A stretch of DNA of 64,000 bases from contig CAZSQN010000001.1 in NCBI GenBank assembly GCA_964609095.1, positions 130,354 to 194,353 of the forward strand. Direction: 5' to 3'. The notes under the pieces are model-generated. The model was given only the letters and a program-made list of their open reading frames with translations. It ran no database searches and was not told where the DNA came from. The position numbers and the translations under genes were made by a program. Within the stretch, counting starts at the first letter, position 1. The number at the start of each line of letters is the position of its first letter. This document shows, in pieces, positions 1-64,000 of the stretch. The stretch comes from an uncultured Gammaproteobacteria bacterium (GTDB lineage Bacteria > Patescibacteriota > Patescibacteriia > CAZSQN01).

Positions 1-903
1 TCGTTTTTGGCCGGCATTATAGTCCAGGCCGGAATCGGTATTTTTCAGTTTTCCGTTCAGGGCATTTCTCCTTCAACCTTGTTTGGCATTGCCCGCCATG
101 ACCCGGCCTTTTTGGGCGACGCGGTAGTGGAAACAACCGCCGGCCGGTGGCTGCGCGCTTACGGCGCCCTGCCGCATCCGAACATTTTGGGCGGATACTT
201 GGCAATTGCTTTAATTTTTTTGACAACCATAATCATCTGGCGTAAAAAAAATCAAAAAAAAGACATTTTCGCGCTTTTTGGATTGCTTATACTTTCTGCC
301 GCGCTTTTTTTCACTTTTTCGCGCGGAGCCATAATCGCCGCCGGAGCCGGCGGGCTTGTCTTTTTGTGGAACGCGTTTTTGAAAAATGGAGATGAGCGGT
401 TTCACCGGATTATAAAATTCGGATTGCCGGTCGCGGTTTTGTGGGCAGTTTTAGGATTAACTTTTGTGCCGCTTCTCCAGGCCAGATTTATGGGTTTAGG
501 GCGAGTGGAGCAAATATCAACGAATGAGAGAATGTATGAATATGGGCAGGCGTTTGAGCTTTTGCCGCGCTTTGCCGTAGTCGGCGCGGGGATAGGCGCG
601 TACACTAAACGGTTGGAAGAAATTAGCCCCGGACTTCCGGGTTATGCTTACCAGCCGGTGCACAATTTATATCTCCTTCTTTTTATAGAACTTGGATTGA
701 TTGGCGCTATACTTTTTCTTGTCCTGATTTTAAGTTTTATCCGCGCGCTTAATCCGACCGCGAGATGGGCCGCGTATCCTATTCTCGCGGCCCTTTTAAC
801 TTTGGGATTTTCTGACCATTACTTGTGGTCGCTTGAAGCCGGTATAATGTTATTTTGGACGACTTTAGGATTGCTCTATAATTTCCGCGCGACTGAAATT
901 TAA
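1..903 (+). CDS. O-antigen ligase (Wzy_C) family polytopic membrane protein, 5' end outside window
   Basis: ORF open from window edge; multi-TM profile; FTFSRGA and HNLYLLLFIELG segments typical of O-antigen ligase family. Confidence 0.5.
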   Translation, partial: SFLAGIIVQAGIGIFQFSVQGISPSTLFGIARHDPAFLGDAVVETTAGRWLRAYGALPHPNILGGYLAIALIFLTTIIIWRKKNQKKDIFALFGLLILSAALFFTFSRGAIIAAGAGGLVFLWNAFLKNGDERFHRIIKFGLPVAVLWAVLGLTFVPLLQARFMGLGRVEQISTNERMYEYGQAFELLPRFAVVGAGIGAYTKRLEEISPGLPGYAYQPVHNLYLLLFIELGLIGAILFLVLILSFIRALNPTARWAAYPILAALLTLGFSDHYLWSLEAGIMLFWTTLGLLYNFRATEI

Positions 904-1054
904 TTAGCGGTCTTTGACATTTGGAAGAGGGTATAATAAGCTTCATCGTGTTCTTTTGAAGAAACCAACCGCGGGCGGGCGCCATGAGGGCAATCCGCTT
1001 TTAAACGCAAACCCCAACCCCCCGACTGCGCTCGGGGTAAACAAGGAGCAGGAC

Positions 1055-1297
1055 ATGAGAGTGGTTCTCGGCATTTTGATGGTTGTCGGCGGTATTGCGC
1101 TTGGCGTTTACGTCGGCATTTAGGTTTGTTTTGTCGGCGGCATTGTTGACATCATTGAGCAGGTTCAGGCCACTCATGTGACGGCAACTACGGTTGCTTG
1201 GGGCATTGCCAAGATCTTTTTTGCGGGTCTTTTGGGCTGGCTCTCGGCCCTTATTCTGGTTATTCCCGGATTTGCTTTCATCGCCAGCCACGACTAA
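1055..1297 (+). pseudogene. Small hydrophobic membrane protein ORF interrupted by an in-frame TAG at 1121-1123
   Basis: Good RBS (aaggag) 8 nt upstream of ATG 1055; same reading frame stays open through TAG to TAA at 1295-1297 and encodes a hydrophobic peptide (MRVVLGILMVVGGIALGVYVGI*VCFVGGIVDII...GFAFIASHD). Confidence 0.3.
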
Positions 1298-1306
1298 TTA
1301 GAAGCG

Positions 1307-1342
1307 CCCCGTACAAGAGATAAGCTCTTGTGCGGGGTTTTT
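1307..1342 (+). terminator. Rho-independent terminator
   Basis: 13-bp stem ccccgtacaagag / ctcttgtgcgggg with 5-nt loop followed by T5. Confidence 0.7.
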
Positions 1343-1391
1343 GTTTTGATAAATTTCCATCTTCAATTGCGCGCTAGGGGCTGTTGTATTA

Positions 1392-1418
1392 TTAGCACTC
1401 TTACTTGACAAGTGCTAA
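1392..1418 (+). promoter_or_regulatory. CIRCE operator (HrcA binding site) upstream of groES-groEL
   Basis: TTAGCACTC-N9-AAGTGCTAA matches CIRCE consensus TTAGCACTC-N9-GAGTGCTAA with one mismatch; sits about 100 nt upstream of groES and overlaps a TTGACA hexamer. Confidence 0.85.
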
Positions 1419-1517
1419 TGGCCTGTTGTAAGGTTTAAGCAAACAAATGGCTCAGAGCCATTTTTGTTACCTTAATTATTAAGAGCTGAAAGTTAAAAGC
1501 TGACAGCTAATTATTAT

Positions 1518-1805
1518 ATGAATGTACGTCCTCTTGGAGACAGAGTGATTGTGCGGCCTATTAAGGAGGAAGAGGCCACCAAGGCCGGTATTATTCTCCC
1601 CGATACCGCCAAGGAAAAGCCGGAACGCGGCGAAGTTATCGCCGTTGGTCCTGGCAAAATGCTTGAAAACGGAACGCGCGTGGCGATTTCCGTTAAAGCG
1701 GGAGAGAAAGTATTGTTTAAAAAATACAGCCCTGACGAACTTAAGGTCGAAGGTCAGGAGGTCTATGTGCTGCGGGAGGAGGATTTACTCGCGGTAATCG
1801 AATAG
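1518..1805 (+). CDS. groES: Co-chaperonin GroES
   Basis: 95 aa; MNVRPLGDRVIV...mobile loop and roof motifs typical of GroES; immediately upstream of groEL. Confidence 0.95.
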   Translation: MNVRPLGDRVIVRPIKEEEATKAGIILPDTAKEKPERGEVIAVGPGKMLENGTRVAISVKAGEKVLFKKYSPDELKVEGQEVYVLREEDLLAVIE

Positions 1806-1817
1806 CCATAAGCCCTA

Positions 1818-1842
1818 AGCTATATGCCATAAGCATATAGCT
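1818..1842 (+). promoter_or_regulatory. Perfect intercistronic stem-loop between groES and groEL
   Basis: agctatatgc-cataa-gcatatagct, 10-bp perfect stem, 5-nt loop; followed by direct repeat cttacagcc x2. Confidence 0.4.
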
Positions 1843-1869
1843 TACAGCCTACGGCTTACAGCCAACACT

Positions 1870-3516
1870 ATGTCTGCTAAACAAATTTTATATGATGTGC
1901 ACGCGCGGTCAGCTTTAAAGACCGGCGTGGATAAGCTCGCGAACGCGGTTAAAGTGACGCTTGGCCCAAAAGGCCGACAGGTTGTGATTGATAAAGGATA
2001 TGGTTCGCCGATGGTAACCAAAGACGGAGTTTCCGTAGCCAAAGAAATTGAACTGGAAGATAAGATGGAAAATATCGGCGCGGAATTGGTCAAGGAAGTT
2101 GCCAGCAAAACCAATGATGTGGCCGGAGACGGCACTACTACCGCCACTCTTCTTGCCCAAGCTATTGTTGGCGAGGGTTTGAAAAATGTGACTGCCGGCG
2201 CTAATCCGATGCTCTTGAAGCGCGGGCTGGAGCGAGCAGTGGAAGCGGTTGTGGCCGGACTTAAAAAGGTCTCAAAAGAAGTAAAAACACACGAAGAGAT
2301 TGAACAGGTGGCGAGTATCTCCGCCAACGACGCGGAAATCGGCAAAACCATTGCCGAAGCAATGAAAGAAATTTCCAAAGAAATGCGCGACATCAAGGAT
2401 GTGGTGATTACGGTGGAAGAGTCGCAGTCATTCGGCTTTTCGCGCGAAGTAGTCAAGGGTATGCGCTTTGACAAGGGTTATTCTTCTCCTTATATGGTCA
2501 CTAATGCCGAACGGATGGAAGCGGAATATGCCGACCCTTACATTTTGATTACCGATAAAAAGATTTCTTCAGTGCAGGACATTGTGCCGCTTTTGGAAAA
2601 AGTGGTGGCTAGCGGCAAAAAGGAATTAGTGATTATTGCCGAAGAGGTTGAAGGCGAGGCCTTGGCCACGCTGGTGGTTAACAAGCTTCGCGGCACTTTT
2701 AACACGTTGGCCGTCAAGGCGCCGGGCTTTGGCGACAGGAGAAAAGAAATGTTAAAAGATATTGCCGTGCTCACCGGCGGCACAGTGATTACAGAAGAGC
2801 TGGGATTAAAGTTAGAAAACGCGTCTCTTAATGATCTTGGCCACGCCAGAAAAGTTGTTTCTACCAAAGAGCACACTACGATTGTGGAAGGCGCCGGTGA
2901 TGAGAAAAATGTTAAAGACCGCGTAGCACAGATTAAAAAAGAATTGGAAGCAGCCACCTCGGAATTTGATAAGGAAAAGTTGCAGGAACGGCTGGCCAAG
3001 CTGGCCGGAGGCGTGGCTGTCATTAAAGTCGGCGCCGCCACCGAAACCGAAATGAAAGAGAAAAAGCAAAGGATTGAAGACGCGGTCAATGCCACCAAAG
3101 CGGCCGTGGAAGAGGGAATTGTGCCCGGAGGCGGAGTAGCGCTTTTACGCGCCGCCGCGCATATTAAAGATTTGCATCTTGAAGGCGACGAGAAAGTCGG
3201 AGCTTCCATACTTCTGCGCGCGCTGGAATTCCCTATCCGCCAGATTGCCGAAAATGCCGGAGCTGACGGCTCCGTGATTGTTGAAGAAGTGAGAAAGCGT
3301 GAGGGCAATGTCGGTTACAATGCATTGGAAGACAAGTTTGAGGATATGGTTTCCGCCGGCATTATTGACCCGACCAAAGTGACGAGGATCGCGCTCCAAA
3401 ACGCCTCCTCTATCGCGGCGATGATTCTTACTACCGAGGCCGTAGTTGCCGAAAAGCCGGAGAAAAAGGAAAAAGCCGCTCACGGCGGACATGGAATGGA
3501 AGGAATGGAATACTAA
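1870..3516 (+). CDS. groEL: Chaperonin GroEL
   Basis: 548 aa; strong full-length GroEL similarity incl. C-terminal GGM-type tail ([10 protein letters not shown]). Confidence 0.97.
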
Positions 3517-3555
3517 TTTAGCTTATAGCTTTCAGCTGTTAGCTTTTAGAACAAA

Positions 3556-3584
3556 ACACCTCCGACTTATCGGGGGTGTTTTTG
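3556..3584 (+). terminator. Rho-independent terminator after groEL
   Basis: acacctccg / cgggggtgt stem followed by T-tract. Confidence 0.7.
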
Positions 3585-3616
3585 GTTATGGGCGGGGTTT
3601 ATGTTAAAATTAAAAT

Positions 3617-4540
3617 ATGAAAATTCTGATCAAACTGCTTGAGTCGTATGTTATCGTGCTGATTTTGGCGTTATTTTCTGGGCTTGCGTTCCCCGATTTT
3701 GGTTTATATATAGCTCCGGCCAGCACTTTGTTTTTGCAAATCATCTTTTTTCTTTCTTCTCTTAAACTTGACGCCCGCGCTCTCGCGGTAGAGGCTAAAA
3801 GGAAAAGGACGATTGTCTTGGTAAACTTTTACATGCTTATCTTATTTCCCGCGACAGTTTTTTTGCTTGCTAAATTTTTGGCGCCCCAATACGCGCTTCC
3901 GCTCCTGCTTCTTGCGGCTATGCCTGCCGGAATGACTTCGCCGCTTCTCTCCGAGATAGTGGGAGGCTCGGTTGGGTTCGCGCTCGTTTTAACTATGACG
4001 ACATCGCTTTTTTCCCCGATTACTATTCCTCTGATGATTAAATTGCTTGCCGGAGCAAGTGTCGTGGTGCCGATTATGGCGATGTTTAAATCTTTATTCT
4101 TTGTGATTGTCGTTCCGTTTGCTTTGGCACAGACCGTCAGGTTGTTTTTTCATGAAAAGATTAAAGCCACCTTTTTTACCTTTAAGCCGATTTCAATTCT
4201 GTTTCTCGGCTTGCTTATATTCGGCATTGTCGCGAAACAGGCGGGGGAGCTTCGCACGCATCTCGGTTTGTTTTTAGGAGCATTGACTGTTTTGTCAATC
4301 TTTTTCTTTCTTTTGCATTTGATCGGATATTGGGGCGTGCCGGGTTTGGCGCGCGCCGAACGTTTATCAGCAACAATCTGTCTTACTTATATGAACTTTA
4401 CTCTGGCTATTTTTTTGGCAGGCAAATTTTTTCCACGGCCGGAAGTTCTTATTCCGGTTATTCTCTCCGTATTTCCTTGGAGCATCGGAATTATACCGTT
4501 TAAATTTTTGGCCAATCGCAGACAGAAAAATGGAACTTGA
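3617..4540 (+). CDS. Polytopic membrane transporter, bile acid:sodium symporter (BASS)/AEC-like family (tentative)
   Basis: 307 aa, about 10 TM helices; MPAGMTSPLLSEIVGGSVGFALVLTMTTSLFSPITIPL region resembles BASS core; family assignment from memory only. Confidence 0.4.
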   Translation: MKILIKLLESYVIVLILALFSGLAFPDFGLYIAPASTLFLQIIFFLSSLKLDARALAVEAKRKRTIVLVNFYMLILFPATVFLLAKFLAPQYALPLLLLAAMPAGMTSPLLSEIVGGSVGFALVLTMTTSLFSPITIPLMIKLLAGASVVVPIMAMFKSLFFVIVVPFALAQTVRLFFHEKIKATFFTFKPISILFLGLLIFGIVAKQAGELRTHLGLFLGALTVLSIFFFLLHLIGYWGVPGLARAERLSATICLTYMNFTLAIFLAGKFFPRPEVLIPVILSVFPWSIGIIPFKFLANRRQKNGT

Positions 4541-4553
4541 AACATGGAACATG

Positions 4554-4580
4554 AAACACTCCCGCGTTGGGAGTGTTTTA
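4554..4580 (+). terminator. Rho-independent terminator
   Basis: aaacactccc-gcgtt-gggagtgttt stem-loop plus T-run; preceded by ggaac(a/t)tgaaaca repeat units. Confidence 0.65.
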
Positions 4581-4728
4581 AAGTTGAAAAGGATTTGTAA
4601 AAAAAGAGTTTACAACAAAAATAAGCGACCGCTTCAAATTGTTGTAAAATGCGAGATTTTAATTTTTGGCCAGCCGTCGCTGCGTACAACCGCTTGCGAA
4701 AAGTGAAAATTTTTGGTATAATATAAAC

Positions 4729-5100
4729 ATGGAAAATGAAATGAGCCAGAATGTATTGCAAGAAGCAAAGCCGGCTCCAACTAAAGACAAAGATATTGAA
4801 GACAACAAAATTATTGCCGCCATCTCCTATTTGGGCGTTCTGGCTTTTATTCCTTTGCTTTTGAAAAAGGATAGTCCGTTTGCCCAGCACCACGCCAGGC
4901 AGGGCCTCGCGCTTTTTATGGTCTGGATAGCGTGGGGAATAGTTGGTTTGTTTTTTTCACTGGCGCAGCTTTCCGCGCTTGTTAATTTGGGCTATTTGAC
5001 GCTTATCGTCATAATGATTATAGGAATTTCCAAGGCCTGGAAAGGCGAGCTCTGGCAGCTGCCTATAATCGGCGAGTACGCGAAAAAACTTAAATTTTGA
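4729..5100 (+). CDS. DUF4870-like small membrane protein
   Basis: 123 aa from ATG 4729 (ORF track start 4666 is over-extended); IAAISYLGVLAFIPLLL...FAQHHARQGLAL motif typical of DUF4870; TTGCGA-N17-TGGTATAAT promoter ends 7 nt before the ATG (near-leaderless). Confidence 0.5.
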   Translation: MENEMSQNVLQEAKPAPTKDKDIEDNKIIAAISYLGVLAFIPLLLKKDSPFAQHHARQGLALFMVWIAWGIVGLFFSLAQLSALVNLGYLTLIVIMIIGISKAWKGELWQLPIIGEYAKKLKF

Positions 5101-5209
5101 ACATAATGCGAATTTCGCGAATGAACGCGAATGCCGCAAATATGCAAATACGGTATTCGCACATTCGTAGATTGGCATAAAATTCATATTATTCGCGTTA
5201 TATTTTTTT

Positions 5210-6314
5210 ATGAAAGATCTTATTGCGAAATTAGAAACACTTAAGAGCCGCGTACTCCAAGGCAGGAGGTTACTTTGACCTGGATAAATTAAAAACAGAA
5301 ATCAAGGCCTTGGAATGGCAAATGAACCAGAAGGATTTTTGGAACGATACGCGTGTGGCCAAAGAGGTCGCGACCAAGCACTCGGAGCTTTCCACCGAAG
5401 TTTCCAATTGGGAAGAGATACAAAAAAAGGTTGAAGACCTTTTGGAATTCTGCCGCGAAGCGGAAGAAACCGGCGAGACATCCATCCGTCCGGAAGCGGA
5501 AAAACAATACGAAGAATTATTAAAGAACTTTGAGCATTTGGAGTTCTTTCTTTTATTTTCGGAAAAATACGACGAGGGTAATTGTATCGTATCAATCCAT
5601 GCCGGCACCGGGGGCACCGAGGCCATGGATTGGGCCGGAATGCTCGCGAGAATGATTTTGCGTTTTAGCGAACGTCAGGGGTTCCGCGCGGAAATTTTAG
5701 ACGAGCATCGCGGCGCCGAAGCTGGGTACAAAAGCATAACTATAATGTTTGAAGGCCGATATGCTTATGGCTACCTTAAATCGGAACACGGCGTGCATCG
5801 GCTGGTGCGCATTTCTCCTTTTGACGCGGAAAAAATGCGCCATACTTCTTTCGCGCTTATAGAAGCGCTGCCGGTTTTGGCTGAAGTTGAAGAAATTAAA
5901 ATAGACCCCAAGGACTTGCGCGTAGACACGTTTCTTTCTTCCGGACATGGAGGACAATCAGTGCAGACAACTTACTCGGCTGTGCGCGTCGTGCATCTTC
6001 CAACAGGCATTACCGTTTCCGTGCAAAATGAGCGAAGTCAGACGCAAAACAAAGAAACAGCATTAAAGATATTGCAGGCCAAACTTCATGCTTTGGCCCA
6101 AGCTGAGCGGGCTGAAGAAAAGCAAAAAATCCGCGGTGAATATACGAGCGCCGAGTGGGGGAACCAGGCGCGGTCTTATGTTCTGCATCCGTATAAATTG
6201 GTCAAAGACCATCGGACAAAATTTGAAACCTCCGATGCCGAATCTGTTTTGGAAGGAAAGTTGGAGGAGCTGGTGGAGAGTTATTTGAGATGGAAGAAGG
6301 TAAAATCAAAATAA
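5210..6314 (+). CDS. prfB: Peptide chain release factor 2 with programmed +1 ribosomal frameshift
   Basis: Frame 0: MKDLIAKLETLKSRVLQGRRLL then TGA at 5276-5278; internal SD-like AGGAGG followed by CTT TGA C; +1 frame continues DLDKLKTEIKALEWQMNQ... into the 5310..6314 ORF; GGQ and SPF (RF2-specific) motifs present. Confidence 0.9.
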
Positions 6315-6396
6315 CCAATCCCGAATACCGAAAAAATAACTAATACCCAATAAATATCTAATGTCTAATTGCTCTAGATAAAGATTAAAGATATAA

Positions 6397-6526
6397 ATCC
6401 GAATATCGAAATTCGAAACTCGAAACAATGCTCAAAATCATAATTTTCAAATTCTCAAAACGTTTTGAACATTTGAACTTTAGATATTTGAATTTGTTTC
6501 GGATTTCGGGCTTCGGATTTCGAGTT
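6397..6526. repeat. Iteron-like heptad arrays: (T)CGAAAY x4 and inverse TTTCGRR x4 flanking a caaaacgttttg palindrome
   Basis: aatccgaatatcgaaattcgaaactcgaaaca (6397-6428) versus tgtttcggatttcgggcttcggatttcgagtt (6495-6526); in the 232-bp prfB-tsaC spacer. Confidence 0.5.
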
Positions 6527-6546
6527 TTAATTCTTTAAAGTGCGGT

Positions 6547-7137
6547 ATGTTAAAAAATGCTGATATCGCTAAAGCAATTTTAATTTTGAGAAAAGGCGGT
6601 GTAGTTGCCATTCCCACCGAAACCGCTTATGGACTGGCGGCGGATTCAATGAACCCAAGCGCGGTTAAAAAGATTTTTTTGATAAAAGGACGTTCTAAAA
6701 CAAAACCTTTGCCGCTTATCGCCGCCTCGCTTAAAATGGTTAAAAAGTTTTTTTATTTATCCAAAATTGAAGAAAAATTGGCGCGCGATTTTTGGCCCGG
6801 GCCTCTGACCATGCTCTTAAAATCCAAAAGGAAATTTCCTCCGGCGTTAATTCGCGGCAAAAAGAAAATTGCCGTCAGGGTTTCTTCCTCGCCAGTGGCG
6901 GCAGAAATATCCGCGCGTTTGGGACGGCCGATTACTTCCACCTCGGCCAATTTATCCGGCCGCAATGAGCTTTACAGCGCGGCGGCTGTAGCGGCTGAAT
7001 TTAAGAATAAAAAGGCAAAACCTGATATGATATTGGATGGCGGCAGATTGCCGCGGAGGAAACCGTCCACAATTATAGAATTTCAAAATGGCAGAATAAT
7101 TATCTTAAGAAAAGGTCAAATAAAATTTAGGAATTAG
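6547..7137 (+). CDS. tsaC: L-threonylcarbamoyladenylate synthase (YrdC/Sua5 family)
   Basis: 196 aa; IPTETAYGLAAD motif and YrdC-domain length. Confidence 0.85.
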   Translation: MLKNADIAKAILILRKGGVVAIPTETAYGLAADSMNPSAVKKIFLIKGRSKTKPLPLIAASLKMVKKFFYLSKIEEKLARDFWPGPLTMLLKSKRKFPPALIRGKKKIAVRVSSSPVAAEISARLGRPITSTSANLSGRNELYSAAAVAAEFKNKKAKPDMILDGGRLPRRKPSTIIEFQNGRIIILRKGQIKFRN

Positions 7138-7164
7138 AAATTTGAAATTGGAAATTTTCGTGTT

Positions 7165-8325
7165 ATGCCTCTTCATCCCATAAATTTTTTGCAAAAACAT
7201 TTTTTCGCCCATCATCTCGCGCGCGAGCTTAAAGAGCTTTACGCCTCTACCGCTATTTTAACTTTTGCCGCCGCGGCCATTGCCATTTTTGAACCGATTT
7301 ATTTTATTACTATCGGCTTTACCCTCGCGCAGGTGCTTTTGTTTTACGGCACCGTGTACGTACTTTACTTCTTTTTATTGCCGCTCGGCGCAAAGTTTGC
7401 TCGTTCCCGCGGCTATGAGCACGGCATTCTTTATTCTTCTCCATTTTTGATTTTGTATTACCTTTCTCTTTTTGCCATACCGCAGAGCAAGATTTTTGTC
7501 GGAGTAGCCGTGCTGGCTTTTGCCATTCAGAAGATTCTTTATTGGCCCAGCTTTCACGCCGATATGGCCCGGTTTGGCAACACCGAGGAGCGCGGGCGCG
7601 AATTGGGAGGCATAGAATTGCTTTTGGCCTTTGTCGCTATTTTGGCGCCGGCTTTTGGCGGCTTGATTATTTCTTTGTTCGGATTCAAGGTCCTTTTTGC
7701 CATCGTTTCCGTTTTGATTTTGGCTTCTAATATCCCCTTGCTTTTGACGCCGGAAAATTTTACTCCGGTGCCGTTTTCTTATAAAGACGCGATGGCTGAT
7801 TTGTTTAAAAAAGAAAACGCGAGAAAGACAATTTCCAGATTTGGTTTTGGCGAACAGCTCCTGACCGCTATTGCTTGGCCAATTTTCATCTTTGCCATCG
7901 TGCCCCAGTTTAGGAAATTGGGCTTAATCGTGTCAGCCACGATTTTGTTCACTTCTCTGACGATGCTTATTGTGGGGCGTCTGACCGATACCCGTTATAG
8001 AAATTTGCTTATCCGTCTTGGAACAATTTTTACGTTTTTTTCCCATCCGGTGCGTTTGATGGTTTTAACCCCCTTTGGCGTGCTGGCGGCTGACACTTTT
8101 TACGGCATTTCCCGTTCCGTTTTGGGCATACCTTTTACCGCTTCCGTTTACGACGAGGCAAAGAACGGGAGTATTATGCGCTCGCTTATGCGTCACGAAA
8201 TGGCGCTGGCCGCCGGCAAGGCCCTGGCCTCTTTTGCCGGCATCGCCTTAATCTTTCTTTTCCCGCCGGGCTGGGCCGCGCTTTTTATCTTTGGCGCGTT
8301 TTTGACCCTGTTTTATTTTTTATAA
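7165..8325 (+). CDS. Polytopic membrane protein, probable MFS-type transporter
   Basis: 386 aa, about 12 predicted TM segments; no specific motif recognised. Confidence 0.4.
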   Translation: MPLHPINFLQKHFFAHHLARELKELYASTAILTFAAAAIAIFEPIYFITIGFTLAQVLLFYGTVYVLYFFLLPLGAKFARSRGYEHGILYSSPFLILYYLSLFAIPQSKIFVGVAVLAFAIQKILYWPSFHADMARFGNTEERGRELGGIELLLAFVAILAPAFGGLIISLFGFKVLFAIVSVLILASNIPLLLTPENFTPVPFSYKDAMADLFKKENARKTISRFGFGEQLLTAIAWPIFIFAIVPQFRKLGLIVSATILFTSLTMLIVGRLTDTRYRNLLIRLGTIFTFFSHPVRLMVLTPFGVLAADTFYGISRSVLGIPFTASVYDEAKNGSIMRSLMRHEMALAAGKALASFAGIALIFLFPPGWAALFIFGAFLTLFYFL

Positions 8326-9204
8326 ATGTCTATTCTCTCCTCTAAGAGAATAAAAGAGTTAGTCGCGGAACTTGGAATATCGCCCCAAAAAACTTTGGGG
8401 CAGAATTTTTTAATAGACGAAAATATTTTGCAGAAAATTATTTCCGTCGCCGAACTTACGGACAAAGACACTATTTTAGAGATTGGCCCGGGATTGGGAA
8501 TTTTAACTAAAGAATTAGCCGTTCGCGCGGGTAAAGTGATTGCTATTGAGAAAGACAAAAAGCTTGTTCATTATCTCCAATCAGCAATGAAGTCACCGCC
8601 AAGGCAGGATCCCGCCTTTTCCGCTTTAAATTTTAAAGAGGCGGCGGGACAATATAACAATATAACAATCGTGGAGGAAGATTTTTTAAAAATTGATTTA
8701 TCTAAATTGGGTTTGGGCAAGAGTTATAAGATTGTCGCCAATTTGCCGTATTCAATAACCTCTGACGCCATAAGAAAGATAATGGAGTCCGATCCGGCGC
8801 CAAGCGCGGCAGTGCTGATGGTGCAAAAAGAGGTGGCTGAACGCATCTGCGCCAAACCAGGGGATATGAGCTTACTGGCGTTGTCCGTCCAATATTATGG
8901 AGTTCCAAGTTTAATGTTTCAGGTCTCAAGAGGAAGTTTTTGGCCAGTGCCCAAAGTTGACAGCGCGGTTATAAAAATACTTATAGACAAAAAACGCGAC
9001 TTAAAAGTCGCAGAAGATTTTTTTAGAATCGCGCGCATCGGATTTTCCTCGCCCAGGAAACAATTGCAAAATAATTTATCCTCGGGGCTGCATACTTCAA
9101 AAGAAAAAACAATTGAACTTTTGAATCGCGCCAAAATCAACCCCAAAGCCCGTCCGGAGGAGCTGGGAGTCGGCGATTGGGAAAGATTGGCGCAAATGGA
9201 TTGA
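8326..9204 (+). CDS. rsmA: 16S rRNA (adenine1518/1519-N6)-dimethyltransferase
   Basis: LGQNFLIDENIL and EIGPGLGILT SAM-binding motifs; 292 aa. Confidence 0.9.
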   Translation: MSILSSKRIKELVAELGISPQKTLGQNFLIDENILQKIISVAELTDKDTILEIGPGLGILTKELAVRAGKVIAIEKDKKLVHYLQSAMKSPPRQDPAFSALNFKEAAGQYNNITIVEEDFLKIDLSKLGLGKSYKIVANLPYSITSDAIRKIMESDPAPSAAVLMVQKEVAERICAKPGDMSLLALSVQYYGVPSLMFQVSRGSFWPVPKVDSAVIKILIDKKRDLKVAEDFFRIARIGFSSPRKQLQNNLSSGLHTSKEKTIELLNRAKINPKARPEELGVGDWERLAQMD

Positions 9205-9290
9205 CGCCAGAAGTTTCTTATAGTATCTTGATTTAACCGTTGGTTCTTTAAATTCAAACAAGATAAACCCAACAAACAAGGAGTTAAAAG

Positions 9291-9749
9291 ATGGCTGATA
9301 GCGGCTCTGAAAGATTTACTGTTTTCGTAAACTACGACGATCCCCGTTGGGGTAAGTTTGATAGTGGGCATTATGATTGTCACTTGCATCCAGATTTTGC
9401 CGTCGCGCATTTTCCAAGCAATGATCATGGTCTGGCTAAAGTGATCATGTGCTATGTAACTCCCGATCCCGCGAATCTGACAGATGCTAGAAAAGCTTTG
9501 AGTGAGATTAAACAACTTGGACTTCGTCGTCCTGACAGAGCAGAAGCCGAAATGTTTTTTGAACAGTATCCCGAGGAGCAAAACAAGTTTCCAATCATTG
9601 CTTTGTGTGGATCAATTGTTGGCGATGGCGTTGATAGGCGCGTCGCTTATATCAGCGCACACAATGACGAGTTTGCTGTAGGTGAAGTTAAGCTCGGACG
9701 CGACGGGTTTCTTAAGTATAGATTTCTCGCCGTCCGCAAGTCCGTCTAA
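9291..9749 (+). CDS. Hypothetical protein
   Basis: 152 aa; strong RBS (aaggag); no recognisable domain; followed by a clean terminator. Confidence 0.5.
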   Translation: MADSGSERFTVFVNYDDPRWGKFDSGHYDCHLHPDFAVAHFPSNDHGLAKVIMCYVTPDPANLTDARKALSEIKQLGLRRPDRAEAEMFFEQYPEEQNKFPIIALCGSIVGDGVDRRVAYISAHNDEFAVGEVKLGRDGFLKYRFLAVRKSV

Positions 9750-9801
9750 ATTCTGCAAAGCAAAACTTTGGTGGACAAGTAACGTTCTTTGAATTTTCGT
9801 G

Positions 9802-9830
9802 CCCTTCCGGCAAATGTCGGAAGGGTTTTA
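9802..9830 (+). terminator. Rho-independent terminator
   Basis: cccttccg-gcaaatgt-cggaaggg followed by TTTTA. Confidence 0.7.
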
Positions 9831-9896
9831 TATTTAACACTCATCTTTTTGTCTTGTTGTTAAACATATATGTAATACACCGCCGTCTATTTAAAG

Positions 9897-10076
9897 ATGG
9901 GAAAATGGTATGTCGGATGTATAGAAGTTCCGGGTGTGAATACACAGGGAAGGACGCTTAAAGAATTAAAGAATAATCTTAAGGAGGCCTTAGTTTTGGT
10001 TTTAAAAGTAGGCAGGTCTATTCTCGCGAAAGAACGGCCTCGGGGAAAAGTCGTTCGTGAGCGCATTAGACTCTAA
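9897..10076 (+). CDS. HicB/UPF0150-like antitoxin-fold small protein (orphan)
   Basis: 59 aa, below ORF-track cutoff; MGKWYVGCIEVPGVNTQGRTLKELKNNLKEALVLVL matches the HicB/UPF0150 pattern (Y..I.E.PG....G.T.eEa..n..EA..l.l); no HicA partner seen. Confidence 0.4.
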   Translation: MGKWYVGCIEVPGVNTQGRTLKELKNNLKEALVLVLKVGRSILAKERPRGKVVRERIRL

Positions 10077-10097
10077 AACTTTCTTTAAAACTCTTAA

Positions 10098-10133
10098 AGT
10101 CCCTATTACTTGCTATAGCAAGTAATAGGGACT
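10098..10133. repeat. 36-bp perfect palindrome AGTCCCTATTACTTGCTATAGCAAGTAATAGGGACT (copy 1)
   Basis: Perfect inverted repeat; second near-identical copy at 10818-10850; the two flank ORF 10186..10734. Confidence 0.9.
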
Positions 10134-10185
10134 ATGATTGTTTTAGCAAATTTGATGTTTAATCATTCATATATGATTATGATTT

Positions 10186-10734
10186 ATGACCAAGAAAGGC
10201 GAAATCGCATTTAAGATTTTGGCGGCGGTAGGTTTGGCAGGGGTGGTATGCGCGGCAGTTGTCGCGCCAAATGTTTTCCAATTTCTGCCAAATCCGTACA
10301 AAAGAAAATACCCTAAAAGATCTTTAGATAAAGCTCTTCAACGATTGAAAGATCGCGGACTGTTGAAATTCGCCGCCGGTTCTAATGGCTGGAGAGTTGA
10401 ACTTACGGAAAAAGGCCGTGAAGAACTTTTTGCGTATGAGACGTGTGAAAAAATGTTTAAGAAGCCCAAACGATGGGATGGCAAATGGCGGCTTCTCGTG
10501 TTTGATATTGAGGAGAAAAGAAAAAGCATCAGAGAAATGGTGCGACAAACACTTGTGCGGCTGGGATTTTATCGTTTGCAGGATAGCGTTTGGGCACATC
10601 CTTATGAATGCGAGGATGTGTTGGAACTTTTGCGCGCTAAATACCGCGTTCGCCATGAGGCGTTGTATTTACGCGCGGAGTATTTGGCTAAAGATCATTG
10701 GCTGCGTAAGCACTTTAATCTTCCTTTAGATTAA
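10186..10734 (+). CDS. PaaX-family-like transcriptional regulator (short form)
   Basis: 182 aa; N-terminal wHTH-like segment ending LTEKGREEL; C-terminal RWDGKWRLLVFDIEEKRKSIREMVRQTLVRLGFYRLQDSVWAHP resembles PaaX_C (WDGxW...LGFG.L..G.W) by recollection. Confidence 0.45.
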   Translation: MTKKGEIAFKILAAVGLAGVVCAAVVAPNVFQFLPNPYKRKYPKRSLDKALQRLKDRGLLKFAAGSNGWRVELTEKGREELFAYETCEKMFKKPKRWDGKWRLLVFDIEEKRKSIREMVRQTLVRLGFYRLQDSVWAHPYECEDVLELLRAKYRVRHEALYLRAEYLAKDHWLRKHFNLPLD

Positions 10735-10817
10735 ATTCGTTTATTTCGTGCAGCTTGCTGCGCGGAGGTTCATTGCGTTTGAATTAAAAATAATTTTGGA
10801 AGGAAAAGATTGTTTGT

Positions 10818-10850
10818 CCCCCATTACTTGCTATAGCAAGTAATAGGAGT
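10818..10850. repeat. Palindrome copy 2 (CCCATTACTTGCTATAGCAAGTAATAGG)
   Basis: Same 26-30-bp palindromic core as 10098-10133 with one mismatch. Confidence 0.85.
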
Positions 10851-10965
10851 ATTGGGAATGAAGTTAATTCTATAAGAAGCGCGGCAATTTTTGATGTTAT
10901 ATAGAAATGATCATGAGGTTAATTTTTTTGATTGTGTTTTAATTGCAAATGAGATAGATTATTTA

Positions 10966-11751
10966 ATGAATATGTCCATGATTAAAACAGCCGAAGAAAT
11001 AGAGATAATGCGCCAAGGGGGCGCTATTTTGTCGCGTGTTTTGGGTGAAGTTGTCGCTCGCATCGTGCCTGGAGCGATAACATTGGAACTGGACGAATTG
11101 GCAGAGCGTAGAATGCGCGAGGCCGGCGGCGAGCCGTCGTTTAAGGGATATAAGACGCGCGGAGCCAAGACGGCGTTTCCTTCTTCTCTTTGCATATCTA
11201 TAAATGACGAGGTGGTGCATGCGCCGGCAACTCCGAGCCGCGCGCTTAAAGAAGGTGACATAACCGGATTGGATATCGGCGTTCGTTATAAAGGGTATTG
11301 CACGGACATGGCCGTAACTATTGGCGTTGGCAAAGTTTCCCGCGAAGCAAAGAGATTAATGTCCGTGACCCGCGACTCGCTTATGCGCGGGGTCTCCGCG
11401 GTCAAGCCGGGGAATTTCGTTTCCGATATCGGCAAAGCCGTGCAGGGCTATGCAGAAAAAAATGGATTTTCCATTGTCAGGGATTTGGTCGGGCATGGCG
11501 TAGGAAAGGGAGTTCACGAAGAGCCAAAGGTGCCGAATTATTTTGACGAGGATTTGCCGCCGGTTGAACTTAAACCGGGACTGGTTATTGCCATTGAACC
11601 GATGGTGAATGTTGGAGATTGCGAAGTGAGGACTCTTGGCGACGGCTGGACGATAGTCACATCCGACTGCTCGCTTTCGGCGCATTTTGAAATGACGGTG
11701 GCGGTGACAGATATTGGGTATGAGATTTTAACGCCACTACCAAGGTTATAG
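10966..11751 (+). CDS. map: Methionine aminopeptidase type I
   Basis: MetAP fold residues and metal ligands pattern (D...D...H...E...E); likely start MNMSMIK at 10966 (or MSMIK at 10972; ORF-track start 10891 over-extended). Confidence 0.9.
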   Translation: MNMSMIKTAEEIEIMRQGGAILSRVLGEVVARIVPGAITLELDELAERRMREAGGEPSFKGYKTRGAKTAFPSSLCISINDEVVHAPATPSRALKEGDITGLDIGVRYKGYCTDMAVTIGVGKVSREAKRLMSVTRDSLMRGVSAVKPGNFVSDIGKAVQGYAEKNGFSIVRDLVGHGVGKGVHEEPKVPNYFDEDLPPVELKPGLVIAIEPMVNVGDCEVRTLGDGWTIVTSDCSLSAHFEMTVAVTDIGYEILTPLPRL

Positions 11752-11796
11752 GGTTTAGGGTAAATCTAAACGCTATACGCTAACCGCTAAACGCTT

Positions 11797-12195
11797 ATGA
11801 AGTATCTAGGAATTGACCATGGCGGAAAAAGAATAGGTTTAGCCATTGGCGATGACGAAACGCGCGTCGCCAGCCCGTTAGAAGTGGTTGAAGCGGATTC
11901 TAACGAGGAGGCCGTTGCCGCAATTGGTTTGATTATAAAAGAAGAAGGAATTGATAAAATAATTTTGGGTCTGCCTCTATCCCTCAAAGGAGAAGAAGGA
12001 GCGCAGGCGGCTCGCGTGCGCGAGTTTGGAAACGGATTGAGCAAGCTGTCCAAGATTGACGTTATCTATGAGGACGAACGGCTTTCTTCCAAAATGGCAG
12101 ACGCGCTCCTAAAAGAAGCGTTGCCGGAGAAGCGGGACGCCGTGGCGGCGATGGTGATACTGCAATCTTATTTAGATAAATTGCGTAAAGTATAA
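11797..12195 (+). CDS. ruvX: Holliday-junction resolvase-like YqgF/RuvX
   Basis: 132 aa; MKYLGIDHGGKRIGLAIGD signature. Confidence 0.85.
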   Translation: MKYLGIDHGGKRIGLAIGDDETRVASPLEVVEADSNEEAVAAIGLIIKEEGIDKIILGLPLSLKGEEGAQAARVREFGNGLSKLSKIDVIYEDERLSSKMADALLKEALPEKRDAVAAMVILQSYLDKLRKV

Positions 12196-12196
12196 A

Positions 12197-12246
12197 ACAT
12201 GAAACCTGAAACATGATTTGTGTTCTATGTTTCATGCTTCATGCCG
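12197..12246. repeat. Imperfect hairpin built from CATGAAACA units
   Basis: catgaaacctgaaacatga ... tatgtttcatgcttcatg between ruvX and recO; related hairpins at 4541-4560 and 26611-26662. Confidence 0.6.
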
Positions 12247-12254
12247 TGTGAAAT

Positions 12255-13007
12255 ATGACTTACCGAACACTGGGTATTGTCTTGCGCCGCCGCGATGTGC
12301 GCGAAGCCGACCGACTTTATACTATTTATACCCGCGAACACGGCAAGATTGAGGCCATCGCGCGAGGCGGCAGAAAGATGGCCTCAAAATTATCTCCGCA
12401 TTTGGAAACATTTGCCACGGTGGATTTGTTAATTGCCCGGGGAAGATTGTGGGACCATGTTGCCGGCGCGGAATGCGCTTTGCGTTTTGGCGAAATCAGC
12501 TCACGCTATTTACCCACTGTTGCCGCGTGCTACGGTCTGGAAGCGATTGACGTTTTTACAAAGCACGGAGCTCGCGATCTCGGGCTTTGGAATTTGCTTC
12601 TTGAATATCTGCGCGCGCTGAATACCATCCCCGGCGGCTCATCGGCCGGAATTCTTTTTGGAATCACCAGAGCTTACTCTTGCCAGCTGCTTGCCCGTTT
12701 GGGAGTCGCGCCGGAATTGGGCAGATGCCATAATTGCAAGACGACGGATTCTCCGTCTTGGGAACTTGCTTCCGCCGGGATTCTTTGCTACGGTTGTTCC
12801 GGGATAAAGATGAACGAACCGTCAATGCCGCTTGGAAAAGAAGCTCTTTTACTTTTAAAGGCATATTGCCAAGAGCCGCTGGATAAATTTCTTTCGCCCT
12901 TGGAGGATGGTGGCGGCAATAAGGCGGCTTGGGGAGCCGTTGATTTTCTTTTAAGGACGCAGCTCGGAGCCAATCTTAAAAGCGAAAAATTTTTGAGCGT
13001 CAATTAG
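12255..13007 (+). CDS. recO: DNA repair protein RecO
   Basis: 250 aa; N-terminal OB fold region and C-terminal Cys4 zinc motif (CHNC...CYGC). Confidence 0.85.
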   Translation: MTYRTLGIVLRRRDVREADRLYTIYTREHGKIEAIARGGRKMASKLSPHLETFATVDLLIARGRLWDHVAGAECALRFGEISSRYLPTVAACYGLEAIDVFTKHGARDLGLWNLLLEYLRALNTIPGGSSAGILFGITRAYSCQLLARLGVAPELGRCHNCKTTDSPSWELASAGILCYGCSGIKMNEPSMPLGKEALLLLKAYCQEPLDKFLSPLEDGGGNKAAWGAVDFLLRTQLGANLKSEKFLSVN

Positions 13008-13022
13008 CCGGAGGAGAGAGAA

Positions 13023-13313
13023 TTGGGGCAAAAGCCGTCGCGCGTAACCAAGCATGCGATTAAACGGTATATGGGCCGCGTGCATAAGGGCCGGAGATTG
13101 AGGGAGCGCCACATTGTGGAGCGGATTCGGCAGATGCTAAAGCGCGGCTATCCAGTCGCGACAACGCGGAGAAATCAGGCGGTGCTGGAAAGCAAGCTTC
13201 ACGATGGGCGGGTATTTTACCTTATCTACGGCAATGATTCCGTTATCACTATAGTAACCGCCTCCATGTTTGAAGAAAGCCTGCGCCGGAGCGACTATCG
13301 CCTCATTTCATAA
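13023..13313 (+). CDS. Small basic hypothetical protein (DUF4258-like, possible toxin-fold)
   Basis: 96 aa; TKHAIKRYMGR motif loosely resembles DUF4258; weak. Confidence 0.3.
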   Translation: MGQKPSRVTKHAIKRYMGRVHKGRRLRERHIVERIRQMLKRGYPVATTRRNQAVLESKLHDGRVFYLIYGNDSVITIVTASMFEESLRRSDYRLIS

Positions 13314-13344
13314 TTCTCGCCTTCCCAAAAGGCGAGATTTTTTT
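13314..13344 (+). terminator. Rho-independent terminator
   Basis: tctcgcc-ttcccaaaa-ggcgaga then T8. Confidence 0.75.
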
Positions 13345-13388
13345 TGGCCGCTTTACTACGGCGGATATTTGGTATAAATTATTCTTAT

Positions 13389-14780
13389 ATGATTAAAACC
13401 AGAACAACCGTGTTAGACGCCGTTTCGCGCGTCGGCGAAGAAATATTGCTCAAAGGATGGGTGCGCGGCAGGCGAGATATGGGCAAGATTATTTTTATTG
13501 ATTTGCGCGACCGAAGCGGAATTATGCAAGTGATTTGCGCCGCGCCGGAGGTTGTGGCGACGGCAAACCAGCTTAGAAGCGAATACGCGGTTGCCATCCG
13601 CGGTTTGGTTAAAGAGCGCAGCGCGAAGCAAATAAACGAAAAATTGCCATCCGGCCGGGTGGAAGTTGAAGCTCTGGAAGTCATCATAATCAATCCCGCA
13701 AAAACGCCTCCTTTTGAATTGGACAAAGACACTCGTTTTGTAAATGAGGAAACCAGATTAAGATACCGTTATCTTGATTTGAGAAGTGAAAGAATGTTAA
13801 AAAATCTGGAATTGCGGCACAGAGTAATTAAATTTTTCCGCGATTTCTTGTCGGACAGAGGATTTTTGGAAGTGGAGACCCCGATTTTAACCAAGGGCAC
13901 GCCGGAGGGGGCGCGCGAATTTATTGTTCCCTCGCGGCTTCATGCGGGCAAGGCCTATGTTTTGCCGCAATCGCCCCAGCAGTTTAAGCAGCTTCTGATG
14001 GTCGCCGGCGTTGAAAAATATTTTCAGGTGGCCAAGGCCTTCCGGGACGAGGACCAGCGCGGAGACCGCCAGCCGGAGTTTACCCAACTTGATATTGAAA
14101 TGAGTTTTGTGGAGCAGGAAGATATTTTAAAATTGGGCGAAGAGATGATGAACGCGCTCATTGACGCGCTAAACGATGCGGGCGGTGGCTATCGCGTTTC
14201 CAAAAATCCGTGGCCGCGCCTTACTTATGCCGAGGCGATGGAAAAATATAAAACCGACAAGCCGGATTTGCGGGAAGATAAAAATAATCCAAAAGAGCTT
14301 GCTTTCGCCTGGGTGGTTGATTTTCCAATGTATGAGCAAGACGCCGAAGGGGCGCTGGCCGCCGCGCACCATCCTTTTACCAGGCCGCATTCGGAAGACG
14401 AGCATTTATTGGAATTGGATCCGTTAAAAGTAAGAGCGCGGTCGTATGATATTGTTTTGAACGGATATGAAATTTCGTCGGGGTCCATCCGCATCCATGA
14501 GCGCGAACTGCAGAACAGGATATTTAAAATTTTAGGGCTCTCGCAGGAAGAAATTAACGCTAAATTCGGCCATATGCTGGAAGCGTTTGAATACGGCGCT
14601 CCGCCGCACGGCGGATTTGCTCCCGGGTTGGACAGGTTAGTGATGATTTTGGCGGACGAGCCCAATATCCGCGAAGTTATGGCCTTTCCCAAAACCGGCG
14701 ACGCGCGCGACCCGATGATGGGCTCTCCCTCTCTAATCGGCGCGAAACAAATGAAAGACGCGCATATAAAATGGACTTAA
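13389..14780 (+). CDS. aspS: Aspartyl-tRNA synthetase (short, archaeal/eukaryal-like form without GAD insertion)
   Basis: Class II motifs FRDEDQRGDRQPEFTQLDIEMSF and GSIRIHE; QSPQQFKQLLMV; start MIKTRTT at 13389 downstream of the 13314-13344 terminator. Confidence 0.85.
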   Translation: MIKTRTTVLDAVSRVGEEILLKGWVRGRRDMGKIIFIDLRDRSGIMQVICAAPEVVATANQLRSEYAVAIRGLVKERSAKQINEKLPSGRVEVEALEVIIINPAKTPPFELDKDTRFVNEETRLRYRYLDLRSERMLKNLELRHRVIKFFRDFLSDRGFLEVETPILTKGTPEGAREFIVPSRLHAGKAYVLPQSPQQFKQLLMVAGVEKYFQVAKAFRDEDQRGDRQPEFTQLDIEMSFVEQEDILKLGEEMMNALIDALNDAGGGYRVSKNPWPRLTYAEAMEKYKTDKPDLREDKNNPKELAFAWVVDFPMYEQDAEGALAAAHHPFTRPHSEDEHLLELDPLKVRARSYDIVLNGYEISSGSIRIHERELQNRIFKILGLSQEEINAKFGHMLEAFEYGAPPHGGFAPGLDRLVMILADEPNIREVMAFPKTGDARDPMMGSPSLIGAKQMKDAHIKWT

Positions 14781-14812
14781 ATTTTTAACTTTTAACTTTT
14801 AATTTAAATTGT

Positions 14813-15328
14813 ATGGCGGCTTCAAAAAAAATTCTAACTCATCTTAAAGCCGGCAAAGTCAAGTTTGACGTGGTTGAGCACAAGAAAGTTTATACTGCTT
14901 ATGATTTAGCGCGGACGCTTGGCGAAAAACTGGAAAAAATCGCCAAAACGCTTCTGGTGGAGGCGGAACTGCCCAAACTGCAGAAAAAAGGAAAAAATTA
15001 TTTCGTCGTGGTGTTGCCGGCGTCTTACCGACTGGATTTGCAGAAATTAAAAAAAGAATTAAAGGCAAAAAGCGCGGTTTTGGCGCCGGAGCGCGTGATG
15101 AAAAAATTCGGCATCAAGCCGGGAGAGCTGACCCCGTTTGGCTCTTTGCACAAACTTGAGGTGCTTTTGGACAAGGGATTGGCCAAAACCAAAGAAGTGA
15201 TTCTTTCCGCCGGAAGTCTAACTGACGCTGTCAGAATGAAGGTAAAAGATTTGCACAAATTGGAGGGCGCGCGCCTTGTCGGCGCCGGCGCCAAAATTGC
15301 GGCCAAAAAAGCTAAAAAAAGAAAATAA
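14813..15328 (+). CDS. YbaK/ProX-like aminoacyl-tRNA deacylase domain protein with Lys-rich tail
   Basis: 171 aa; KTLLVEAE...YFVVVLPASYRLDLQKLK...GIKPGELTPFG pattern of YbaK/ProX editing domains. Confidence 0.55.
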   Translation: MAASKKILTHLKAGKVKFDVVEHKKVYTAYDLARTLGEKLEKIAKTLLVEAELPKLQKKGKNYFVVVLPASYRLDLQKLKKELKAKSAVLAPERVMKKFGIKPGELTPFGSLHKLEVLLDKGLAKTKEVILSAGSLTDAVRMKVKDLHKLEGARLVGAGAKIAAKKAKKRK

Positions 15329-15336
15329 CCGGGTCA

Positions 15337-16032
15337 ATGCCGTACAAAGTCAGATTGGAAAAATTTGAAGGTCCGCTGGATTTATTGCTCCAGCTGATTG
15401 AATCGGAAGAGCTGCCCATAACGGAGGTGTCGCTGGCCGAAGTTGCCGAACAATATGTGGCGCATCTTCAGGCGATTGAAGAAAAAAATCCGGAGGAACT
15501 GGCCGATTTTCTTCTTGTCGCCGCCAAGCTCCTGCTTATAAAATCGCGCGTTCTTTTGCCGTCTCTGGATTTGAATCTGGAAGAAGATGGCATCAGCTTG
15601 GAAGACCAGCTGAAGTTATATAAGGAATACGCCCAAGCGTCAAAAACGGTCCAGGCAATTATCGGCAAGCGCGCTTTTAGCTGGCCAAGGCAGAAGGCGC
15701 CTCTTCAAGCGGGGATATTCACCCCCCCCAAGGGGCTTAATCCCGGGAAATTAGCCGCGGTATTTAGGGATATTTTGCGCGCGCTTGCGCCCGTCTCCAA
15801 GCTTCCCGGCGCCGCCATTTCCCGCGCCATCTCCATAAAAGAAAAGATAGAAGAGCTGCGTCGGCTGATTTTGTCTAAAGCGCAGATTAATTTTTCTCAG
15901 ATTATGCGCGGAGCCAAAAGCAAGACGGAAGTGATTGTCAGCTTTTTGGCTCTTTTGGAGCTTATCAAGCAAAAAATAGTCAATGTGTCGCAGAAAGAAT
16001 TGTTTGAAGATATCAGCGTAAAAAGAATATAG
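15337..16032 (+). CDS. scpA: Segregation and condensation protein A
   Basis: FEGPLDLLLQLIESEELPITEVSLAEVAEQYVAHL signature. Confidence 0.85.
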   Translation: MPYKVRLEKFEGPLDLLLQLIESEELPITEVSLAEVAEQYVAHLQAIEEKNPEELADFLLVAAKLLLIKSRVLLPSLDLNLEEDGISLEDQLKLYKEYAQASKTVQAIIGKRAFSWPRQKAPLQAGIFTPPKGLNPGKLAAVFRDILRALAPVSKLPGAAISRAISIKEKIEELRRLILSKAQINFSQIMRGAKSKTEVIVSFLALLELIKQKIVNVSQKELFEDISVKRI

Positions 16033-16056
16033 ATAATACCAATTTAATTCGTTTTT

Positions 16057-16635
16057 GTGGCAAATCTGAAACAGAAAATTGAAAGCATTATGTTTGTGGC
16101 GACGCATCCCCTGCATCTTAAAAAGATGGCGGAGTTTTTGGACGCGAATGTTTCCAAAGTTGAAGAGGCAATGGAAGAGCTAAGGCAATACTACAAAGAA
16201 CGCGGCGGCGGAATGCAGATTTTAAAAAATGGAAAAGAGTATCAGATGGTCACCTCCCCCGAGTGCTCAAAGACCGTTGAAGAATATGTGCGCAAGGAGG
16301 AGACGGGCGAGCTGACGCGCCCCCAGCTTGAAACGCTCACGGTCATTGCTTACCGCGGACCCATTAGCAAGCCGGAATTGGACCAGGTCAGGGGCATAAA
16401 TTCGGCTTTAATTTTGCGCAATTTGATGATCCGCGGACTGGTGCAGGAGGAAGAAGATAAAAAAACGGGAATGTCCAATTATGCCATCACTATGGATTTT
16501 CTCCGGTTTCTGGGTTTGCGGGAGGTAGGGGAACTTCCCGATTATGAGCGGCTTCGCGGAGATAAAACAATCAGCGACTTGCTTGAACAGATGAAAAAAA
16601 ATAAAATCGCGGGAGGCGGCGCGGCGCCGGTATGA
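16057..16635 (+). CDS. scpB: Segregation and condensation protein B
   Basis: IESIMFVATHPL start and tandem wHTH architecture; downstream of scpA. Confidence 0.8.
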   Translation: MANLKQKIESIMFVATHPLHLKKMAEFLDANVSKVEEAMEELRQYYKERGGGMQILKNGKEYQMVTSPECSKTVEEYVRKEETGELTRPQLETLTVIAYRGPISKPELDQVRGINSALILRNLMIRGLVQEEEDKKTGMSNYAITMDFLRFLGLREVGELPDYERLRGDKTISDLLEQMKKNKIAGGGAAPV

Positions 16636-17603
16636 CCGCCATATTGTTTTTTCAAGTTATTTTTTCTATTATTTTGGCGGCGCTGACGGGGAATCTGCCT
16701 TTGTCTTTTTTAGAATCAAAGGCGCGAATGGGCAAATTGGGATTTTTTGAAAAAAGAGACGCTTCTTTAGAATCCAATTACCTGCCCGCTTCCGCCGACA
16801 AGCCGTCTCCGCCAAAGAGAAAGCCAGGAAGCCGTTCCGTGGGCATAGAAATATCAGCCAATGTGGCCGCGGCGGTTGATATGGTAAGCGGCAAAACGCT
16901 TTTTGAAAAAAAAGCCGATTTTGCCATGCCTTTGGCGTCGCTTACCAAACTGATGACCGCGCTCGTGGCGCTGGAGGCGCCGCCGGAGTGGGAGCGTGAA
17001 GTAGTGATAATGGAAAGCGACTTGCGGGAAGGGCCGCGTTCTATGAATGCGGGGGATAAAATTACGATTAAAGACCTTTTTTATTCGGCGCTTGTCGCTT
17101 CTGAAAATACGGCCGCCGTGGCTCTTAGCCGATCAATGGACATTGCTCCGGATGAATTTATTTTAAGGATGAACGCAAAGGCGGAAGAATTGGGCATGCT
17201 TAATTCAAGCTTTAAGGATGTCACCGGCCTTGATCCCGGCAATATCGCTAACGCGCTTGACGTGGCGGTTTTGGCGCGCGCCGCTTTTAAGGAAGAAAAA
17301 ATAAAAAATGCTCTGATGACAAGCTCGTATGAAATAGTGAAATCAAATACGGGCGAGAAGAAGAATATCAAGAATACCGACCGGTTGCTGGATGGAGTGC
17401 TTAATCGCGAACCGTTTAAGATTCAGGGCGGAAAAACAGGCTATATTGACGAAAGCGGATATAATTTTGTTTTTGAAGTTAAAGGCGGCAAAAAACAGGA
17501 TTTGGTGGTTGTTGTTTTTGGCAGCGAAAGCGCGGAGGCGCGCTTCGAAGATGCGAAAAATCTGGCTTTGTGGGCTTTTGAAAATTTTGATTGGGAAAAA
17601 TAA
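16632..17603 (+). CDS. D-alanyl-D-alanine carboxypeptidase (peptidase S11, PBP5/6-like)
   Basis: SxxK (ASLTK), SxN (SENTAA) and KTG (GKTGY) motifs; ATGA overlap with scpB. Confidence 0.8.
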   Translation: MTAILFFQVIFSIILAALTGNLPLSFLESKARMGKLGFFEKRDASLESNYLPASADKPSPPKRKPGSRSVGIEISANVAAAVDMVSGKTLFEKKADFAMPLASLTKLMTALVALEAPPEWEREVVIMESDLREGPRSMNAGDKITIKDLFYSALVASENTAAVALSRSMDIAPDEFILRMNAKAEELGMLNSSFKDVTGLDPGNIANALDVAVLARAAFKEEKIKNALMTSSYEIVKSNTGEKKNIKNTDRLLDGVLNREPFKIQGGKTGYIDESGYNFVFEVKGGKKQDLVVVVFGSESAEARFEDAKNLALWAFENFDWEK

Positions 17604-17609
17604 TTTTTT

Positions 17610-18092
17610 ATGTTTTTTGAATGGCTTAACAATTTGCCGCACGAGCTTGGAACCGTCGTCATTGCCATGACGCCGATTTTGGAATTACGCGCTTCCATAC
17701 CGATAGCGCTCGGCGTTTATAAAATGTCAATTCCTTCGGCGATATTTTTTTCCGCTATCGGCGACATGATTCCGGCCGTCATCATCCTTCGCTACGCGGG
17801 CGTTATCTCGGAACTGATGAGCAAACATTCGCGATTTTTTGATAACGCGATGAAATGGTGGGCTAAAAGGACGGAGAAAAAATTTCTGGACGGGTTTGCC
17901 AAATACGGTTTGGCGGCGCTTTTTATTTTTGTGGCTGTGCCATTGCCCGGCACCGGCAGCTGGAGCGGAGCTTTGGCGGCGTTTTTGTTCCGTCTTCCGT
18001 TTTTGCCGTCGCTTCTGGCCATAGCCGCGGGAGTGTTTGTCGCGGCTTTTATTGTTGCCGGAGCCAGCGCCGGAGCGCTTGCTATTTTTTAG
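17610..18092 (+). CDS. Small polytopic membrane protein (COG2426-like, putative small export protein family)
   Basis: 160 aa, 4 hydrophobic helices; LELRASIPIALG motif; family assignment tentative. Confidence 0.35.
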   Translation: MFFEWLNNLPHELGTVVIAMTPILELRASIPIALGVYKMSIPSAIFFSAIGDMIPAVIILRYAGVISELMSKHSRFFDNAMKWWAKRTEKKFLDGFAKYGLAALFIFVAVPLPGTGSWSGALAAFLFRLPFLPSLLAIAAGVFVAAFIVAGASAGALAIF

Positions 18093-18164
18093 AATTTAAT
18101 AGATATTGAAAAATAAAAAGCGGCCATATGCGGCGCTTTTTAGCTGTAAATAATTGTGTTTAAT

Positions 18165-18241
18165 TGGTAGCGGGGGCCGGAATCGAACCGGCGACCTAGG
18201 GCTTATGAGTCCCTCGCTCTAACCGACTGAGCTACCCCGCC
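18165..18241 (-). tRNA. tRNA-Met (CAU), elongator-type (or Ile2-lysidine; CAU anticodon)
   Basis: Reverse complement folds as cloverleaf GGCGGGGUAGCUCAGUCGGUUAGAGC...CUCAUAA...GGUUCGAUUCC...ACCA; paired 1:72; CCA encoded. Confidence 0.85.
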
Positions 18242-18545
18242 GTGCGCTCGCTTACCGACCGCACTCTCGTTCATGCTCAATGCTTCGCCTTCACTTTCGT
18301 GCAGTCGCCGCTCGCTGTTGCGTCTGTACAACAGAAGCAGCTATATTAGGGTGATTTTAAATTCTCTGCCCACAACTGTACACACAACGCTGGTTTTGTG
18401 CACGGTTGCGGGGGTGGGATTTCTTTCGCTCCGACTCAAGTCCGGGCGCTGCGTACCAGCCCGATAACATCGGGCTTACTCGCGTCCTTCAAATCCCGTC
18501 CTTGATCCGCGCAACACTGTACAGAAGAAATAGCTTCTGTCCACT

Positions 18546-18618
18546 GTTGCGGGGGTGGGATTTGAACCCACGACCTCCAGGTTATGGGCCTGGCGAGCTG
18601 CCACTGCTCTACCCCGCT
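18546..18618 (-). tRNA. Initiator tRNA-fMet (CAU)
   Basis: Closely parallels E. coli tRNA-fMet (GAGCAG D-region, CCCAUAA anticodon loop, UUCAAAUCC T-loop, CCCCGCAA 3' end); unpaired A1:A72; CCA not encoded. Confidence 0.8.
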
Positions 18619-18675
18619 GTATTTACAGTAAATATTATCATAATTTAGATTTGTTGTCAATTTGAAAATTTTCTC

Positions 18676-19623
18676 ATGTATATTTCTCTTTTTTACGATG
18701 TCATCATCATGGGTTTTCTGCTTTTGACCGGCGCGGGAATTATTTTTCTTGTTTTTTTTAAATCAGCGCGCAGCCGCTTTTGGGTGAGGCATAAAAAGCT
18801 TTTTGCGGCTGCGCTCTCCGCGCTCGGCCTCATATGGTTTGTTGTTTTTTACGGGTCGTTTATCGAACCGCGATTGATAGTTCTGGCAAATTACGAATTT
18901 AATTCAAAAAAGGTCAGCCGACCCATGCGCATAGCGGTGGTGTCAGACACGCATGCCGGACCGGCAAAAGGGAAAAGATTTATTAAAAGATTGGCAAATA
19001 AAATAGAGCGCGCTAAACCCGATGCCGTTTTTTTGCTGGGCGATTTAATCTCCGATGATGAAAGCAATATTCCTTTGCTTGAACCATTGCTGGCGCTCTC
19101 CGCGAACACGCCTACTTTTGCCATTTTGGGAAATCATGATTACTTGGGCGTGCCCAATCAGGGACAGGTTGTAAAATCATTTTCGCCGCTTGAGCCGTAT
19201 TTACGCCGATACGGAGTTACGGCGCTCAAAAATGAAAATACTCAAATTGAGCTGAATGGGAATAAACTGGCCATTGCCGGAATTGACGATCTTGCTTCCG
19301 GAGCGCCGGATATGCGAGCCGCACTTATGGGAATGCCGCCGGAAGCATTGCGCGTTCTTTTATCGCACAGTCCCGACGCGGTTTTATATTTAAAACCGGG
19401 CGAAGTTGATATGGTTATGTCAGGGCATACGCATGGCGGCCAGATTCGGCTTCCTTTTATCGGTCCGATTGCGCCAGAACCAACTGTTTTGGGAAGGAAG
19501 TTCACGCGCGGATTTTATGTCATAAATAATATCACCCTTTTTATTACCTCCGGGGCTGGGGAAAGCGGGCCGCGCGCCAGATTGTTTGTGCCGCCGGAGA
19601 TTGCCATATTTGAAATAAAATAA
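18676..19623 (+). CDS. Membrane-anchored calcineurin-like metallophosphoesterase
   Basis: VSDTHAG, GDLISDD, GNHDY, SGHTHGG motifs; two N-terminal TM helices. Confidence 0.75.
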   Translation: MYISLFYDVIIMGFLLLTGAGIIFLVFFKSARSRFWVRHKKLFAAALSALGLIWFVVFYGSFIEPRLIVLANYEFNSKKVSRPMRIAVVSDTHAGPAKGKRFIKRLANKIERAKPDAVFLLGDLISDDESNIPLLEPLLALSANTPTFAILGNHDYLGVPNQGQVVKSFSPLEPYLRRYGVTALKNENTQIELNGNKLAIAGIDDLASGAPDMRAALMGMPPEALRVLLSHSPDAVLYLKPGEVDMVMSGHTHGGQIRLPFIGPIAPEPTVLGRKFTRGFYVINNITLFITSGAGESGPRARLFVPPEIAIFEIK

Positions 19624-19648
19624 CCCCGACAAATCGTCGAGGTTGTTT

Positions 19649-20086
19649 TTATTTAGCTTTTGGTTTGGCGAATTTGGCGGAAACAACGGCTTTGAGGTTG
19701 TCTTCGCGAGACGGGTTTGGATTCATGCCATAAATATTCACGTCTACCCAAATCCATCTGGCGTTTTGTCCTCGCGCTTTAGCAACGGCGATGAGGCGGA
19801 AGTCAAGAAGAGTCGTTGGCGAAATAAGATCATAGCTTATATGAGCGAGCGGCGTATGGCCGTCAGAAAGCGTGCTCATTGCCGCCATAACTGCCGCGGC
19901 GTCAGCCAAAACTGCCAGCACCCCGCCTTGCACAATCATCATTGGACCCGCTGTCACCAGGTCGTTCATCTCTATTTCCATAGAGACCTCGGCAAATCCC
20001 GGCGAGAGGCCGTCAAGTCGCAGAGGAAATTTTTGTCCAAGCGGAGCATCGTTGAACCATTTTTTTAGCTCTTCCAATCTGTCCAT
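19649..20086 (-). CDS. PaaI/4HBT-family hotdog thioesterase
   Basis: 145 aa; GGVLAVLADAA...hotdog pattern; RBS ggaggag; TAATG overlap with upstream gene. Confidence 0.65.
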   Translation of the reverse strand: MDRLEELKKWFNDAPLGQKFPLRLDGLSPGFAEVSMEIEMNDLVTAGPMMIVQGGVLAVLADAAAVMAAMSTLSDGHTPLAHISYDLISPTTLLDFRLIAVAKARGQNARWIWVDVNIYGMNPNPSREDNLKAVVSAKFAKPKAK

Positions 20087-20493
20087 TAGCGAGCTCCTCC
20101 CTTTTTTGAACTTGGTCTTCTGGAACTAGACACCTTGATTGCGCGCCGCGGCTCGTCAATCCAGCGGATATTTGAAAGGATACCGCGGCGAGTATTATGA
20201 CAGACCATAACAGTGGCGCCACGGCCTTCATAGAAGTTGAGATTATCATGCCACCTCTCATCGCACTCAACCGAGATCGCGCGATCGTTCTCGCGGACTG
20301 TTTCAACAACTGTTCCTTTTCGCCAGATATTGCCGGCTGTTCTAACTTCAACACGAGTGCCGAGAGGAAAGTTTGCCCACCCCGTCTCAAAGTCATCCAT
20401 GCCCGGATCATCCCAGTAAAGTTTTCCATTGGTCGCTTCAGCAAGACGGTCAACTTTAGATTTTTCTTTAACCATCAGGTTTTCTCCTTTCAA
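20086..20493 (-). CDS. Hypothetical protein (possible start MVKEK at 20475)
   Basis: 135 aa ORF co-directional and overlapping by 1 nt with thioesterase gene; no recognised domain. Confidence 0.4.
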   Translation of the reverse strand: MKGENLMVKEKSKVDRLAEATNGKLYWDDPGMDDFETGWANFPLGTRVEVRTAGNIWRKGTVVETVRENDRAISVECDERWHDNLNFYEGRGATVMVCHNTRRGILSNIRWIDEPRRAIKVSSSRRPSSKKGGAR

Positions 20494-20664
20494 GGATCTG
20501 TTTATTGTTTATAACAAAAAAACACTCCTGTCAACCCCGCTCCTTTCTTAGAACTGGCTATCACTTTACGCCAACTAAAGCCGCAGGCGTTTCCGTGATT
20601 AAGATTCTCAATAATCAGTAAATAAACTTTGAGAAAGGGGTGGGGGGTCAAGGGTGCTTTGTCT

Positions 20665-20750
20665 TGGTGCCGCGGGAGGGAGTTGAACCCTCATGACCTT
20701 GCGGTCGCGGGATTTTGAGTCCCGTGCGTCTGCCATTTCGCCACCGCGGC
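20665..20750 (-). tRNA. tRNA-Leu (CAA)
   Basis: Reverse complement GCCGCGGUGGCGAAAUGGCAGACGCACGGGACUCAAAAUCCCG + long variable arm + GAGGGUUCAACUCCCUCCCGCGGCACCA; CCA encoded; ORF 20648..20875(-) overlaps it and is rejected. Confidence 0.85.
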
Positions 20751-20947
20751 TTATAGTATTTACTGCCGTAAATTAGAAAACTGTTTGCGGTGTCGACCCG
20801 GGCAACTTTTTGTTGCCCGCGAAGCCCTCGCCTGCTCGGACTTCGCCCACCGCGGCGATGTTCGTATTTAATCATACTTTTTAAAAAGTATCAACAAGAA
20901 TCGGTTGCGGGAGTTAGCTTAAAGCTGTAAGCTATATAGGAAATCAC

Positions 20948-21054
20948 ATTATTATAGTTGCGGCTGTTGTACAGACGCAAAAGCGAACGGCGGATGAGCG
21001 AAAGTGAGGGCGAATAATTGAGCCCGAACGGGAGCTAGTCCGGCAAGTGAGCTC
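20948..21054 (+). promoter_or_regulatory. Conserved structured leader motif, copy A (upstream of parA)
   Basis: ...tagttgc[hairpin]aaagcg..gagcgaaagtgaggg..cccgaacgggagc..gagctcATG shares boxes CGAAAGTGAGGG and CCCGAACGGGAGC with copies at 50697-50823 and 52785-52890. Confidence 0.6.
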
Positions 21055-21831
21055 ATGGCACACGTCATTGCGGTAGTTAACCAAAAAGGCGGAGTGGGCA
21101 AGACCACCACCGCCGTTAATCTTGGGGCATACCTTGCTTCGCTGGGAAGGTATGTGCTTTTGGTTGACCTTGATTCGCAGGCAAATGCCACAAGCGGCTT
21201 GGGCTGCGACCATCGCAATCTGGACAAGGGCGTATATGAAACAATAGTCGGTTTGGCGAATTTTCGCGACATTGTGAGGGAAACCGGCATTCCCGGGTTT
21301 CGTTTGGCTCCAGCCACTTCGGCTTTGGCCGGCGCCAATGTGGAATTGGTTAATCTTGCTGAACGCGAATTTCAGTTGCGCAACGCCATGTTGGAGATAA
21401 GGAACGATTATGATTTTATTTTGATTGACTGCCCGCCGTCATTGGGCGTGCTAACCATCAACGGTTTGGTGGCGGCTGACCGCGTGCTTATTCCGGTGCA
21501 GGCGGAGTATTTTGCGCTTGAAGGGTTGGGGCAGCTGCTTGAGACCATCGGTTTGGTAAAGCAAAATTTGCGTCCTGATTTGGAAATAATGGGCGCGGTC
21601 ATCACAATGTTTGAAGGACGTCTGCGGCTTTCTAACGATGTTTTGCAGGAATTGTACAAATATTTTCCCAATCAGATTTTCCGCTCCGTTGTTCCGCGAA
21701 GCGTGCGCTTGGCAGAGGCGCCGTCGCATGGCAAAACGATTATGAGCTACGACGGCGGCTCCAAAGGAGCCAAGGCGTATGAACGACTGGCGCGGGAAGT
21801 GGAGGAACACCTTCAAATTTCTAATTTTTAA
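21055..21831 (+). CDS. parA: Chromosome partitioning ATPase ParA/Soj
   Basis: KGGVGKTTTAVNL deviant Walker A; 258 aa. Confidence 0.9.
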   Translation: MAHVIAVVNQKGGVGKTTTAVNLGAYLASLGRYVLLVDLDSQANATSGLGCDHRNLDKGVYETIVGLANFRDIVRETGIPGFRLAPATSALAGANVELVNLAEREFQLRNAMLEIRNDYDFILIDCPPSLGVLTINGLVAADRVLIPVQAEYFALEGLGQLLETIGLVKQNLRPDLEIMGAVITMFEGRLRLSNDVLQELYKYFPNQIFRSVVPRSVRLAEAPSHGKTIMSYDGGSKGAKAYERLAREVEEHLQISNF

Positions 21832-21844
21832 TTTCTAATGTCTA

Positions 21845-22729
21845 ATGTCAGGTTTGGGTCGGGGTTTACAATCTTTGATACCGAGCAGAAAAGTTTTGCC
21901 GGCTGAAGCGTATAGAGCCGCGAGCGTGCCAAGCTCGTCTTTGGGGTTTTCCTCTTCGTCGGTAAGCCAGGCTGGGGCGCCGCTTCAAGCGCTGATTGAT
22001 AAAGTAAAACCAAATCCGCGCCAGCCGCGCGAGCATTTTTCGCACACGGCCATTGAGGAGCTGATCGCTTCCATAAAAGAGCACGGCGTGCTTCAGCCGT
22101 TGGTAGTTACCGCTAATGTTGACGGAACTTATGAGCTGATTGCCGGCGAGCGTCGGCTTCGCGCGGCAAAATTGGCGGGATTGGCAACCGTGCCGGTAAT
22201 TATCCGCACCGCCAATGAACAGCAGAAGTTAGAGTTGGCTTTAATAGAAAATCTTCAGCGTCAGGATCTTTCTCCGATTGAAGAGGCCAAGGCATTTAGA
22301 TTGCTTTTGGAGGAATATGATTTAACGCAGGAAGAAGTGGCCGGCAAGATGGGCAAGAGCCGCGGATATGTTGCGAACACGGTCCGTCTTTTAAATTTGC
22401 CGGAAGAGGCGCAAACGGCAGTCAGCAAAGGTTATATTACGGCAAGCAACGCGCGCACTTTAGCGGGTTTGGAGAGCGAAGCGGAACAGAAAAAATGGCT
22501 TCAAAAAATGATGAAAGAGGGAATGACGGCGCGTGAGGCGGAAAGAATGGTTACCAAAAAAAAGCGGGCAATGCTGCGCGATCCGCAAGTAGCCGCAGAC
22601 GAAGAAACGCTTCGCGAGGCGCTGGGCACGAAAGTGACTATTGAAAAAAAAGCAGGAAGAGGCATTATCGCCATCGGCTTTTACTCCGACGAAGAATATC
22701 GCGGGTTGATAAAGAGATTAAAAAAATAG
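21845..22729 (+). CDS. parB: Chromosome partitioning protein ParB/Spo0J
   Basis: ParB box LIAGERRLRAAKLAGL plus HTH region; follows parA. Confidence 0.9.
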   Translation: MSGLGRGLQSLIPSRKVLPAEAYRAASVPSSSLGFSSSSVSQAGAPLQALIDKVKPNPRQPREHFSHTAIEELIASIKEHGVLQPLVVTANVDGTYELIAGERRLRAAKLAGLATVPVIIRTANEQQKLELALIENLQRQDLSPIEEAKAFRLLLEEYDLTQEEVAGKMGKSRGYVANTVRLLNLPEEAQTAVSKGYITASNARTLAGLESEAEQKKWLQKMMKEGMTAREAERMVTKKKRAMLRDPQVAADEETLREALGTKVTIEKKAGRGIIAIGFYSDEEYRGLIKRLKK

Positions 22730-22756
22730 CCCCGATATTCTCGGGGCTATTTTTTA
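22727..22756. terminator. Bidirectional rho-independent terminator between parB and rel
   Basis: tagccccga-tattc-tcggggcta flanked by A6 and T7. Confidence 0.7.
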
Positions 22757-24240
22757 TTTTGTTCCGAAATTTTTTCTATTTTTTGCATCCAATTTGTCTT
22801 TGTCCGTTTTAAGGTGGCGCGGATTTTGGCGCGGGCGCCGGCTGTTTTTACAAACGCCAGCCAGTCGGGCGAAGGAGCTTTGCGGTTTTTATCAATCTGA
22901 ATTTCCACCACATCGCCCGAGCGGAGCGGCGTGTTTAGAGCCGTCAATTGGTCATTGATGCGGGCTCCCACGCATTTGTCGCCGATGTCCGAGTGGATGG
23001 CGTAGGCAAAGTCAATCGGCGTGGCGCGTTCCGGTAGATCAATCACGTCTCCTTTGGGCGTAAAGACGAAGATGCGGTTTTGGAACACGTCAATTTTTAA
23101 ACTGTCCAGCGACTCCAAAAATTGCTGTTTGTCTTGAAGGTCTTTTTGCAGCTGGGCCAGTTCTTTTACCCATTTGAGTTTTGGCTCGTCGCCTCGTCCG
23201 GCGCGCGTCTCATCATAGCCCCAGTGCGCGGCAATTCCGTATTCCGCTTCTTCTTGCATTTTTTCCGTGCGTATTTGGACCTCAATAATTTTTCCGTCCT
23301 CGGCAAAGACGGTGGTGTGAAGCGACTGATAGCCGTTAGGTTTGGGCTGGGCGATATAGTCCTTGATGCGGCCGCGCATCGGCTTCCAGAGACCATGGAC
23401 GATTCCCAAGACCGCGTAGCAATCGGCCACGTCTTTAACAATAATGCGGAGCGCTATAAGGTCATAGATTTTAGAAACATCCCGTTCGTGGCGCAACAGC
23501 TTTTGGTATAAGCTGTAAAGCCGTTTGGCCCGGCCGTAGATTTGCACGAATTTGATTCCTGCCTGATGCAGTTCCGTTTCCAGTTTTTTTGCCACTTTTT
23601 TAATATACCTTTCTCTTTCAATCAATTTTTCGGAAACGGCAGACACGGTCCATTTATATTCTTCAGGATAAACATATTTAAAGGCCGCGTCTTCCAAACG
23701 GCCTTTAATTTCAAACATTCCCAAGCGGTTGGCAATGGGAGCGTAGATTTCCAGCGATTCAAGCGCGATGCGCATTCTTTTTTCCGGCGGCAAGGCGGAG
23801 AGAGTTTCCAGATTGTGCAGGCGGTCGGCAAATTTTATAAAAATCACGCGCACGTCGTTGGCCATGGCCATAAACATTTTGCGCAGATTTTCAATGTAGC
23901 GCTCCGCTCCGCGGTATTTTAGCTTGCCAAGCTTGGTAATGCCGGAAACCAGCGTTGCCACCTCGGCTCCGAAATTTTTTTCAATCTCTTTTAGGGTAAC
24001 GGCGGTGTCTTCGGGAACATCGTGAAGCAAGCAGGCGATGATAATCACGCTCGGCATTTTCATATCGGCAAGAATCTGCGCCGCGGCAAGCGGGTGGGTG
24101 ATATAGGGTTCTCCCGAAGTCCGTTTTTGCCCTTTGTGCGCGGATTCGGCAAATTCATAAGTCAGCCGAATCATGGCGAGATCGGCTTTGGGATGGTACA
24201 TTTTTACGGTTTTAAGTATTTTTTCTATTCCTGCCGCCAT
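22747..24240 (-). CDS. rel: Short bifunctional (p)ppGpp synthetase/hydrolase Rel/SpoT homolog (HD + synthetase + TGS, no ACT domain)
   Basis: HD motif HDVPED, synthetase domain with YQSLHTTV, C-terminal TGS (RIFVFTPKGDVIDLP); 497 aa versus ~740 for full RelA. Confidence 0.85.
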   Translation of the reverse strand: MAAGIEKILKTVKMYHPKADLAMIRLTYEFAESAHKGQKRTSGEPYITHPLAAAQILADMKMPSVIIIACLLHDVPEDTAVTLKEIEKNFGAEVATLVSGITKLGKLKYRGAERYIENLRKMFMAMANDVRVIFIKFADRLHNLETLSALPPEKRMRIALESLEIYAPIANRLGMFEIKGRLEDAAFKYVYPEEYKWTVSAVSEKLIERERYIKKVAKKLETELHQAGIKFVQIYGRAKRLYSLYQKLLRHERDVSKIYDLIALRIIVKDVADCYAVLGIVHGLWKPMRGRIKDYIAQPKPNGYQSLHTTVFAEDGKIIEVQIRTEKMQEEAEYGIAAHWGYDETRAGRGDEPKLKWVKELAQLQKDLQDKQQFLESLDSLKIDVFQNRIFVFTPKGDVIDLPERATPIDFAYAIHSDIGDKCVGARINDQLTALNTPLRSGDVVEIQIDKNRKAPSPDWLAFVKTAGARAKIRATLKRTKTNWMQKIEKISEQNKK

Positions 24241-24318
24241 ATCAACATATTACCTTATCAGATTTTTCTCGTCAGGTCAATTTATCCAGCCCTTTTGGAC
24301 GAACCAAAAGGGCTGGAT

Positions 24319-24349
24319 TCAAAAACCCCGCCTTGTTAGCGGCGGGGTT
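24319..24349 (-). terminator. Rho-independent terminator downstream of topA (minus strand)
   Basis: aaccccgcc-ttgttagc-ggcggggtt, T5 on minus strand. Confidence 0.6.
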
Positions 24350-24357
24350 TATCAGAT

Positions 24358-26601
24358 TTATTGTTTGTTTCCCTCGCGCGAATAATCGCACTCCTTTTGG
24401 CTGCAGCGGATAACGCCTTTGGCGCCCAAAACCAGAAGCGAGCCGCAGGACGGGCATTCTTCTCCGGTGGGCTTGTTCCAAAGCGCGAAAGTGCATTTGG
24501 GATATTTGTCGCAGCCGTAGAAAATCCGTTTGCGCTTGGTGCGGCGTTCCACAAGGTCTCCGGTTTTGCAGGATGGGCACTTAACGCCGGTATTTAAGGA
24601 AATTGATTTTGTGTAATCGCATTCAGGATGTTTGGTACACCTGAAATAGGCGCCGAATCTGCCTTCTTTCGCCTCAAGCGGCGCGCCGCATTTTTCGCAG
24701 GGCGCGGTTGGCTTCGGCAGAGGAGTTTTGTTTTGGTTCTCATCTCCCGATTTGGGAAGCGGTTTGGTTTGCCGGCACGCGGGAAATCCGGTGCAGGCAA
24801 GAAATTTTCCGAAACGGCCCATCTTTACCACCATGGGCGCTCCGCATTTCTCGCATATCTGGTCGCTCGCCTCTTCGGTCAGGGCGCGTTTTGATATTTC
24901 TTTTTCTTTTTTTGTCAGGTTTTTTTTGAATGGCTCGTAGAATTCGCGCACGGCCGGCACCCACTCGCGCTCTCCCTCGGCGATTTCATCCAGCGAGTCC
25001 TCCATTTTTGCCGTGAATCCGTAATCCACAATTTGCGGAAAATGCCTGACCAAAAGATCGTTTACCAAAAAGGCGATTTCCGTAGGTTTTAACCGCCGGT
25101 TTTCAATCCGTTCCACATAACCGCGGTCAATGACGGTGGAGATGGTCGGCGCGTAGGTTGAAGGACGGCCGATGCCGTATTCTTCCAGAGCGTGGACAAG
25201 CGAGGCGTCGCTGTAGCGCGCCGGCGGTTCGGTAAAGTGCTGTTTTGGCTCAATTCCCGCGGCGCGCGCCGGAGTGCCGGCTTCAAGCGATGGGGGAAGC
25301 GCGGACTCTTTTTGCGCGTCGGGATAAATGCGCATATAGCCGTCAAAAGCAATCATTTGGCCGGTCGCCCTGAAAACATATTTTGGTTTGGCGCCGTCGG
25401 TTTCCACGTCAACCGAAGTTGACGAAAGAACCGCCTCGTTCATTTGCGAGGCGACGGCCCGTTTCCAGATAAGGTCGTAGAGCTTGTACTGCTGGTCGGT
25501 GAGGTAATCTCTTACTTTTTGCGGAGTGCGCGCGACTTCCGTCGGGCGGATGGCCTCGTGCGCTTCTTGGGCAAGTTTTGATTTGTTCAAATGGCGCCGC
25601 GGAGAAGACGGAGCGTAATCCCCGCCAAATTCTTTTTTGATGAAAGCGGCTGCTTCGTTTAAAAATTTTTCCGACAGATTGACGGAGTCGGTGCGCATAT
25701 AGGTTATGAGCCCGACTTGTCCCTCGCCCATAAGGTCTGTTCCCTCGTAGAGCTGTTGGGCAATCATCATTGTTTGTTTGGCGGAAAAATTAAGTTTGCG
25801 GTTGGCTTCCTGCTGAAGTGTGGAAGTGATAAAAGGCGCCGGAGGAGAGCGGCGGATTTCCTTTTTTTCAACCGAGGCGATGGTGTAATCGGTGTTTTCC
25901 AAATTTTTAAGAATTTTTTTGGCCTCATCGGCGTTTTTGACGGCAAGTTTTTCTAATATGGCGCCGTCTGCCTTGTGCAGGCGGGCCGGAAACGTTTCTT
26001 TGGTCGCCGGTAATTCAAAAACGGCTTCCAAGCTCCAATATTCTTCCGGAATAAATTTTTGGATTTCCCGCTCCCGTTCCACAATAAGCCGGACGGCAAC
26101 GGATTGGACCCTTCCGGCAGAAAGCCCCTTGGCCACTTTCTTCCAAAGAAAAGGCGAGAGCTCGTAGCCGACAAGGCGGTCAAGAACGCGCCGCGCTTGC
26201 TGGGCGCTGACCATATTTAAATCAATCTTGCGGGGATGAAGGAGCGACTCGCTGATGGCCTCTTTGGTTATTTCATGAAAGGTGATTCGCTTTATCTTTT
26301 TTGGCTCGGTTTTAAGCACTTCGGACAAGTGCCAGGAAATGGCCTCGCCTTCGCGGTCTTCGTCGGTGGCAAAGTATATTTCATCGGCTTTGGAGGCGCT
26401 TTTGGCAAGGTCGGTCGCGACTTTTTTGCTCGCGAGCGGCACGACGTATTTGGGAGTAAAGTTGTTGTCAACATCAACGCCAAGTTCCCGTTTTGGCAAA
26501 TCCCTGATATGGCCAAAAGATGATTTAACGACAAACTCATCACCCAAAAAACGGCCGATGGTTTTTGCTTTGGTTGGTGATTCTACGATGACTAATTTCA
26601 T
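24358..26601 (-). CDS. topA: DNA topoisomerase I
   Basis: Toprim MKLVIVESPTKAK start, catalytic core and several C-terminal Cys4 zinc ribbons; ORF-track start at 26634 over-extends into the hairpin repeat. Confidence 0.92.
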   Translation of the reverse strand: MKLVIVESPTKAKTIGRFLGDEFVVKSSFGHIRDLPKRELGVDVDNNFTPKYVVPLASKKVATDLAKSASKADEIYFATDEDREGEAISWHLSEVLKTEPKKIKRITFHEITKEAISESLLHPRKIDLNMVSAQQARRVLDRLVGYELSPFLWKKVAKGLSAGRVQSVAVRLIVEREREIQKFIPEEYWSLEAVFELPATKETFPARLHKADGAILEKLAVKNADEAKKILKNLENTDYTIASVEKKEIRRSPPAPFITSTLQQEANRKLNFSAKQTMMIAQQLYEGTDLMGEGQVGLITYMRTDSVNLSEKFLNEAAAFIKKEFGGDYAPSSPRRHLNKSKLAQEAHEAIRPTEVARTPQKVRDYLTDQQYKLYDLIWKRAVASQMNEAVLSSTSVDVETDGAKPKYVFRATGQMIAFDGYMRIYPDAQKESALPPSLEAGTPARAAGIEPKQHFTEPPARYSDASLVHALEEYGIGRPSTYAPTISTVIDRGYVERIENRRLKPTEIAFLVNDLLVRHFPQIVDYGFTAKMEDSLDEIAEGEREWVPAVREFYEPFKKNLTKKEKEISKRALTEEASDQICEKCGAPMVVKMGRFGKFLACTGFPACRQTKPLPKSGDENQNKTPLPKPTAPCEKCGAPLEAKEGRFGAYFRCTKHPECDYTKSISLNTGVKCPSCKTGDLVERRTKRKRIFYGCDKYPKCTFALWNKPTGEECPSCGSLLVLGAKGVIRCSQKECDYSREGNKQ

Positions 26602-26610
26602 AAAACGAAG

Positions 26611-26662
26611 CATGAAGCATGGAGCATGAAACAAATATGTGTTTCATGTTTCATGATACATG
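26611..26662. repeat. Inverted repeat hairpin of CATGAAGCA/CATGAAACA units
   Basis: catgaagcatggagcatgaaaca-aatatg-tgtttcatgtttcatgatacatg between dprA stop and topA start. Confidence 0.7.
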
Positions 26663-26664
26663 AT

Positions 26665-27765
26665 TTAACGCGAAAGCGCGTAGTGCATTCCTCCCATGTG
26701 CCTTACCGCGCCTCTCATCTCAAGGAGAGTAAGAGTAGCAGAAACTGTGGAAATGTCAAGCCCGCTCTCGCGGGAGAGCTCGTCAATGTGACGGCTGTCA
26801 TGGCGCAGAGAGAGCATTAAGGCCGCTTCTTCGGGTCCGGCCGGAATAAGCGGAGGAGAAACATGAATTTCCATATTTACTCCCAAAATTGAAGCGATGT
26901 CTTCGGAGCCGGTTACCAGCCGCGCTCCCATTTTTAGCAGGTTGTTTGAGCCGCGCGATGTTTCGGCCATAATGTTCCCGGGAACGGCGAAAACTTCCCG
27001 GTTATAATCAAGCGCGGCGCGGGCGGTGATAAGCGAACCGGAATCAAGGTCCGCTTCCACCACCAATGTGCCCAACGTTGCGCCGGCAATAATTCTGTTG
27101 CGGACGGGGAAATGGCTTTTGAAGCTTAAAGAGCCGGGGGGATATTCAGAGATTATCGCTCCTCCTTTATCTATAATCTCTTTGGCTAAGTTCTGGTTTG
27201 ACGCCGGATAAATTGAAGCGCTGTCGCAGCCGGAGCCGAGGACGGCCACGGTGTGGCCGGCGGCGCGAAGCGCGGCGCGGTGGGCAACAGTATCAATGCC
27301 CAAAGCCAGTCCTGAAAAAATGCTGATTTTGGCGGCCGCGAGCGGCGCCGTTATTTCTTCCGCCGCCCGTTTGCCGTAAGGCGTCATTTTCCGCGTGCCC
27401 ACCACCGCCAGAGGAAAACGAAGAGAAGAAAGCGAACCTCTTAAAAAGAGTATTTGCGGCAGGTCGGGTATTTCTCTTAAAAGCGCCGGATAGCCGGGGT
27501 CTTCCGGCAGAAGGATATTGATTTTTTCCGCGTTCAGTTTTTCTTCAAATTCGCTGATGTTTATGTTTTTCCTTTTTTCCAAAAAGATATTGGCTGCTTT
27601 TTCCTCCAGTCCGGCGGCGGTGAGCTCATGGCGCGAAGCGCGGAATACCTCCTCGGGGTCGCCAAAAGCGCGGCGCAGGCGGGCAAGGCGAACCGCGCCG
27701 ATTTGTTCAATTTGAGTAAGCGATGCCCAGAGAATTTTGTTTTTATCCGGATTTCCATTCGGCAT
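26665..27765 (-). CDS. dprA: DNA processing protein DprA (Smf)
   Basis: Rossmann-like DprA core (VVGTRKMTPYG...SGLALGIDTVAHRAAL...AVLGSG) plus C-terminal wH domain. Confidence 0.85.
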   Translation of the reverse strand: MPNGNPDKNKILWASLTQIEQIGAVRLARLRRAFGDPEEVFRASRHELTAAGLEEKAANIFLEKRKNINISEFEEKLNAEKINILLPEDPGYPALLREIPDLPQILFLRGSLSSLRFPLAVVGTRKMTPYGKRAAEEITAPLAAAKISIFSGLALGIDTVAHRAALRAAGHTVAVLGSGCDSASIYPASNQNLAKEIIDKGGAIISEYPPGSLSFKSHFPVRNRIIAGATLGTLVVEADLDSGSLITARAALDYNREVFAVPGNIMAETSRGSNNLLKMGARLVTGSEDIASILGVNMEIHVSPPLIPAGPEEAALMLSLRHDSRHIDELSRESGLDISTVSATLTLLEMRGAVRHMGGMHYALSR

Positions 27766-27937
27766 AATTGATTTCCATCATAAGTTATATCCGCCGGATT
27801 TGTACAGCGCCGATTTTGACTTTGGGGCAAAGATGTGGTAAGGTTTCCCCCAAAAGGCGGCGAGAGCTCTGTCGGCGTGCGCGGATGGCATACCCTCCAA
27901 ACCATTCTACGCGGGCCGGCAGAATTTTCGGCATCTT

Positions 27938-28216
27938 TTGAACGAAGGAGAAAAGAAAGAGATGGACAGGATAATGCAGGTCATTGTCGTTTCGCTCATT
28001 TTTTTGATAATGCTGGCTATCTTTGTCGGCATCAAATATGTCGTCGGCGAGCTTGGCTATAAAAATTTTGTTTTTGCTTTGGCCGTCATAGGAATTTTTT
28101 TCTGCGCGCGCGGACTTTATCAAGTGCGGCTTTCAAATGAAAATATCCGGCAGGAGCTGGAGAGGATGCGGTTGGAGCGCGACCGGCGCCGCCAAGACGA
28201 AGCTGACGATAAATAA
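27938..28216 (+). CDS. Small membrane protein with charged C-terminal tail
   Basis: 92 aa (or 84 aa from MDRIMQV); two hydrophobic helices then RQELERMRLERDRRRQDEADDK. Confidence 0.4.
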   Translation: MNEGEKKEMDRIMQVIVVSLIFLIMLAIFVGIKYVVGELGYKNFVFALAVIGIFFCARGLYQVRLSNENIRQELERMRLERDRRRQDEADDK

Positions 28217-28245
28217 AACCCCCATAGAAAGGGGGTTTATTTTAT
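28215..28245. terminator. Bidirectional terminator
   Basis: aaaaccccc-atagaaa-gggggttt with flanking A/T runs; between convergent ORF 27938..28216 and pth. Confidence 0.7.
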
Positions 28246-28764
28246 ATATTTATAAACCGTTTTTTTGACTTCGTCCATTATGGCCGGCAGTTCCGTCCCC
28301 TCCTTTTTAGAAAGTTCTCCAAGCACGAATTTTTTAGTTTCTTTTTTAACGGCCGGCGCGATGCCAACCTTGATTCTTGAAAAATTTTTTGCGCCCAGCG
28401 AGGATATCACCGACTCCACTCCTTTATGTCCCGCGCTGCCGCGATTTCTAACAAGCCGCGCCGCGCCCCACGGAAGGTCTATATCGTCATGGATAACAAG
28501 CAGGTCGGAAAGCGATATCTTATAATAAGAAAATAAACGGGACACCGCTTCTCCGGAAGAGTTCATAAAAGTAAGCGGTTTAGCCAGGATGATTTCTTCG
28601 TTTTGGCGTTTGCCTTTGGAAACAAGCGATTGAAATTTTTTATTTTCTTTGAATTCAGGCAATTCTAATTCTTGGCGTAAGGCATCCAAAGCCATAAAGC
28701 CGAGATTGTGGCGCGTGGTTTCATATTCTCTTCCCGGGTTGCCCAATCCTATGATTAGCTTCAT
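28237..28764 (-). CDS. pth: Peptidyl-tRNA hydrolase
   Basis: MKLIIGLGNPGREYETTRHNLGF signature. Confidence 0.92.
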   Translation of the reverse strand: MKLIIGLGNPGREYETTRHNLGFMALDALRQELELPEFKENKKFQSLVSKGKRQNEEIILAKPLTFMNSSGEAVSRLFSYYKISLSDLLVIHDDIDLPWGAARLVRNRGSAGHKGVESVISSLGAKNFSRIKVGIAPAVKKETKKFVLGELSKKEGTELPAIMDEVKKTVYKYIK

Positions 28765-28765
28765 A

Positions 28766-30106
28766 TCACTCTCTTCGTTTCACGCTTTTAGAAATTATTT
28801 TAATAGGCGTGCCCTTGAATCCAAATTTTTCCCGCAGGCGATTTTCAATAAATCTTATGTAAGAAGGATGAATGGGCGCCAACTCTTTAATCACAAGCAT
28901 AAAAGTCGGCGGCGCCGAGCTTATTTGTTTTAGGGAGTAAATGTACGGATGGCGCACGCCTTTGGCTTTGGTCGGCCGATGCTCCCTTACGGTTTTTTTT
29001 AAAAATTTTTCTAAAAGCGGCTCGTCTATCATTTTTCCGGCTTCCTCTTTGGAAAGCCGCGCCAGATTTAAGATTTCTCCGACTCTTTCTCCGGTTTTGG
29101 CGGAAGTAAACAAGATCGGCGCCCACGAAAGGAAGGGCAGGTCGCGGATTATTTTGGCGCGGTAAGCGTCCATAGTTTTGGCTGTTTTGTCGCGCACCAA
29201 ATCCCATTTATTGACCACGGTGACCACCGGTTTTCCCGATTCTTCTATTATTCCGGCAAGGTGGCGTTCCTGCGTGCCCAATCCCTCTCTTGCGTCAAGC
29301 GTCAGAACAATCGCGTCGGCGCGATGGATGACCGCTAAGCTTTTTTTAACCCCGGCTTTTTCCAAACCCGGCGCGATTTTGGCCCGTTTCCTGATGCCGG
29401 CCGTATCAATCAAAGTAAACGGCCTTCCGTTATAAAGAAGAAGGGAGTCCTGCGGCTCTCTTGTGGTATGGGGAATATCCGAGACAATGACCCGCTCTTC
29501 ACCCAAGATTTTATTGACGAGAGATGATTTGCCGACATTGGGTTTTCCTATTATTGCCACTTTTATAGGGGTTTCGTCAAACGGGCTTTGTATTTTTTTA
29601 TCCTCCGCGGCAAGCTTGCGCGAAATTGAATCAAGCAGGTCGCCGACGCCGGCGCCGTTTTCCGCCGAAACGGGAATTATTTTACCGAGATTAAGCCGCA
29701 TCCATTCTTTATCCTCCGCCCGGGAGCGAAGCGCCGGGTTATCCGCCTTATTTCCCACGAGGAGCGTTGGTTTGCGGCTTGCTTTTAATTTTTTGGCGAT
29801 TTCCCGTTCTTGCGGCAGAAGCCCCGTTTGCAGGTCAACGACAAAAAGTATGAAATGCGCCTCGGAGATGGCGCGTTCCGCTTGGCGCAGGACATTTTTT
29901 TCAATCTCGCTTTTGCGCTCCACATCCAAGCCGCCGGTATCCACAAAAACAAGTTCCGTATTTTGCCAGATTGTTTCTCCGTAATTTCTATCGCGGGTTG
30001 TGCCGGCAATGGGCGAGGTAATGGCTTTTGATTCTGAAATAATTCTGTTAAAAAGCGTTGACTTGCCGACATTTGTCCGTCCGATTAAAGCAATGATTGG
30101 TTTCAT
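28766..30106 (-). CDS. der: Ribosome biogenesis GTPase Der (EngA)
   Basis: Two tandem GTPase domains (GRTNVGKSTLFN and GKPNVGKSSLVN) plus KH-like C-terminus. Confidence 0.9.
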   Translation of the reverse strand: MKPIIALIGRTNVGKSTLFNRIISESKAITSPIAGTTRDRNYGETIWQNTELVFVDTGGLDVERKSEIEKNVLRQAERAISEAHFILFVVDLQTGLLPQEREIAKKLKASRKPTLLVGNKADNPALRSRAEDKEWMRLNLGKIIPVSAENGAGVGDLLDSISRKLAAEDKKIQSPFDETPIKVAIIGKPNVGKSSLVNKILGEERVIVSDIPHTTREPQDSLLLYNGRPFTLIDTAGIRKRAKIAPGLEKAGVKKSLAVIHRADAIVLTLDAREGLGTQERHLAGIIEESGKPVVTVVNKWDLVRDKTAKTMDAYRAKIIRDLPFLSWAPILFTSAKTGERVGEILNLARLSKEEAGKMIDEPLLEKFLKKTVREHRPTKAKGVRHPYIYSLKQISSAPPTFMLVIKELAPIHPSYIRFIENRLREKFGFKGTPIKIISKSVKRRE

Positions 30107-30110
30107 AAGA

Positions 30111-31544
30111 TTATTGAATTACGGCAAGGGACCTTGAGCCCAGGATGATGAGGAAATCCGCATTGGGAAGAGCGCTTCCTCCGGCCGGCGCGCCGCCTTC
30201 TATCGCCAGCTCGTTGCCGCTTCCTCCGTTATAAAATCCGGGAAGCGTAACCGAAACATTGGCGTCAAGCATCGTGCGCAGTTTTACGAGCGCGTCGCTT
30301 TCGCTGCCCGGCTTTATTTCGTAAATAACCGTTTTTTCATAATCGCGCGTGCGGGAATTTCCTATCTTTACAACCCGATAGCCGGAACGTTTAAGCAGTT
30401 CGGCAACGCCGGCGGCAAAGCCGGGAACATTGGTGCCGTTTTGAATTTCCACGGTCGGAAGGTTCCCCTTTTTTTGTTCAGGAGGACTGCTGAAGATATT
30501 TTTGGCGATCTCGCGCACTTCGTCCCAAGTTCCGCTCGCCGGCAAAAGCACAAACGCATTGTCTATAAGCCGTGCGACAAGCGGACCGTCCGGCGCCGTT
30601 TCCAGTCCGTGTTTAGCTATTTTTTGCGGAGAGACGTCTCTGGCAAACGCGCCGAGCCGCGCAAGCTCCCACGGCTCAAGGTCCGTTTCAGCGTGTTCGG
30701 AAAGAGTTTGCCATGTTTTTATAAGCTTGGCCGGACTTCCCAAAAATCCGCGCGAGAGGATTTTATCCCTTACGGCCAGAAGTATTTTTTGCTGGCGTTT
30801 GCTTCTGGCAAAGTCGGATCCTTCCCCGTTGCTGCCGTGGCGCGAACGCACATATTCCAAAGCGCGCTCGCCATCCATTGTTTGGCTTCCGGCGCGGAAG
30901 CTTAACGCTTGAGTTAGAAAGTCGTCGGTGGGATAAAGCGGATCGGTGAAATCGCGTTCCACGTTTATGGTCACACCATCGAGAATGTCCACTAATTTTT
31001 TAAATCCCTGAAAATCAACGCGTGCGAAATAATGGACTGTGAGATTAAGAAGGTCGCCGACAACTTCCGAGGTGAAGCGGCCGCCGGAGCCGGGAATAGT
31101 TTCTTCGGCAAAAGCGTAGGCGTTGTTTATTCTTCTGTATCCGTACCCGGGAATCGGCACAAACAGGTCGCGCGGGATGGAGAGCATGCCCACTTGTTTT
31201 GTTTTTGGGTCAATGCTCGCGAGGATAATGGTGTCGGTTAGATTCTGACCTTCGTGCCCCTCGCCGCCGATGCCCAGCAGCAGGATATTTACTCTGCCTT
31301 CCTTTTCTCCTTTAAGCGCCCGGTCGCCGCTTGCGATCAGGGAGCGCACCCCGCTTAAAAAAGAAAATTTATTTCGCCCCTCATTTTTGTTCGCGCTTCC
31401 GGCGTCGCGATTTATCATTATCACTCCGGTTAAAGCCAAAACAAAAAAAGCAACCAGAAAGAAGCGATTCCGGAAGCGGCCGCGTTTTCGCGGATTTTGG
31501 GCGCTATTTATTTTTTCAAGAAAATTTATTTTTGGAGCGGGCAT
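30111..31544 (-). CDS. LytR-CpsA-Psr (LCP) family cell-envelope phosphotransferase
   Basis: N-terminal TM anchor, LCP core (NILLLGIGGEGHEGQNLTDTIILASI...LSIPRDL), C-terminal LytR_C-like domain. Confidence 0.8.
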   Translation of the reverse strand: MPAPKINFLEKINSAQNPRKRGRFRNRFFLVAFFVLALTGVIMINRDAGSANKNEGRNKFSFLSGVRSLIASGDRALKGEKEGRVNILLLGIGGEGHEGQNLTDTIILASIDPKTKQVGMLSIPRDLFVPIPGYGYRRINNAYAFAEETIPGSGGRFTSEVVGDLLNLTVHYFARVDFQGFKKLVDILDGVTINVERDFTDPLYPTDDFLTQALSFRAGSQTMDGERALEYVRSRHGSNGEGSDFARSKRQQKILLAVRDKILSRGFLGSPAKLIKTWQTLSEHAETDLEPWELARLGAFARDVSPQKIAKHGLETAPDGPLVARLIDNAFVLLPASGTWDEVREIAKNIFSSPPEQKKGNLPTVEIQNGTNVPGFAAGVAELLKRSGYRVVKIGNSRTRDYEKTVIYEIKPGSESDALVKLRTMLDANVSVTLPGFYNGGSGNELAIEGGAPAGGSALPNADFLIILGSRSLAVIQ

Positions 31545-31831
31545 GTCTTCTCTGTCTCGCGTCTTTATCCCTTTTCTATATTATATCTGATTTATACCTG
31601 TTTTTTATCCACGGCGCAACCTTGTTAGAAGTTCTAAGCTGAAAGCTTAAATTTCGAACTCTTTACCTCGCAAATTGAGTGTGAAGATTAATTACAAAAC
31701 GATCTCTCCTTTGTAAGCGGGAGAGATTTTTTATTCTGCCGATATGCTGCCCTTGCTTAATCATTAGTTTCGTGTTATCTTCAATTAAAGAACTATCTTA
31801 AAGTATTGCTCGGCCGTGCGCCTGTTTTCTG

Positions 31832-31908
31832 GGACGATTAGCTCAGCTGGTTAGAGCGTCCCGTTCACATCGGGAAGGTCGCTGGTTCGAGTCCAGCATC
31901 GTCCACCA
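31832..31908 (+). tRNA. tRNA-Val (CAC)
   Basis: GGACGAUUAGCUCAGCUGGUUAGAGC...UUCACAU anticodon loop...GGUUCGAGUCC...ACCA; CCA encoded. Confidence 0.85.
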
Positions 31909-31920
31909 GAGATTTTTTTT

Positions 31921-32547
31921 ATGTCTATTTTTTTTCGGAAAAATTCTGCCAAAAGTTCTGGCGAGTTGCACCCGCGCGGCGCCATCCGCGCCGTTTTGGC
32001 CTATCTGGCGGAACTGGTGCAAGTGGTTTTGATTTCGCTTGCCATTATTATTCCCATCAGGTATTTGCTGGTTCAGCCATTTTACGTAAAAGGCGCGTCA
32101 ATGGAGCCGAATTTTTATGACAAGGAATATCTGATTATAGACGAAATTTCTTATCGTTTTAGGGAGCCGGAGCGGGGAGATATTGTTGTTTTCCGCTATC
32201 CGCTTGATCCAAGCCAGTTTTTTATTAAACGGATTATCGGACTTCCGGGCGAAAGAGTCAGGATTTCCGGCGGGCAGGTAACAGTTTTTAATTCGGCCAA
32301 TCCGCAAGGCAAAATAGTTGATGAATCAAAATATCTGGGCGGCGCTTTCACGGTAGGAGAAAAAACCATTACCCTTCGCGCCGATGAATTTTATCTTTTG
32401 GGAGATAACCGCAACGCTTCCATGGATTCCAGGGTTTTCGGCCCGGTCAAAAGAAAATTAATTATCGGCAGGGTCTGGCTGCGCGGCTGGCCCATAGATA
32501 AAGCAATGGCTTTTTCCGCCCCGTCGTATCCTGATTTGGGAAATTAA
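31921..32547 (+). CDS. lepB: Signal peptidase I
   Basis: GASMEP catalytic Ser box, N-terminal TM, KR box region. Confidence 0.85.
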   Translation: MSIFFRKNSAKSSGELHPRGAIRAVLAYLAELVQVVLISLAIIIPIRYLLVQPFYVKGASMEPNFYDKEYLIIDEISYRFREPERGDIVVFRYPLDPSQFFIKRIIGLPGERVRISGGQVTVFNSANPQGKIVDESKYLGGAFTVGEKTITLRADEFYLLGDNRNASMDSRVFGPVKRKLIIGRVWLRGWPIDKAMAFSAPSYPDLGN

Positions 32548-32556
32548 GATATTTTT

Positions 32557-33942
32557 ATGTCTCGCACGCCTAAAAAGAAAGAATTAAAAGCAAAAGAAAT
32601 CAAACCCGTCCTCAGCGCGCCTAAAGCGGAACCCAAAAAAACGTCAGGGCCCCAGCTTCTGCGCGGAATGAAGGATATTTTGCCTGCGGAACAAAGATAT
32701 TGGGATTTTATCCGCGAGCGCAGCGCCAAACTGGCCGGCGCTTATTCTTTTGAACGGATAGACACGCCTGTTCTGGAAGAAACAAAATTGTTTACCCGCG
32801 CGGTCGGCAAATACACTGATATTGTGGAAAAGGAAATGTTTACTTTTCTTGATGCCGGCGAAGAGTCCGTGACCTTGCGGCCGGAGGGGACGGCGCCGGT
32901 TGTCCGCGCCTACATCAATCACGGCATGCTGAATCTGCCCCAGCCGGTGAAATTATGGTATCTGGGCCCGATGTTCCGCTATGGGCGGCCGCAATCCGGC
33001 TCTTACCGCCAGTTTCATCAATGGGGGCTGGAAATTTTAGGCGAAGCCAAGCCGGCTGCCGACGCCGAACTGATTTTTTTGGCTTACACCCTTTGCAAAG
33101 AGCTGGGCTTAAGAGTTGTCGTGCATATCAACAGTTTGGGGCATCCCGGATGCCGCGAACAATATAAAAACGAATTAGTGGATTATTACAAAACAAAACG
33201 TTCGCAGATTTGCGATGACTGCAAAAGGCGCCTCTTAAGAAACCCGCTTCGCGTGCTGGACTGCAAAGAAGAAAAGTGCCAGCCCGTCAAGCAGGGCGCC
33301 CCGCAGATGGTAGACAAGCTTTGCGATGAAGACAGGAACCATTTTATGAAGGTTTTGGAATTTCTGGATGAAATTGATTTGCCTTACCAGTTAAATCCTT
33401 ATTTAGTCAGAGGGCTTGATTATAATACGCGCACCGTCTTTGAAATTTTTGCCCAAAATTCCGATGAATCAATATCTTCTTCCGCGCTTGGCGGCGGCGG
33501 GCGTTATGATGATTTGGCGGAACTGATGGGCGGGCGCCCTACGCCGGGAGTTGGTTTTGCTTTAGGTATTGAAAGATTGATTTTGGCCTTAAAGGAGCAG
33601 AACGTGAATGTCCCCGATCCCCAGCCGCCTTTTGTTTATCTGGCCCAGCTCGGCGACCATGCCAAACGCAAGGCCCTGACTTTGTTTGAAGAAATCAGAG
33701 CCGCCGGCATTCCGGCTACGGTTAATTTTGCCAAGGACTCGCTTAAAACCCAGATGGAGCTTTCAGCCAAGCTTAATGTAAGATACACGATTATTCTGGG
33801 GCAAAAGGAAGTGCTTGACGGAACAGTGATATTGCGCGATATGGATAGCGGAGTGCAGGAGGTCGTGGACAGAAAAAAGATAGTTGACGCGCTTAAAAAG
33901 AAACGCGCGGCGGAAAGTTTTGACCTTAATCATAAAGAATGA
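32557..33942 (+). CDS. hisS: Histidyl-tRNA synthetase
   Basis: Class II HisRS motifs (GMKDILP, FERIDTPVLEE, RPEGTAPVVRAY) plus C-terminal anticodon-binding domain. Confidence 0.88.
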   Translation: MSRTPKKKELKAKEIKPVLSAPKAEPKKTSGPQLLRGMKDILPAEQRYWDFIRERSAKLAGAYSFERIDTPVLEETKLFTRAVGKYTDIVEKEMFTFLDAGEESVTLRPEGTAPVVRAYINHGMLNLPQPVKLWYLGPMFRYGRPQSGSYRQFHQWGLEILGEAKPAADAELIFLAYTLCKELGLRVVVHINSLGHPGCREQYKNELVDYYKTKRSQICDDCKRRLLRNPLRVLDCKEEKCQPVKQGAPQMVDKLCDEDRNHFMKVLEFLDEIDLPYQLNPYLVRGLDYNTRTVFEIFAQNSDESISSSALGGGGRYDDLAELMGGRPTPGVGFALGIERLILALKEQNVNVPDPQPPFVYLAQLGDHAKRKALTLFEEIRAAGIPATVNFAKDSLKTQMELSAKLNVRYTIILGQKEVLDGTVILRDMDSGVQEVVDRKKIVDALKKKRAAESFDLNHKE

Positions 33943-33992
33943 TAAAGTATTATTGTTAATACCTTATTGTTAAACCCTAAGGGAGGTGTCAC

Positions 33993-34241
33993 ATGTCAGA
34001 AGTAAGAAAAAGAAAAGGAGAGAGTTTTGAAAGTTTATTGCGCAGATTCAGCCGTCGCGTACAGCAGAGCGGCCGTCTTTTGCAGGCGAAAAAAATCCGC
34101 TTTCACCAATCGCCGAAAACGCGGCGCGAGGTCCGCGATTCGGCGCTGCATCGGATTAAGACGCGGCAAAAAAGAGAATATCTTATAAAGACTGGATTGC
34201 TTAAAGAGGAAATACTGCCGCTTCGCGGACGCAGGAGATAG
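33993..34241 (+). CDS. rpsU: 30S ribosomal protein S21
   Basis: 82 aa basic protein, S21 pattern; RBS gggagg. Confidence 0.85.
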   Translation: MSEVRKRKGESFESLLRRFSRRVQQSGRLLQAKKIRFHQSPKTRREVRDSALHRIKTRQKREYLIKTGLLKEEILPLRGRRR

Positions 34242-34295
34242 AAAACGGGTTTTGGCAGAAAACTTTTATGGCCGCGGGGTCCGGTTATCGGTTAT

Positions 34296-34739
34296 ATGAG
34301 CATAGCTCTTAAAATAGCTGAAGAATTACAGCAGGCGCAAAAGGCAAAAAACGAACTCGTGGTTTCGGCGTTACGAGTGCTTAGGGCTGAAATGCTTAAT
34401 TCTGCCATAGCCAAAATGAAAAAAGAATTATCAGACGAAGAAGCAATCGGCGTGATCAAATCTCAAGTTAAGAGATTGCGGGAGGCGGTTGTTGATTTTG
34501 AGCGCGGAGGTCGGAGCGATCTGGCCGAAAAAAATCAAAAAGAGATAGGGGTTTTGGAAAAATATCTGCCCGCGGGAATATCCGAAGATGAAATTAGAAA
34601 AGAAGTTCAGACGGTCATCTCCGCCGGTTCATACAAGACAGCTGATTTTGGCAAAGCAATGAAGGAGGTAATGGCAAAATTAAAAGGAAAGGCGGACGGA
34701 GCAGTTGTGAGCCGGATTTTGAAGGAGACATTGAAATAA
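34296..34739 (+). CDS. GatB/YqeY domain protein
   Basis: 147 aa; YqeY pattern (ELVVSALRVLRAEM...KYLP). Confidence 0.8.
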   Translation: MSIALKIAEELQQAQKAKNELVVSALRVLRAEMLNSAIAKMKKELSDEEAIGVIKSQVKRLREAVVDFERGGRSDLAEKNQKEIGVLEKYLPAGISEDEIRKEVQTVISAGSYKTADFGKAMKEVMAKLKGKADGAVVSRILKETLK

Positions 34740-34773
34740 AAGTCAAAAGTTAAAATTAAATAATGACGAGTCC

Positions 34774-36531
34774 ATGCCTCGTCTAAACAAAAAAAAGATT
34801 AAATTTTTTCAATTGACTGTTATCACGGCAGCTTTTTTTGCCGTGTTTTTGTTTTTTTTGCCGCCGCTTTCGGCCTTGGCGTTGGAGACCGGATTGGAGC
34901 AGGTCGGCGAAACCATCTCGCTGCCCACGACTGACATCCGCATCGTTATCGTGCGCATAATCAATATCGCTCTTGGATTTTTAGGCATTATCGCGGTGCT
35001 GATTTTGCTCTACGGCGGATTCATCTGGATGACTTCCGGCGGCGATGAAAGAAAAGTGGAAACAGCCAAATCAATCATAAAAAACGGCGCGATCGGGCTC
35101 ATCATCATCATTCTTTCTTTTGCCATTACCAGATTTATTTTGACGCGGCTGGAGCAGGCGGCTTTTGGTCCCGGCGCTCCCGGGCGCGGGCGCGGCGGCC
35201 CCCCGATTGAACGGCTCTCCGGAGCGCTTGGCACGGGACCGGTGCAGATGCACTTCCCCCGGCGCGGAGCCACCAATGTGCCGCGCAATACCAACGTGAT
35301 GGTGACCTTTAAGGATTCCATTGATACCGCCACCGTGACCCCTGATAACTTCCGCGTGAGCAGATCCAGCGAGCGTGGCGGCCCCTTTGTTTCCGGTATT
35401 TTTAGATTTTCCGCTGACGGGAAAACGGCGGTGTTTGACCCGACAGAGCTTCTTGGCAGCGGGACCGATAATATTTTCTATACGGTCCGGCTGGATGGCG
35501 GGACCGGCGGGATAAGAAACAGCTCCGGCGAGGCGATTTTTTCCGGCTCGTTTGGCGAAGGTTATCTTTGGGAATTCCAGACCGGAACGTTTGTTGACGC
35601 CGCTCCGCCGCAGGTAATTTCGCGAGTTCCTTTCGGCGGCAGAAATCCGAGAAATATTTTGGTGCAGGTGAATTTTTCCGAGGCCATGGATCCGACTTCG
35701 GTTACCGGAGAAACAGAGGAAGGCGGCGCCGGTTTCCGCAATCTTATGGTGCGGGGAGGCGTCGCGCCGGTTGCCGGTTCGTGGACCGTCTCCAATGAAT
35801 ATCGGACAGTTGAATTTCAGACAGCTGATCTCTGCGGGACAAATTCCTGCGGCGGCAATGTGTACTGCCTGTCAAGCAATACGGAATTTACAGCCATCAT
35901 TGTGGCCGCGACTTTGGGCGCGGAACCGCCCGCTTCTTCCGGATTCCCTTATGACGGAGCGGTTGACGCTTCCGGCAATTCGTTAGACGGAAACAACGAC
36001 AATTTGGCCGCGGGCCCTCCGGCAGACAGCTTTCTTTGGGATTTTAGCACTGATAACACCATTGATTTGCGGCCGCCGACGTTGGAGATTTTGTCCCCGG
36101 GCATAGATGAAGGCAATGTTGCCGTGGACCGGCCGATTGAGATGACTTTTTCTAAAATTATGAGCGGCAGTTCGCTGACCAATGAAAATATCTCGCTTGG
36201 CAGCGAGCCATTGTATGAATTCTGGTACTCGCTCCGGAGCGAATTATTGGATGAGCGCAATGAGGTTGCCACTTCCAGCGCCCCGGTTAAAACAAGAGCG
36301 CTCATAGAGCACGGCGTGCTCGCGTCTTCTTCCGAAACGACCAGATACGATTATTTCCCGGGAGCGACCTCGGGCGTGAAAGATGTTTTGCAAAATTGTT
36401 TTTTCCCCGGAGCCGGGCCAAGAAGCGGTTCTGACGCCGGAGGCGGGGTTTGCGCCACGAGCCGTTCCGAACCGTATTGCTGCAACGGCAATCCTTCGGC
36501 AACGGCTTGTCCGTATTTGCGAGCGCCATGA
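34774..36531 (+). CDS. Secreted/membrane-anchored surface protein: VirB2/TrbC-pilin-like N-terminal module + Gly/Pro linker + Ig-like (SbsA/Big_5-type) domains
   Basis: 585 aa; signal peptide then two hydrophobic helices around WMTSGGDE; N-terminal about 120 aa about 70% identical to N-terminus of the downstream giant protein; stop overlaps next start (ATGA). Confidence 0.7.
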   Translation: MPRLNKKKIKFFQLTVITAAFFAVFLFFLPPLSALALETGLEQVGETISLPTTDIRIVIVRIINIALGFLGIIAVLILLYGGFIWMTSGGDERKVETAKSIIKNGAIGLIIIILSFAITRFILTRLEQAAFGPGAPGRGRGGPPIERLSGALGTGPVQMHFPRRGATNVPRNTNVMVTFKDSIDTATVTPDNFRVSRSSERGGPFVSGIFRFSADGKTAVFDPTELLGSGTDNIFYTVRLDGGTGGIRNSSGEAIFSGSFGEGYLWEFQTGTFVDAAPPQVISRVPFGGRNPRNILVQVNFSEAMDPTSVTGETEEGGAGFRNLMVRGGVAPVAGSWTVSNEYRTVEFQTADLCGTNSCGGNVYCLSSNTEFTAIIVAATLGAEPPASSGFPYDGAVDASGNSLDGNNDNLAAGPPADSFLWDFSTDNTIDLRPPTLEILSPGIDEGNVAVDRPIEMTFSKIMSGSSLTNENISLGSEPLYEFWYSLRSELLDERNEVATSSAPVKTRALIEHGVLASSSETTRYDYFPGATSGVKDVLQNCFFPGAGPRSGSDAGGGVCATSRSEPYCCNGNPSATACPYLRAP

Positions 36532-39500
36532 AAATAAATTATCGCCAGCTTAAAATATTATTTTTTATCGCCCTTGCTTTGGTCGGGGTTGTTGCTTTTT
36601 TATCATCTCCTGTTTTAGCCGCCGAGCTGAACCTTGGTTTGGAGCCGGTTGGCGCGGAGATAGCTTTGCCAATCGCCGATATTAGGGTGGTCATTGTCCG
36701 CATTATCAATATAGCGCTGGGCTTTCTTGGCATACTCGTGGTGCTGCTTATGCTTTACGGCGGTTTTACTTGGATGACCGCCGGCGGCGATGAGAAAAAA
36801 ATAGAAACAGCCAAAAAGATCATAACCAACGCGGTCATCGGTTTAATCATCATCATTCTTTCTTTTGCCATCTCTTCCTTTATATTAAGGCGGCTGCAGG
36901 AAGCGGTTGGCGGCGCCGGTCCGGGCGGGCCTGCGGGCGGCCGCGGCCCCGGAGCCGGCGGTTTGCCGGCGGGCGCGTTTTATACCCGCGCCATTACGCC
37001 TTCGGGCGCTACCTCCATCCGCAATGTGACGGTGCGGGCCATATTTTCTTCAAATGTTGATTCCGCAACATTGTCCGGAAATTTAACCGTGGCCAGAGCC
37101 AGCGACAGCGCGGTTGTTTCCGGACGGCTTACCGCCTCTTCCAATGTCGCGGAATTTGTGCCGGATACTCCCTGTCCGGATGCCAACAATGATGGCGCGC
37201 CTGACGCGCCGGCTTGCTTTTCCGCCGACACTGATTTTAGAGTAATTGTTTCCACGGGCCTGCGCGACGACAGGGGCCGTCCGCTCCAATGCGGAGGGCT
37301 GGCGCCAAGCTGTGAAGGCGCTTTCCGCACCGGAAGTTTGGTGGATACCGCGCCGCCCTCAGTGCAGGTGACTTCGCCTGATGACGGCGCCAATGTTCCG
37401 GCTGACTCGCTTGTTCCCCTGCAGGCGTTTGGCAGCGATGATTCCGGCGTTTCCTATATAGAATTTTCAGTTGACGGACGCGTCATTGACAGCGACGCGC
37501 CCACCGGCGGCTATGCCGATGTCGAATGGGATTCAACCGGCGCGTCCGCGGGAAGGCACACGATTTCCGCCAGGGCTTATGATTTAGACAATAATTCGGC
37601 TGTTTCTTCGCCGGTTAATGTTTCAGTGCGGCCGGCATACTGCTTTAACGGCGTGCTGGACGGAGATGAAACGGCGGCTGATTGCGGCGGCTCCTGCGGA
37701 GCTTGCGCCGCGAGCGGCTGTTCATCCGATGCCGACTGCTCGTCAGGCAATTGCAGCAACGGCATTTGCGTTGAAACGCCAAGGATAGACGAAGTCGCGC
37801 CTTTGGACGGGCAAGTCGGAAGTTTGATTACCATCTCCGGAGCATTTTTTGGGGATAGCCCCGGCAGAGTGTTGTTCCGTTCCGCTACTGGCGAAACAGT
37901 GGCCACCGGCGGCGTTTGTTCTGACTATTGGCGCGATAATCAGATTGTGGCGGCCGTTCCCGAAGGCGCGATTGACGGTCCCATTAGAGTTGAAGCGTCC
38001 TCCGGAGAAAGCGACAGCACATCTGACGCGCGCGGTCCGGTGATGCCTGATTTTGACGTCAATAATGTTTTAAGGCCGGGTATTTGCAGAATTGTGCCGG
38101 CCTCGGCGCGACCAGATGAAACATTTACTTTGGAAGGAACGGGTTTTGGCTCCGCGGCTCCGGGGGCGAACGTGAGTTTTGGCGGAAGAACGGCCGTTAC
38201 CTCCTCTTGGGCCGACGCGTCAATTGCGGGAGCGGTGCCGCGGATTGCTTCCGGCCGCGTTCCGGTTCAGGTTACCGTCGGCGGCGGCAGTTCCAATCCT
38301 GTTTATTTTAATGTTTTGTCTCTCTCCGCCGGCAGAGAGCCGCAGATTTTAGAAATCAACCCATCCGCCGGGCCCAAAGGCGAATACATCACTTTAAGCG
38401 GAGATAATTTTGGCGAAACAGTCGGCACGGTTACCTTTCGTAATCCCGTGACCAATGATGAGGCGCGGGCTGACGTTGATTTGCCCGAAGCGTGCGCGAC
38501 TGATTTCTGGCGCAACAACTCAATCACGGTTAAAGTTCCGCGTCGTTACAATGACGGCAGAACCGAACTTTCCGAGTCAGCGCATTCCGTAACCGTTGTT
38601 CGTTCCGACGGAGCGAATTCCAACGCAATTGATTTTGCGGTTACTGCCGGAACGGCAAAACCTGGCCTCTGCGCCATTAATCCTGATAATGGCCCGGCCG
38701 GAACGGATATTTTACTTTCCGGAGAGCGGTTTGGGGTCGCCAGAGGCGCGGTTATTTTTAGTCAAAATCAGCGCGTGAGCCCGCCGGAGGGCGCGTGGAA
38801 TGATGAAGAAATCCGCGTTGCCGTTCCCGAAGCGGCCGTTACCGGCCCGGTAAAAGTGGTTGTCGGAAGTCAGGAATCAAATCCTCTTAATTTCGCGGTG
38901 CAGAATTGCAATCAAAGCGCTTGCGACGCCGGATTCTCCTGCTGTCAGAGTTCGGGCACCTGCGTGAGGGAAGGGGAATCCTGCGCCGGAGCCGCCCTTT
39001 CCGGCGGTTATGCCTGGCGCATATCAACCGGCCCGATACCCACGACTCCGCGCGTGGTGGAAGAATGCCGCGAAGCTGTTTCGCCGTCTCCTTCGCCTTG
39101 GGACGCAAGACGCGGGGGCAATAATGTTTGCGTCAACGCGGCCATAAATGTGCGTTTTACGGTTGATATGGATTCCTCCTCGCTTGTTCCCGGAAATATT
39201 GTGGTTGAACGTTGCCTTGGGGAGGGGGCCGAGCCGTGCGCCAGTAGAGAGCTGGTGACAGGACGCGTGGACGCGTCAGTCAGGGCAATCCGTTTTGTCC
39301 CTCTTGCCTCTTTGAATGCCAACGCAACTTATCTTGTCACTTTAACCACCGGATTGCGGGCGGCCGGAGCCGCCGGCGGCGCCATGGAAGAAAATGCCGC
39401 CCGCTGCGGAGCCGGCAATGCTTATTGTTTCAGATTTAAGACCAGGCCGAACGCGGAAAATTGCGCCATCGGCAGTTCCGTTATGGATCCGGCTGATTTT

Positions 39501-42500
39501 GTTTCCAGAGAACAGGAGGACTTGGCTTATGTCGCCTCGGCTTTGGCCGGCGACGATATCTGCGTTTCGTTAAACGCTGATGCTTATGATTGGATTTGGA
39601 GCGTGCGCGAAGCGGACGGCTCACTGTTATCCGGAATCAATCCCGAAGCCAGAGTTGCCAATAATGACAATCTAGGCGGCGGAGCTGACGGGCTTTCTCC
39701 TGACGGACGGGTAGACAGCCGCCAGAGCGTCAGCACTCTTGCCGAAACCATTCCTGATCCGCCTGTTTACGTGCATGCGGCGGCGGCGGAAAGGACCGGC
39801 CGCGGCCGGCTGACAATTGATTTTACCGACCCGGAGATTGTGGAAAGCTGGCCTGCCTGCGACTCGGCCTGCGTCAACGCCGAGGTGGCGGCAAGATTCA
39901 ATACGGCCATGGACGCGGCAAGTTTTGCCGGAAACGCGTTTTTGCAACGTTGCGCCAACGAGTCGTGCCGGCTTTTTGATCAGGATATCTCGGTTTCGCC
40001 GTCTTATGACGAAGACGCTCGGATTTTAAGAATTGAACATCCTGCTTTGGAACCCTCGCGTTATTATCGCGTCAGGATTGGCAATGCGGCCAGATCGCGG
40101 TCCGGCGTGAATTTAACCCGTCTTAATTATGGAAATTATTATTCCTGGATTTTCCGCACCAAAGACGACAGCGCCGGCTGCGGCGTGGCGTCGGTGGATG
40201 TGTCTCCGGCAAGCATCCAGCTTTATTATCTTGGCGCCAGGCAAACGTTCAGGTCCGCGCCAATATCGCCTCCTGATGAATGTTCGCCCTCCGGCCAAAG
40301 ATTGACCCCGACCGATTATTCATGGGGCTGGGATGTCAGTAACAGAAATGTGGCGGAACTTTTGGATGACGGCGCTTTAAATGTTCTGCCGACTTCCGGC
40401 GTTAACGGCTGTTCTGATAAATGTCTGCGCGTCGGTTCGTCTGCCGGAATTCCGGTTTGCGGAAACGGCGGAGCTCCGGAGCGGGGCGAGGATTGCGATG
40501 ACGGAAATACTGTCTCGCGCGACGGATGCAGCGAGATTTGCTTAAGCGAGGGTTCTGATTTTGGCGGGAGCGACTGCGGCGACGGAAATGTCGGCGTGGG
40601 CGAGGATTGCGATGACGGAAACACGACTGCCGGAGACGGATGCGGTTCTTATTGTCTGAATGAGGGCTCAACCGCCGGCGGGTCGCTTTGCGGAAATAAC
40701 GATCTCGGGGACGGCGAGGATTGCGATGATGGAAATACTACCGGCGGCGACGGCTGCAGCGCTGAATGTTTGGACGAAGGTTCTATTAAGGGCCCCATGT
40801 CTGTTTGCGGAAATAGGGTGATAGAAGCCGGCGAGGATTGCGATGATGGAAACACTGCTGCACGCGACGGCTGTTCAAGCAGGTGCCTTAACGAGGGAAG
40901 ACCCGCCTGCGCCAACGGCAACAGAGCCAATTGCTGCGGTAATGGAATCACCGACAATTTTGAGGATTTTGATGACGGCAATACAACTTCCGGCGACGGC
41001 TATTCCAATCGCTGTCTGGCCGAGGGCTCGTCGATTTCTTACAACTCTATTTGCGGCAATGGTTCAAACGAAAACGACCTTGAGGCCGGCGAGGAGTGCG
41101 AGTTTACTTCGCGCGATAATCTGGTTGACCCGCTTCAGTACGCGGAAGCGCGAAATCAGGGGGAAACTTCCGTGAACGCTTCAACTGCCGGCCAAAGAGG
41201 ATCGGCCAATCTTCGCGTCCAATGCGTCTGCCAGAATGATTCTATGTGCGCTTCCGGCGGATTTCCGCCGGGTCTGGGCTGCGGCGCTGACAAATGCTGT
41301 TCCGCCCGTCCGAGAGTTGAGGAGGTTTCGCCTTTGGACGGTTCGCGAGACGCGTGCAGAAACGCGCTCCTTACAGCCAAGTTTTCCACTTTGATGGACG
41401 CAACTAGTTTTACTTCCGCCACGGTGCGGCTTGATTCCGCGGCTGTTGCGGGCGCGTGTCCGCAAGACAGCGCTCTGGTGGACGGGGTCTGGTGCGAAGG
41501 AGGCGCGGGCGAACTGCGTTTGGGCGCGCGCGCTGTTACTGAAGTCGTTGGCGAGATGGCGGAAGAAAAAACAATTTTGCAGATTTCCGGCGCCTCGGCT
41601 TTGCGCGCCAACACGGGTTATCGCGCGCGCATCATCGGCGATCCCAATATCGGCGATAACGCGACTCAAGGAGTAAAGAGCAAAACGGGCGTGGGCATGG
41701 ATGGCAATTACATCTGGACGTTTAGCACAGGCAGTGATATCTGTTCTTTGGACGAAGCGGAAATAGCTCCGTCTCCTGTTACATTTTTAACCACTGCTGA
41801 TCCGGATGGCACTAAGACGGTTGCCGTCCGCGCTTTAAGCAGAAGGAACGGCAATCTGGTGGAGATAGCCGGCATGCCAGAATATGATTGGGAATGGAGC
41901 TGGGCTGATTCAGACGCTATAGAGCCGGAATCAAAAATCATATCCCGCTCTGCCGGCGCGAGAAGAGAAGAACAAACAATTTCCAGCCGCCCAAGAAACG
42001 GCCAGATTACTTTGACCGCTACGGCGGAAATTATTACCGACACGTTTTTTACGCCCACTACCGCGAGGCGGTTAGTCGGGCCCGATGTTATTCCCGGTCG
42101 GCGCGTCAGTGATACCTCTTTGGTTATAGTAAATCTTTGCGAAAATCCCTGGCCGGAGCGGATAGGCGGTTTTTGGGAGCCGTTTACCGACGGGGATATG
42201 AATTTTTCATTATTTTATTGCCGCGACCGCGGCAATCAGGGAACTGCCGATGACCTGCCCGGGCTTATTGCCACCCGCGTTCCGGCTCCGCCTTCTCCAA
42301 ATATCATCCGTGAATATCTGTTTGCGGCCAATCCTTGTCCGGAAGATGGCACCGGTTGCGAAGCCGGGGACGCGCTGGGTATGAGGATAGCGGCTAACGG
42401 CGAGCATCTTTCCCCCCGCGACTGGTATTACCGGCAGGGATTCCGCGGTTCTCCAAGTTCCCGGGTTATTGACGGTTACGCCGGCTTGGAAGATGGAAGA

Positions 42501-45500
42501 ACGGTTTATGTAAACGCGGCAAACAAAATAGGCGACCCGGTTTATACCAACATTTATATTGTTTCTTATAACGAAGGCGCCGGAGATGATGTTGTGGCCG
42601 CGCGCGATCAGATTCTTGCCAACTGGAAACTTTCAACCAATGTCGGCTCCGCCCGGCGCTGCGTTGACGCTGACGGATTGCCTATGACTGTCGGTGAAGG
42701 AGCGGAGAGAAACCCGGCAGTATGTTTAAGCGACGCGGACTGCCGCGGAATCGGCGAGCCGCCGCGGGACGGATTCTGCGACGCCTCCGGAGACAAATTG
42801 CGCCGCGACGCAATCCGGCTCGGCGATGTAAGGTCAATGGAGATTGCTTTAAACGCTTATAAAAACAGCCACAAGCATTGTTCCAGAAATGTTGACAGGA
42901 TTTGTATTATTGACAGCAATTGCCCGAGCGGCGAGCAATGCGTTGGCGATTATCCCAGAATGACCGCCGGCACTTTTATTCCGTCGTTATCCGTTTCAAA
43001 GTGGCCTTCGTGGCAGAATCTGGGCAGCGAGCTCGGCGTCACGCTCCCCAATGACCCTTTGAATAATTATTCATCTTGTCCCGACGGCGCTCTTCGCGCG
43101 ACCTGCTGGAATTCGCAAAATCAAACTTACGCCTGCAATGAATTTTCAAACGTGTATCATTACCGAAATCGCGGCGGCACGCGCTATGATTTGTCCGCGG
43201 AGCTGGAATTTGGACCCTTGCCTCATGAGGTGGCGGATGGCGTTGCTGATTCCGCCCTCCGCGTTAATTTGTGGGCGCCGCTTCCGACAGGGCCGATAAT
43301 TCCCGGAGAAACAACTTATGAGCTTAATTTCAACGAACAATGCCAAGGGGTAACTCTTTCCGCAAATAATCTTTGCGGCGACGGAGTGGTTGGTCCGGAT
43401 GAGCAGTGCGAGGCGCCTTCATCAGATATTGTTTCTTGCGAAGCTGGCGGCAGAGCCGGGTTTGCCAATCTGACCTGCGGGGCTGATTGCCGGTGGTTTG
43501 GAACGCAAGGGTGCCAGACCGGCAGATGCGGAGACGGAGTAAGGCAGGAGCCGGAAATTTGCGATGACGGAGTGAGAAACGGCTCTTACGGCCGCTGTAA
43601 TGTTTCCTGTACCGGAATCGGCGATCGCTGCGGCGACGGCGGGCGGCAGGGGCCGGAAGTTTGCGATGAGGGCCAATTAAACGGCCAATACAATCATTGC
43701 GCTTGGGATTGCCGGAGCAACCCCGGAACTTATTGCGGAGACAAAGTAAAAAATGGGACCGAAGAATGCGATGGAGAAAAAGGCGTGGCCAATGTAGAAG
43801 GTCTTCCCGTTTGCGGAGCGAACGCGCAAGGATTTCCAACCGGCCGCAATTGCCGGAGCGATTGCGGTTGGAGCGGCTGCGAGGCAATGGGATTTTGCGG
43901 CAATGGCCTTAAGGAAGGAAGGGAAGAGTGCGATGACGGAAACGCCAATAATACCGATGGCTGCATTATTATTTCCGGCCGCGAGAGCGATCTGGCTGTT
44001 TCTTGCAGAAATGCCCGTTGCGGCGACGGGTTTACTTATAATGGAACAGAGCTTTGCGATGCCGGGCCGGAAAACGGCGTTTCCTGCGTTCCCGGATACG
44101 GCGTTTCCTGCAATTACTGCACCAACCTCTGCAATCCGGCAACTATCTCCGGAGGTTCCTGCGGGGATGGACGAGTTTCCGGGCCGGAAGTGTGCGATGG
44201 CAATCTTAAAGCCAATAATCAAGCGCTGCTTAATACAGAAACCTGCCATGGCAATTGTCTGGCAATTTGTCCGCCGACTTTTGAAGAACGAGGCGCGACT
44301 TGGAGAAAGGCGGCTTTGGCAGATGGAGTTGCTCCGTCGCCGTCAGCATCCGTGGAAGTGGCCGCGAATGAAGAAGCGACCTTGATTCTTCCGGCCTGCC
44401 GCAGTTCTTCGGGAGAGCGCCGTTGTATTGGCGGGACAAATGCCGGAAATGTATGTACGGGCGAAATAGAAGGGTTTTGTGATGTGGACTGCGCTTATCA
44501 ATGTCCGGGCGGGCGTTGCGGTGAAGCTCATCCCATTACTGCCGACCTGGCTTTTACTGAAGCTGAACTGTCGCCGATTGACGTGGTGTTTGTGACGGAT
44601 CTCTCAGGCTCCATGAATGTGCCAGACGCTTCTTGCGATAATCCTGACGAGAGTAAAAATTGCGATATGCCCGGAGGCGGAACAGATACCTGGGAAGGGA
44701 AAAAATGTTCTGTTGACGCTGATTGCGTGCGACCGCGGCCAAGAAGAAGCAGCATAGTCGGCACATGCGTGACTGCCGATACCCGTATAGAATGCGCTAA
44801 AGACGCGCAGAAAAAAGCCATTGATTCGCTTTTTGACGCTTATCCGCGCGGGCTTATACATATAGGACTCGTGTCTTTTAAGGGCAATTCGGCAACAATG
44901 GATACGCCGGAAGTGTGCGGAGAAGGCAGGTTATGCGATGATCCAACCGCGCATCGGCGCGCGCTTAAAGATATTGTTGATGCTTATGTCGCGAGCGGAG
45001 GCACGCCGACCTCGCGCGGAGTTGATGACGCCCGTTGTATCCTTTTAGGATCTCGGCCCGATTCGCAAGATGTTTTGCATAATAACCCTTTTCCTAATTG
45101 TCCCGATGTTCCTATTACCAGAGATGTTGAGGATTTAAGAAATAATATCAAGACCGTTCTTTTGATGAGCGATGGCGCTCCGTCAGGAGGATTTAATCCT
45201 GCCGCCGCCGCAACTGCGATTAAAACCAGCCATACTTTTACCGAAGGGAACGAAGAAGTGGTTATTCCGCCCTCCTATGTTTATTCTATGGCTTTTACCA
45301 ATTCCACCGCGCTTATTAAAGATATGATTGATTGGAGCAGCGATTGCCGCACATTTGGAGTTTCCGAATGGAATGCCGGAGAATGCCTTTTCTCCGATGG
45401 CGCGGCCGGAAGCGCTGATGACCTTAACGCGCATAACGCGGATACGACGCACGAGGAATACGGTTATTCATCAACGACGGACCTTACTCCGCTTTACACT

Positions 45501-45719
45501 GCCATTATCGGATCAATCACCGGCGTTCGTGTTATTTTAGAAAACGGCAATGAAGCGGCCGCGACCGAAGTTGCCCCGGGCGGAGACAGGCCGCTTTTCG
45601 TGCCGGCTAATTTTAGCTGTAATCCGAATAGGGCCACCGAACTTGCCGGCCGCATCCTTTATAAAGGAAGGGGAACAATGAGAGTATCGGACACAAAGTT
45701 GTCCGCTTGCTTCCCGTGA
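36528..45719 (+). CDS. Giant (about 3063 aa) multidomain surface adhesin-like protein
   Basis: Start ATG 36528 overlapping upstream stop; N-terminal VirB2/TrbC-like module; Ig-like domains (about 37000-37650, 39100-40100); 4-5 IPT/TIG domains (about 37780-38900); six tandem Myxococcus-type Cys-rich repeats CGxGxxExGEDCDDGNTxxGDGCSxxCLxEGS (40458-41130); second Cys-rich repeat bank (about 43375-44215); C-terminal VWA domain with MIDAS DLSGS (about 44575-45330). Confidence 0.85.
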   Translation: MKINYRQLKILFFIALALVGVVAFLSSPVLAAELNLGLEPVGAEIALPIADIRVVIVRIINIALGFLGILVVLLMLYGGFTWMTAGGDEKKIETAKKIITNAVIGLIIIILSFAISSFILRRLQEAVGGAGPGGPAGGRGPGAGGLPAGAFYTRAITPSGATSIRNVTVRAIFSSNVDSATLSGNLTVARASDSAVVSGRLTASSNVAEFVPDTPCPDANNDGAPDAPACFSADTDFRVIVSTGLRDDRGRPLQCGGLAPSCEGAFRTGSLVDTAPPSVQVTSPDDGANVPADSLVPLQAFGSDDSGVSYIEFSVDGRVIDSDAPTGGYADVEWDSTGASAGRHTISARAYDLDNNSAVSSPVNVSVRPAYCFNGVLDGDETAADCGGSCGACAASGCSSDADCSSGNCSNGICVETPRIDEVAPLDGQVGSLITISGAFFGDSPGRVLFRSATGETVATGGVCSDYWRDNQIVAAVPEGAIDGPIRVEASSGESDSTSDARGPVMPDFDVNNVLRPGICRIVPASARPDETFTLEGTGFGSAAPGANVSFGGRTAVTSSWADASIAGAVPRIASGRVPVQVTVGGGSSNPVYFNVLSLSAGREPQILEINPSAGPKGEYITLSGDNFGETVGTVTFRNPVTNDEARADVDLPEACATDFWRNNSITVKVPRRYNDGRTELSESAHSVTVVRSDGANSNAIDFAVTAGTAKPGLCAINPDNGPAGTDILLSGERFGVARGAVIFSQNQRVSPPEGAWNDEEIRVAVPEAAVTGPVKVVVGSQESNPLNFAVQNCNQSACDAGFSCCQSSGTCVREGESCAGAALSGGYAWRISTGPIPTTPRVVEECREAVSPSPSPWDARRGGNNVCVNAAINVRFTVDMDSSSLVPGNIVVERCLGEGAEPCASRELVTGRVDASVRAIRFVPLASLNANATYLVTLTTGLRAAGAAGGAMEENAARCGAGNAYCFRFKTRPNAENCAIGSSVMDPADFVSREQEDLAYVASALAGDDICVSLNADAYDWIWSVREADGSLLSGINPEARVANNDNLGGGADGLSPDGRVDSRQSVSTLAETIPDPPVYVHAAAAERTGRGRLTIDFTDPEIVESWPACDSACVNAEVAARFNTAMDAASFAGNAFLQRCANESCRLFDQDISVSPSYDEDARILRIEHPALEPSRYYRVRIGNAARSRSGVNLTRLNYGNYYSWIFRTKDDSAGCGVASVDVSPASIQLYYLGARQTFRSAPISPPDECSPSGQRLTPTDYSWGWDVSNRNVAELLDDGALNVLPTSGVNGCSDKCLRVGSSAGIPVCGNGGAPERGEDCDDGNTVSRDGCSEICLSEGSDFGGSDCGDGNVGVGEDCDDGNTTAGDGCGSYCLNEGSTAGGSLCGNNDLGDGEDCDDGNTTGGDGCSAECLDEGSIKGPMSVCGNRVIEAGEDCDDGNTAARDGCSSRCLNEGRPACANGNRANCCGNGITDNFEDFDDGNTTSGDGYSNRCLAEGSSISYNSICGNGSNENDLEAGEECEFTSRDNLVDPLQYAEARNQGETSVNASTAGQRGSANLRVQCVCQNDSMCASGGFPPGLGCGADKCCSARPRVEEVSPLDGSRDACRNALLTAKFSTLMDATSFTSATVRLDSAAVAGACPQDSALVDGVWCEGGAGELRLGARAVTEVVGEMAEEKTILQISGASALRANTGYRARIIGDPNIGDNATQGVKSKTGVGMDGNYIWTFSTGSDICSLDEAEIAPSPVTFLTTADPDGTKTVAVRALSRRNGNLVEIAGMPEYDWEWSWADSDAIEPESKIISRSAGARREEQTISSRPRNGQITLTATAEIITDTFFTPTTARRLVGPDVIPGRRVSDTSLVIVNLCENPWPERIGGFWEPFTDGDMNFSLFYCRDRGNQGTADDLPGLIATRVPAPPSPNIIREYLFAANPCPEDGTGCEAGDALGMRIAANGEHLSPRDWYYRQGFRGSPSSRVIDGYAGLEDGRTVYVNAANKIGDPVYTNIYIVSYNEGAGDDVVAARDQILANWKLSTNVGSARRCVDADGLPMTVGEGAERNPAVCLSDADCRGIGEPPRDGFCDASGDKLRRDAIRLGDVRSMEIALNAYKNSHKHCSRNVDRICIIDSNCPSGEQCVGDYPRMTAGTFIPSLSVSKWPSWQNLGSELGVTLPNDPLNNYSSCPDGALRATCWNSQNQTYACNEFSNVYHYRNRGGTRYDLSAELEFGPLPHEVADGVADSALRVNLWAPLPTGPIIPGETTYELNFNEQCQGVTLSANNLCGDGVVGPDEQCEAPSSDIVSCEAGGRAGFANLTCGADCRWFGTQGCQTGRCGDGVRQEPEICDDGVRNGSYGRCNVSCTGIGDRCGDGGRQGPEVCDEGQLNGQYNHCAWDCRSNPGTYCGDKVKNGTEECDGEKGVANVEGLPVCGANAQGFPTGRNCRSDCGWSGCEAMGFCGNGLKEGREECDDGNANNTDGCIIISGRESDLAVSCRNARCGDGFTYNGTELCDAGPENGVSCVPGYGVSCNYCTNLCNPATISGGSCGDGRVSGPEVCDGNLKANNQALLNTETCHGNCLAICPPTFEERGATWRKAALADGVAPSPSASVEVAANEEATLILPACRSSSGERRCIGGTNAGNVCTGEIEGFCDVDCAYQCPGGRCGEAHPITADLAFTEAELSPIDVVFVTDLSGSMNVPDASCDNPDESKNCDMPGGGTDTWEGKKCSVDADCVRPRPRRSSIVGTCVTADTRIECAKDAQKKAIDSLFDAYPRGLIHIGLVSFKGNSATMDTPEVCGEGRLCDDPTAHRRALKDIVDAYVASGGTPTSRGVDDARCILLGSRPDSQDVLHNNPFPNCPDVPITRDVEDLRNNIKTVLLMSDGAPSGGFNPAAAATAIKTSHTFTEGNEEVVIPPSYVYSMAFTNSTALIKDMIDWSSDCRTFGVSEWNAGECLFSDGAAGSADDLNAHNADTTHEEYGYSSTTDLTPLYTAIIGSITGVRVILENGNEAAATEVAPGGDRPLFVPANFSCNPNRATELAGRILYKGRGTMRVSDTKLSACFP
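40458..41130. repeat. Tandem about 117-bp coding repeats (Cys-rich module) inside the giant gene
   Basis: gaggattgcgatga(c/t)ggaaa(t/c)ac recurs at 40490, 40598, 40715, 40832 with conserved spacing; six protein-level copies. Confidence 0.8.
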
Positions 45720-45794
45720 ATTATGAATAATGAATTAGGAATAAGGAATCGTTGAATCAAAAATTCATAATTCCTGATTCCTTATTCCAAAACA

Positions 45795-46664
45795 ATGACT
45801 GACGAATTACAATCGCAACCAATAGCTACGGAGACAATGCCGCCAGAAGCAGAAATAACGGCGATTAGGCGCAAGAAGCCGATTGTTTTGGGCTTGGTTT
45901 CCATCCTTTTAATTGTTATAATAGGAGGCGGAGTGATTTATTTTTTCAGAAATAAAATAGGCCTGCCCGGCAGGCCCGTTCCCTTGCCAAGGGTAATGGA
46001 AAAAATAGAAAATGGAAGAGCCCGCTGCACCGCGGCGCGGGATAAAGAAAAGTGTTTGTCTGAACTTACTTTGGATGAGGCGGTCGCCGGCAAGCAGGTT
46101 GCGGCTTGCGAAAAAGTGGCGGATGCTTCTTTGCGCGACGGCTGTTATGACACAATCGCGCGCGAACTCGGCGATGAGAAGATGTGTACCCGCGTTTCTC
46201 TGCCCGCTGCCGCTGATGATTGCGCCGGCGCCATAATTTTTGCCAAATCCAAAAAGTCAGACGATATGGCTTTGTGCGCGGCCATTGCTTCGCCGCGATG
46301 GCAAGACGGTTGTTATAGATTTATTTGGAGCGAACGGGGAACCAGAGAACTTTGCGAAACGGCTGGAGATAAGCGCGATCAGTGTCTTAATTTTATTATA
46401 ACGAGCGAAGCTGCGGGGAGCGGAGAGCCGGCATTGTGCGCTGAAATTTCCGTTGAAGAAGAACGGGTTGCTTGCGAAGAGCTTGCCAGCGAAGCCGCGG
46501 CCGAAACGGCTTCTGCCCGCGACGATGACGGTGACGGTCTTACAAATGCGGAGGAAGCAAGATACGGAACAAATCCAAATAATCCAGACACGGATGGTGA
46601 TGGATTTAAGGACGGGGACGAGGTAAAGGCGGGGTATAACCCAAAAGGACCGGGACGTCTATGA
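45795..46664 (+). CDS. Membrane-anchored protein with novel Cys-rich repeats and C-terminal thrombospondin-type-3 Ca-binding repeats
   Basis: 289 aa; N-terminal TM; about 5 repeats C-x7-9-(R)DGCY; C-terminus DDDGDGLTNAEE...DTDGDGFKDGDE...GYNPKGPGRL. Confidence 0.6.
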   Translation: MTDELQSQPIATETMPPEAEITAIRRKKPIVLGLVSILLIVIIGGGVIYFFRNKIGLPGRPVPLPRVMEKIENGRARCTAARDKEKCLSELTLDEAVAGKQVAACEKVADASLRDGCYDTIARELGDEKMCTRVSLPAAADDCAGAIIFAKSKKSDDMALCAAIASPRWQDGCYRFIWSERGTRELCETAGDKRDQCLNFIITSEAAGSGEPALCAEISVEEERVACEELASEAAAETASARDDDGDGLTNAEEARYGTNPNNPDTDGDGFKDGDEVKAGYNPKGPGRL

Positions 46665-46755
46665 TAGAATCTGGAATCTGGAATCTGAAATTTAGAATTT
46701 GAGGTTTAAATTAAAATTCTAAATTCTATATTCTAAATTCTATATTCTAAATTTT

Positions 46756-47442
46756 ATGTTCGAAAACACTCCGCCTAATTTACCAACCGCTAAAGAGCCG
46801 GAAGATATTTTTGGCGAAAAAAAATCGGCTCCAGCCGGAGCCGGAGCGCCGTCCGCGCCGGGAGCTCCATCTGCGCCGCCGCGTCCCGCTCCTCCGTCTC
46901 GTCCGCTAGTTCCTCCGCCTTTGACGCCGCCAGCCGCCCCCAAGCCGCCTGCGCCAGGAGCAGCGCCGTCTCGGGCAACTCCGGCAGCGGTTGAAAAGCC
47001 GTCAAAATCATGGAAAAGGGTGGTTTTATTTGTCGTTGTTTTGGCAGTTTTAGGCGGCGGAGGTTATTTTGCTCTGACTTATTTTGGTTTGTTGGGTCCT
47101 AAGAAGCCGGTTCCTTCGCCGGAAAAAGAAGAAACATTGCCGCCGCCTCCGCCCCCAGCGCCGGTTCAAGAAGAAACTCCGGCTCCGCCGCCTCCGCCCC
47201 CAGCGCCGGTTGATTCTGACGGAGACGGGTTGACCGATGAAAATGAGCAAAGCTTGGGCACTGACCCGCTTAAAGCCGATACTGACGCTGACGGACTTTT
47301 GGACAATGAAGAAGTGCGCATTTATAAAACAGACCCGTTAAATTCTGACACTGACGGCGATGGCTATAAAGACGGCGATGAGGTCAGAAATAGTTATAAT
47401 CCGAACGGTCCGGGCCGGCTTTTCCAAGTGCCGACACAGTAA
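46756..47442 (+). CDS. Proline-rich membrane-anchored protein with TSP3-like Ca-binding repeats
   Basis: 228 aa; Pro/Ala-rich N-term, one TM, PPPPPAP linkers, DSDGDGLTDENE...DTDADGLLDNEE...DTDGDGYKDGDE...SYNPNGPGRL C-terminus. Confidence 0.6.
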   Translation: MFENTPPNLPTAKEPEDIFGEKKSAPAGAGAPSAPGAPSAPPRPAPPSRPLVPPPLTPPAAPKPPAPGAAPSRATPAAVEKPSKSWKRVVLFVVVLAVLGGGGYFALTYFGLLGPKKPVPSPEKEETLPPPPPPAPVQEETPAPPPPPPAPVDSDGDGLTDENEQSLGTDPLKADTDADGLLDNEEVRIYKTDPLNSDTDGDGYKDGDEVRNSYNPNGPGRLFQVPTQ

Positions 47443-47519
47443 ATTGGAATAAAGAATTAAGAATTATGAATAATGGAAGTAGAATTCTTAATTCTTGATT
47501 CATAATTCATGATTCAAAA

Positions 47520-48548
47520 ATGATGGAACCGATTAAACCGCCATTAACTCCGTCTGCTCCATCCGCGCAGGCAATTTCCGAACCGGAGATTAAAACAATG
47601 CCCGAACGATTTATCGGCGCTCCTCTTAAAGCGCCTCCGAAACCGGTAGAAAAGGTTGTTGTGGTTGAAAAAGTAATAGAAAAAAAAGTTTTACCCCCGG
47701 CTCCTTTGCCTGTTGGTCTTAAAAAAGCGGGTTTTCCCAAGTGGGCAATAGCGGCGATACTTCTTTTAATAATCGGCGGCGGAGCAGGGCTTTGGTATGC
47801 GGTTTCATTAACTCCGGCCAAGCTGGTTGCGGTTACCCCGCCTCCTCCGCCGGCTCCATTGCCGCGCTGTTCCGACGGACTTGATAATGACGGCGACGGT
47901 TTGATTGATAATGCGGATCAGGGCTGCGAGAATCCAAGCGACAATGATGAAACTAATCTTCCGCCGCCCCCGCCGCCTCCGTCAGGCCCAAAGGCCGGCG
48001 CTGACAGCGATGCCGACGGTTTAACAGATGAAGAAGAAAAGGTTTATGGGTCCAATTTCCAAAATTCGGACTCGGATGGCGACGGATTTATTGATGGGGT
48101 AGAGTTGTTTCATCTGTATAATCCGGCCGGTCTGGCTCCGGTGCGTTTGATTGATACCGGTTCCGTCACGCTTTTTAAAGACCGTCTGGAGCGTTATCAA
48201 ATTTATTTTCCAAAACCATGGAGCGCTGTTGAAGCCCCGGACAGCAAAACAGCCGCTTTCCATTCTTTGGGAGAAGACGCGATGGAAGTTCTCGTGGAAG
48301 AAAACATTAACCGCCTTCCTATCACCAACTGGTATCTGGAGCGCAATCCAGGCGTCAAACCCGCGGAACTTGAAACATTTATAACCAAGAGTAATTTAGA
48401 CGGAGTAAAAAGCCCTGATCGGCTTACGGCTTATATCTCGGCCAACAGCTCGGTTTACGTCATCACCTACCGGCTGGGAGCCGATGAGACGATTAATTTT
48501 AGAAAAACGTTTGAGATGATGTTAAATAGTTTTACCCGATTGCGATGA
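47520..48548 (+). CDS. Proline-rich membrane-anchored protein with TSP3-like repeats plus extra C-terminal globular domain
   Basis: 342 aa; CSDGLDNDGDGLIDNADQGCENPSDNDE, DSDADGLTDEEE, DSDGDGFIDGVE, LYNPAGLAPVRL then about 140-aa domain; stop overlaps ybeY start (ATGA). Confidence 0.6.
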   Translation: MMEPIKPPLTPSAPSAQAISEPEIKTMPERFIGAPLKAPPKPVEKVVVVEKVIEKKVLPPAPLPVGLKKAGFPKWAIAAILLLIIGGGAGLWYAVSLTPAKLVAVTPPPPPAPLPRCSDGLDNDGDGLIDNADQGCENPSDNDETNLPPPPPPPSGPKAGADSDADGLTDEEEKVYGSNFQNSDSDGDGFIDGVELFHLYNPAGLAPVRLIDTGSVTLFKDRLERYQIYFPKPWSAVEAPDSKTAAFHSLGEDAMEVLVEENINRLPITNWYLERNPGVKPAELETFITKSNLDGVKSPDRLTAYISANSSVYVITYRLGADETINFRKTFEMMLNSFTRLR

Positions 48549-48970
48549 TTAAAGTAGAAATAAGCGGCTCATCAAAAATTTCATCCGCCGAAGTATTGAA
48601 GATAATCCGCAGAGCGCTTAAAGCCGCCGGCATAAAAGATGCGTACGTTTCTGTTGCTTTTATCACGTCGGAGGAAATTAAAAAATGGAACCGCCTTTAT
48701 AGAAAGAAGGCAAGAGCAACCGATATCTTGTCTTTTGGTTTTAACCGGGCAATGGGCGATGAAAAAAAATGGAAACGGGCAGGCGAGCTCTTGATCTGCG
48801 AAGCGGCGGCCAAAATTAACGCTAAAGAAAAACGCCATTCGCTTAAAAAAGAAATCGGAACTCTTTTGGTTCACGGCTCCCTGCATCTGGTCGGCTACGA
48901 TCATGAAGGCGAGAGGGAAGCGAAGACGATGTTTGCGTTACAGAACAAAATTATAATGAAACTAAAATGA
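48545..48970 (+). CDS. ybeY: rRNA maturation endoribonuclease YbeY
   Basis: HGSLHLVGYDHE metal-binding motif; 141 aa. Confidence 0.85.
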   Translation: MIKVEISGSSKISSAEVLKIIRRALKAAGIKDAYVSVAFITSEEIKKWNRLYRKKARATDILSFGFNRAMGDEKKWKRAGELLICEAAAKINAKEKRHSLKKEIGTLLVHGSLHLVGYDHEGEREAKTMFALQNKIIMKLK

Positions 48971-48974
48971 AAGT

Positions 48975-49343
48975 ATGAACAGAATGAGAAGGTTTGCGAG
49001 AAGCTTCAGATTTGCTTTTAAGGGTTTGATGACGGTTATAAAAGAAGAGCAGAGTTTTAGAATTCAGCTTTTTTCCGCTTTTGTCGTTTTGATTCTTTCT
49101 TTGGCGTTCCGCATCAGCAAGTGGGAAGCGGTCGCGCTCATTCTTGTTGCTTCTTCGGTACTTGTGTTAGAATTAATCAATAGCACTTTGGAGCGGGTTG
49201 TTGATTATATGAAACCGCGCCTTCATCATTATGTGGAAGCGGTTAAAGACATTATGGCGGCGGCGGTTTTGGTTGCGGCTGCGGCGGCGGCTGCGGTGGG
49301 AATAATTATTTTCTGGCCTTATCTTAAAGAATTGATTAAATAA
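48975..49343 (+). CDS. dgkA: Diacylglycerol/undecaprenol kinase DgkA family
   Basis: 122 aa, 3 TM; ELINSTLERVVDYM and VKDIMAAAVL motifs. Confidence 0.75.
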   Translation: MNRMRRFARSFRFAFKGLMTVIKEEQSFRIQLFSAFVVLILSLAFRISKWEAVALILVASSVLVLELINSTLERVVDYMKPRLHHYVEAVKDIMAAAVLVAAAAAAAVGIIIFWPYLKELIK

Positions 49344-49357
49344 AACACAAAATTGTT

Positions 49358-50602
49358 ATGGCAGGACAAGAATACATTGCCGGAATAGATATAGGATCAA
49401 CAGCGGTACGGATTGCCGTTGGGGTAAGGACGCCCGGATCTGAAAACAAAATGATAAATATAATCGGCCTGACAGAAGTGCCTTCCGAGGGAGTGCATAG
49501 AGGCATCATCAATTCCATTGATGATGTTGTTTCGTCTATTTCTATGTGCCGCGAGCGGCTGGAGAGAATGATCGGCGCTCCGGTAGACAGGGTTTGGGTC
49601 GGAATCTCCGGGCCGCAAATAGTCTCACAGACGTCCCGCGGATTTATTGCCGTGGCCAGAGCCGACGGAGAAATTCAGGAGGAAGACATGGAGCGCGCTA
49701 TTGAAGCGGCCAGGACCGTGCCGACGCAGTCAAATTATGAAATTATTCATGTTTTGCCAAAAAGTTTTACGGTTGACCGGCAGGCAGGCGTAAAAAGTCC
49801 GGTCGGCATGATTGGCACCCGACTTGAAGTTGACGCCGAAATAATTCAGGCGCCCATGGCGCAAAGAAAAAATTTAACCAACGCGATTTATCGGGCGCGT
49901 CTTGATATTGAAGATCTTGTTTACGCCCCTCTGGCCACCTCTGAAGCGGTGGCTAGCGACAGGCAAAAAAAACTCGGAACCGCGATGATAAATATCGGCA
50001 GCGGCACCACCTCGCTGATTGTTTTTGAAGAAGGGGATGTGCTGCATACGGCCGTGCTGCCGCTTGGCTCCGAACATATCACGGCTGATATCGGCATAGG
50101 ACTGCGCACCTCGCCTGATATTGCCGAAGAAATAAAAACAAAATTCGGCACAGCGGCTCCGGCGCAGGTGAATAAAAATGAAGAAATTAATTTGCGGGAT
50201 GTTGGCGCAAGTGAAGATGAATTTGTCAGCCGCCGGCACGTGGCGGAAATCATTGAAGCGCGAGTTGAAGAAATATATGAAAAGGTGGATAAAGAATTGC
50301 GCCGCATTGACAGAAGCGGCCTCCTTCCGGGGGGCGCGGTTTTAACCGGCGGAGGCAGCAAGCTGCCCGGCATGGTTGATCTGGCCAAAAGGACTTTGCG
50401 GCTGCCGGCTTCCCTTGGTTATCCGGCGGGAATAATGACGGTGACGGAAGCCGTTCACGATCTTTCTTTTTCAACCGCTGTCGGCTTGGTGCTTTGGGGC
50501 GACCGCGTAATAAATACTTCTCCTTCCGGCGGCTCTATGGGCGGCGGGTTTGGAAAAATTGCCAAAGGGCTGGGAAAACTTTTTGGATCGTTTCGGCCGT
50601 AG
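49358..50602 (+). CDS. ftsA: Cell division protein FtsA
   Basis: Actin-fold FtsA (YIAGIDIGSTAVRIAVG N-term, 414 aa); directly upstream of ftsZ. Confidence 0.85.
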   Translation: MAGQEYIAGIDIGSTAVRIAVGVRTPGSENKMINIIGLTEVPSEGVHRGIINSIDDVVSSISMCRERLERMIGAPVDRVWVGISGPQIVSQTSRGFIAVARADGEIQEEDMERAIEAARTVPTQSNYEIIHVLPKSFTVDRQAGVKSPVGMIGTRLEVDAEIIQAPMAQRKNLTNAIYRARLDIEDLVYAPLATSEAVASDRQKKLGTAMINIGSGTTSLIVFEEGDVLHTAVLPLGSEHITADIGIGLRTSPDIAEEIKTKFGTAAPAQVNKNEEINLRDVGASEDEFVSRRHVAEIIEARVEEIYEKVDKELRRIDRSGLLPGGAVLTGGGSKLPGMVDLAKRTLRLPASLGYPAGIMTVTEAVHDLSFSTAVGLVLWGDRVINTSPSGGSMGGGFGKIAKGLGKLFGSFRP

Positions 50603-50696
50603 AAGGCGATTGTCAGGCGGTGAATACTTTTTGTGTTCATCTTGTGGACTGTGCGCGTTGACACGGTTTTTTTAATTTAGGATAATCTAAAGGTCA

Positions 50697-50823
50697 TAAT
50701 TCTTTAATGTAGTTGCGTCCCGATAGTTTTCATCGGGATGCAAAGGAGAGCGAGACGCGCGCGAAAGAGAGGGCGAGCCCGATAAGGGAGAGCCCGAACG
50801 GGAGCGCGTGTCGGAAGCGAGCA
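50697..50823 (+). promoter_or_regulatory. Conserved structured leader motif, copy B (upstream of ftsZ)
   Basis: ataattctttaatgtagttgc + hairpin (tcccgat-agttttc-atcggga) + aaaggagagcgagacgcgcgcgaaagagaggg...cccgaacgggagcgcgtgtcggaagcgagcaATG. Confidence 0.65.
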
Positions 50824-52035
50824 ATGCCCGAAGTCAAACCGGAAATAGAAACGTTTGCAAAAATAAAAGTAGTCGGAGTCGGCGGCTCCGGCGGCTCTGC
50901 CGTAAATCGGATGGTTCAGGCAAAGATACGGGGAGTGGAATTTATTGCCTTAAACACGGATGTGCAAGCCCTGCATTATTCGCACGCGTCAACCAAGCTC
51001 CATATTGGAAAAACTGTAACGCGCGGGCTTGGCGCGGGAATGGACCCCGATCAGGGAAGGCGCGCGGCGGAAGAATCGCAGAACGAAATAAGAGACATAT
51101 TAAAAAGCGCGGATATGGTTTTTGTTACCTGCGGGCTTGGCGGCGGCACAGGGAGCGGCGCGGCTCCGATTGTGGCTGAAGTGGCTAAAGAGAACGGAGC
51201 CCTTGTCGTGGGAGTTGTCACCAAACCGTTTGCTTTTGAGGGAGCGCAAAGGCGCGAGATAGCGGAAAAAGCTCATGATTTGCTTCAAGACAGAGTTGAC
51301 GCGATTATCACCGTGCCCAACGACAGGGTCTTGCAAATTATTGATAAAAAAACAACCTTGCTTGAATCATTCCGCATTGTCGACGATGTTTTGCGCCAAG
51401 GCGTGCAGGGAATTTCGGAATTGATTACCGTTCCCGGTTTAATTAACGTTGACTTTGCCGATGTCAAGGCGATTCTGAAAGATTCCGGTTCGGCTCTGAT
51501 GGGCATTGGCCGCGGCACTGGCGAGAATCGCGCGGTTGAGGCGGCCAAAGCCGCCATTGCTTCGCCGTTGCTCGAGGTTTCTATTGACGGCGCAAAAGGA
51601 ATATTGTTTATCGTGACCGGCGGAACCAACATCGGCATGCATGAAGTTGCCGAAGCGGCAAAAATAGTCACCGGTTCATCCGACTCCAATGCCAAAGTTA
51701 TTTTCGGCACGGTGATTGATGAAAATATGAAGGAAGAAGTCAAGATTACCGTGGTGGCAACCGGTTTTGCCGACGGCAAGCCGGCAAACGCGGCGAGAAG
51801 TTTTGGCAATTATGTACCCACGGCGCTTCTTTCTAAAATGAGAAGCGACGCGAGCGCCGCCCCGGGGCTTTCTCTGGAGGGCTCCGCAAGCGTTGGTAAT
51901 GGGAATGGAAACGGCAATGGAAATGGGAAAAAACTTGAAATAAAAAAATCAATGAGCTCGCTTAAAACAGAATTGCCCAAAACCGAAGTCGAAGATCTTG
52001 AAATTCCGGCTTTTATAAGGAAGAAGATGCTTTAA
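50824..52035 (+). CDS. ftsZ: Cell division protein FtsZ
   Basis: GGGTGSG tubulin signature ([12 protein letters not shown]), start [21 protein letters not shown] at 50824 (ORF track 50713 start lies inside leader motif); GNGNGNGNGNG linker; C-terminal [11 protein letters not shown] FtsA-binding peptide. Confidence 0.93.
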
Positions 52036-52065
52036 AGAATTAATAAGCCGCGTTTATATTTATAT

Positions 52066-52425
52066 ATGGAAAACGATAAGATAATGCAAGATATTCTTGA
52101 GACAGTTATCTTTATAAAAGATAACGCTGTAACTAAAGAGGAATTTGAAACCCGTTTAGGCGGGGTAGAGTCGCGCTTGGATGGCGTAGAAACCCGTTTA
52201 GGCGGGGTTGAACAGAGATTGACCAAAATTGAAGCAATCATGGTTACCAAGGATTATCTTGATGATAAACTTGCAGATTTGAAAGGCGATCTCATCGTTA
52301 AACAACGGAAGATAGAAGACAGGATTAGTGCGCTGGTTTCCATGTTAAGCAACCGTAAGGTTTTGGAGCAAACTGATGTAAAATTATTGACCGATCTTCG
52401 CGTTTTTCCTCATATTACTGATTAA
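52066..52425 (+). CDS. Coiled-coil hypothetical protein (possible division-associated)
   Basis: 119 aa; repeated TRLGGVESRLDGVETRLGGVEQRL heptad-like segments; immediately downstream of ftsZ. Confidence 0.45.
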   Translation: MENDKIMQDILETVIFIKDNAVTKEEFETRLGGVESRLDGVETRLGGVEQRLTKIEAIMVTKDYLDDKLADLKGDLIVKQRKIEDRISALVSMLSNRKVLEQTDVKLLTDLRVFPHITD

Positions 52426-52495
52426 AACCAGTTAGAAAGATTGTTTGTGCCAAAATCCCGTCCAATCGGGGTTTTTGTCTTTATTGCACAAGAGC

Positions 52496-52524
52496 TTGAC
52501 AATCGTGGCTTAAGATGCTATTAT
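52496..52524 (+). promoter_or_regulatory. Consensus sigma70-type promoter TTGACA-N17-TATTAT
   Basis: -35 TTGACA 52496-52501, 17-nt spacer, -10 TATTAT 52519-52524. Confidence 0.7.
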
Positions 52525-52530
52525 TAGCGC

Positions 52531-52771
52531 AATCCGGCACAGTCGCAGGACACAACCGGACAAGAGCTAAGATATAACCATGCGGTTATTATCTGATGCT
52601 CAAGCAATAGTGAATAGTAGCGTTGACTGGCCAAGACGCGCTTGTGTCGAGCCCGGAACATTAAGTTCCGATTGCCCCTCCTGGCTATGCACGCCGAATC
52701 CGCTAATTGCTAAAGGAAAGAAGCTCGGTCGTGTGTTTGGCCCCACCTTTGTTGTGGGGCCACTTTTTTTT
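52531..52771 (+). ncRNA. Candidate small non-coding RNA (about 240 nt), identity unknown
   Basis: Bracketed by the consensus promoter and a strong terminator (tggccccac-ctttgtt-gtggggcca + T8, 52738-52771); only ORF (52580..52801) runs through the terminator; internal stems (ccgg...ccgg, cggaac-atta-gttccg). Confidence 0.45.
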
Positions 52772-52784
52772 ATGTATAATAAAG

Positions 52785-52890
52785 ATAATTCTTTAATGTA
52801 GTTGCATTCGTTGTACGAATGCAAAGCGGAGCGAGACACTCGCGAAAGTGAGGGTAAAACCCGAACGGGAGCGAGTGTCGGAAGCGAGCA
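52785..52890 (+). promoter_or_regulatory. Conserved structured leader motif, copy C (upstream of nrdR)
   Basis: ataattctttaatgtagttgc + hairpin (gcattcg-ttgta-cgaatgc) + aaagcggagcgagacactcgcgaaagtgagggtaaaacccgaacgggagcgagtgtcggaagcgagcaATG. Confidence 0.65.
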
Positions 52891-53346
52891 ATGCACTGTC
52901 CGGTTTGCAACAATAGAGATACCAAAGTCGTAGACAGCCGCATGGGAGGCGACGGCGCGTCAATTAGAAGAAGAAGGGAATGCGAAAAGTGCGGTTTCAG
53001 ATTTTCCACGCTGGAAGAAGTGGAGATTTTTGACCTCGCCATCATTAAACGCGACGGCAGGCGCGAAGCATACAGGAGAGAGAAAATAGAGGCGGGATTG
53101 AAGCTGGCGCTCCAAAAGCGGCCGTACACATCAAGCGACTTTCAGAATTTGGTTGCCGCCATTGAGCGCGATATACAAAAGAAACGTAAAACGGAAATCA
53201 CCTCAAAGGAGATTGGAGAAATCGTTATGCACCGCCTTAAGACATTTGATAAAGTGGCTTATATCAGATTTGCCTCGGTTTACCGCTTGTTTGAAGACGT
53301 AAAAACATTTGAAAAAGAACTTAAAAAACTTAAACATAAAAAATAA
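52891..53346 (+). CDS. nrdR: Transcriptional repressor NrdR
   Basis: MHCPVCNN zinc ribbon plus ATP-cone; 151 aa. Confidence 0.92.
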   Translation: MHCPVCNNRDTKVVDSRMGGDGASIRRRRECEKCGFRFSTLEEVEIFDLAIIKRDGRREAYRREKIEAGLKLALQKRPYTSSDFQNLVAAIERDIQKKRKTEITSKEIGEIVMHRLKTFDKVAYIRFASVYRLFEDVKTFEKELKKLKHKK

Positions 53347-53351
53347 AAATT

Positions 53352-53666
53352 ATGCGGATTGAATCGGAATCAAATGAAAATTCCGCCGAGCTAAAAACAT
53401 TAGTGGTGGAAAATGTAAAATTAACGCGCGATTTGGCGCATTCCATCAAAAAAATAAAAAGATATATGTTTTGGCTTCAGGTGGTCAGCTGGTTTAAATT
53501 TTTAATTTTGGCCGTGCCGTTAGTTTTGGCGGCAATATATTTGCCCCCGCTTTTATCAAATCTGACCAGAACTTACGGCGAACTTTTGGGAAATAAAGAG
53601 GGCGAGGTGAATCTGCAAGAACTTCTTAAATCGCCGGCCGTTCAAGAATTGTTAAAGAAAAAATAG
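53352..53666 (+). CDS. Hypothetical small membrane protein
   Basis: 104 aa; one central TM helix; no known domain. Confidence 0.4.
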   Translation: MRIESESNENSAELKTLVVENVKLTRDLAHSIKKIKRYMFWLQVVSWFKFLILAVPLVLAAIYLPPLLSNLTRTYGELLGNKEGEVNLQELLKSPAVQELLKKK

Positions 53667-53685
53667 CCATTGTGATTTTTAAGAT

Positions 53686-55119
53686 ATGGCCAAACGCACT
53701 AAAATTATTTGCACCATCGGGCCCGCCTCCGAGTCGGCACAAACACTGGAAGCAATGGTTGGCGCGGGCATGAATGCGGCCCGGCTTAACATGAGCCATG
53801 GTTCTTATGAAAACCACGCCAAACTTATTAGAAATCTTCGCGCGGTTTCAAAAAAAACAGGCGAACCATTAGCTATTTTAATGGATCTTCAGGGCCCCAA
53901 GATTCGGGTCGGCAATTTGCCAAAAGAAGGAGTGAAATTGGAAGCCGGCAGAAAAGTGATTTTCACCAACGATATTACTTCGAACGGCGAAGCCAAAGAT
54001 AAGGACAAAATCCCGGTTGCTTATTTGGCTTTGCATAAAGATATAAAAGCCGGCAGCCGCATGCTTTTGGATGATGGTTTGCTTGAGGCGCGGGTATCAG
54101 CCGTAAAAGGAAAAGATATTTATGCGAAAGTGATAATCGGCGGCATGCTTGCCTCGCATAAGGGTTTGAATCTGCCGGATGCGTCAATCAGCATCCCGGC
54201 TATTACCAACAAAGATAAAGAAGACATCAAATTCGGCCTAAATCAAAAAGTTGATTTTATCGCGCTTTCTTTCGTGCGCGAAGCGGATGATGTGCGGCGA
54301 TTGCGCCGGCTTATCTCGTTCAAAGACAAAAGCGAGACGCCGATAAAGATAATCGTGAAGATAGAAAAGCACGAAGCCATTAAAAATTTTGATGAAATTC
54401 TTGAAGAAGCAGACGGGGTGATGGTGGCAAGAGGCGATTTGGCCATAGAGACGCCGGCGGAGCATGTGCCGATTTATCAAAAAGAAATTATTGATAAATG
54501 CCGGCATAAATGCAAACCGGTGATTGTGGCCACGCAAATGCTTGACTCTATGATAAGAAATCCCCGTCCGACAAGGGCCGAGGTGTCTGATGTGGCTAAT
54601 GCGGTCATAGACCACGCCGACGCCGTGATGCTCTCGGGCGAATCTGCCACCGGCAAATATCCGGTGGAGGCGGTAAAAATAATGGCCAAGACAATTGAAG
54701 AAACAGAAAGGTCTAAATATGATGATGTTTCCATCGGCGCTGAGATAAAAGAAGAAACCGGAGATAAAGCGGCGCTAACCGCCATGGCGACTCTTTTAGA
54801 CCAGCTTACCGGAGCTAAAATTATTTTAGGAGCCAGCTGGAGCGGAATTACCGGACAGATGCTCGCTCACTATCGGCCGGAAGTGCCTATTGTCATAGGT
54901 TCTCCAAATGAGCGGGTGGTGCGGCAGCTAAATCTTTCGTGGGGCATCAGGCCGTTTTTTCTTAAACGGGTAAAAAATGTTGACGCGCTTATTGACGGAC
55001 TTTTTTCTTACGTGAAAAAAGCAAAATTGGCAAAAAGGGGAGACCGCGTTATTCTCCTCTCCGGAGAAGCGGTGGGCGCTCCGGGACGCGCAACTCTTGT
55101 TGGGCTGCGACGTTTGTGA
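53686..55119 (+). CDS. pyk: Pyruvate kinase
   Basis: TKIICTIGPAS...MSHGS N-terminus and full PK barrel/C-domain, 477 aa. Confidence 0.92.
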   Translation: MAKRTKIICTIGPASESAQTLEAMVGAGMNAARLNMSHGSYENHAKLIRNLRAVSKKTGEPLAILMDLQGPKIRVGNLPKEGVKLEAGRKVIFTNDITSNGEAKDKDKIPVAYLALHKDIKAGSRMLLDDGLLEARVSAVKGKDIYAKVIIGGMLASHKGLNLPDASISIPAITNKDKEDIKFGLNQKVDFIALSFVREADDVRRLRRLISFKDKSETPIKIIVKIEKHEAIKNFDEILEEADGVMVARGDLAIETPAEHVPIYQKEIIDKCRHKCKPVIVATQMLDSMIRNPRPTRAEVSDVANAVIDHADAVMLSGESATGKYPVEAVKIMAKTIEETERSKYDDVSIGAEIKEETGDKAALTAMATLLDQLTGAKIILGASWSGITGQMLAHYRPEVPIVIGSPNERVVRQLNLSWGIRPFFLKRVKNVDALIDGLFSYVKKAKLAKRGDRVILLSGEAVGAPGRATLVGLRRL

Positions 55120-55163
55120 TAAGGTATTTATGCGGTGACAGCGCTTTTTCTCTGTTAAGCTCT

Positions 55164-55183
55164 AGACCCGCAAGGGTCTTTTT
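55164..55183 (+). terminator. Rho-independent terminator after pyk
   Basis: agaccc-gcaa-gggtct + TTTT. Confidence 0.6.
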
Positions 55184-55216
55184 AAATTTCAAAGAATAGA
55201 AAATTGTCCGCAAAGC

Positions 55217-55291
55217 GGGTCCGTGGTGTAGCCCGGTTAACACGTCTCCCTGTCACGGAGAAGACCGAGGGTTCAAATCCCTTCGGACCCG
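55217..55291 (+). tRNA. tRNA-Asp (GUC)
   Basis: GGGUCCGUGGUGUAGCCCGGUUAACAC...CUGUCAC anticodon loop...GGUUCAAAUCC..CGGACCCG; flanked by an extended inverted repeat (tccgcaaagcg / cgctttgcgga); CCA not encoded. Confidence 0.85.
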
Positions 55292-55322
55292 CTTTGCGGA
55301 GAAGATCATCTCGAATAAAAAT

Positions 55323-55350
55323 AACGGCTTAACGGCCGTTGTTTTATTTT
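55323..55350 (+). terminator. Terminator after tRNA-Asp
   Basis: aacggc-ttaac-ggccgtt followed by T-rich run. Confidence 0.55.
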
Positions 55351-55397
55351 TGTTTTTGTGCTAAAGTTTTGTTGCTCTTTGACAAAGGAGGAAAGGG

Positions 55398-56132
55398 ATG
55401 CTCACGACATTGCTTGTTTTGGGCGGTACCTGTCTTTATTTGCAAATCGGCCGGCTGATGAGCAACAAGGCGTGGGATATTTGGGAAAAGCGAAAGCGGA
55501 CGCTTGGTTCTTTCTTGCTTTTTCCTTTTTCGCATTTGACCGACTCTGTTGGATTCGGTAATAGCGCAGAAACAGAACCTTTTGTTGAAATCCTTGGTTC
55601 AAAAAGGACTTATTTGCTGGCATCTTCCCTTTTTTGGCCCTGGCGGCTTGTTTTGCCGGCGTTGGTTGTGCCTTTTATGGGTTTTAGTTACGTCGTAGGC
55701 AACGCTTACGGGTTGGCAAGCAATAATAAAATTGTCAGGTTTTGTTTTGGCAAAATCGGGCAAGCGCTCCTTGCTTTGGGCGCGCCTATCTACAAGCTTG
55801 GCAAGGCAACGTTTTTGGCTCTTAATGAGCCGGAAGAAGCCATCAAGGGATTAGGAAGAGGAATAAAGTCGGCCGTAAGCTGGCTTAGCGGAGGGAAGGC
55901 CGCTGCTTTGCCGGAGCATGTTTCGGAGGATTCATTGCCGTCAATGCGGGAAGAGCTTTATGGATTGCTGGCGGAAAAAGAAGTTTTGGAGCAAAGGGTT
56001 CAAGAATTGCAAGAGCAAATTTGCGCGGAAGAAGCCAAGCGCATGGGCACCTACCGCGAGCCGCCAAAGCTCATGGATTCCAATCAAGACAATTCCGTTG
56101 CTCTTGGCACAAGTTCGCATGGCCCTGAATAA
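55398..56132 (+). CDS. Hypothetical membrane protein with C-terminal coiled coil
   Basis: 244 aa; RBS aaaggagg; several TM helices then EELYGLLAEKEVLEQRVQELQEQ. Confidence 0.5.
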   Translation: MLTTLLVLGGTCLYLQIGRLMSNKAWDIWEKRKRTLGSFLLFPFSHLTDSVGFGNSAETEPFVEILGSKRTYLLASSLFWPWRLVLPALVVPFMGFSYVVGNAYGLASNNKIVRFCFGKIGQALLALGAPIYKLGKATFLALNEPEEAIKGLGRGIKSAVSWLSGGKAAALPEHVSEDSLPSMREELYGLLAEKEVLEQRVQELQEQICAEEAKRMGTYREPPKLMDSNQDNSVALGTSSHGPE

Positions 56133-56289
56133 GTTCCGATTTGTATTTTACTTTGTTTTGGCGTTATTTGTGCTTGCGTCTTTTTGGTTTTTTGTTGACC
56201 TTGAGGTTGCGGGGAAGTACTTTTGGGCAGCTTATGAAGGCATAAAAGAAGCGTATTTTGAGTATGGTCTTTATCTAAATAATCAGTAA
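56119..56289 (+). CDS. Possible small membrane protein (56 aa)
   Basis: MALNKFRFVFYFVLALFVLASFWFF...; overlaps stop of upstream gene in another frame; followed by terminator. Confidence 0.25.
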   Translation: MALNKFRFVFYFVLALFVLASFWFFVDLEVAGKYFWAAYEGIKEAYFEYGLYLNNQ

Positions 56290-56292
56290 AGC

Positions 56293-56318
56293 AAAGCCGT
56301 TTCCACGGCTTTTTATTT
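56293..56318 (+). terminator. Rho-independent terminator
   Basis: aagccgt-ttcc-acggctt + TTTTATTTT. Confidence 0.65.
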
Positions 56319-56431
56319 TGCCCTTGACGGTTTTGCGGTTGGTGTGTTAAGCTTTTAAATGCGTTTAAAGAGGCGCTTTTTATTTAATCAAAATTGAAAA
56401 TTAGAAATTGGAAATTGTAAATTTGCAGTTT

Positions 56432-56851
56432 ATGCCCACGGTTCATCAGCTTATAAAATACGGACGACGGAGTTTGGTCAAAAAGTCAAAGTCCCCTGCT
56501 TTGCAGTTCACGCTTGATACTATAAAGAGAAAGCGCACCATGCTTTCTTCCGGCAGTCCCTTTAAGCGCGGAGTTTGCGTTAAAGTGACCACCACCACGC
56601 CAAAGAAGCCAAACTCGGCTTTGCGTAAAATCGCCCGCGTGCGTTTGAGCAACGGTTCGGAAGTGACGGCCTACATCCCGGGAGTGGGACACAATTTGCA
56701 GGAACATTCTATTGTGATGATTCGCGGAGGCCGCGTTAAAGATTTGCCGGGTGTTCGCTATCACATTGTGCGCGGCACTTATGACACCCAAGGCGTAGAT
56801 GGCCGTCGCCGCGGCCGTTCGCTCTACGGCGCAAAGAGGCCTAAAAGCTAA
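56432..56851 (+). CDS. rpsL: 30S ribosomal protein S12
   Basis: [13 protein letters not shown]...[23 protein letters not shown] signature; ORF-track start 56408 over-extended. Confidence 0.93.
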
Positions 56852-56875
56852 CAGTTATAAGCTAAAAGCTATCTT

Positions 56876-57343
56876 ATGAGAGGCAAACCAGCCCCAAAAC
56901 GAACTATTCTTCCCGACTCGCGGTTTCACAACATAACCGTGGCTAAACTTGTAAATTACATTATGCGCCGCGGGAAAAAAACCATTGCCGAAAAGGTTGT
57001 TTATCGCGCTTTTGAAGTGATGGCGGACAAGAGCAAAAAAGACCCTCTTGAGATTTTTGATTTGGCTTTGAAAAATGTTATGCCGACGGTTGAGGTCAAA
57101 AGCCGCCGCGTCGGCGGAGCCAATTATCAGATTCCAACTCCGGTGCGCGGAGAGCGCAAATTGGCCCTGGCTTTCCGCTGGATTATTGCCGGCGCCAAAG
57201 CCAAACGCGGAATACCCATGCATCAGAAATTGGCAGATGAATTTCTTCTTGCTTCAAACAACGAAGGCGCCGCCATTAAAAAGAAACTGGATGTTTACAG
57301 AATGGCAGAGGCCAACCGCGCCTTTGCGCACTTCGCAAGATAA
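56876..57343 (+). CDS. rpsG: 30S ribosomal protein S7
   Basis: 155 aa S7 pattern. Confidence 0.92.
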   Translation: MRGKPAPKRTILPDSRFHNITVAKLVNYIMRRGKKTIAEKVVYRAFEVMADKSKKDPLEIFDLALKNVMPTVEVKSRRVGGANYQIPTPVRGERKLALAFRWIIAGAKAKRGIPMHQKLADEFLLASNNEGAAIKKKLDVYRMAEANRAFAHFAR

Positions 57344-57346
57344 AGT

Positions 57347-59428
57347 ATGCCGCGAGAAATCCCGCTTGAACGGGTAAGAAACATTGGAATTATAGCCCAC
57401 ATTGACGCCGGAAAGACAACTGTTTCCGAGCGTGTTTTATTTTACACCGGAAAAAAGCATAAAATCGGCGAAGTGCATGAAGGCGAAGCCACTATGGATT
57501 GGATGGAGCAGGAACGGGAGCGCGGTATTACCATCACGGCCGCCGCTACCACCGCGTTTTGGAAAAATCATCGTATCAACCTTATTGATACTCCGGGCCA
57601 TATTGATTTTACGGTTGAAGTTAAGAGGTCTCTTCGCGTGTTGGACGGAGCCGTGGTTATTTTTGACGGCGTGGCCGGAGTGGAGCCGCAGTCAGAAACA
57701 AACTGGCATTACGCCGACGATTACAAGGTGCCGCGTATTTGCTTTATAAACAAGCTTGACCGCACCGGCGCTGATTTCTACGCCGACCTTCAATCAATTC
57801 ATGAACGACTGACGCTCAACGCTTATCCGCTGCAGCTACCTATCGGGGTTGAAGACAAATTTGTCGGGATTGTTGATTTATTGGCACGCAAGGCCTATAT
57901 CTATAAAGACGATTTGGGAAAAGAGATTGTTGAAGAAGAGCCGCCGGCTGAAATGAAAGATAAAGTTGAGGAATATCGTGCTAAACTCATTGAGAAAATA
58001 GTAGAAAATGACGAAGCCGCGATGAACGCTTATTTTGAGGGAAAAGAGCCGTCGTTGCCGGAATTAAAGGCGCTGCTTAGAAAATCGGTAATCGCTTTTG
58101 ACATCGTACCCGTGCTTTGCGGTTCGGCGTTAAAAAATAAAGGAGTTCAATTTATGCTGGACGCAGTGGTTGATTATCTGCCGTCGCCTTTGGATATTCC
58201 GCCGGTGGCCGGCACTGACCCAAATGATACTGATAAAAAAATGGTCCGGCACGCTTCTGACGATGAGCCGTTTGCCGCCCTGGCTTTTAAAGTGGCGGCC
58301 GATCCGTTTGTGGGTAAGCTTTGCTTTTTCCGCGCTTATTCGGGAAATATCAAAGCCGGTTCTTATGTTCTAAACGCCTCCACCGGAGAGCGGGAGCGCA
58401 TTGGCAGAATCGTGCGTTTGCACGCCAATCACCGCGAAGATGTGGAAGAGGTGTACGCCGGCGAAATCGCGGCTGCGGTGGGGCTTAAAGAAACATTTAC
58501 CGGCCATACCCTTTGCGATGAAGACGCGCCGATTTTGCTTGAATCCATTATTTTTCCGGAGCCGGTTATTTCCGTGGCAGTTGAACCAAAGACCAAGGCG
58601 GACCAGGAAAAAATGGGCATTGCGCTCTCAAAATTGGCCGAAGAAGACCCGACTTTTCGCGTGCGCACCGATGAAGAAACATTGCAGACGATTATTTCCG
58701 GAATGGGAGAATTGCATCTGGATATTATTGTTGACCGCATGAAGCGCGAGTTTAGGGTTGAGGCCAATGTGGGCAAGCCGCAGGTCGCCTATAAAGAAAC
58801 CATTAAAAGAGTCGCCGAAGGCGAGGGCAAATATATCCGCCAGTCAGGAGGCCGCGGACAATACGGTCATTGCTGGCTTAGAGTTGAGCCGCGAGAAAGG
58901 GGCGCGGGCTTTGAGTTTGTTGATGAAGTCAAAGGCGGAGCCATTCCACGGGAGTTTATTCTGCCTATTCATAAAGGAGTTAAAGAAGCGACTGAAAAAG
59001 GGGTATTGGCCGGCTATCCGTTGATTGATGTGCGGGTCGCGGTATATGATGGCAGTTACCATGATGTGGACTCTTCTGAAGCCGCTTTTAAGATTGCCGG
59101 TTCGCTGGCCTTTCAGGAGGCGTCAAAAAGGGCCGGTTTGGTTTTGCTTGAACCGATGATGAAGGTGGAAGTAATCACGCCGGAGCAATCAATGGGCGAT
59201 GTGATAGGCGATTTGAATTCAAAACGCGGACAGATTCAGGAAATGCGCGATCGGGGCAACCAAATTAAAGTAATTGACGCGCTGGCGCCGCTTGCCGAAA
59301 TGTTTGGCTATGCCACGCAGCTGCGGTCTATGACGCAGGGCAGAGCCAGCTACACTATGGAGTTTTCGCATTACGCGGAAGTGCCGGCAAATGTGTCTCA
59401 AGCGATTGTTGAAGGAAAGAAAAAATAA
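57347..59428 (+). CDS. fusA: Elongation factor G
   Basis: 693 aa; G-domain [21 protein letters not shown]. Confidence 0.95.
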
Positions 59429-59441
59429 ATAATGCACGCAT

Positions 59442-59801
59442 ATGAATAATTTATTAAAACGTCTTCTCGAACTTTCTAAAAAGACAGGCGACAGGATTGT
59501 ATTTGCGGATATTGACGGCGAAGATGCCCATGTTGTCTTAACTCTTTCTGATTATGAGGAGCTTGTTGCCGGCCGCCCCGCCTCATTAAAGAAAGAGAAT
59601 GAGCTGAAAGATGCATCGCCGAAGACAGAAACGGCATTTAATAAAAGATTGCCTTTGGCGGAGAGAAACGCGTTAGAAGAGATGGACAAAGAGGTGATTA
59701 AGGCACTGGAGGCGGAAAGAGCCGGGGCTTCCGGCGGGAGATCGACGGAAGAGAGTGGTTTTGAAGTTGAAGACAGATATTTTTTAGAGCCGATTGAATA
59801 G
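59442..59801 (+). CDS. Hypothetical acidic protein inserted between fusA and tuf
   Basis: 119 aa; no domain recognised. Confidence 0.45.
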   Translation: MNNLLKRLLELSKKTGDRIVFADIDGEDAHVVLTLSDYEELVAGRPASLKKENELKDASPKTETAFNKRLPLAERNALEEMDKEVIKALEAERAGASGGRSTEESGFEVEDRYFLEPIE

Positions 59802-59826
59802 GGACGACGGCCTAAAAAGAGGGGGG

Positions 59827-59855
59827 TTGACGGATTAAAATACCTGTGCTAAACT
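59827..59855 (+). promoter_or_regulatory. Putative sigma70 promoter for tuf (TTGACG-N17-TAAACT)
   Basis: Spacing 17; about 80 nt upstream of tuf ATG. Confidence 0.45.
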
Positions 59856-59938
59856 TTATTTTGATAATAATTTAATAAATTTTGTCCACCTCTTTTTATT
59901 TTTAAGGAAAAAGCGGGCGGGCGTTCTAAAAAGACACT

Positions 59939-61129
59939 ATGGCAGGCAAATTTGAAAGAACAAAACCTCATGTAAACGTCGGCACTATCGGCCACGTTGA
60001 CCACGGCAAAACAACTTTGACCGCGGCTATTCTTCAGGTGCTTCGCTCTCAAGGCGGAGTAGCCCAGAATAAGAGCGTTGACGATTTGGATAAAGCGCCG
60101 GAGAGCAAAGCGCGCGGCATTACTATTGCCACGGCTCACTGCGAATACGAAACAGCCAATAGGCATTATGCCCACGTTGACTGTCCCGGCCACGCCGATT
60201 ACGTGAAAAATATGATTACGGGCGCGGCGCAGATGGACGGCGCTATTCTTGTCGTGTCCGCCGCTGACGGCCCAATGCCGCAGACCCGCGAGCACATTCT
60301 TTTGGCGCGCCAGGTCGGCGTTCCTTATATAGTTGTGTTTTTGAACAAGGTGGATACGGTTGAGGACAAAGAGCTTATTGACTTGGTTGAAGAAGAGGTT
60401 CGCGACCTTTTGAAAAAATACAATTTTCCGGGCGACAAGACGCCGATTATCCGCGGCAGCGCGTTAAAAGCATTGCAAAATCCTACTGACGCGGAAGCAA
60501 CTAAGCCGATAATGGAGCTTTTGAAGACCTTGGATGAGTACATCCCCGAGCCGGTTCGTGAAACAGACAAGCCGTTTTTGATGCCGGTTGAAGACGTGTT
60601 TTCCATTGAAGGCCGCGGCACTGTAGTGACCGGCCGCATTGAGCGCGGAATGATTAAGCTGAACGAGGAAGTGGAAATAGTTGGTTTGGGCGAAACCAGA
60701 AAGACGGTTGTAACCGGAATTGAAATGTTTAATAAACAGCTTGACGAGGGCCGTGCCGGAGATAATGCCGGGCTGCTTCTTCGCGGTATTAAAAAGGAAG
60801 AAGTGGAGCGCGGGATGGTGCTTGCCAAAGCCGGTTCCGTGACTCCGCATACGGAATTTGAGGCGGAAGTGTATTGTTTGACCAAAGAAGAAGGCGGACG
60901 CCATAAGCCGTTTTTCACCGGCTATAAGCCGCAGTTCTATATCCGCACCACGGATGTTACCGGAGAAGCAACATTGCCGACTGGCGTTGAAATGGTTATG
61001 CCCGGAGACACCGTTAATCTGGCAGTCAAGCTTATCATCCCGGTTGCTCTTGAGGAAAAGCAGAGGTTTGCCATTCGCGAAGGCGGACATACGGTTGGAG
61101 CCGGAGTAGTGACTAAAATTTCAAAATAA
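59939..61129 (+). CDS. tuf: Elongation factor Tu
   Basis: 396 aa; [22 protein letters not shown]. Confidence 0.96.
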
Positions 61130-61135
61130 ATATGT

Positions 61136-61250
61136 AACCCCGCACTTATTCCATCGGAGACTTTGCAAGATTTCAGGGGTAAAGGCGAAGCCGACTTCGT
61201 CTTCACTCTAACAAGATTAAAAAAGTTTCCCGTAGAATAAGTGCGGGGTT
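61136..61250 (+). promoter_or_regulatory. Long-range inverted repeat (16-bp arms) enclosing about 85 nt between tuf and rpsJ
   Basis: aaccccgcacttattc ... gaataagtgcggggtt; possible tuf terminator/S10-operon leader structure. Confidence 0.45.
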
Positions 61251-61261
61251 GTTCTTCTCTC

Positions 61262-61618
61262 ATGAAAGCAGAAAAAACAAAGACGAATAAAGCCAAGGCC
61301 GCCGGTTCGGAGGAAAGACAACGGATTCGTATTCGTATCCGCGCTTATGATCATAAAATTATTGATCAGTCAACGCGGACCATACTTGAGACGGCGGAGC
61401 GGAGCGGCGCCCAAGTAGTCGGTCCCATACCGCTGCCCACTGAAAAAAAGAAATACACGGTAAACCGCTCGTCTTTTGTGCATAAAGACGCGCGGGAACA
61501 GTATGAAATGCGCATCCACAAGCGGCTTATAGATATTTTTGATCCGACGCCTAGGACAATAGACGCGCTGATGAATTTATCCCTGCCGGCCGGAGTGGAT
61601 GTGGAAATCAAGATGTGA
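61262..61618 (+). CDS. rpsJ: 30S ribosomal protein S10 (with Lys/Ala-rich N-terminal extension)
   Basis: ...[42 protein letters not shown]10 core; start taken at ATG 61262 (track start 61241 lies in hairpin arm). Confidence 0.88.
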
Positions 61619-61774
61619 GCGCCGCAGGTGAAGAAAGATCTCTATAGCGGAGCAGGTAAACGAGTTAGAGAAAACCTTCATCAAGCGGTTATCGCATTAA
61701 GGAGAAAGAATTCATTGATAAGTTATAATCACAACAATTGAAAGGCCTGAATTTCTCGTGAAATGAGAAGTAGG

Positions 61775-61818
61775 CCATCCCTTCCTATCTTGGTAAAAAT
61801 AGGAAGGGATGGCTTTTT
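61775..61818 (+). terminator. Strong rho-independent terminator between rpsJ and rplC
   Basis: gccatcccttcctat-cttggtaaaa-ataggaagggatggc + T5. Confidence 0.75.
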
Positions 61819-61954
61819 GCTTAACTGGAAAAGTATGAATCCCGTTAGAAGCCGCGGTCGCTAGAGCATGTTTATACGGGATTCAAAGCGATTTGTTTGA
61901 ATAATAAATAACAAAATAATCAGCAGGAGCCGACCGCGACCTGCTTCTAATGGG

Positions 61955-62560
61955 ATGAAGTTTATTTTAGGAAAGAAATTGGAAATGACCCAGCGTTTTA
62001 AGTCCGACGGCGAGGTGGTGCCCGTGACCATGATTTCGGTTCCAAAAAATATCGTGACCGGCCTTCGCGCGCCTGATAAAGATGGATATGCGGCGGTGCA
62101 GATCGGCGCGGTTTCGGCTAAACAGCTGTCAAATCCGGAGCGCGGCCACTTAAAGGGTCTGCCCATGCTGAAGCATCTTCGCGAAGTGCGCGTTAAAGAT
62201 GTCGGCGCCTGGAAGCGGGGAGACGAGCTTTCTGTTTCGCAGTTTAGTTTGGGAGAGAAAGTGACAGTTATCGGAACATCCAAAGGAAAAGGATTCCAGG
62301 GCGTGGTTAAGCGCCATCATTTTCATGGCCATCCGCCCACGCACGGGCACAAGGATCAAGAAAGGATGCCGGGTTCAATAGGCGCCGGCGGCGTGCAGCA
62401 CGTTAGAAAAGGGCTTAGAATGGCCGGCAGAATGGGCGGCGAAAGGGTGACTGTAAAAAATCTGGAAGTGGCGGCCATTGACGCGGAAAAGGGAATCATC
62501 ACGCTCTCTGGCGCGGTTCCAGGCAGCCGCGGCGGTTTGCTGATGATTGTCAGCGAATAA
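61955..62560 (+). CDS. rplC: 50S ribosomal protein L3
   Basis: 201 aa L3 pattern. Confidence 0.92.
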   Translation: MKFILGKKLEMTQRFKSDGEVVPVTMISVPKNIVTGLRAPDKDGYAAVQIGAVSAKQLSNPERGHLKGLPMLKHLREVRVKDVGAWKRGDELSVSQFSLGEKVTVIGTSKGKGFQGVVKRHHFHGHPPTHGHKDQERMPGSIGAGGVQHVRKGLRMAGRMGGERVTVKNLEVAAIDAEKGIITLSGAVPGSRGGLLMIVSE

Positions 62561-62568
62561 TTTTAAAT

Positions 62569-63240
62569 TTGAATATGGGAGAGCTTAAAGCAAAAGTTTA
62601 TAACGAAGAAGGTCGGACGGTTGGCGAGGTAAAACTTGATCCGGCTGTTTTTGCCGTTGCCGGCAATTCGTCGCTTTTGCATCAGGCGGTTACTGCCCAG
62701 CAAGCCAACGCCAGAAAGCCGATAGCGCACACTAAAGATCGCGGCGAGGTTTCCGGCGGAGGCAAAAAGCCGTGGAAGCAAAAGGGCACGGGCCGGGCCA
62801 GGCACGGCTCCATCCGTTCGCCGATCTGGGTGGGCGGCGGAGTCACTTTTGGTCCGAACAAAGACCGGAATTTTGGAGTAAAGATTAATAAGAAAATGAA
62901 ACGAAAAGCGCTTTTGATGTGCTTGTCCGATAAGGCGGCGGAGTCAAAAGTGATAGTTTTGGATAAATTTGCCATGGAGGATTACAAAACCTCGCGCGTA
63001 GCCAAGCTTTTGAAAAATCTTTCTTGCGTCGGTGGAACGATATTTGTTTTGCCCGGAGTTGACCAGGTTATTAAAAAATCAGCGCAAAATATTCCGAGAT
63101 TGCAAACCGCGATGGCGGGCAGTTTGAACGCGGTTGATTTGCTTAAAGCCAAAAATCTGCTCACGACCAGTGACGGCCTGGAAGCCATAAGCAAGCTTTG
63201 GGGCGGGAAAACAAAAGCTAAAAAGATAAGTAAATCATAA
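62569..63240 (+). CDS. rplD: 50S ribosomal protein L4
   Basis: 223 aa L4 pattern (GGGKKPWKQKGTGRAR). Confidence 0.92.
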   Translation: MNMGELKAKVYNEEGRTVGEVKLDPAVFAVAGNSSLLHQAVTAQQANARKPIAHTKDRGEVSGGGKKPWKQKGTGRARHGSIRSPIWVGGGVTFGPNKDRNFGVKINKKMKRKALLMCLSDKAAESKVIVLDKFAMEDYKTSRVAKLLKNLSCVGGTIFVLPGVDQVIKKSAQNIPRLQTAMAGSLNAVDLLKAKNLLTTSDGLEAISKLWGGKTKAKKISKS

Positions 63241-63249
63241 ATTTGACAT

Positions 63250-63651
63250 ATGGCATTTTGGGACAGATTTAAAAGAAAACCCCGTTCCGGAGCGCAAGAG
63301 CCGGCTAAACCGCCGCGAGCCGCAAGCAAGACGGAAGAGATTGCGCGCGCCGAAGGCGGCGATACTGGACCGGCTTATAGAGTATTGATTAGGCCTATCC
63401 AATCAGAAAAGGCGGCCAACGCCTCTTCTCTGAATCAATATGTTTTTGAAATTGCTTCCGGCGCCAACAAGCTTCAGGTAAAAGAAGCCGTAATGAAGGT
63501 CTATGGAATAAGGCCGGTTTCCGTAAATATTGTGCGGCTTCCGGGAAAATCTGTCCATTATGGGCGCACTTCCGGCAAGGAAAAAATGACCAAAAAAGCA
63601 ATTGTGACTTTGCCCCCCGGCAAAACTATATCAATTTATGAAGGCGTTTAA
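63250..63651 (+). CDS. rplW: 50S ribosomal protein L23 (N-terminally extended)
   Basis: L23 core YRVLIRPIQSEKA...; about 35-aa basic/Ala-rich N-terminal extension. Confidence 0.88.
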   Translation: MAFWDRFKRKPRSGAQEPAKPPRAASKTEEIARAEGGDTGPAYRVLIRPIQSEKAANASSLNQYVFEIASGANKLQVKEAVMKVYGIRPVSVNIVRLPGKSVHYGRTSGKEKMTKKAIVTLPPGKTISIYEGV

Positions 63652-63665
63652 GGTTCTTAAAAGAT

Positions 63666-64000
63666 ATGCCAGTTAAATACTACAAACCAACAACTTCAGG
63701 ACGCAGGCACGCGAGCGTGGCAGACACCTCCGAGCTTTCGCGCAGCCGCCCTCCAAAAAGATTGCGTTTTTCCCAAAAGCGAAGCGGCGGCAGAAATGCC
63801 CAGGGAAAAATCACGGTCCGCCATCGCGGAGGCGGCGCGGATCGTTTTGTCCGCGTGGTTGATTTTATGCGCGAAAAATATGATATGCCAGCTCGCGTTG
63901 TCACGATTGAATATGATCCCGGACGCGGCGCCCATATCGCGCTTGTCCGTTACAGAGACGGCGAACAACGGTATATAATCGCGCCGCTGGAATTAAATAT
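63666..64000 (+). CDS. rplB: 50S ribosomal protein L2 (3' end outside window)
   Basis: MPVKYYKPTTSGRRHASV... L2 N-terminus; ORF open to window end (not in ORF track). Confidence 0.88.
   Translation, partial: MPVKYYKPTTSGRRHASVADTSELSRSRPPKRLRFSQKRSGGRNAQGKITVRHRGGGADRFVRVVDFMREKYDMPARVVTIEYDPGRGAHIALVRYRDGEQRYIIAPLELN

Follow-up and report, generated by a model that had tools for sequence, protein, structure and literature searches.

Why does a short gene resembling paaX, in the genome of an uncultivated groundwater bacterium, lie between two copies of one long palindrome? The sequence-only reading of this locus had offered two answers, that the palindromes are operators for the winged-helix protein they flank or that they are a MITE-like repeat, and had placed them in an accessory islet together with an orphan HicB-like ORF. 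We examined the locus within the window (the whole stretch of 64,000 nucleotides, or 64 kb, that was analysed) and compared it with other loci that carry a member of the same protein family. The features discussed below are the following:

9291 to 9749, plus strand: 152-aa ORF, a neighbour in the variable ksgA-map slot but outside the module, with a canonical T-tract terminator behind it (9801 to 9826)
9870 to 10076, plus strand: decayed orphan hicB, with ATG at 9870, TAA at 9873 and a residual ORF at 9897 to 10076
10098 to 10133, no strand: U, the upstream palindrome, a perfect 36-bp dyad with halves AGTCCCTATTACTTGCTA and TAGCAAGTAATAGGGACT, and 52 nt between its end and the ATG
10110 to 10138, plus strand: promoter-like element TTGCTA-17-TATGAT, a consensus match only
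10186 to 10734, plus strand: gene of a short PaaX-like protein (182 aa; PF20803, E 5e-20), supported by AF2 and Foldseek
10819 to 10847, no strand: D, the downstream palindrome, a copy of U at 28 of 29 positions that begins 85 nt past the stop codon

The palindromes are two copies of one sequence

U has the sequence AGTCCCTATTACTTGCTATAGCAAGTAATAGGGACT, with 18-nt arms and a spacer of 0 (10098-10133). It is the longest perfect palindrome of the window, the chance expectation for a perfect palindrome like it in 64 kb being about 1e-6, and it agrees in full with its earlier description as a perfect 36-bp dyad. The downstream copy, previously placed at 10818-10850 with one mismatch, is real but less complete than claimed: D (10819-10847) matches U (10101-10129) at 28 of 29 positions, and as a dyad it has 14-nt arms only, with one mismatch (10820-10847) and degenerate outer arms. 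At the orthologous locus (L032), the perfect 36-bp copy is the downstream one. The exact core common to U and D is the 22-mer ATTACTTGCTATAGCAAGTAAT (10105-10126 and 10823-10844), which has two matches in the window even when up to 3 mismatches are allowed, compared to none in 100 shuffles, and we therefore dismiss a chance origin of the pair. The central motif GCTATAGC likewise occurs in the window only twice. An assembly artefact was ruled out, as Logan assemblies made independently from several runs contain identical sequences; their contigs merely break within perfect palindromes. A further hairpin, centred on CGACCG at 42224, was dismissed, as it lies within a 3089-aa ORF.

The enclosed gene belongs to a large family of short PaaX-like proteins

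In PaaX, the Cas2-like PaaX_M domain is a dimerisation module and PaaX_C is the ligand-binding domain; the protein itself is the repressor of phenylacetate catabolism in E. coli and Pseudomonas (PDB 8a39, 3l09). From its N-terminus, the window protein has a hydrophobic helix, a second helix with a wing, and the Cas2-like PaaX_M domain. It appears to share with PaaX a winged helix followed by a Cas2-like middle domain. Residues 95-169, the M domain, match PF20803 strongly (71.8 bits, cut-off 24), and the relative at L016 gives the same result. The AF2 model (pLDDT 81.5) places the helix at residues 45-56 and the wing at residues 60-73; residues 1-44 are of low confidence, and within this part the N-terminal 25 residues resemble a membrane helix. 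In Foldseek, E. coli PaaX (8a39) ranks first, ahead of Cas2 and VapD, and PaaX is the best match by HMM as well. Alignments to TIGR02277 and to E. coli PaaX begin at residue 45, that is, at the recognition helix plus wing, and Pfam PaaX_N has no match in the protein.

The label PaaX-like is apt for the wing and the M domain, and not for the protein as a whole. PaaX_C (the CoA-ligand domain) is absent, as the protein stops about 15 residues past the M domain (182 aa compared to 316 aa in PaaX). The match to TIGR02277 is partial and far below the family cut-off (47.2 against 264.55 bits), and there are no paa catabolic genes nearby, the neighbours being ksgA, map, ruvX, recO and aspS. In addition, the hydrophobic N-terminus sets the window protein apart from PaaX, as does its retained acidic motif of the Cas2 type, FDIxE, which aligns with LLLSEGL in E. 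coli PaaX.

With Cas2 and VapD, the window protein shares a ferredoxin-like beta-alpha-beta-beta-alpha-beta fold, the conserved beta1 Asp and a Q-SV-W/F motif. The family alignment has invariant columns at D107, E110, R116, R120 and QDSVW, and likewise at D133. The cas2 model TIGR01573 scores 27.9 bits against a cut-off of 24.5, over residues 101-143 only, and because this score exceeds the cut-off, PGAP labels the family Cas2. This name is a mislabel. Cas2 is a stand-alone protein of about 90 aa, whereas here a winged helix is fused to the domain and the alignment spans only about 45 residues; the 20 kb surrounding the gene contain no cas genes, cas1 included, and the window has no CRISPR-like array. 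As a candidate defence system the locus was rejected, PADLOC yielding weak Cas2-domain matches only. Literature searches found no link between PaaX and a Cas2-like domain, and nothing relevant among the 15 best-ranked of 363 papers containing GCTATAGC.

Short PaaX-like proteins without PaaX_C form a large family in Patescibacteria: a profile search retrieved 3430 clusters at 50% identity with E<=1e-10, of which 802 reached E<=1e-30, members are 170-210 aa long, and all retrieved members with source names come from Patescibacteria/CPR-type records. The gene is strongly constrained by purifying selection. Specifically, the window gene and its ortholog at L032, which is syntenic between ksgA and map, are 91% identical at the amino acid level with a dN/dS of 0.04 (0.038), and their dS (1.31) is like that of neighbouring genes (0.66-2.7). 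Together with the kept synteny, these values indicate long vertical residence and constraint at the level of the host; recent horizontal gain was ruled out on the basis of the neighbour-like dS and the retained synteny.

Two palindrome copies bracket the gene at every family locus examined

We compared 11 loci: the window, its ortholog L032, the paralog in the same genome (L018), L020, L022, L023, L024, L025, L026, L028, and L016, whose protein is only 29% identical. At all 11, the gene lies tightly between two copies of a palindrome of 32-45 bp, which is specific to the locus and usually has GCTATAGC at its centre, and the bracketing repeats and palindromes have Z-scores of 5 to 28 against shuffles. 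A copy follows the stop codon at every locus, beginning between -9 and +30 nt relative to it at 8 of the 11, and often lies between convergent genes (L016, L024 and L028). The housekeeping neighbours differ at every family locus; those other than the window adjoin aminoacyl-tRNA synthetase genes, recG, rbfA and rpoB. The palindromes go with the gene, since at L034, where the ksgA...map synteny is retained and a different gene occupies the slot, such palindromes are absent. Both palindromes and the enclosed gene are one conserved unit, and the tight bracketing of a family gene by two locus-specific palindrome copies is new. Its presence at all 11 loci points to a self-contained, previously undescribed unit of a protein with its putative binding sites, and not to a junk repeat.

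The sites themselves are under selection. The window and L032 share a 32-nt stretch of U without a single difference, although synonymous sites differ at a pS of 0.62 and the remaining spacer is unalignable. Moreover, the arms covary strongly across the loci, with 82.9% of cells paired compared to 58.4% in shuffles. Differences between U and D of one locus are compensated on the opposite arm, in three pairs at L026 and two at L016, and four such pairs separate U of the window from D of L032.

Copies of the palindrome also occur without the gene. The exact 20-mer core was found in three other genomes, at most once per contig. Solo copies (L006, L007 and L017) lie in other phyla, between convergent genes, and have the same core with longer perfect arms; at L007, past recG, a 21-bp stem is followed by TTTTTTGTTTTT. 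In other Patescibacteria, the 20-mer is also found between genes at unrelated sites. Four further occurrences (L009, L012, L013 and L014) were set aside as probably due to chance, as they lack a palindromic extension and are in low-GC, apparently non-CPR sequence. A phage or viral origin was excluded, since neither the 20-mer core nor the protein family was found in IMG/VR and blastn against INPHARED returned no match.

The palindromes as proposed cognate sites of an autorepressor

We propose, with a probability of roughly one in two, that each palindrome is a dyad recognised as a cognate site by a PaaX-type dimer, with autorepression mediated by the upstream one. A dimer of this type would bind the long dyad, with both winged helices reading the locus-specific outer arms and the conserved centre GCTATAGC lying beneath the Cas2-like dimer or providing a flexible TATA step. 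Bound at U, which overlaps the promoter-like element, the dimer would repress its own gene, in the way that PaaX acts at Px in E. coli. D would then be a second site for the protein and might act in looping or as a roadblock or insulator.

Several observations argue for this reading, beginning with the bracketing at 11 of 11 loci, the lack of such palindromes at L034, the selection on the sites, the DNA-level symmetry seen in the folding comparison described below, and the resemblance to PaaX by HMM and fold. In the window, the -35 box falls within the core of the palindrome, which is conserved, and the -10 box begins at 10133, the last base of U, and runs on just 3' of it; the ortholog has TTGCTA-17-TAAAAT in the same register, and most family loci have a -10-like box within U or just 3' of it. 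This position and the register shared between the window and L032 count in favour of an operator. Proteins with similar helix and wing sequences (L018, L020 and L022) have palindromes with similar outer arms (CTTCAA / CTCTAA), which again favours this reading. Furthermore, E. coli PaaX, which represses its own promoter, recognises a dyad of 39 bp, TGATTC-N27-GAATCA (PMC9493321). The dyads described here, which also lie at the promoter-like region of their own gene, are of the same length class, a further point for the operator reading; they differ in being palindromic throughout, with a conserved centre, and in having a second copy that is always behind the stop codon.

The operator interpretation of the sequence-only reading thus gains from the conserved bracketing and from the overlap of U with a promoter-like element in the window and L032, but in its simple form it falls short. 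Compensated changes in the arms are not predicted by a plain operator model, as they maintain symmetry at freely varying positions, and would be expected under hairpin or cruciform formation or under symmetrisation by template switching. The copy past the stop codon, often between convergent genes, is not at a promoter, and solo copies in other phyla, again between convergent genes, are left unexplained. Also counting against an operator are the identical 20-mer core next to the 29%-identical protein of L016, when paralogs that are 58-62% identical have other cores, and the N-terminus that resembles a membrane helix.

If each member has its own cognate palindrome pair, a wrong annotation could be corrected in Patescibacteria/CPR, a group with hardly any well-understood regulators, where pipelines mislabel members of this family as Cas2. 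The family would also constitute a natural set of proteins and sites for studying how PaaX-type binding specificity evolves, and its loci would be directly testable without culturing the organism. The maintained perfect palindromy and the solo copies raise the possibility that the sites work in the form of extruded DNA structures, something that would be uncommon among bacterial regulators.

Alternative explanations

One alternative is that the unit is a selfish or mobile cassette, with the palindromes as hairpin-forming ends that are recognised or cut by the winged-helix plus Cas2-like protein, and with the solo palindromes as footprints left when recombination between the direct copies deleted the gene. 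We consider this unlikely. Direct repeats that closely bracket a coding sequence, different housekeeping neighbours at each locus, a mosaic ksgA-map slot in which L034 lacks both gene and palindromes, and the existence of solo copies would all fit such a cassette, as would the invariant D107, E110 and D133, which are reminiscent of Cas2 active sites and include a retained Cas2 beta1 Asp. The maintained pairing of the arms would suit a structure-specific enzyme. The single gene between palindromes that are structured and imperfectly conserved, and that remain symmetrical as their sequence changes, also resembles integron attC sites, Xer pdif modules and the subterminal hairpins of IS200-IS605. 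Here, however, the centre is conserved instead of the R''/R' ends, extrahelical bases and the 11-6-11 Xer layout are absent, the two copies within one locus resemble each other, and the called genes of the loci encode no integrase, Xer or Y1 transposase domain. The vertical signal between the window and L032 (dS, synteny and dN/dS) speaks against mobility, as does the lack of near-identical multiple copies, the two paralogs of the source genome being 58% identical with different palindromes. We observed neither a target-site duplication nor an empty site, no transposase, integrase or Cas1 was found within 20 kb around the gene, and family and core are missing from IMG/VR.

The palindromes might instead act in RNA, as a structure in the 5' leader and a 3' terminator, stabiliser or processing site that insulates the gene, with the protein possibly using its RRM-like Cas2 fold to bind its own transcript. 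This explanation also seems improbable to us. Predicted hairpin energies range from about -4 to -31 kcal/mol, D is close behind the stop codon, the stem of L007 is followed by TTTTTTGTTTTT, and some copies (L018 and L024) pair better on the sense strand via G.U. U was flagged as terminator-like, with ATGATTGTTTT 3' of it and a weak T-rich tail, so the earlier statement that the palindromes have no T-tracts applies to D, which has none behind it, and not to U. Nevertheless, a T-tract was found behind none of the 10 inspected downstream copies of other loci, whereas the source genome of the window has canonical terminators such as the one at 9801-9826. We accordingly excluded a canonical intrinsic terminator, as the sequence-only reading had anticipated. 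Across 24 copies there was no consistent advantage for the sense strand, several folded better as antisense, and perfect copies lacked G.U pairs altogether, which points to symmetry at the DNA level. No Rfam family matched at gathering thresholds, with only far sub-threshold hairpin-like matches at E<=1.

A bolder variant, which we regard as rather improbable, is a structure-specific module in which a membrane-tethered winged-helix plus Cas2-like protein, its Cas2 acidic site preserved, would act on its own palindromic direct repeats when these are extruded as hairpins or cruciforms, recognising them and perhaps also nicking or resolving them. Maintained perfect palindromy and solo copies would then be products of the protein's activity, and the repeats are of the size of CRISPR repeats. 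Such a unit would be a new hairpin-ended selfish cassette or addiction element, or else a free-living relative of the partnership between Cas2 and repeats.

Finally, a generic REP/BIME-like or MITE-like repeat that flanks the gene by happenstance is very improbable, since its palindromic form and the 20-mer cores at unrelated intergenic sites are outweighed by the low copy number (two in 64 kb, flanking a single gene), the bracketing of all 11 family loci examined, no other contig with more than one exact core (at most one per contig in three genomes), and the absence of terminal inverted repeats with a target duplication and of a REP-type GTAG head; we thus reject this half of the earlier proposal.

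The ksgA-map slot and a decayed hicB

The HicB-like ORF upstream of U is a decayed orphan and not part of a working toxin-antitoxin pair. The residual ORF itself scores below the UPF0150 threshold (PF21748, 27.3 bits), with 19.1 bits, or 20.7 when extended upstream, but PF21748 is present in its homologs (49-83% identity), which bear the name HicB antitoxin. Codon 2 is TAA where homologs read CAA, and one residue is deleted. In the type II HicAB system of the homolog at L035, hicA adjoins and overlaps the hicB stop codon, whereas we found no hicA ORF in 10076-10186 or upstream; the missing partner had been noted correctly, and hicA has been lost from a remnant with a nonsense mutation. At the orthologous locus L032, the hicB remnant is missing as well.

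Taken as a whole, the slot is a mosaic that varies from relative to relative, to which the term accessory islet is suited, but the term does not extend to the PaaX-like gene, which is syntenic and vertically inherited (91% aa identity, dS 1.3, dN/dS 0.04). The 152-aa ORF at 9291-9749 is indeed domain-less, with no match in Pfam, NCBIfam or PADLOC. It is 45% identical to a 151-aa ORF at the equivalent position of L034, and at L032 an unrelated 253-aa ORF takes its place.

Palindromes bracket a short PaaX-like gene in all eleven family loci compared

The sequence-only reading had described a perfect 36-bp palindrome and a second, slightly altered copy on either side of a PaaX-like gene, and this palindrome pair is real. 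The features concerned are:

9801-9826: canonical terminator (terminator scan of the window)
10098-10133: palindrome U, AGTCCCTATTACTTGCTA|TAGCAAGTAATAGGGACT, a perfect dyad with 18-nt arms
10186-10734, + strand: PaaX-like gene, 182 aa, matching PF20803 (PaaX_M, E 5e-20)
10819-10847: palindrome D, identical to 10101-10129 at 28/29 positions

U is the longest perfect palindrome of the whole window. Taken as a dyad in its own right, D has 14-nt arms with one mismatch, its outer arms having decayed. The exact 22-mer common to U and D has no other site in the window with three mismatches allowed (0 in 100 shuffles), and the centre GCTATAGC occurs twice in the 64 kb. The pair had also been said to have no T-tracts; the terminator scan bears this out for D, but flagged U, which has the T-rich tail ATGATTGTTTT.

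We compared 11 loci that each encode a member of this family of short PaaX-type proteins: the window and ten fetched loci, comprising L032 (the ortholog, from a related genome), the paralog L018 (58% identical, encoded on a different contig of this MAG), L020, L022, L023, L024, L025, L026 and L028 (42-59% identity), and L016, whose 29% identical member was located via the palindrome itself. For each, the 250 nt 5' of the start were aligned locally with the 250 nt 3' of the stop, and the best alignment was scored against shuffles. In all 11 loci this alignment was a repeat of 29-100 nt (Z-scores 5 to 28) that is itself palindromic, perfectly or imperfectly. The upstream palindrome ends 0-110 nt from the ATG, and the downstream one starts about 30 nt or less from the stop in 8 of the 11 loci; in L023 it overlaps the stop codon. 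No T-tract follows any downstream copy inspected. The arms differ from locus to locus; nine loci are centred on GCTATAGC or a close variant of it, and L024 and L026 on CGACCG/CGGTCG. Frequently only one copy within a locus is perfect: the upstream one in the window, the downstream one in L032 (36-mer TCCCCCTGTTACTTGCTATAGCAAGTAACAGGGGGA). The bracketing of the gene by palindromes is a family-wide property and our main new result; we found no description of this module in the literature searched.

The downstream copies of L018, L020 and L022 are imperfect, yet agree in an asymmetric right arm, GCTATAGCACG(A/C)G..TTnGA(A/G)G. Because different loci have this arm in common, such copies are not simply random decay of a perfect copy, and there may be a second class of site that is asymmetric. 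Separately, contigs of independent Logan assemblies begin or end exactly inside perfect palindromes (L002-L005 and L021 at position 1, L027 at its end). Such breaks arise for technical reasons when de Bruijn assembly meets a perfect dyad, and palindrome-gene modules will therefore often lie at contig ends.

Palindromic symmetry is maintained

Among 25 centred copies, 82.9% of cells were paired compared with 58.4% after shuffling (0/500 shuffles reached the observed value), and 121 cells were changed on both sides where 48 were expected, counts that lean slightly toward symmetry, the copies having been centred by maximising their own palindromic pairs. The chosen centre falls on the conserved GCTATAGC core, and the covariation score was 0.65 against 0.08-0.19 for slid registers. 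The two copies within one locus show compensated differences, L026 at three pairs and L016 at two, and window U differs from L032 D by four. We observed no consistent bias between sense and antisense folding and no G.U pairs in the perfect copies; therefore, the symmetry, which is itself maintained, operates at the level of DNA, or else on the two strands alike.

Beyond the family loci, the exact 20-mer TTACTTGCTATAGCAAGTAA was found once in each of three further genomes, all from different CPR lineages (a Parcubacteria-group, a Sungiibacteriota and a Wildermuthbacteria MAG) and in several metagenome contigs. L015 and L016 represent one such occurrence, in which the core adjoins a PaaX_M gene. 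The DNA retrieved for L006, L007, L008, L010, L011 and L017 (short stretches for L006, L010 and L011) contains no family gene. These solo copies have differing, perfectly complementary extensions with arms of up to 24 nt, and several lie between convergent genes, the L007 copy being followed by a T-tract. Four marine or low-GC hits to the 20-mer, which show no palindromic extension, were set aside as chance-like. Neither the core nor the family was present in IMG/VR, and phage records gave no match. The window has a solo intergenic palindrome of its own at 4609-4649 (TTTACAACAAaaatAAGCGACCGCTTcaaaTTGTTGTAAA), centred on CGACCG as at the PaaX_M genes of L024 and L026, with a T-tract terminator on one side and, on the other, a promoter-like box (TGGTATAAT) upstream of a MamF_MmsF-like gene. 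AT-rich repeats at 47454-47515 and 46707-46765 (an imperfect palindrome with 35-nt arms, 77% complementary, and 7- and 14-nt short tandem repeats) appear unrelated to the palindrome-gene finding.

The protein falls outside PaaX proper and Cas2

The label PaaX-like was borne out by the PaaX_M match only in part: neither PaaX_N nor PaaX_C was matched in Pfam, and TIGR02277 (NCBIfam PaaX) aligns to residues 45-154 only, at 47 bits against a cut-off of 264. A short match to NCBIfam cas2 barely exceeds its cut-off (27.9 vs 24.5), hence the PGAP name 'CRISPR-associated endonuclease Cas2'. In the AlphaFold model (pLDDT 81.5), residues 5-26 form a hydrophobic helix (low confidence), residues 45-56 a further helix accompanied by a beta wing (60-73), and residues 101-164 a beta-alpha-beta-beta-alpha-beta domain. 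The structure that matches the model best is E. coli PaaX (8a39); Rv0674 ranks next, then many Cas2 structures and VapD. Residues invariant in 38 homologs include W97, W101, F106, D107, E110, R116, R120, Q132-W136, P139 and C142, so the Cas2-type 'FDIxE' and 'QDSVW' motifs are retained, whereas the E. coli PaaX segment aligned to the 'FDIxE' region reads LLLSEGL. Clustered at 50% identity, the family, whose members are 170-210 aa long, comprises 802 clusters with E<=1e-30 and 3430 with E<=1e-10, and all taxon-named hits are from Patescibacteria-type (CPR) records. Residues 1-28 (10186-10270) hold a conserved hydrophobic run of about 22 residues (ILxxxGxAGxxxVAxVAPN), with basic residues commoner after than before it, which looks like a membrane anchor; a DNA-binding protein tethered to the membrane would be unusual. 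The module is closest to PaaX with its operator, while the protein itself belongs to neither PaaX proper nor Cas2.

A constrained module in a mosaic slot

In this groundwater-derived Patescibacteria (CPR) genome, the studied region lies in a one-strand housekeeping run (sua5, an MFS-like gene, ksgA, the region, map, ruvX, recO, aspS). In L032 (Map 87% identical) the order ksgA-[ORF]-palindrome-gene-palindrome-map is kept. In the relative L034 (Map 73% identical) the flanks are kept, and the slot (5170-5880) holds neither a PaaX_M gene nor a GCTATAGC palindrome; it contains a small ORF and a 188-aa gene, unmatched in Pfam and PADLOC and nucleotidyltransferase-like by eye, a possible toxin-antitoxin-type pair. 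A 32-nt run of U is identical in the window and L032, while the spacer around it is no longer alignable. Sequence comparison indicates that the palindromes accompany the gene and are under selection.

The PaaX-like proteins of the window and L032 are 91% identical, with a dS of 1.31 (neighbours 0.66 to >2) and a dN/dS of 0.038, the lowest of the five genes with a computable ratio (RuvX was saturated at synonymous sites). A dS like that of its neighbours and a low dN/dS argue, together with the identity, for long vertical residence under strong constraint and against recent import. For the 152-aa ORF, which indeed has no domain match, L034 has a counterpart that is 45% identical, and L032 has an unrelated 253-aa ORF in its place. 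The HicB-like ORF had been reported as lacking a HicA partner, and this is correct. Its homologs (49-83% identity, PF21748) are genuine HicB-family members and start MQYTA... (ATG-CAA-TAC), where window 9870-9878 reads ATG-TAA-TAC; given this CAA-to-TAA nonsense change at codon 2, accompanied by a one-residue deletion, the 59-aa ORF that starts at 9897 is what is left of a truncated gene. The homolog locus L035 has hicA at 2722-2913, overlapping the hicB stop; since hicA is absent from the window and the ORF itself from L032, the HicB-like ORF is a decaying orphan. These swaps make the ksgA-map slot a mosaic hot spot, within which conservation and constraint fall on the PaaX-like module, so that 'accessory islet' suits the slot but not the module.

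Conservation is also uneven along the syntenic block: the MFS-like membrane protein (7165-8325) and the L032 ortholog share 95% identity (dS 0.66), compared with only 58-72% for the adjacent KsgA, RuvX and RecO. A 96-aa ORF between recO and aspS (13023-13313), also called in the NCBI record, has no Pfam match.

The palindromes as predicted cognate sites

The promoter scan placed TTGCTA-17-TATGAT in the window, with the -35 within the conserved core and the -10 running from the dyad's last base to just 3' of it; L032 has TTGCTA-17-TAAAAT in the same register. By eye, L026 (TGTTATAAT), L016 (TGGTATAGT) and L025 (TATAAT) have a -10-like box within the upstream copy or immediately 3' of it, and L023 has a -35 in the right arm of that copy. 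E. coli PaaX is a repressor of its own promoter that recognises TGATTC-N27-GAATCA, a site of 39 bp in all (PMC9493321); its length class and logic match those seen here. In the best-supported reading, the palindromes are predicted cognate dyad sites of the protein that they bracket. On this view the variable helix/wing would recognise the variable outer arms, in keeping with L018, L020 and L022, where proteins with a similar helix/wing region go with outer arms that are alike (CTTCAA/CTCTAA type), and the invariant Cas2-like dimer would lie opposite the conserved centre. We infer binding, autorepression and any role of the downstream copy.

The earlier operator proposal, and that interpretation as a whole, are thus partly supported: bracketing in 11/11 loci and the PaaX-like dyad length favour it, but four facts lie outside a plain operator model. 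Differences between the two copies of one locus are compensated; every locus has a copy 3' of the stop codon, even where genes converge; the same core stands beside proteins only 29% identical, and other cores beside closer paralogs; and solo copies are long and perfect. On these grounds, the DNA may instead act as an extruded hairpin or cruciform, or arm-to-arm template switching may symmetrise the sites. The same facts leave room for a selfish cassette, against which stand the absence of multi-copy identity, vertical inheritance and strong constraint.

What the first reader, a model, noticed from the sequence alone, without database searches (positions are those of the whole stretch)
18165..20990. 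tRNA-bounded 2.7-kb segment with partial tRNA duplications and a 17-bp inverted repeat: possible integration or rearrangement scar
Between tRNA-Met/tRNA-fMet and tRNA-Leu lie three non-core genes: a metallophosphoesterase, a PaaI thioesterase and a hypothetical. Three features flank them. (i) A 17-nt copy of the fMet 3' end, TTGCGGGGGTGGGATTT at 18407-18423, lies 120 bp from the intact gene at 18547-18563. (ii) A 15/16-nt copy of the tRNA-Leu 5' end, TTCGCC(C)ACCGCGGC at 20841-20856, lies near the original at 20735-20750. (iii) TTGCGTCTGTACAACAG at 18318-18334 is exactly inverted at 20964-20980, each next to an AGCTATAT(T)AGG box. Duplicated tRNA ends are the classic footprint of site-specific integration at tRNA genes. 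No integrase is present here, so this would be a remnant or a recombination hotspot.
Basis: seen in the sequence. Interest (0 to 1): 0.5.

Follow-up and report, generated by a model that had tools for sequence, protein, structure and literature searches.

The report
Structured inserts beside tRNA genes
The three repeats are real, but they are not the scars of one inserted island: each belongs to a different small structured element, and the one behind the initiator tRNA is a widespread, apparently undescribed element that always ends in an exact copy of its neighbouring tRNA's tail.

Summary
All three repeats exist and are non-random, but they do not bound the three genes.

(iii) The 17-bp inverted repeat is the core of a 119-nt, 77% inverted repeat. 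It comprises two of four window copies of a ~100-nt structured 5' leader cassette with covarying helices. The cassette abuts tRNA-Met, parA, ftsZ and nrdR, and is present or absent at orthologous sites in relatives.

(i) The tRNA-fMet 3'-end copy is the terminal repeat of an 'X unit': tRNA, spacer, a short flank complementary to the T-loop/T-stem, a conserved two-hairpin core, then an exact copy of the tRNA from nucleotide ~57 to its 3' end. One relative has the empty site. A metagenome scan found 65 X units behind tRNAs of 15 amino-acid identities, each carrying its own tRNA's tail. X is not in Rfam and was not found in the literature searched.

(ii) The tRNA-Leu 5' copy begins a two-hairpin 'Y' element. 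In another contig, Y interrupts a tandem tRNA-Leu copy.

The locus is a rearrangement hotspot: gene content and tRNA orientation differ in all three relatives. No integrase is present.

The mechanism of X spread and its function remain inferred.

The parts
18165..18241 (-). elongator tRNA-Met(CAU); last gene of the tRNA-fMet > X > leader > tRNA-Met transcription unit
   Evidence: ARAGORN; Rfam tRNA 68.9 bits
   Evidence: CM R1 98 bits; fold; alignments; same cassette before tRNA-Met in L019
18365..18405 (-). second, diverged copy of the sequence that follows tRNA-fMet (hairpin plus TGTACAG); this is the original downstream flank, matching the single copy in L019
   Evidence: D2 (58-nt repeat, 74%); flank identity 23/40; L019 sequence
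   Evidence: tracks the T-stem difference between the window (CCCAC) and L021 (CCCGC)
18423..18490 (-). X core: GAAGGACGCGAG, hairpin P2, GGUACGCAGCGCCC, then hairpin P3 with loop GAGUCGGAGCGA
   Evidence: CM R2 73 bits over 18407-18504; family alignment and covariation
18491..18497 (-). left flank GGGATTT, complementary to the start of the displaced tRNA copy; closes the X hairpin (P0)
   Evidence: own-unit pairing 7.7 bp against 5.3 in permuted controls
18507..18514 (-). TTGCGCGG, a mimic of the tRNA-fMet acceptor 5' strand that can pair with CCCCGCAA of the displaced copy; also present in the fMet-associated X units of L021, L152 and L177
18546..18618 (-). initiator-like tRNA-Met(CAU), intact
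18632..18660 (-). TTGACA-17-TAATAT promoter-like site upstream of tRNA-fMet
   Evidence: 10/12 match, TG-extended
18676..19623 (+). metallophosphoesterase gene; absent from this locus in L015, L019 and L021
   Evidence: Pfam Metallophos E=1.8e-15
19649..20086 (-).
20086..20475 (-). 129-aa hypothetical ORF; no Pfam hit
20665..20750 (-). tRNA-Leu(CAA), inverted relative to parA compared with L015, L019 and L021
20776..20856 (-).
   Evidence: CM R1 105 bits
50710..50823 (+). leader cassette copy c3, ending at the ftsZ ATG (50824)
52799..52890 (+). leader cassette copy c4, ending at the nrdR ATG (52891)

Best explanation
The flagged segment is a tRNA cluster that has been colonised repeatedly by small structured insertion modules.

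(a) Leader cassette. The inverted repeat is two copies (c1, c2) of a ~100-nt cassette of structured RNA. It sits between a promoter and the first base of a gene. It has four copies in this window, before tRNA-Met, parA, ftsZ and nrdR. It has spread within this lineage by copying, and c1/c2 are the closest pair.

(b) X unit. This is a conserved two-hairpin RNA-like core closed by a helix. One strand of that helix is a short left flank and the other is the start of a copy of the upstream tRNA from T-loop nucleotide ~57 to its 3' end.
- I infer that X units arise by a duplicative insertion that leaves an intact tRNA plus a displaced 3' stub. This is the same outcome as for tRNA-targeting islands, but the unit is ~100-150 nt long and has no integrase.
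- I infer that the unit is transcribed as part of the tRNA operon. Here that would run: TTGACA promoter, tRNA-fMet, X, leader c1, tRNA-Met, terminator.
- I infer that afterwards the tRNA-derived stub is held identical to the tRNA by selection or gene conversion while the neighbouring flank decays.

(c) Y unit. The tRNA-Leu 5' copy is the mirror image of (b): the first 10 nt of tRNA-Leu followed by a two-hairpin element, upstream of the intact tRNA.

Shown: the architecture, copy numbers, covariation, filled and empty sites, and the distribution across tRNA identities.
Inferred: the insertion mechanism, transcription, and any function of X and Y.
For: Leader cassette
- 119-nt inverted repeat.
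- Two further copies, before ftsZ and nrdR.
- All four copies fold alike.
- CM R1 finds 7 true copies at 77-105 bits in the DNA held.
- 13 of 17 pairs change on both sides, 0/500 shuffles reach that, and slid controls fall to 26-47% paired.
- The cassette is absent at orthologous ftsZ/nrdR/parA sites with conserved promoters. In L139 it sits in front of a different gene.

X unit
- Empty site in L019, filled sites in the window and L021.
- L021 has a second X behind tRNA-Leu, ending in the tRNA-Leu tail.
- 60 metagenome loci. 65 copies score 51-105 bits, against 24-32 bits for chance hits.
- The upstream tRNAs span 15 amino-acid identities. About four-fifths of the units listed carry an exact copy, at least 17 nt long, of their own tRNA's tail.
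- The P2 and P3 stems covary, and the conserved loop shows a G-C/A-U swap.
- The left flank matches its own unit: 7.7 bp against 5.3 +/- 0.2.
- The tRNA-derived 20 nt are 17-20/20 identical (18-20 in all but one) wherever a repeat was found, while the next 40 nt range from 40/40 down to background.
- L143 and L147 share a nearly identical X, but their spacers and flanks are unrelated.

Y unit
- Conserved with tRNA-Leu in L021. Family alignment with L158 shows 7 compensatory pairs.

Hotspot.
No integrase nearby.
Promoter.
Against: - No expression data. Many X units lie behind a terminator-like hairpin and no conserved promoter precedes them, so transcription depends on read-through.
- Single X sequences are not clearly more stable than shuffles (z -2.4, -0.8, -0.6).
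- No recombinase, reverse transcriptase or other protein is consistently linked, so the insertion mechanism is unexplained.
- The left flank is a reverse complement of T-loop bases 57-60, not a copy of the native TTC. Neither simple tandem duplication nor a standard att core predicts this.
- P1 of X is invariant because the search pattern required it, so it has no covariation support.
- The covariation count for the leader includes one spurious low-scoring row.
- The taxonomy of the metagenome loci was not determined.
Confidence: 0.6

Rival explanations
1. One reading: the three genes at 18.6-20.6 kb are, or were, an integrated island, and the partial tRNA copies and the inverted repeat are its att remnants.
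For: Gene content between the tRNAs varies among relatives, and Metallophos is unique to the window. Displaced tRNA fragments do mark islands at tRNA genes in general (Islander, PMC4383910).
Against: The fMet 3' copy lies downstream of tRNA-fMet and the Leu 5' copy lies upstream of tRNA-Leu, so both are outside the gene segment. The inverted repeat is part of a 4-copy family that also precedes ftsZ and nrdR. The 145-aa gene is syntenic in L015 and L021. There is no integrase within about 10 kb.
Confidence: 0.04
2. The tRNA-end copies are just decaying tandem duplicates of tRNA genes (pseudogenes). X and Y are not entities of their own.
For: L158 has a whole tandem tRNA-Leu copy. L021 has a decayed 5' tRNA-fMet copy. 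L138, L199 and L176 have partial second copies that retain anticodon arms. The fMet-associated X units keep an acceptor-5'-like TTGCGCGG.
Against: The same ~75-90-nt core, with invariant loops and covarying stems, sits at the same T-loop position behind 15 different tRNA identities in 65 copies. Neutral decay cannot produce that. The stub stays identical while the flanks decay.
Confidence: 0.05
3. X and Y are intron-like inserts in second tRNA gene copies that are still functional. The interrupted copies would be transcribed and the inserts removed, as in archaeal multi-intron or split tRNAs, so the 'stubs' are exons.
For: In L158 the interrupted tRNA-Leu copy keeps exon segments identical to the intact gene. 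Patescibacteria tRNA genes commonly carry group I introns (PMC13011429; L153). MFE folds of read-through transcripts pair the acceptor 5' strand with the distal 3' copy.
Against: Most X units lack the 5' two-thirds of a tRNA and an intact tRNA always lies next door. X is far too small for a group I ribozyme and gives no Rfam intron hit. No splicing endonuclease was looked for.
Confidence: 0.1
4. X works at the DNA level: a folded single-strand or cruciform recombination site, like integron attC or CTX attP, used by a recombinase supplied in trans. The covarying stems would reflect DNA hairpins, not RNA.
For: There is insertion polymorphism with regeneration of the tRNA. Tandem X-repeat arrays exist (L152, L188). 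Larger integrase-less islets share the same layout (L154). X sits at the centre of a perfect palindrome formed by the left flank and the T-loop/T-stem copy.
Against: X has very high primary-sequence conservation in loops and junctions, unlike attC sites. No recombinase co-occurs within 3 kb. X is always co-oriented with the tRNA, as a transcribed element would be.
Confidence: 0.15
5. The leader cassette is a conventional conserved cis-regulator, a riboswitch or protein-binding leader, of cell-cycle genes. It would not be a copied, portable cassette.
For: The structure has strong covariation. Its targets ftsZ, nrdR and parA are functionally related. It always ends at the start codon.
Against: It also precedes a tRNA in two genomes. 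It is absent at orthologous ftsZ/nrdR/parA sites of close relatives. It moves to another gene in L139. It is absent from 444 kb of other loci and has no Rfam match.
Confidence: 0.25

Closest known systems
tRNA/tmRNA-targeting genomic islands (tyrosine-integrase islands as catalogued by Islander, PMC4383910)
   Same: The outcome is the same: an intact, regenerated tRNA gene, followed in direct orientation by a displaced copy of its 3' part that starts in a loop (here the T-loop). Filled and empty sites occur among relatives, and stacked or tandem insertions occur.
   Different: The 'island' is only ~100-150 nt, encodes nothing, and has no integrase nearby or consistently linked. Its constant content is a conserved structured core lying directly against the displaced fragment. 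The same core is found at 15 tRNA identities, whereas an integrase/att pair is specific for one target.
[quoted passage not shown]
   Same: Structured RNA inserts in loops of tRNA genes, in the same phylum, mostly without homing endonuclease genes.
   Different: Those are ~200-400-nt ribozymes in the anticodon loop of the functional gene and are detected by Rfam RF00028 (as in L153). X and Y are 60-90 nt, lie in T-loop or D-arm positions of partial or extra copies, and give no Rfam hit.
Bacterial intergenic repeat elements (REP/BIME, ERIC, Correia/NEMIS, RUP, MITEs)
   Same: Short, multi-copy, structured, non-coding elements that are present or absent at orthologous sites and are often co-transcribed with flanking genes.
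   Different: There are no terminal inverted repeats of the element's own and no short fixed target duplication. X is strictly tied to one position of tRNA genes and carries a 17-21-nt or longer copy of the target. The leader is always placed with its 3' end against a start codon or a tRNA 5' end.
Putative mobile promoters ('Promoter propagation in prokaryotes', PMC3488235)
   Same: Similar upstream sequence blocks lie in front of unrelated genes within one genome (leader c1-c4).
   Different: The copies are only 67-77% identical. What is conserved is an RNA secondary structure downstream of the -10 box, not the promoter itself.
tRNA-like processing signals fused to non-coding RNAs (MALAT1-mascRNA, tRNA scaffolds); from my own knowledge, not tested here
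   Same: A structured RNA is joined to tRNA-like helices within a tRNA-type transcript, which could lend it processing and stability.
   Different: X units usually lack the acceptor 5' strand, and they copy the neighbouring tRNA exactly instead of merely mimicking tRNA shape.

Membership tests
Integrase-mediated tRNA-targeting genomic island | Intact (regenerated) tRNA plus a displaced fragment of the same tRNA in direct orientation | tested here: met
   tRNA-fMet 18546-18618 and the copy of its last 17 nt at 18406-18422. The same holds in most X units that have a called upstream tRNA.
Integrase-mediated tRNA-targeting genomic island | Tyrosine (or serine) integrase gene inside the element | tested here: not met
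   Only 124 nt separate the tRNA and its copy. No integrase is among the Pfam-annotated genes within about 10 kb. No recurrent recombinase occurs within 3 kb of X in 57 loci.
   The three genes lie on the other side of tRNA-fMet from its 3' copy. The tRNA-Leu copy is a 5' copy upstream of tRNA-Leu.
MITE / IS-derived miniature element | The element's own terminal inverted repeats, and a short target-site duplication of fixed length | tested here: not met
   The closing helix of X is made of target-derived sequence and differs from unit to unit. The repeat is 17 to more than 60 nt and of variable length.
Group I intron in a tRNA gene | Group I catalytic core detectable by covariance model; interrupts the functional gene | tested here: not met
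   No RF00028 hit on X, Y or the leader at E<=10. RF00028 is found where a real intron exists (L153). The adjacent tRNA is intact.
Any Rfam 15 family | Match to a curated covariance model | tested here: not met
   Only tRNA hits and sub-threshold noise were found over the window region, the ftsZ/nrdR region and ten X-bearing loci.
Structured RNA motif (generic): X | Base pairs supported by compensatory changes across many sequences | tested here: met
   For the P2 and P3 stems, 24-28 of 52 sequences change on both sides at several pairs. There is a G-C/A-U swap within the conserved loop. P1 is invariant and therefore uninformative.
Structured RNA motif (generic): leader cassette | Base pairs supported by compensatory changes; controls fail | tested here: met
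   90% of cells are paired, 13/17 pairs change on both sides, 0/500 shuffles reach that, and slid controls are 26-47% paired. There are only 7 true sequences.
Riboswitch / conserved cis-regulatory leader | Conserved upstream of orthologous genes across relatives | tested here: not met
   Absent upstream of ftsZ and nrdR in L139, L140 and L141, upstream of ftsZ in L138, and upstream of parA in L015, L019 and L021.
Riboswitch / conserved cis-regulatory leader | Ligand- or factor-dependent control of expression | not testable with these tools
   This needs reporter or in-line probing experiments.
Putative mobile promoter (PMP) | Highly similar upstream block before non-homologous genes in one genome, containing the promoter | tested here: inconclusive
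   Four copies lie before unrelated genes, but they are only 67-77% identical. At ftsZ and nrdR the recognisable -35/-10 boxes lie upstream of the shared block.

The most novel reading that the evidence does not exclude
X (with its relatives Y, 'X2' and 'X3') would be a new class of tRNA-tethered structured RNA. It would spread among tRNA genes in Patescibacteria-type genomes by a duplicative, integrase-independent route. It would be selected to keep an exact copy of its host tRNA's T-arm/acceptor 3' strand. That copy could let the acceptor 5' strand of a read-through transcript pair with it, giving a tRNA isoform that carries an extra RNA arm. Alternatively, the copy could serve as a processing handle or a decoy for enzymes or toxins that read that tRNA end. 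The partial tRNA 'scars' common in these genomes would then be functional parts of RNA genes, not debris.
Probability: 0.3. Interest if true: 0.9.

Novelty: new variant of a known kind. Interest (0 to 1): 0.7.

Why it matters
Partial tRNA copies are routinely read as att scars of islands. Here they are the arms of small conserved structured elements, so island-mapping logic would mis-call them throughout Patescibacteria-type genomes.

X is an abundant, strongly conserved element with covarying stems. It is absent from Rfam, and its design is not known elsewhere: an exact tail of whichever tRNA it follows, across 15 tRNA identities. It is either a new kind of selfish element that solves the problem of inserting into an essential tRNA gene without an integrase, or a new tRNA-linked RNA with a host function. 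Either answer is directly testable with existing groundwater metatranscriptomes.

The leader cassette shows that structured 5' regions can be copied between cell-cycle genes and tRNAs within a reduced genome.

Tried and rejected
1. Genome-collection scan with the leader core GAAAGNGAGGG...CCCGAACGGGAG. It gave 8 hits, none from a candidate-phyla lineage.
2. Viral-contig scans. The X pattern gave one chance hit in GC-rich coding DNA. A loose leader pattern gave 115 chance-level hits. There is no evidence of a phage origin.
3. Rfam at gathering and at E<=10 over all relevant regions: nothing but tRNAs and one group I intron.
4. A possible fifth leader copy at 57.5 kb is inside fusA coding sequence. 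The CM hit at 12937-13021 (15 bits) lies inside coding sequence. Both were rejected.
5. A protein partner for X. The most frequent neighbour is a small GIY-YIG ORF (7/57 loci), but it has no fixed position or orientation relative to X. It was rejected as a dedicated partner.
6. Inversion between the two leader copies as the cause of the tRNA-Leu flip. Flipping the whole inter-repeat segment does not reproduce any relative's layout. Only the Y + tRNA-Leu module is inverted.
7. Insertion after the T-loop TTC, as IS200/IS605-type targeting would give. This was rejected because the left flank is the complement of nucleotides 57-60 (ATTC, ACTC, AATC, ATTT), not the native TTC.
8. Copying of mature tRNA by a reverse transcriptase. 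This was rejected because the repeats follow the gene: there is no CCA where none is encoded, and some run on into the terminator.
9. Literature searches found no description of X, Y or the leader.

Full report
**Source and setting.** The window is from contig JACOZF010000007.1 of MAG GCA_016181485.1. Sources name its FtsZ as Candidatus Uhrbacteria bacterium, i.e. Patescibacteria. On the minus strand the region reads as follows:
- a TTGACA-17-TAATAT promoter-like site (18660-18632);
- initiator-like tRNA-Met (18618-18546);
- a 304-nt spacer;
- elongator tRNA-Met (18241-18165);
- a terminator.

To the right lie a metallophosphoesterase gene (+), a 145-aa ORF and a 129-aa ORF (both -, with no Pfam hit), tRNA-Leu(CAA) (-), and then parA/parB (+).

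**Check of the observation.** All three repeats are present.
That is 2 matches against 0.01 expected.
- The tRNA-Leu 5' 10-mer recurs at 20847-20856, 2 matches against 0.20 expected.
- The 17-nt inverted repeat is exact. It is the core of a 119-nt, 77% inverted repeat (I1).
- The fMet copy is part of a 58-nt, 74% direct repeat (D2).
- The two AGCTATAT boxes are not equivalent positions of the inverted repeat.
- Both tRNA-end copies lie outside the three-gene stretch, so they cannot be its att sites.

**The inverted repeat is a leader cassette.**
- Copies: a relaxed self-comparison found two more copies, 30 kb away on the plus strand. They end exactly at the ATG of ftsZ (50824) and of nrdR (52891). 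Copy c1 ends at the 5' end of tRNA-Met and c2 at the parA ATG.
- Fold: all four fold the same way. A long P2 helix encloses GAAAGUGAGGG...CCCGAACGGGAG, with a GA/GA-flanked inner helix.
- Model search: covariance model R1 finds seven true copies (77-105 bits) in the DNA I hold.
- Covariation: 13 of 17 pairs change on both sides. 0 of 500 shuffles reach that, and the slid controls collapse (which includes one spurious row).
- Relatives: the cassette precedes tRNA-Met in L019, nrdR in L138, and the gene after nrdR in L139. It is missing from the ftsZ and nrdR sites of L139, L140 and L141, from ftsZ of L138, and from parA of L015, L019 and L021, although the promoters there are conserved.
- Breadth: it is absent from 444 kb of other metagenome loci and from Rfam.
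- Spread: c1 and c2 are the closest pair (77%, against 67-69% for the other pairs), so c2 was probably copied locally.
- Reading: it is a lineage-restricted, portable structured leader. The nearest concept is promoter propagation (PMC3488235), but what is conserved here is an RNA fold. Its function is not known.

**The fMet 3' copy is the end of an X unit.** Comparison with relatives found through ParA shows three states.
- L019 has the tRNA-fMet tail and its downstream hairpin once, followed directly by the leader and tRNA-Met. This is the empty site.
- The window and L021 have the tail twice, with ~124 nt between the copies.
- L021 carries the same core a second time, behind tRNA-Leu, and there it ends in GGCTCCCTCCCGCGGCACCA, the tRNA-Leu tail.

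A metagenome scan with two conserved X segments returned 60 loci. Model R2 scores 65 copies at 51-105 bits and the three chance hits at 24-32 bits.

The layout is constant:
- an intact tRNA, often with its terminator hairpin;
- a spacer of 23-102 nt;
- a 6-10-nt left flank that is the reverse complement of tRNA nucleotides ~57-65;
- the core GAAGGGCGCGAG, hairpin P2, GGUGCGCAGCGCCC, and hairpin P3 with loop GAGUCGGAGCGA;
- an exact copy of that tRNA from nucleotide ~57 to its 3' end.

The tRNAs span 15 amino-acid identities. P2 and P3 covary heavily. The left flank matches its own unit better than other units do: 7.7 consecutive pairs against 5.3 +/- 0.2.

Some repeats continue through the terminator for more than 60 nt (L153/L190, L151, L160). 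In most units the 40 nt beyond the tRNA are at background identity, with intermediates such as the window at 23/40. The 20 tRNA-derived nucleotides remain 17-20/20 (18-20 in all but one unit) wherever a repeat was found.

In the window and in L021 the tRNA T-stem differs (CCCAC against CCCGC), and the copy follows its own tRNA in each genome. L143 and L147 share an almost identical X between unrelated spacers. So X is under purifying selection, and its tRNA stub is kept matched to the tRNA.

Three searches came back empty for X:
- no protein is consistently linked to it;
- it has no Rfam family;
- the only related literature found concerns group I introns in anticodon loops (PMC13011429).

**The tRNA-Leu 5' copy is the start of a Y unit.** The ~105 nt upstream of tRNA-Leu are conserved together with it in L021 (85% over ~190 nt, in inverted orientation relative to parA). 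They are absent in L015. Beyond the first 10 nt they are not tRNA-like. They form two hairpins followed by GGGNCGAC.

In L158 the same design interrupts a tandem tRNA-Leu(CAG) copy after nucleotide ~10 and again in its T-loop. The exon parts of that copy are identical to the intact gene beside it. The four sequences align as one family with seven compensatory pairs.

Exact 5'-end copies are otherwise rare: 1 of 100 tRNAs. Other inserts follow the T-loop logic, namely 'X2' in L152/L188 and 'X3' in L161/L138. L138, L199 and L176 have partial second tRNA copies with inserts in several loops.

**The locus is a hotspot.** Relative to parA the layouts differ as follows:
- tRNA-Leu is inverted in the window compared with L015, L019 and L021.
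- The fMet/Met pair is inverted in L019.
- L021 has a GIY-YIG gene between tRNA-Met and a 67-nt tRNA-Met stub of another allele.
- L019 has a foreign tRNA-Leu allele followed by a 53-nt stub of the resident one and a truncated X.
- L015 has an IS200-type transposase gene next to tRNA-fMet.

Short-read assemblies of the window's own strain break inside tRNA-Leu and tRNA-fMet. L154 shows a 4.5-kb integrase-less islet with the same regenerated-tRNA-plus-stub layout.

**How it most likely works.**
- Shown: the architecture, the families, the covariation, the filled and empty sites, and the maintained identity of the stub.
- Inferred: X and Y units arise by duplicative insertion that regenerates the tRNA, the same outcome as for islands (Islander, PMC4383910), but without an integrase.
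- Inferred: they are transcribed with the tRNA operon.
- Inferred: the stub is retained because the element needs it. It forms the closing helix P0. In MFE predictions of read-through transcripts, the acceptor 5' strand pairs with the distal copy (prediction only).
- Possible route for the larger rearrangements: homology-anchored illegitimate recombination at conserved tRNA sequence in a competence-proficient organism (DprA is encoded nearby). This comes from general knowledge and was not tested.

**Verdict.** The island interpretation fails, and the 'insertion footprint / hotspot' intuition holds. The main result is that the fMet stub led to a widespread, apparently undescribed tRNA-linked structured element.

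Noticed in passing
window 52497-52770 (+): A TTGACA-17-TATTAT promoter-like site is followed by ~230 nt without a convincing ORF, ending in a strong GGCCCCAC...GTGGGGCC+T8 terminator just upstream of leader c4. This is a candidate small RNA. There is no Rfam hit above noise.
   Followed up: no
window 18546-18618 (-): The initiator-like tRNA-Met has an A1.A72 mismatch and the anticodon loop CCCAUAA, with C33 where U33 is nearly universal. The same is true in L015, L019 and L021.
   Followed up: no
L158 8520-8775 (-): A complete tandem tRNA-Leu(CAG) copy is interrupted twice by Y-type two-hairpin elements, after nucleotide ~10 and in the T-loop. Its exon segments are identical to the intact tRNA-Leu immediately downstream, which is itself followed by an X unit.
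   Followed up: partly
L152 ~5000-5150 (-), L188 ~1660-1830 (-); L161 2549-2660 (+), L138 14840-15060 (+): Two further insert types ('X2': GAACGGGAAAGGGTCGG...; 'X3'...GACCACCCGNAGGGYGG) have the same layout as X: a flank complementary to the T-loop, a structured core, and a copy of the tRNA tail.
   Followed up: no
window 18288-18299, 18423-18443, 20820-20835; family alignments A5, A7, A10: Purine-rich loop motifs of one style recur in the three otherwise unrelated elements: GAGNNGGCGA, GAGUCGGAGCGA and GAAAGUGAGGGCGA. The 3' tails of X and of the leader are also alike (GAGUCGGAGCGAGCA against GUGUCGGAAGCGAGCA). They may share a protein-binding or tertiary motif.
   Followed up: no
L138 9790-10000 (+): At the ftsZ upstream site where the window has leader c3, L138 has a different ~150-nt insert bounded by an 18-bp inverted repeat (ACCCCGCACACAACTTGC...GCAAGTTGTGTGCGGGGT).
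   Followed up: no
L021 3463-3777 (-); L138 14546-14776; L150, L161, L166, L200, L201, L142: Small GIY-YIG nuclease-like ORFs are scattered through tRNA clusters. In L021 one lies between tRNA-Met and a 67-nt tRNA-Met stub of a different allele.
   Followed up: partly
L154 8885-13233: A 4.5-kb integrase-less islet lies between an intact tRNA-Gln and a displaced tRNA-Gln 3' stub. It encodes a 957-aa NPPY-motif methyltransferase/restriction-like protein and a 299-aa ORF. An older X unit lies just beyond it.
   Followed up: partly
window 20705-20721 and 18574 (ends of L010-L014): Five independent short-read assemblies of the same strain end inside tRNA-Leu or tRNA-fMet. This is consistent with co-existing variants or repeats at these tRNAs.
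   Followed up: no
L015 1-260: The C-terminus of an IS200/IS605-type Y1 transposase, with subterminal hairpins, directly abuts the 3' flank of tRNA-fMet in the closest relative.
   Followed up: partly

Follow-up and report, generated by a model that had tools for sequence, protein, structure and literature searches.

The window, the whole 64-kb stretch of DNA analysed here, carries parA, ftsZ and nrdR, and each of these genes is preceded by a copy of a short sequence element that ends at the start codon (Table 1). A first-pass annotation had described these three copies and the ordered boxes they have in common, and both descriptions hold. The likeness among the copies is far above chance, since a covariance model run on the window scores them at 101-117 bits (E ~1e-26 to 1e-31), against 15 bits for the best unrelated match. 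The set of three was nevertheless incomplete: the model adds a fourth copy on the minus strand (18239-18348, 79-96 bits), whose tail stops 4 nt short of a tRNA-Met gene. A further ~17.5 kb of flanking sequence of this genome contained no additional copies.

Table 1. Element copies, their parts and adjacent promoter features in the window
Feature	Position	Strand	Remarks
tRNA-Met copy (fourth)	18242-18340	-	directly upstream of tRNA-Met 18241-18165 (-)
tRNA-Met copy, P1	18340-18318	-	
tRNA-Met copy, P2	18306-18299 with 18264-18257	-	GACTGCAC with GTGCGGTC
tRNA-Met copy, loop strands	18298-18291 and 18272-18265	-	GAAAGTGA and GAACGAGA (partly degenerate)
tRNA-Met copy, P3	18290-18273	-	weakened
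tRNA-Met copy, tail	18256-18242	-	GGTAAGCGAGCGCAC
parA copy	20958-21054	+	divergent subtype; ATG 21055
parA copy, P1	20958-20980	+	
parA copy, P2	20991-20999 with 21034-21042	+	one G.A mismatch
parA copy, loop strands	21000-21007 and 21026-21033	+	
parA copy, P3	21008-21025	+	
parA copy, tail	21043-21054	+	GCAAGTGAGCTC
ftsZ promoter	50658-50686	+	TTGACA-17-GATAAT, 11/12 matches; kept in relatives without the element
ftsZ copy	50713-50823	+	ATG 50824
ftsZ copy, P1	50713-50743	+	longer hairpin
ftsZ copy, linker	50744-50753	+	
ftsZ copy, P2	50754-50762 with 50804-50812	+	
ftsZ copy, loop strands	50763-50770 and 50796-50803	+	GAAAGAGA and GAACGGGA
ftsZ copy, P3	50771-50795	+	extended
ftsZ copy, tail	50813-50823	+	
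Terminator preceding nrdR -10 box	52738-52770		
nrdR extended -10 box	52773-52780	+	TGTATAAT; conserved in relatives with and without the element
AT-rich box 5' of P1	52785-52801	+	ATAATTCTTTAATGTAG; identical at 50696-50712
nrdR copy	52802-52890	+	ATG 52891
nrdR copy, P1 hairpin	52802-52824	+	
nrdR copy, linker	52825-52834	+	AGCGGAGCGA
nrdR copy, P2	52835-52843 with 52871-52879	+	
nrdR copy, loop strands	52844-52851 and 52863-52870	+	GAAAGTGA and GAACGGGA
nrdR copy, P3	52852-52862	+	
nrdR copy, tail	52880-52890	+	GGAAGCGAGCA

A common fold with covarying helices

All copies, about 90-125 nt long, have one fold in common. In it, a first variable hairpin (P1) is combined with a helix of 9 bp (P2), an 8x8 internal loop rich in purines, in which GAAAGnnA faces GAACGnnA, a second variable hairpin (P3) and a GGAAGCGAGC tail. 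This amounts to two domains, the P1 hairpin and a rod in which P2 and P3 clamp the loop. The rod is flanked by purine-rich single strands: on one side the linker AAG..AGCGAG, on the other the GGAAGCGAGC tail, which stops 0-6 nt short of a start codon or of the point where a mature tRNA or 5S rRNA begins.

The structure was proposed earlier on the basis of P2, which reads GACACTCGC/GCGAGTGTC in the nrdR copy and GACGCGCGC/GCGCGTGTC in the ftsZ copy, with U-A doubly changed to G-C at one pair and A-U changed to G.U at another, as the first-pass annotation had stated. The long-range helix it had drawn for parA, GATGAGC/GCTCATG, is an alternative pairing confined to that copy; the homologous helix is CGGATGAGC/GCTAGTCCG, in which eight of the nine pairs form. 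An RNA-level structure is well supported, as P1, P2 and P3 all covary. When five copies were aligned with MAFFT under a hand-drawn structure, 95% of cells were paired and double changes occurred in 14 of 22 pairs; none of 500 shuffles equalled this, and slid controls reached 27-42% pairing. With the full set of nine distinct copies, one of which (L026) came from a pattern pre-screen and scored 29 bits before being added to the model, pairing holds in 93% of pair cells and double changes affect 17 of the 22 pairs, again equalled by none of 500 shuffles. For P1 there are five or more versions unrelated in sequence and length. G.U cells are more numerous than A.C cells (6 vs 2), which favours the gene-sense RNA strand.

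The element is under strong sequence constraint. Between the window and the related genome L009, third-codon positions of ftsZ are 48% identical, while the nrdR-linked element outside P3 is about 95% identical, with few differences; this high identity between species could also reflect recent transfer instead of selection. Among paralogues, stems differ freely and the loop, linker and tail are kept, and P2 of the tRNA-linked copy is preserved through compensatory changes relative to its closest paralogue. Since the loop nucleotides of the tRNA-linked copies are partly degenerate (GAACGAGA, GAACGACA, GAAAGTTA), these copies may be decaying relics rather than working ones.

Leader position and accessibility of the start codon

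Each window copy has a promoter-like -10 box at a distance of 5-25 nt upstream, and the position of the ftsZ promoter places the whole element of this gene in the 5' UTR. The conserved promoters just upstream suggest that the element forms the 5'-proximal part of the transcripts. The ATAATT previously read as a -10 box is unlikely to serve as one, because better promoters lie 5-10 nt further upstream at ftsZ and nrdR. ATAATTCTTTAAT is part of a separate AT-rich leader box, TAATTCYTNATT, which is enriched in the window (21 matches vs 4.3 expected); the AT-rich ATAATTCTTTAATGTAG box 5' of P1 is a member of this family and probably lies outside the folded element.

The proposal of short structured 5' UTRs stands as regards the predicted leader position, with promoters directly upstream, but not as regards sequestration of the start region as a mechanism. 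The AUG is mostly unpaired, with a predicted unpaired probability of 0.59-0.75, in the nrdR and ftsZ copies; of the five mRNA-linked copies, three fall within this range. Only in the parA copy is the value low (0.15), and there a local downstream hairpin is the cause. Start-codon sequestration is not a conserved property.

Distribution in other genomes

Additional copies in related genomes had been set beforehand as a test, and three were found. Relative L009 has a copy upstream of nrdR, L012 has one upstream of the gene after nrdR, which encodes a 115-aa membrane protein, and L038 carries an orthologous copy at 7107-7210, before a tRNA-Met gene starting at 7211; confirmed copies before tRNA-Met are thus two, in the window and in L038. 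A scan of genome contigs with a strict exact pattern (GAAAGNGAGGG..CCCGAACGGGAG) yielded one true homologue and seven chance or unrelated matches; one of the seven, a Sphingomonad repeat, has the words and not the fold. The true homologue (L001) belongs to a metagenome-assembled genome of the Vicinamibacterales (Acidobacteriota). It scores 92.7 bits and keeps every box, with P1 and P2 fully recoded to GC-rich pairs, and it lies between convergent genes without a credible downstream gene. The metagenome scan gave one probable homologue and 14 chance matches in GC-rich coding DNA. The former (L026) occupies a spacer between 16S and 5S rRNA genes, stops 2 nt short of the 5S gene, and is probably a true copy upstream of 5S rRNA. 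No real homologue was found in three viral-contig scans or in phage and plasmid BLAST searches. Eight of the nine copies are co-oriented with the following gene and end 0-6 nt from its start, the ninth being the acidobacterial one.

The distribution of the element is patchy and shifts between loci. Among six syntenic relatives with FtsZ 81-86% identical, it is absent from the ftsZ locus in all six and from the nrdR locus in four, and it is absent from the parA locus in relatives whose ParA is 87-95% identical. This distribution bears directly on the coordinated cell-cycle regulon that the first-pass annotation had suggested. In favour of a regulon, three of the four copies in the window genome precede partitioning, divisome and dNTP-control genes, and the AUG of the parA copy is predicted to be paired. 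Against it, the fourth copy precedes a tRNA gene, the arrangement is not conserved even among the closest relatives, other copies stand before a second tRNA-Met, probably before 5S rRNA, before the gene after nrdR or, in the acidobacterial case, before no credible gene, and the nrdR and ftsZ copies leave the AUG accessible.

Comparison with known classes

The first-pass annotation recognised no known RNA-motif class in the element, and the Rfam search likewise returned no matching family. When the window was searched with Rfam 15 (4227 models), only tRNAs passed the gathering threshold; short sub-searches with E up to 10 gave no match overlapping any copy, and searches of L001, L009, L012 and L026 none overlapping the element. 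A literature search by topic and sequence words found no description of it. The structured RNA family is real and folded and, given the lack of an Rfam match and of a published description in these searches, apparently undescribed. It resembles orphan structured leader motifs (Weinberg/Breaker-type, as in Rfam) in being a short RNA of 5' leaders with conserved junction and loop nucleotides and variable-length covarying hairpins, sparsely distributed across phyla. It differs from them in also preceding stable RNA genes, in lacking an expression platform and in having no Rfam 15 match.

Several specific readings were rejected. The 5' loop strand GAAAG(U/A)GAGG might have acted as a STAB-SD-like anti-SD partner, but its duplexes with the 16S rRNA 3' tail (-9 to -14 kcal/mol) are no better than those of dinucleotide shuffles of these purine-rich sequences, a fraction of 0.09-0.81 of which do at least as well. 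A kink-turn, in which a C-stem and a 3-nt bulge are followed by tandem G.A/A.G pairs, misfits in register by inspection: GG-GA-GCG on the non-bulged side is as expected, but the opposite strand has GAA-AG where GAA-GA would be needed. A coding function is contradicted by copy lengths that differ by non-multiples of three and by two copies that precede tRNA genes. Lastly, a transcription-factor operator at the P1 palindrome does not agree with a TTGC..GCAA spacing that varies from 11 to 23 nt.

Discussion

We tentatively interpret the element as a portable, selected, cis-acting leader RNA of an apparently undescribed family, recognised by a putative factor and acting on processing or stability. 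Transcription would make it the promoter-proximal leader of any gene that happens to follow; its conserved loop and flanking strands would provide a docking site for a trans-acting factor, either a protein or a nuclease; and this factor, once docked, would determine how the downstream RNA is processed, how its 5' end is defined or how stable it is. The element would be neither a gene-specific sensor nor a start-codon mask. The tRNA and probable 5S positions, together with gain and loss between close relatives, argue for a general-purpose leader module rather than a cell-cycle switch. We infer its action in cis as a portable module, and likewise the mechanism; the abutting of gene starts could result from compact intergenic regions alone.

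The predicted geometry of the rod would be compatible with an RNase III processing signal, for which a coaxial rod worth some 20 or more base pairs with an internal loop is expected. In this respect the element resembles phage T7-type RNase III signals (e.g. R1.1), portable hairpin rods with a central internal loop that lie directly upstream of successive genes, are conserved in sequence among copies and act in RNA maturation irrespective of gene function, as may be proposed by analogy for the element. It differs from these signals by its 8x8 purine-rich loop, its extra 5' hairpin and its conserved single-stranded flanks; no phage link was found for it, and cleavage is only hypothetical here.

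A rather unlikely alternative is that the element is a selfish or mobile small repeat of the MITE, REP, Correia or ERIC kind, whose hairpins serve its own propagation and which lands in leaders to be simply co-transcribed. Orthologous sites are indeed filled in some genomes and empty in others, at the levels of FtsZ and ParA identity given above; the window genome carries several copies, and the element occurs in two phyla. A near-identical variant stands before nrdR in L009 and after it in L012, and within the window genome the parA and tRNA paralogues are 75% identical, against 50% for the tRNA copies that are orthologous between the window and L038. Leaders in this clade also appear as insert hotspots, as exemplified by a 190-nt insert with inverted-repeat arms in the ftsZ leader of L009. 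Yet the ends of the element, (A/G)TAGTTGC... and ...GGAAGCGAGCA, are not inverted repeats, and no target-site duplication was seen when filled and empty sites were compared. Likewise, no transposase, integrase or Y1-transposase (e.g. RAYT) domain was found among the annotated genes of the ~81-kb region, and phage, plasmid and viral collections yielded nothing. The co-orientation and close spacing of eight copies also speak against a mobile repeat, and free stem divergence with a kept loop, linker and tail is a signature of constraint, not of recent copying. Correia (Neisseria), ERIC and BOX repeats similarly occur in multiple copies, are present in some close relatives and missing from others, and insert between a promoter and its gene, thereby entering the mRNA leader. 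The element departs from them by its lack of terminal inverted repeats and target duplications, its orientation bias, its low copy number and its conserved loops with diverged stems.

A broader proposal, which we regard as unlikely, is a new functional RNA class that would define or flag the 5' limit of transcripts as diverse as mRNA, tRNA and 5S rRNA in unrelated phyla. It would act as a self-processing RNA or as a nuclease or RNP docking site, a natural insulator leader; or it would mimic an rRNA-precursor site, one factor thereby coupling ribosome biogenesis to division, partition and dNTP-control genes.

The element might instead be an independent small RNA, freed by RNase P at tRNAs, during rRNA maturation in the spacer or through endonuclease cleavage of mRNAs, and acting in trans or as an RNP component. 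Copies lie between two tRNA genes and probably between 16S and 5S rRNA, positions from which discrete RNAs are normally excised, and the acidobacterial copy resembles a stand-alone unit, with an AT-rich -10-like sequence upstream and an 11-bp hairpin after it. Most copies, however, are fused to mRNA start codons, with neither a terminator nor a known processing site, and several divergent copies per genome would be unusual for a trans-acting housekeeping RNA; we find this explanation distinctly improbable.

Very unlikely, in our view, is a riboswitch or protein-operated translational operator, in which initiation would be governed by a metabolite or regulator bound at the internal loop. The element does present an aptamer-like core in 5' UTRs, its highly conserved loop nucleotides being framed by variable, covarying helices even across phyla. 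An expression platform is lacking: there is no U-tract terminator 3' of the element and no conserved sequestration of the SD/AUG region, and the 3' tail is conserved as sequence, not as a pairing partner. Nor is there a coherent gene set, as parA, ftsZ, nrdR, a small membrane protein gene, tRNA-Met (two confirmed copies), probably 5S rRNA and, in one case, no gene at all belong to no common pathway.

A put- or nut/boxA-boxB-like site would let the nascent RNA modify RNA polymerase, through antitermination or folding assistance. The element lies directly downstream of promoters, before tRNA genes and probably in an rRNA spacer, and nut-like sites occur in E. coli rrn operons. As in rRNA and lambda nut or HK022 put sites, a promoter-proximal structured RNA would act on any downstream gene and be found in rRNA spacers and tRNA operons. 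As a lead only, UUCUUUAAU 5' of P1, present in three of the nine copies, has UCUUUAA in common with the E. coli boxA UGCUCUUUAACAA. The word is absent or weak in the other six, with weaker CCUUrAA-like forms in some, and it overlaps the general AT-rich leader box family. There is no consistent boxA and no similarity to nut or put in sequence or fold, and no downstream terminators needing override were identified. Any action on RNA polymerase is purely hypothetical, and we judge this reading highly improbable. As for a cis-regulatory leader that defines a parA, ftsZ and nrdR cell-cycle regulon through start-region sequestration, it is largely contradicted by the positions and accessible start codons described above and has hardly any likelihood left.

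Patescibacteria, with their tiny genomes, have few regulators that can be recognised, and their RNA biology has hardly been explored. An element that is constrained and portable, is represented in two or more phyla and lies directly against start codons, a tRNA gene and probably a 5S gene would offer a new handle on how these organisms make or stabilise RNA 5' ends; synthetic biology could also use it as a compact leader of natural origin. The result also shows that leaders in this clade are interchangeable modules, which calls for caution when regulons are deduced from leaders common to several genes of one genome.

Four copies of a structured leader in the window

The three copies proposed by the first-pass annotation lie where it had placed them, their 3' ends at the start codons of parA, ftsZ and nrdR, and share the ordered boxes it described (mean column identity of 75% in the alignment). 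The difference it read between the long-range helices of the nrdR and ftsZ copies is also correct, with U-A replaced by G-C and A-U by G.U. A covariance model built from the copies and run on the window, in line with the check it had suggested, scored these copies at 101-117 bits (E ~1e-26 to 1e-31), the top unrelated match reaching 15 bits, and revealed a fourth, overlooked copy (79-96 bits) upstream of a tRNA-Met gene. Two subtypes are present: nrdR/ftsZ (85% identity) and parA/tRNA (75% identity). No extra copies were found in 17.5 kb more flank (contig JACOZF010000007.1 of the Candidatus Uhrbacteria MAG GCA_016181485.1).

Positions of element copies and of other features in the window and in fetched contigs (L handles)
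Feature	Sequence	Position (strand)	Detail
parA-linked copy	window	20948-21054 (+)	start codon at 21055
ftsZ-linked copy	window	50697-50823 (+)	start codon at 50824
nrdR-linked copy	window	52785-52890 (+)	start codon at 52891
Fourth copy	window	18239-18348 (-)	tail GGTAAGCGAGC, 4 nt short of tRNA-Met
tRNA-Met	window	18241-18165 (-)	
AT-rich box TAATTCYTNATT	window	45726-45786, 47448-47514, 50697-50708, 52786-52797	
AT-rich box TAATTCYTNATT	L034	1590-1640	
AT-rich box TAATTCYTNATT	L015	6450-6500	
tRNA-Met spacer	window	18400-18546 (-)	
tRNA-Met spacer	L040	7780-8260 (-)	
tRNA-Met spacer	L034	1-420 (-)	
Promoter-terminator interval	window	52496-52770	
Intrinsic terminator	window	52738-52770	
ftsZ leader insert	L009	9812-10002	
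nrdR leader insert	L013	5250-5290	
rRNA operon fragment	L026	1-1442	
Sphingomonad repeat	L003	1191-1322	

Two other features of the window were recorded. A spacer of about 145 nt directly following an initiator-type tRNA-Met is conserved and structured (fold z-score -2.9; no match in Rfam). Its 3' end duplicates that of the tRNA (AAATCCCACCCCCGCAAC), and one word within it, GACGGGAUUUG, is reminiscent of the tRNA-like domain of tmRNA. Between a 119-aa gene and nrdR, some 240 nt in which no ORF is convincing start at a strong promoter-like site (TTGACA-17-TATTAT, 11/12 matches, with TG) and run up to an intrinsic terminator; they could be a small RNA or small protein gene.

Architecture and covariation

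One architecture is common to all copies. From the 5' end, an AT-rich box is followed by (A/G)AG and hairpin P1, whose stem of 8-11 bp is unrelated in sequence between subtypes; then come the linker AAG..(G)AGCGAG, the 5' strand of helix P2 (8-9 bp), the loop strand GAAAGnnA, hairpin P3 (ranging from 3 bp and a loop of 5 nt to a branched form of 25 nt), the loop strand GAACGnnA, the 3' strand of P2, and a tail GG(A/U)AAGCGAGC that 0-6 nt separate from the gene start. GAAAG..A.G, GAACG..A and the G.AA of the tail are invariant in all nine copies: the four of the window, three from relatives and two distant ones.

When five copies were placed in a plain MAFFT alignment with a hand-drawn structure, 95% of cells paired and 14 of 22 pairs showed double changes, a level that 500 column shuffles never reached; when the partner was shifted by 1-3 columns, pairing fell to 27-42%. 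For nine copies, in an alignment that was fitted to the model, 93% of cells pair (0/500 shuffles) and double changes occur in 17 of 22 pairs. G.U cells outnumber A.C cells (6:2), consistent with RNA of the gene-sense strand, and the z-scores of single-sequence folds lie between -2.5 and -3.8. From the covariation, the shuffle and slide controls, the G.U excess and the fold z-scores, we conclude that the fold is real and acts at the RNA level, in support of the earlier view of an RNA structure rather than a DNA site only.

Other readings of the conserved features were rejected: variable spacing of the P1 arms excludes a dimeric operator at the P1 palindrome, copy lengths differing by numbers not divisible by three, together with copies 5' of tRNA genes, exclude coding, and the loop does not fit the register of a kink-turn. 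Among paralogues, stems diverge freely with compensation and loops, linker and tail are kept, a pattern that indicates functional constraint and not recent copying.

Distribution among relatives

At ftsZ and nrdR we examined syntenic contigs from relatives with FtsZ 81-86% identical. The ftsZ promoter (TTGACA-17-GATAAT) and the extended -10 box of nrdR (TGTATAAT) are kept in relatives with or without the element. The element would therefore be a module placed 3' of the promoter and 5' of the start codon, where it forms the 5' end of the transcript. The ATAATT initially read as a -10 box turned out to be part of the AT-rich box, a second shared leader module. This box is enriched in the window (21 matches, 4.3 expected), and where relatives lack the folded element it makes up their parA and nrdR leaders. 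It is often found just 5' of start codons lacking a Shine-Dalgarno sequence, arranged as inverted or direct repeats.

Presence of the element is patchy. Two contigs (L009 and L010) carry it 5' of nrdR and not 5' of ftsZ; a third (L012) has it at neither gene, and a near-identical variant lies between nrdR and the next gene, which encodes a 115-aa membrane protein; four others (L011, L013, L014 and L015) yielded no copies. In L009 and L010 the ftsZ leader holds an insert of some 190 nt unrelated to the element, with 19-nt inverted-repeat arms; in L009 it is AT-rich, the arms are perfect (TACCCCGCACACAACTTGC / GCAAGTTGTGTGCGGGGTA) and the 3' arm adjoins the ATG. Hotspots for differing structured inserts thus seem to be present in the leaders of this clade. 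In the nrdR leader of L013, two TAATTC boxes enclose an insert of 37 nt (CCCGCGAACGGGATCCCGCTTTGCGGTGATTGGTTCG) with a word (CGAACGGGA) resembling the 3' loop strand; the covariance model does not match it, and it could be an element remnant or a coincidence. No copy was found 5' of parA in relatives with ParA 87-95% identical (L034-L037, L039, L040). L038 (ParA 88% identical) has a copy directly 5' of its second tRNA-Met, a site orthologous to that of the fourth window copy and without a copy in L040.

Third-codon positions of ftsZ are only 48% identical between the window and L009, but the nrdR-linked element outside P3 is about 95% identical, with few differing positions. The tRNA-linked copies of the window and L038, although orthologous, are only 50% identical, whereas the parA and tRNA paralogues of the window share 75%, which indicates either homogenization within the genome or repeated installation at one site.

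Distant homologues

Exact-pattern scans returned mostly chance matches in GC-rich coding DNA, and two relevant ones. The first, in a Vicinamibacterales (Acidobacteriota) MAG of 66% GC (L001), scores 92.7 bits with all boxes intact and P1 and P2 wholly recoded to GC-rich pairs; the genes on either side of it converge, and it has an AT-rich, -10-like stretch 5' and no credible gene 3'. The second, on a low-GC metagenome contig (L026), scored 29 bits with the first model (chance matches: 12-17 bits) and is a probable family member, in which hairpin P1, the linker and both loop strands are present. Its place is in an rRNA operon, 3' of the 16S gene and 5' of the 5S rRNA gene, and it stops 2 nt before the latter. 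In this operon fragment the genes run in the unusual order 16S-5S-23S, and the 16S gene has, close to its 3' end, an insertion of about 100 nt, which is typical of Patescibacteria-like rRNA genes. A Sphingomonad repeat (GGGAGGGCTTCGACAAGCTCAGCCCGAACGGGAG; L003-L008) fits the 22-nt search pattern and was rejected as a homologue, its fold not matching (E=0.58 with the model); in L003 several copies flank a small GIY-YIG nuclease gene.

Possible functions

The reading that best covers all observations, proposed tentatively from thinly sampled copies, is that of a portable cis-acting leader module. A trans-acting factor, we infer, would recognize its internal loop and flanks, which are purine-rich, and would act on processing, 5'-end definition or stability of any RNA that follows. 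Patchiness, relocation and cross-phylum spread would also suit a selfish small repeat, which we consider unlikely given that eight of nine copies are co-oriented with the following gene, that no terminal repeats or target duplications were found, nor a transposase among the annotated genes of about 81 kb, and that loops are conserved over stems. Excision as a small RNA is more doubtful still, and a riboswitch or translational operator slightly more so: a classical riboswitch is disfavored by the lack of an expression platform, the sequence-conserved 3' tail, the incoherent gene set and the copies 5' of stable RNA genes. The 5' loop strand is no more complementary to the 16S 3' tail than shuffles are. 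A put/nut-like transcription element is improbable. Least probable is the first-pass model of a cell-cycle regulon with start-region sequestration. The regulon fails, since the gene set is not conserved even in close relatives and two confirmed copies lie 5' of a tRNA gene and one probable copy 5' of 5S rRNA. Nor is sequestration conserved: the AUG is largely accessible in the nrdR and ftsZ copies (predicted unpaired probability 0.59-0.75), the low value of the parA copy alone (0.15) being due to a local downstream hairpin.

As the first-pass annotation had supposed, no known RNA class was recognized: a search of Rfam 15 gave no family matching any copy at any threshold tried, and literature searches by topic and sequence word found no description of the element. 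It is alike in kind to the orphan structured leader motifs of comparative-genomics surveys, and in behavior to T7 RNase III sites, which are portable processing signals, and to Correia elements, which are co-transcribed repeats, but it has the testable defining features of none of them. We class it as a new family of a known kind, the structured cis leader, notable for adjoining both start codons and the 5' ends of stable RNAs, for occurring in at least two phyla, and for its presence in a lineage whose RNA biology is little known.
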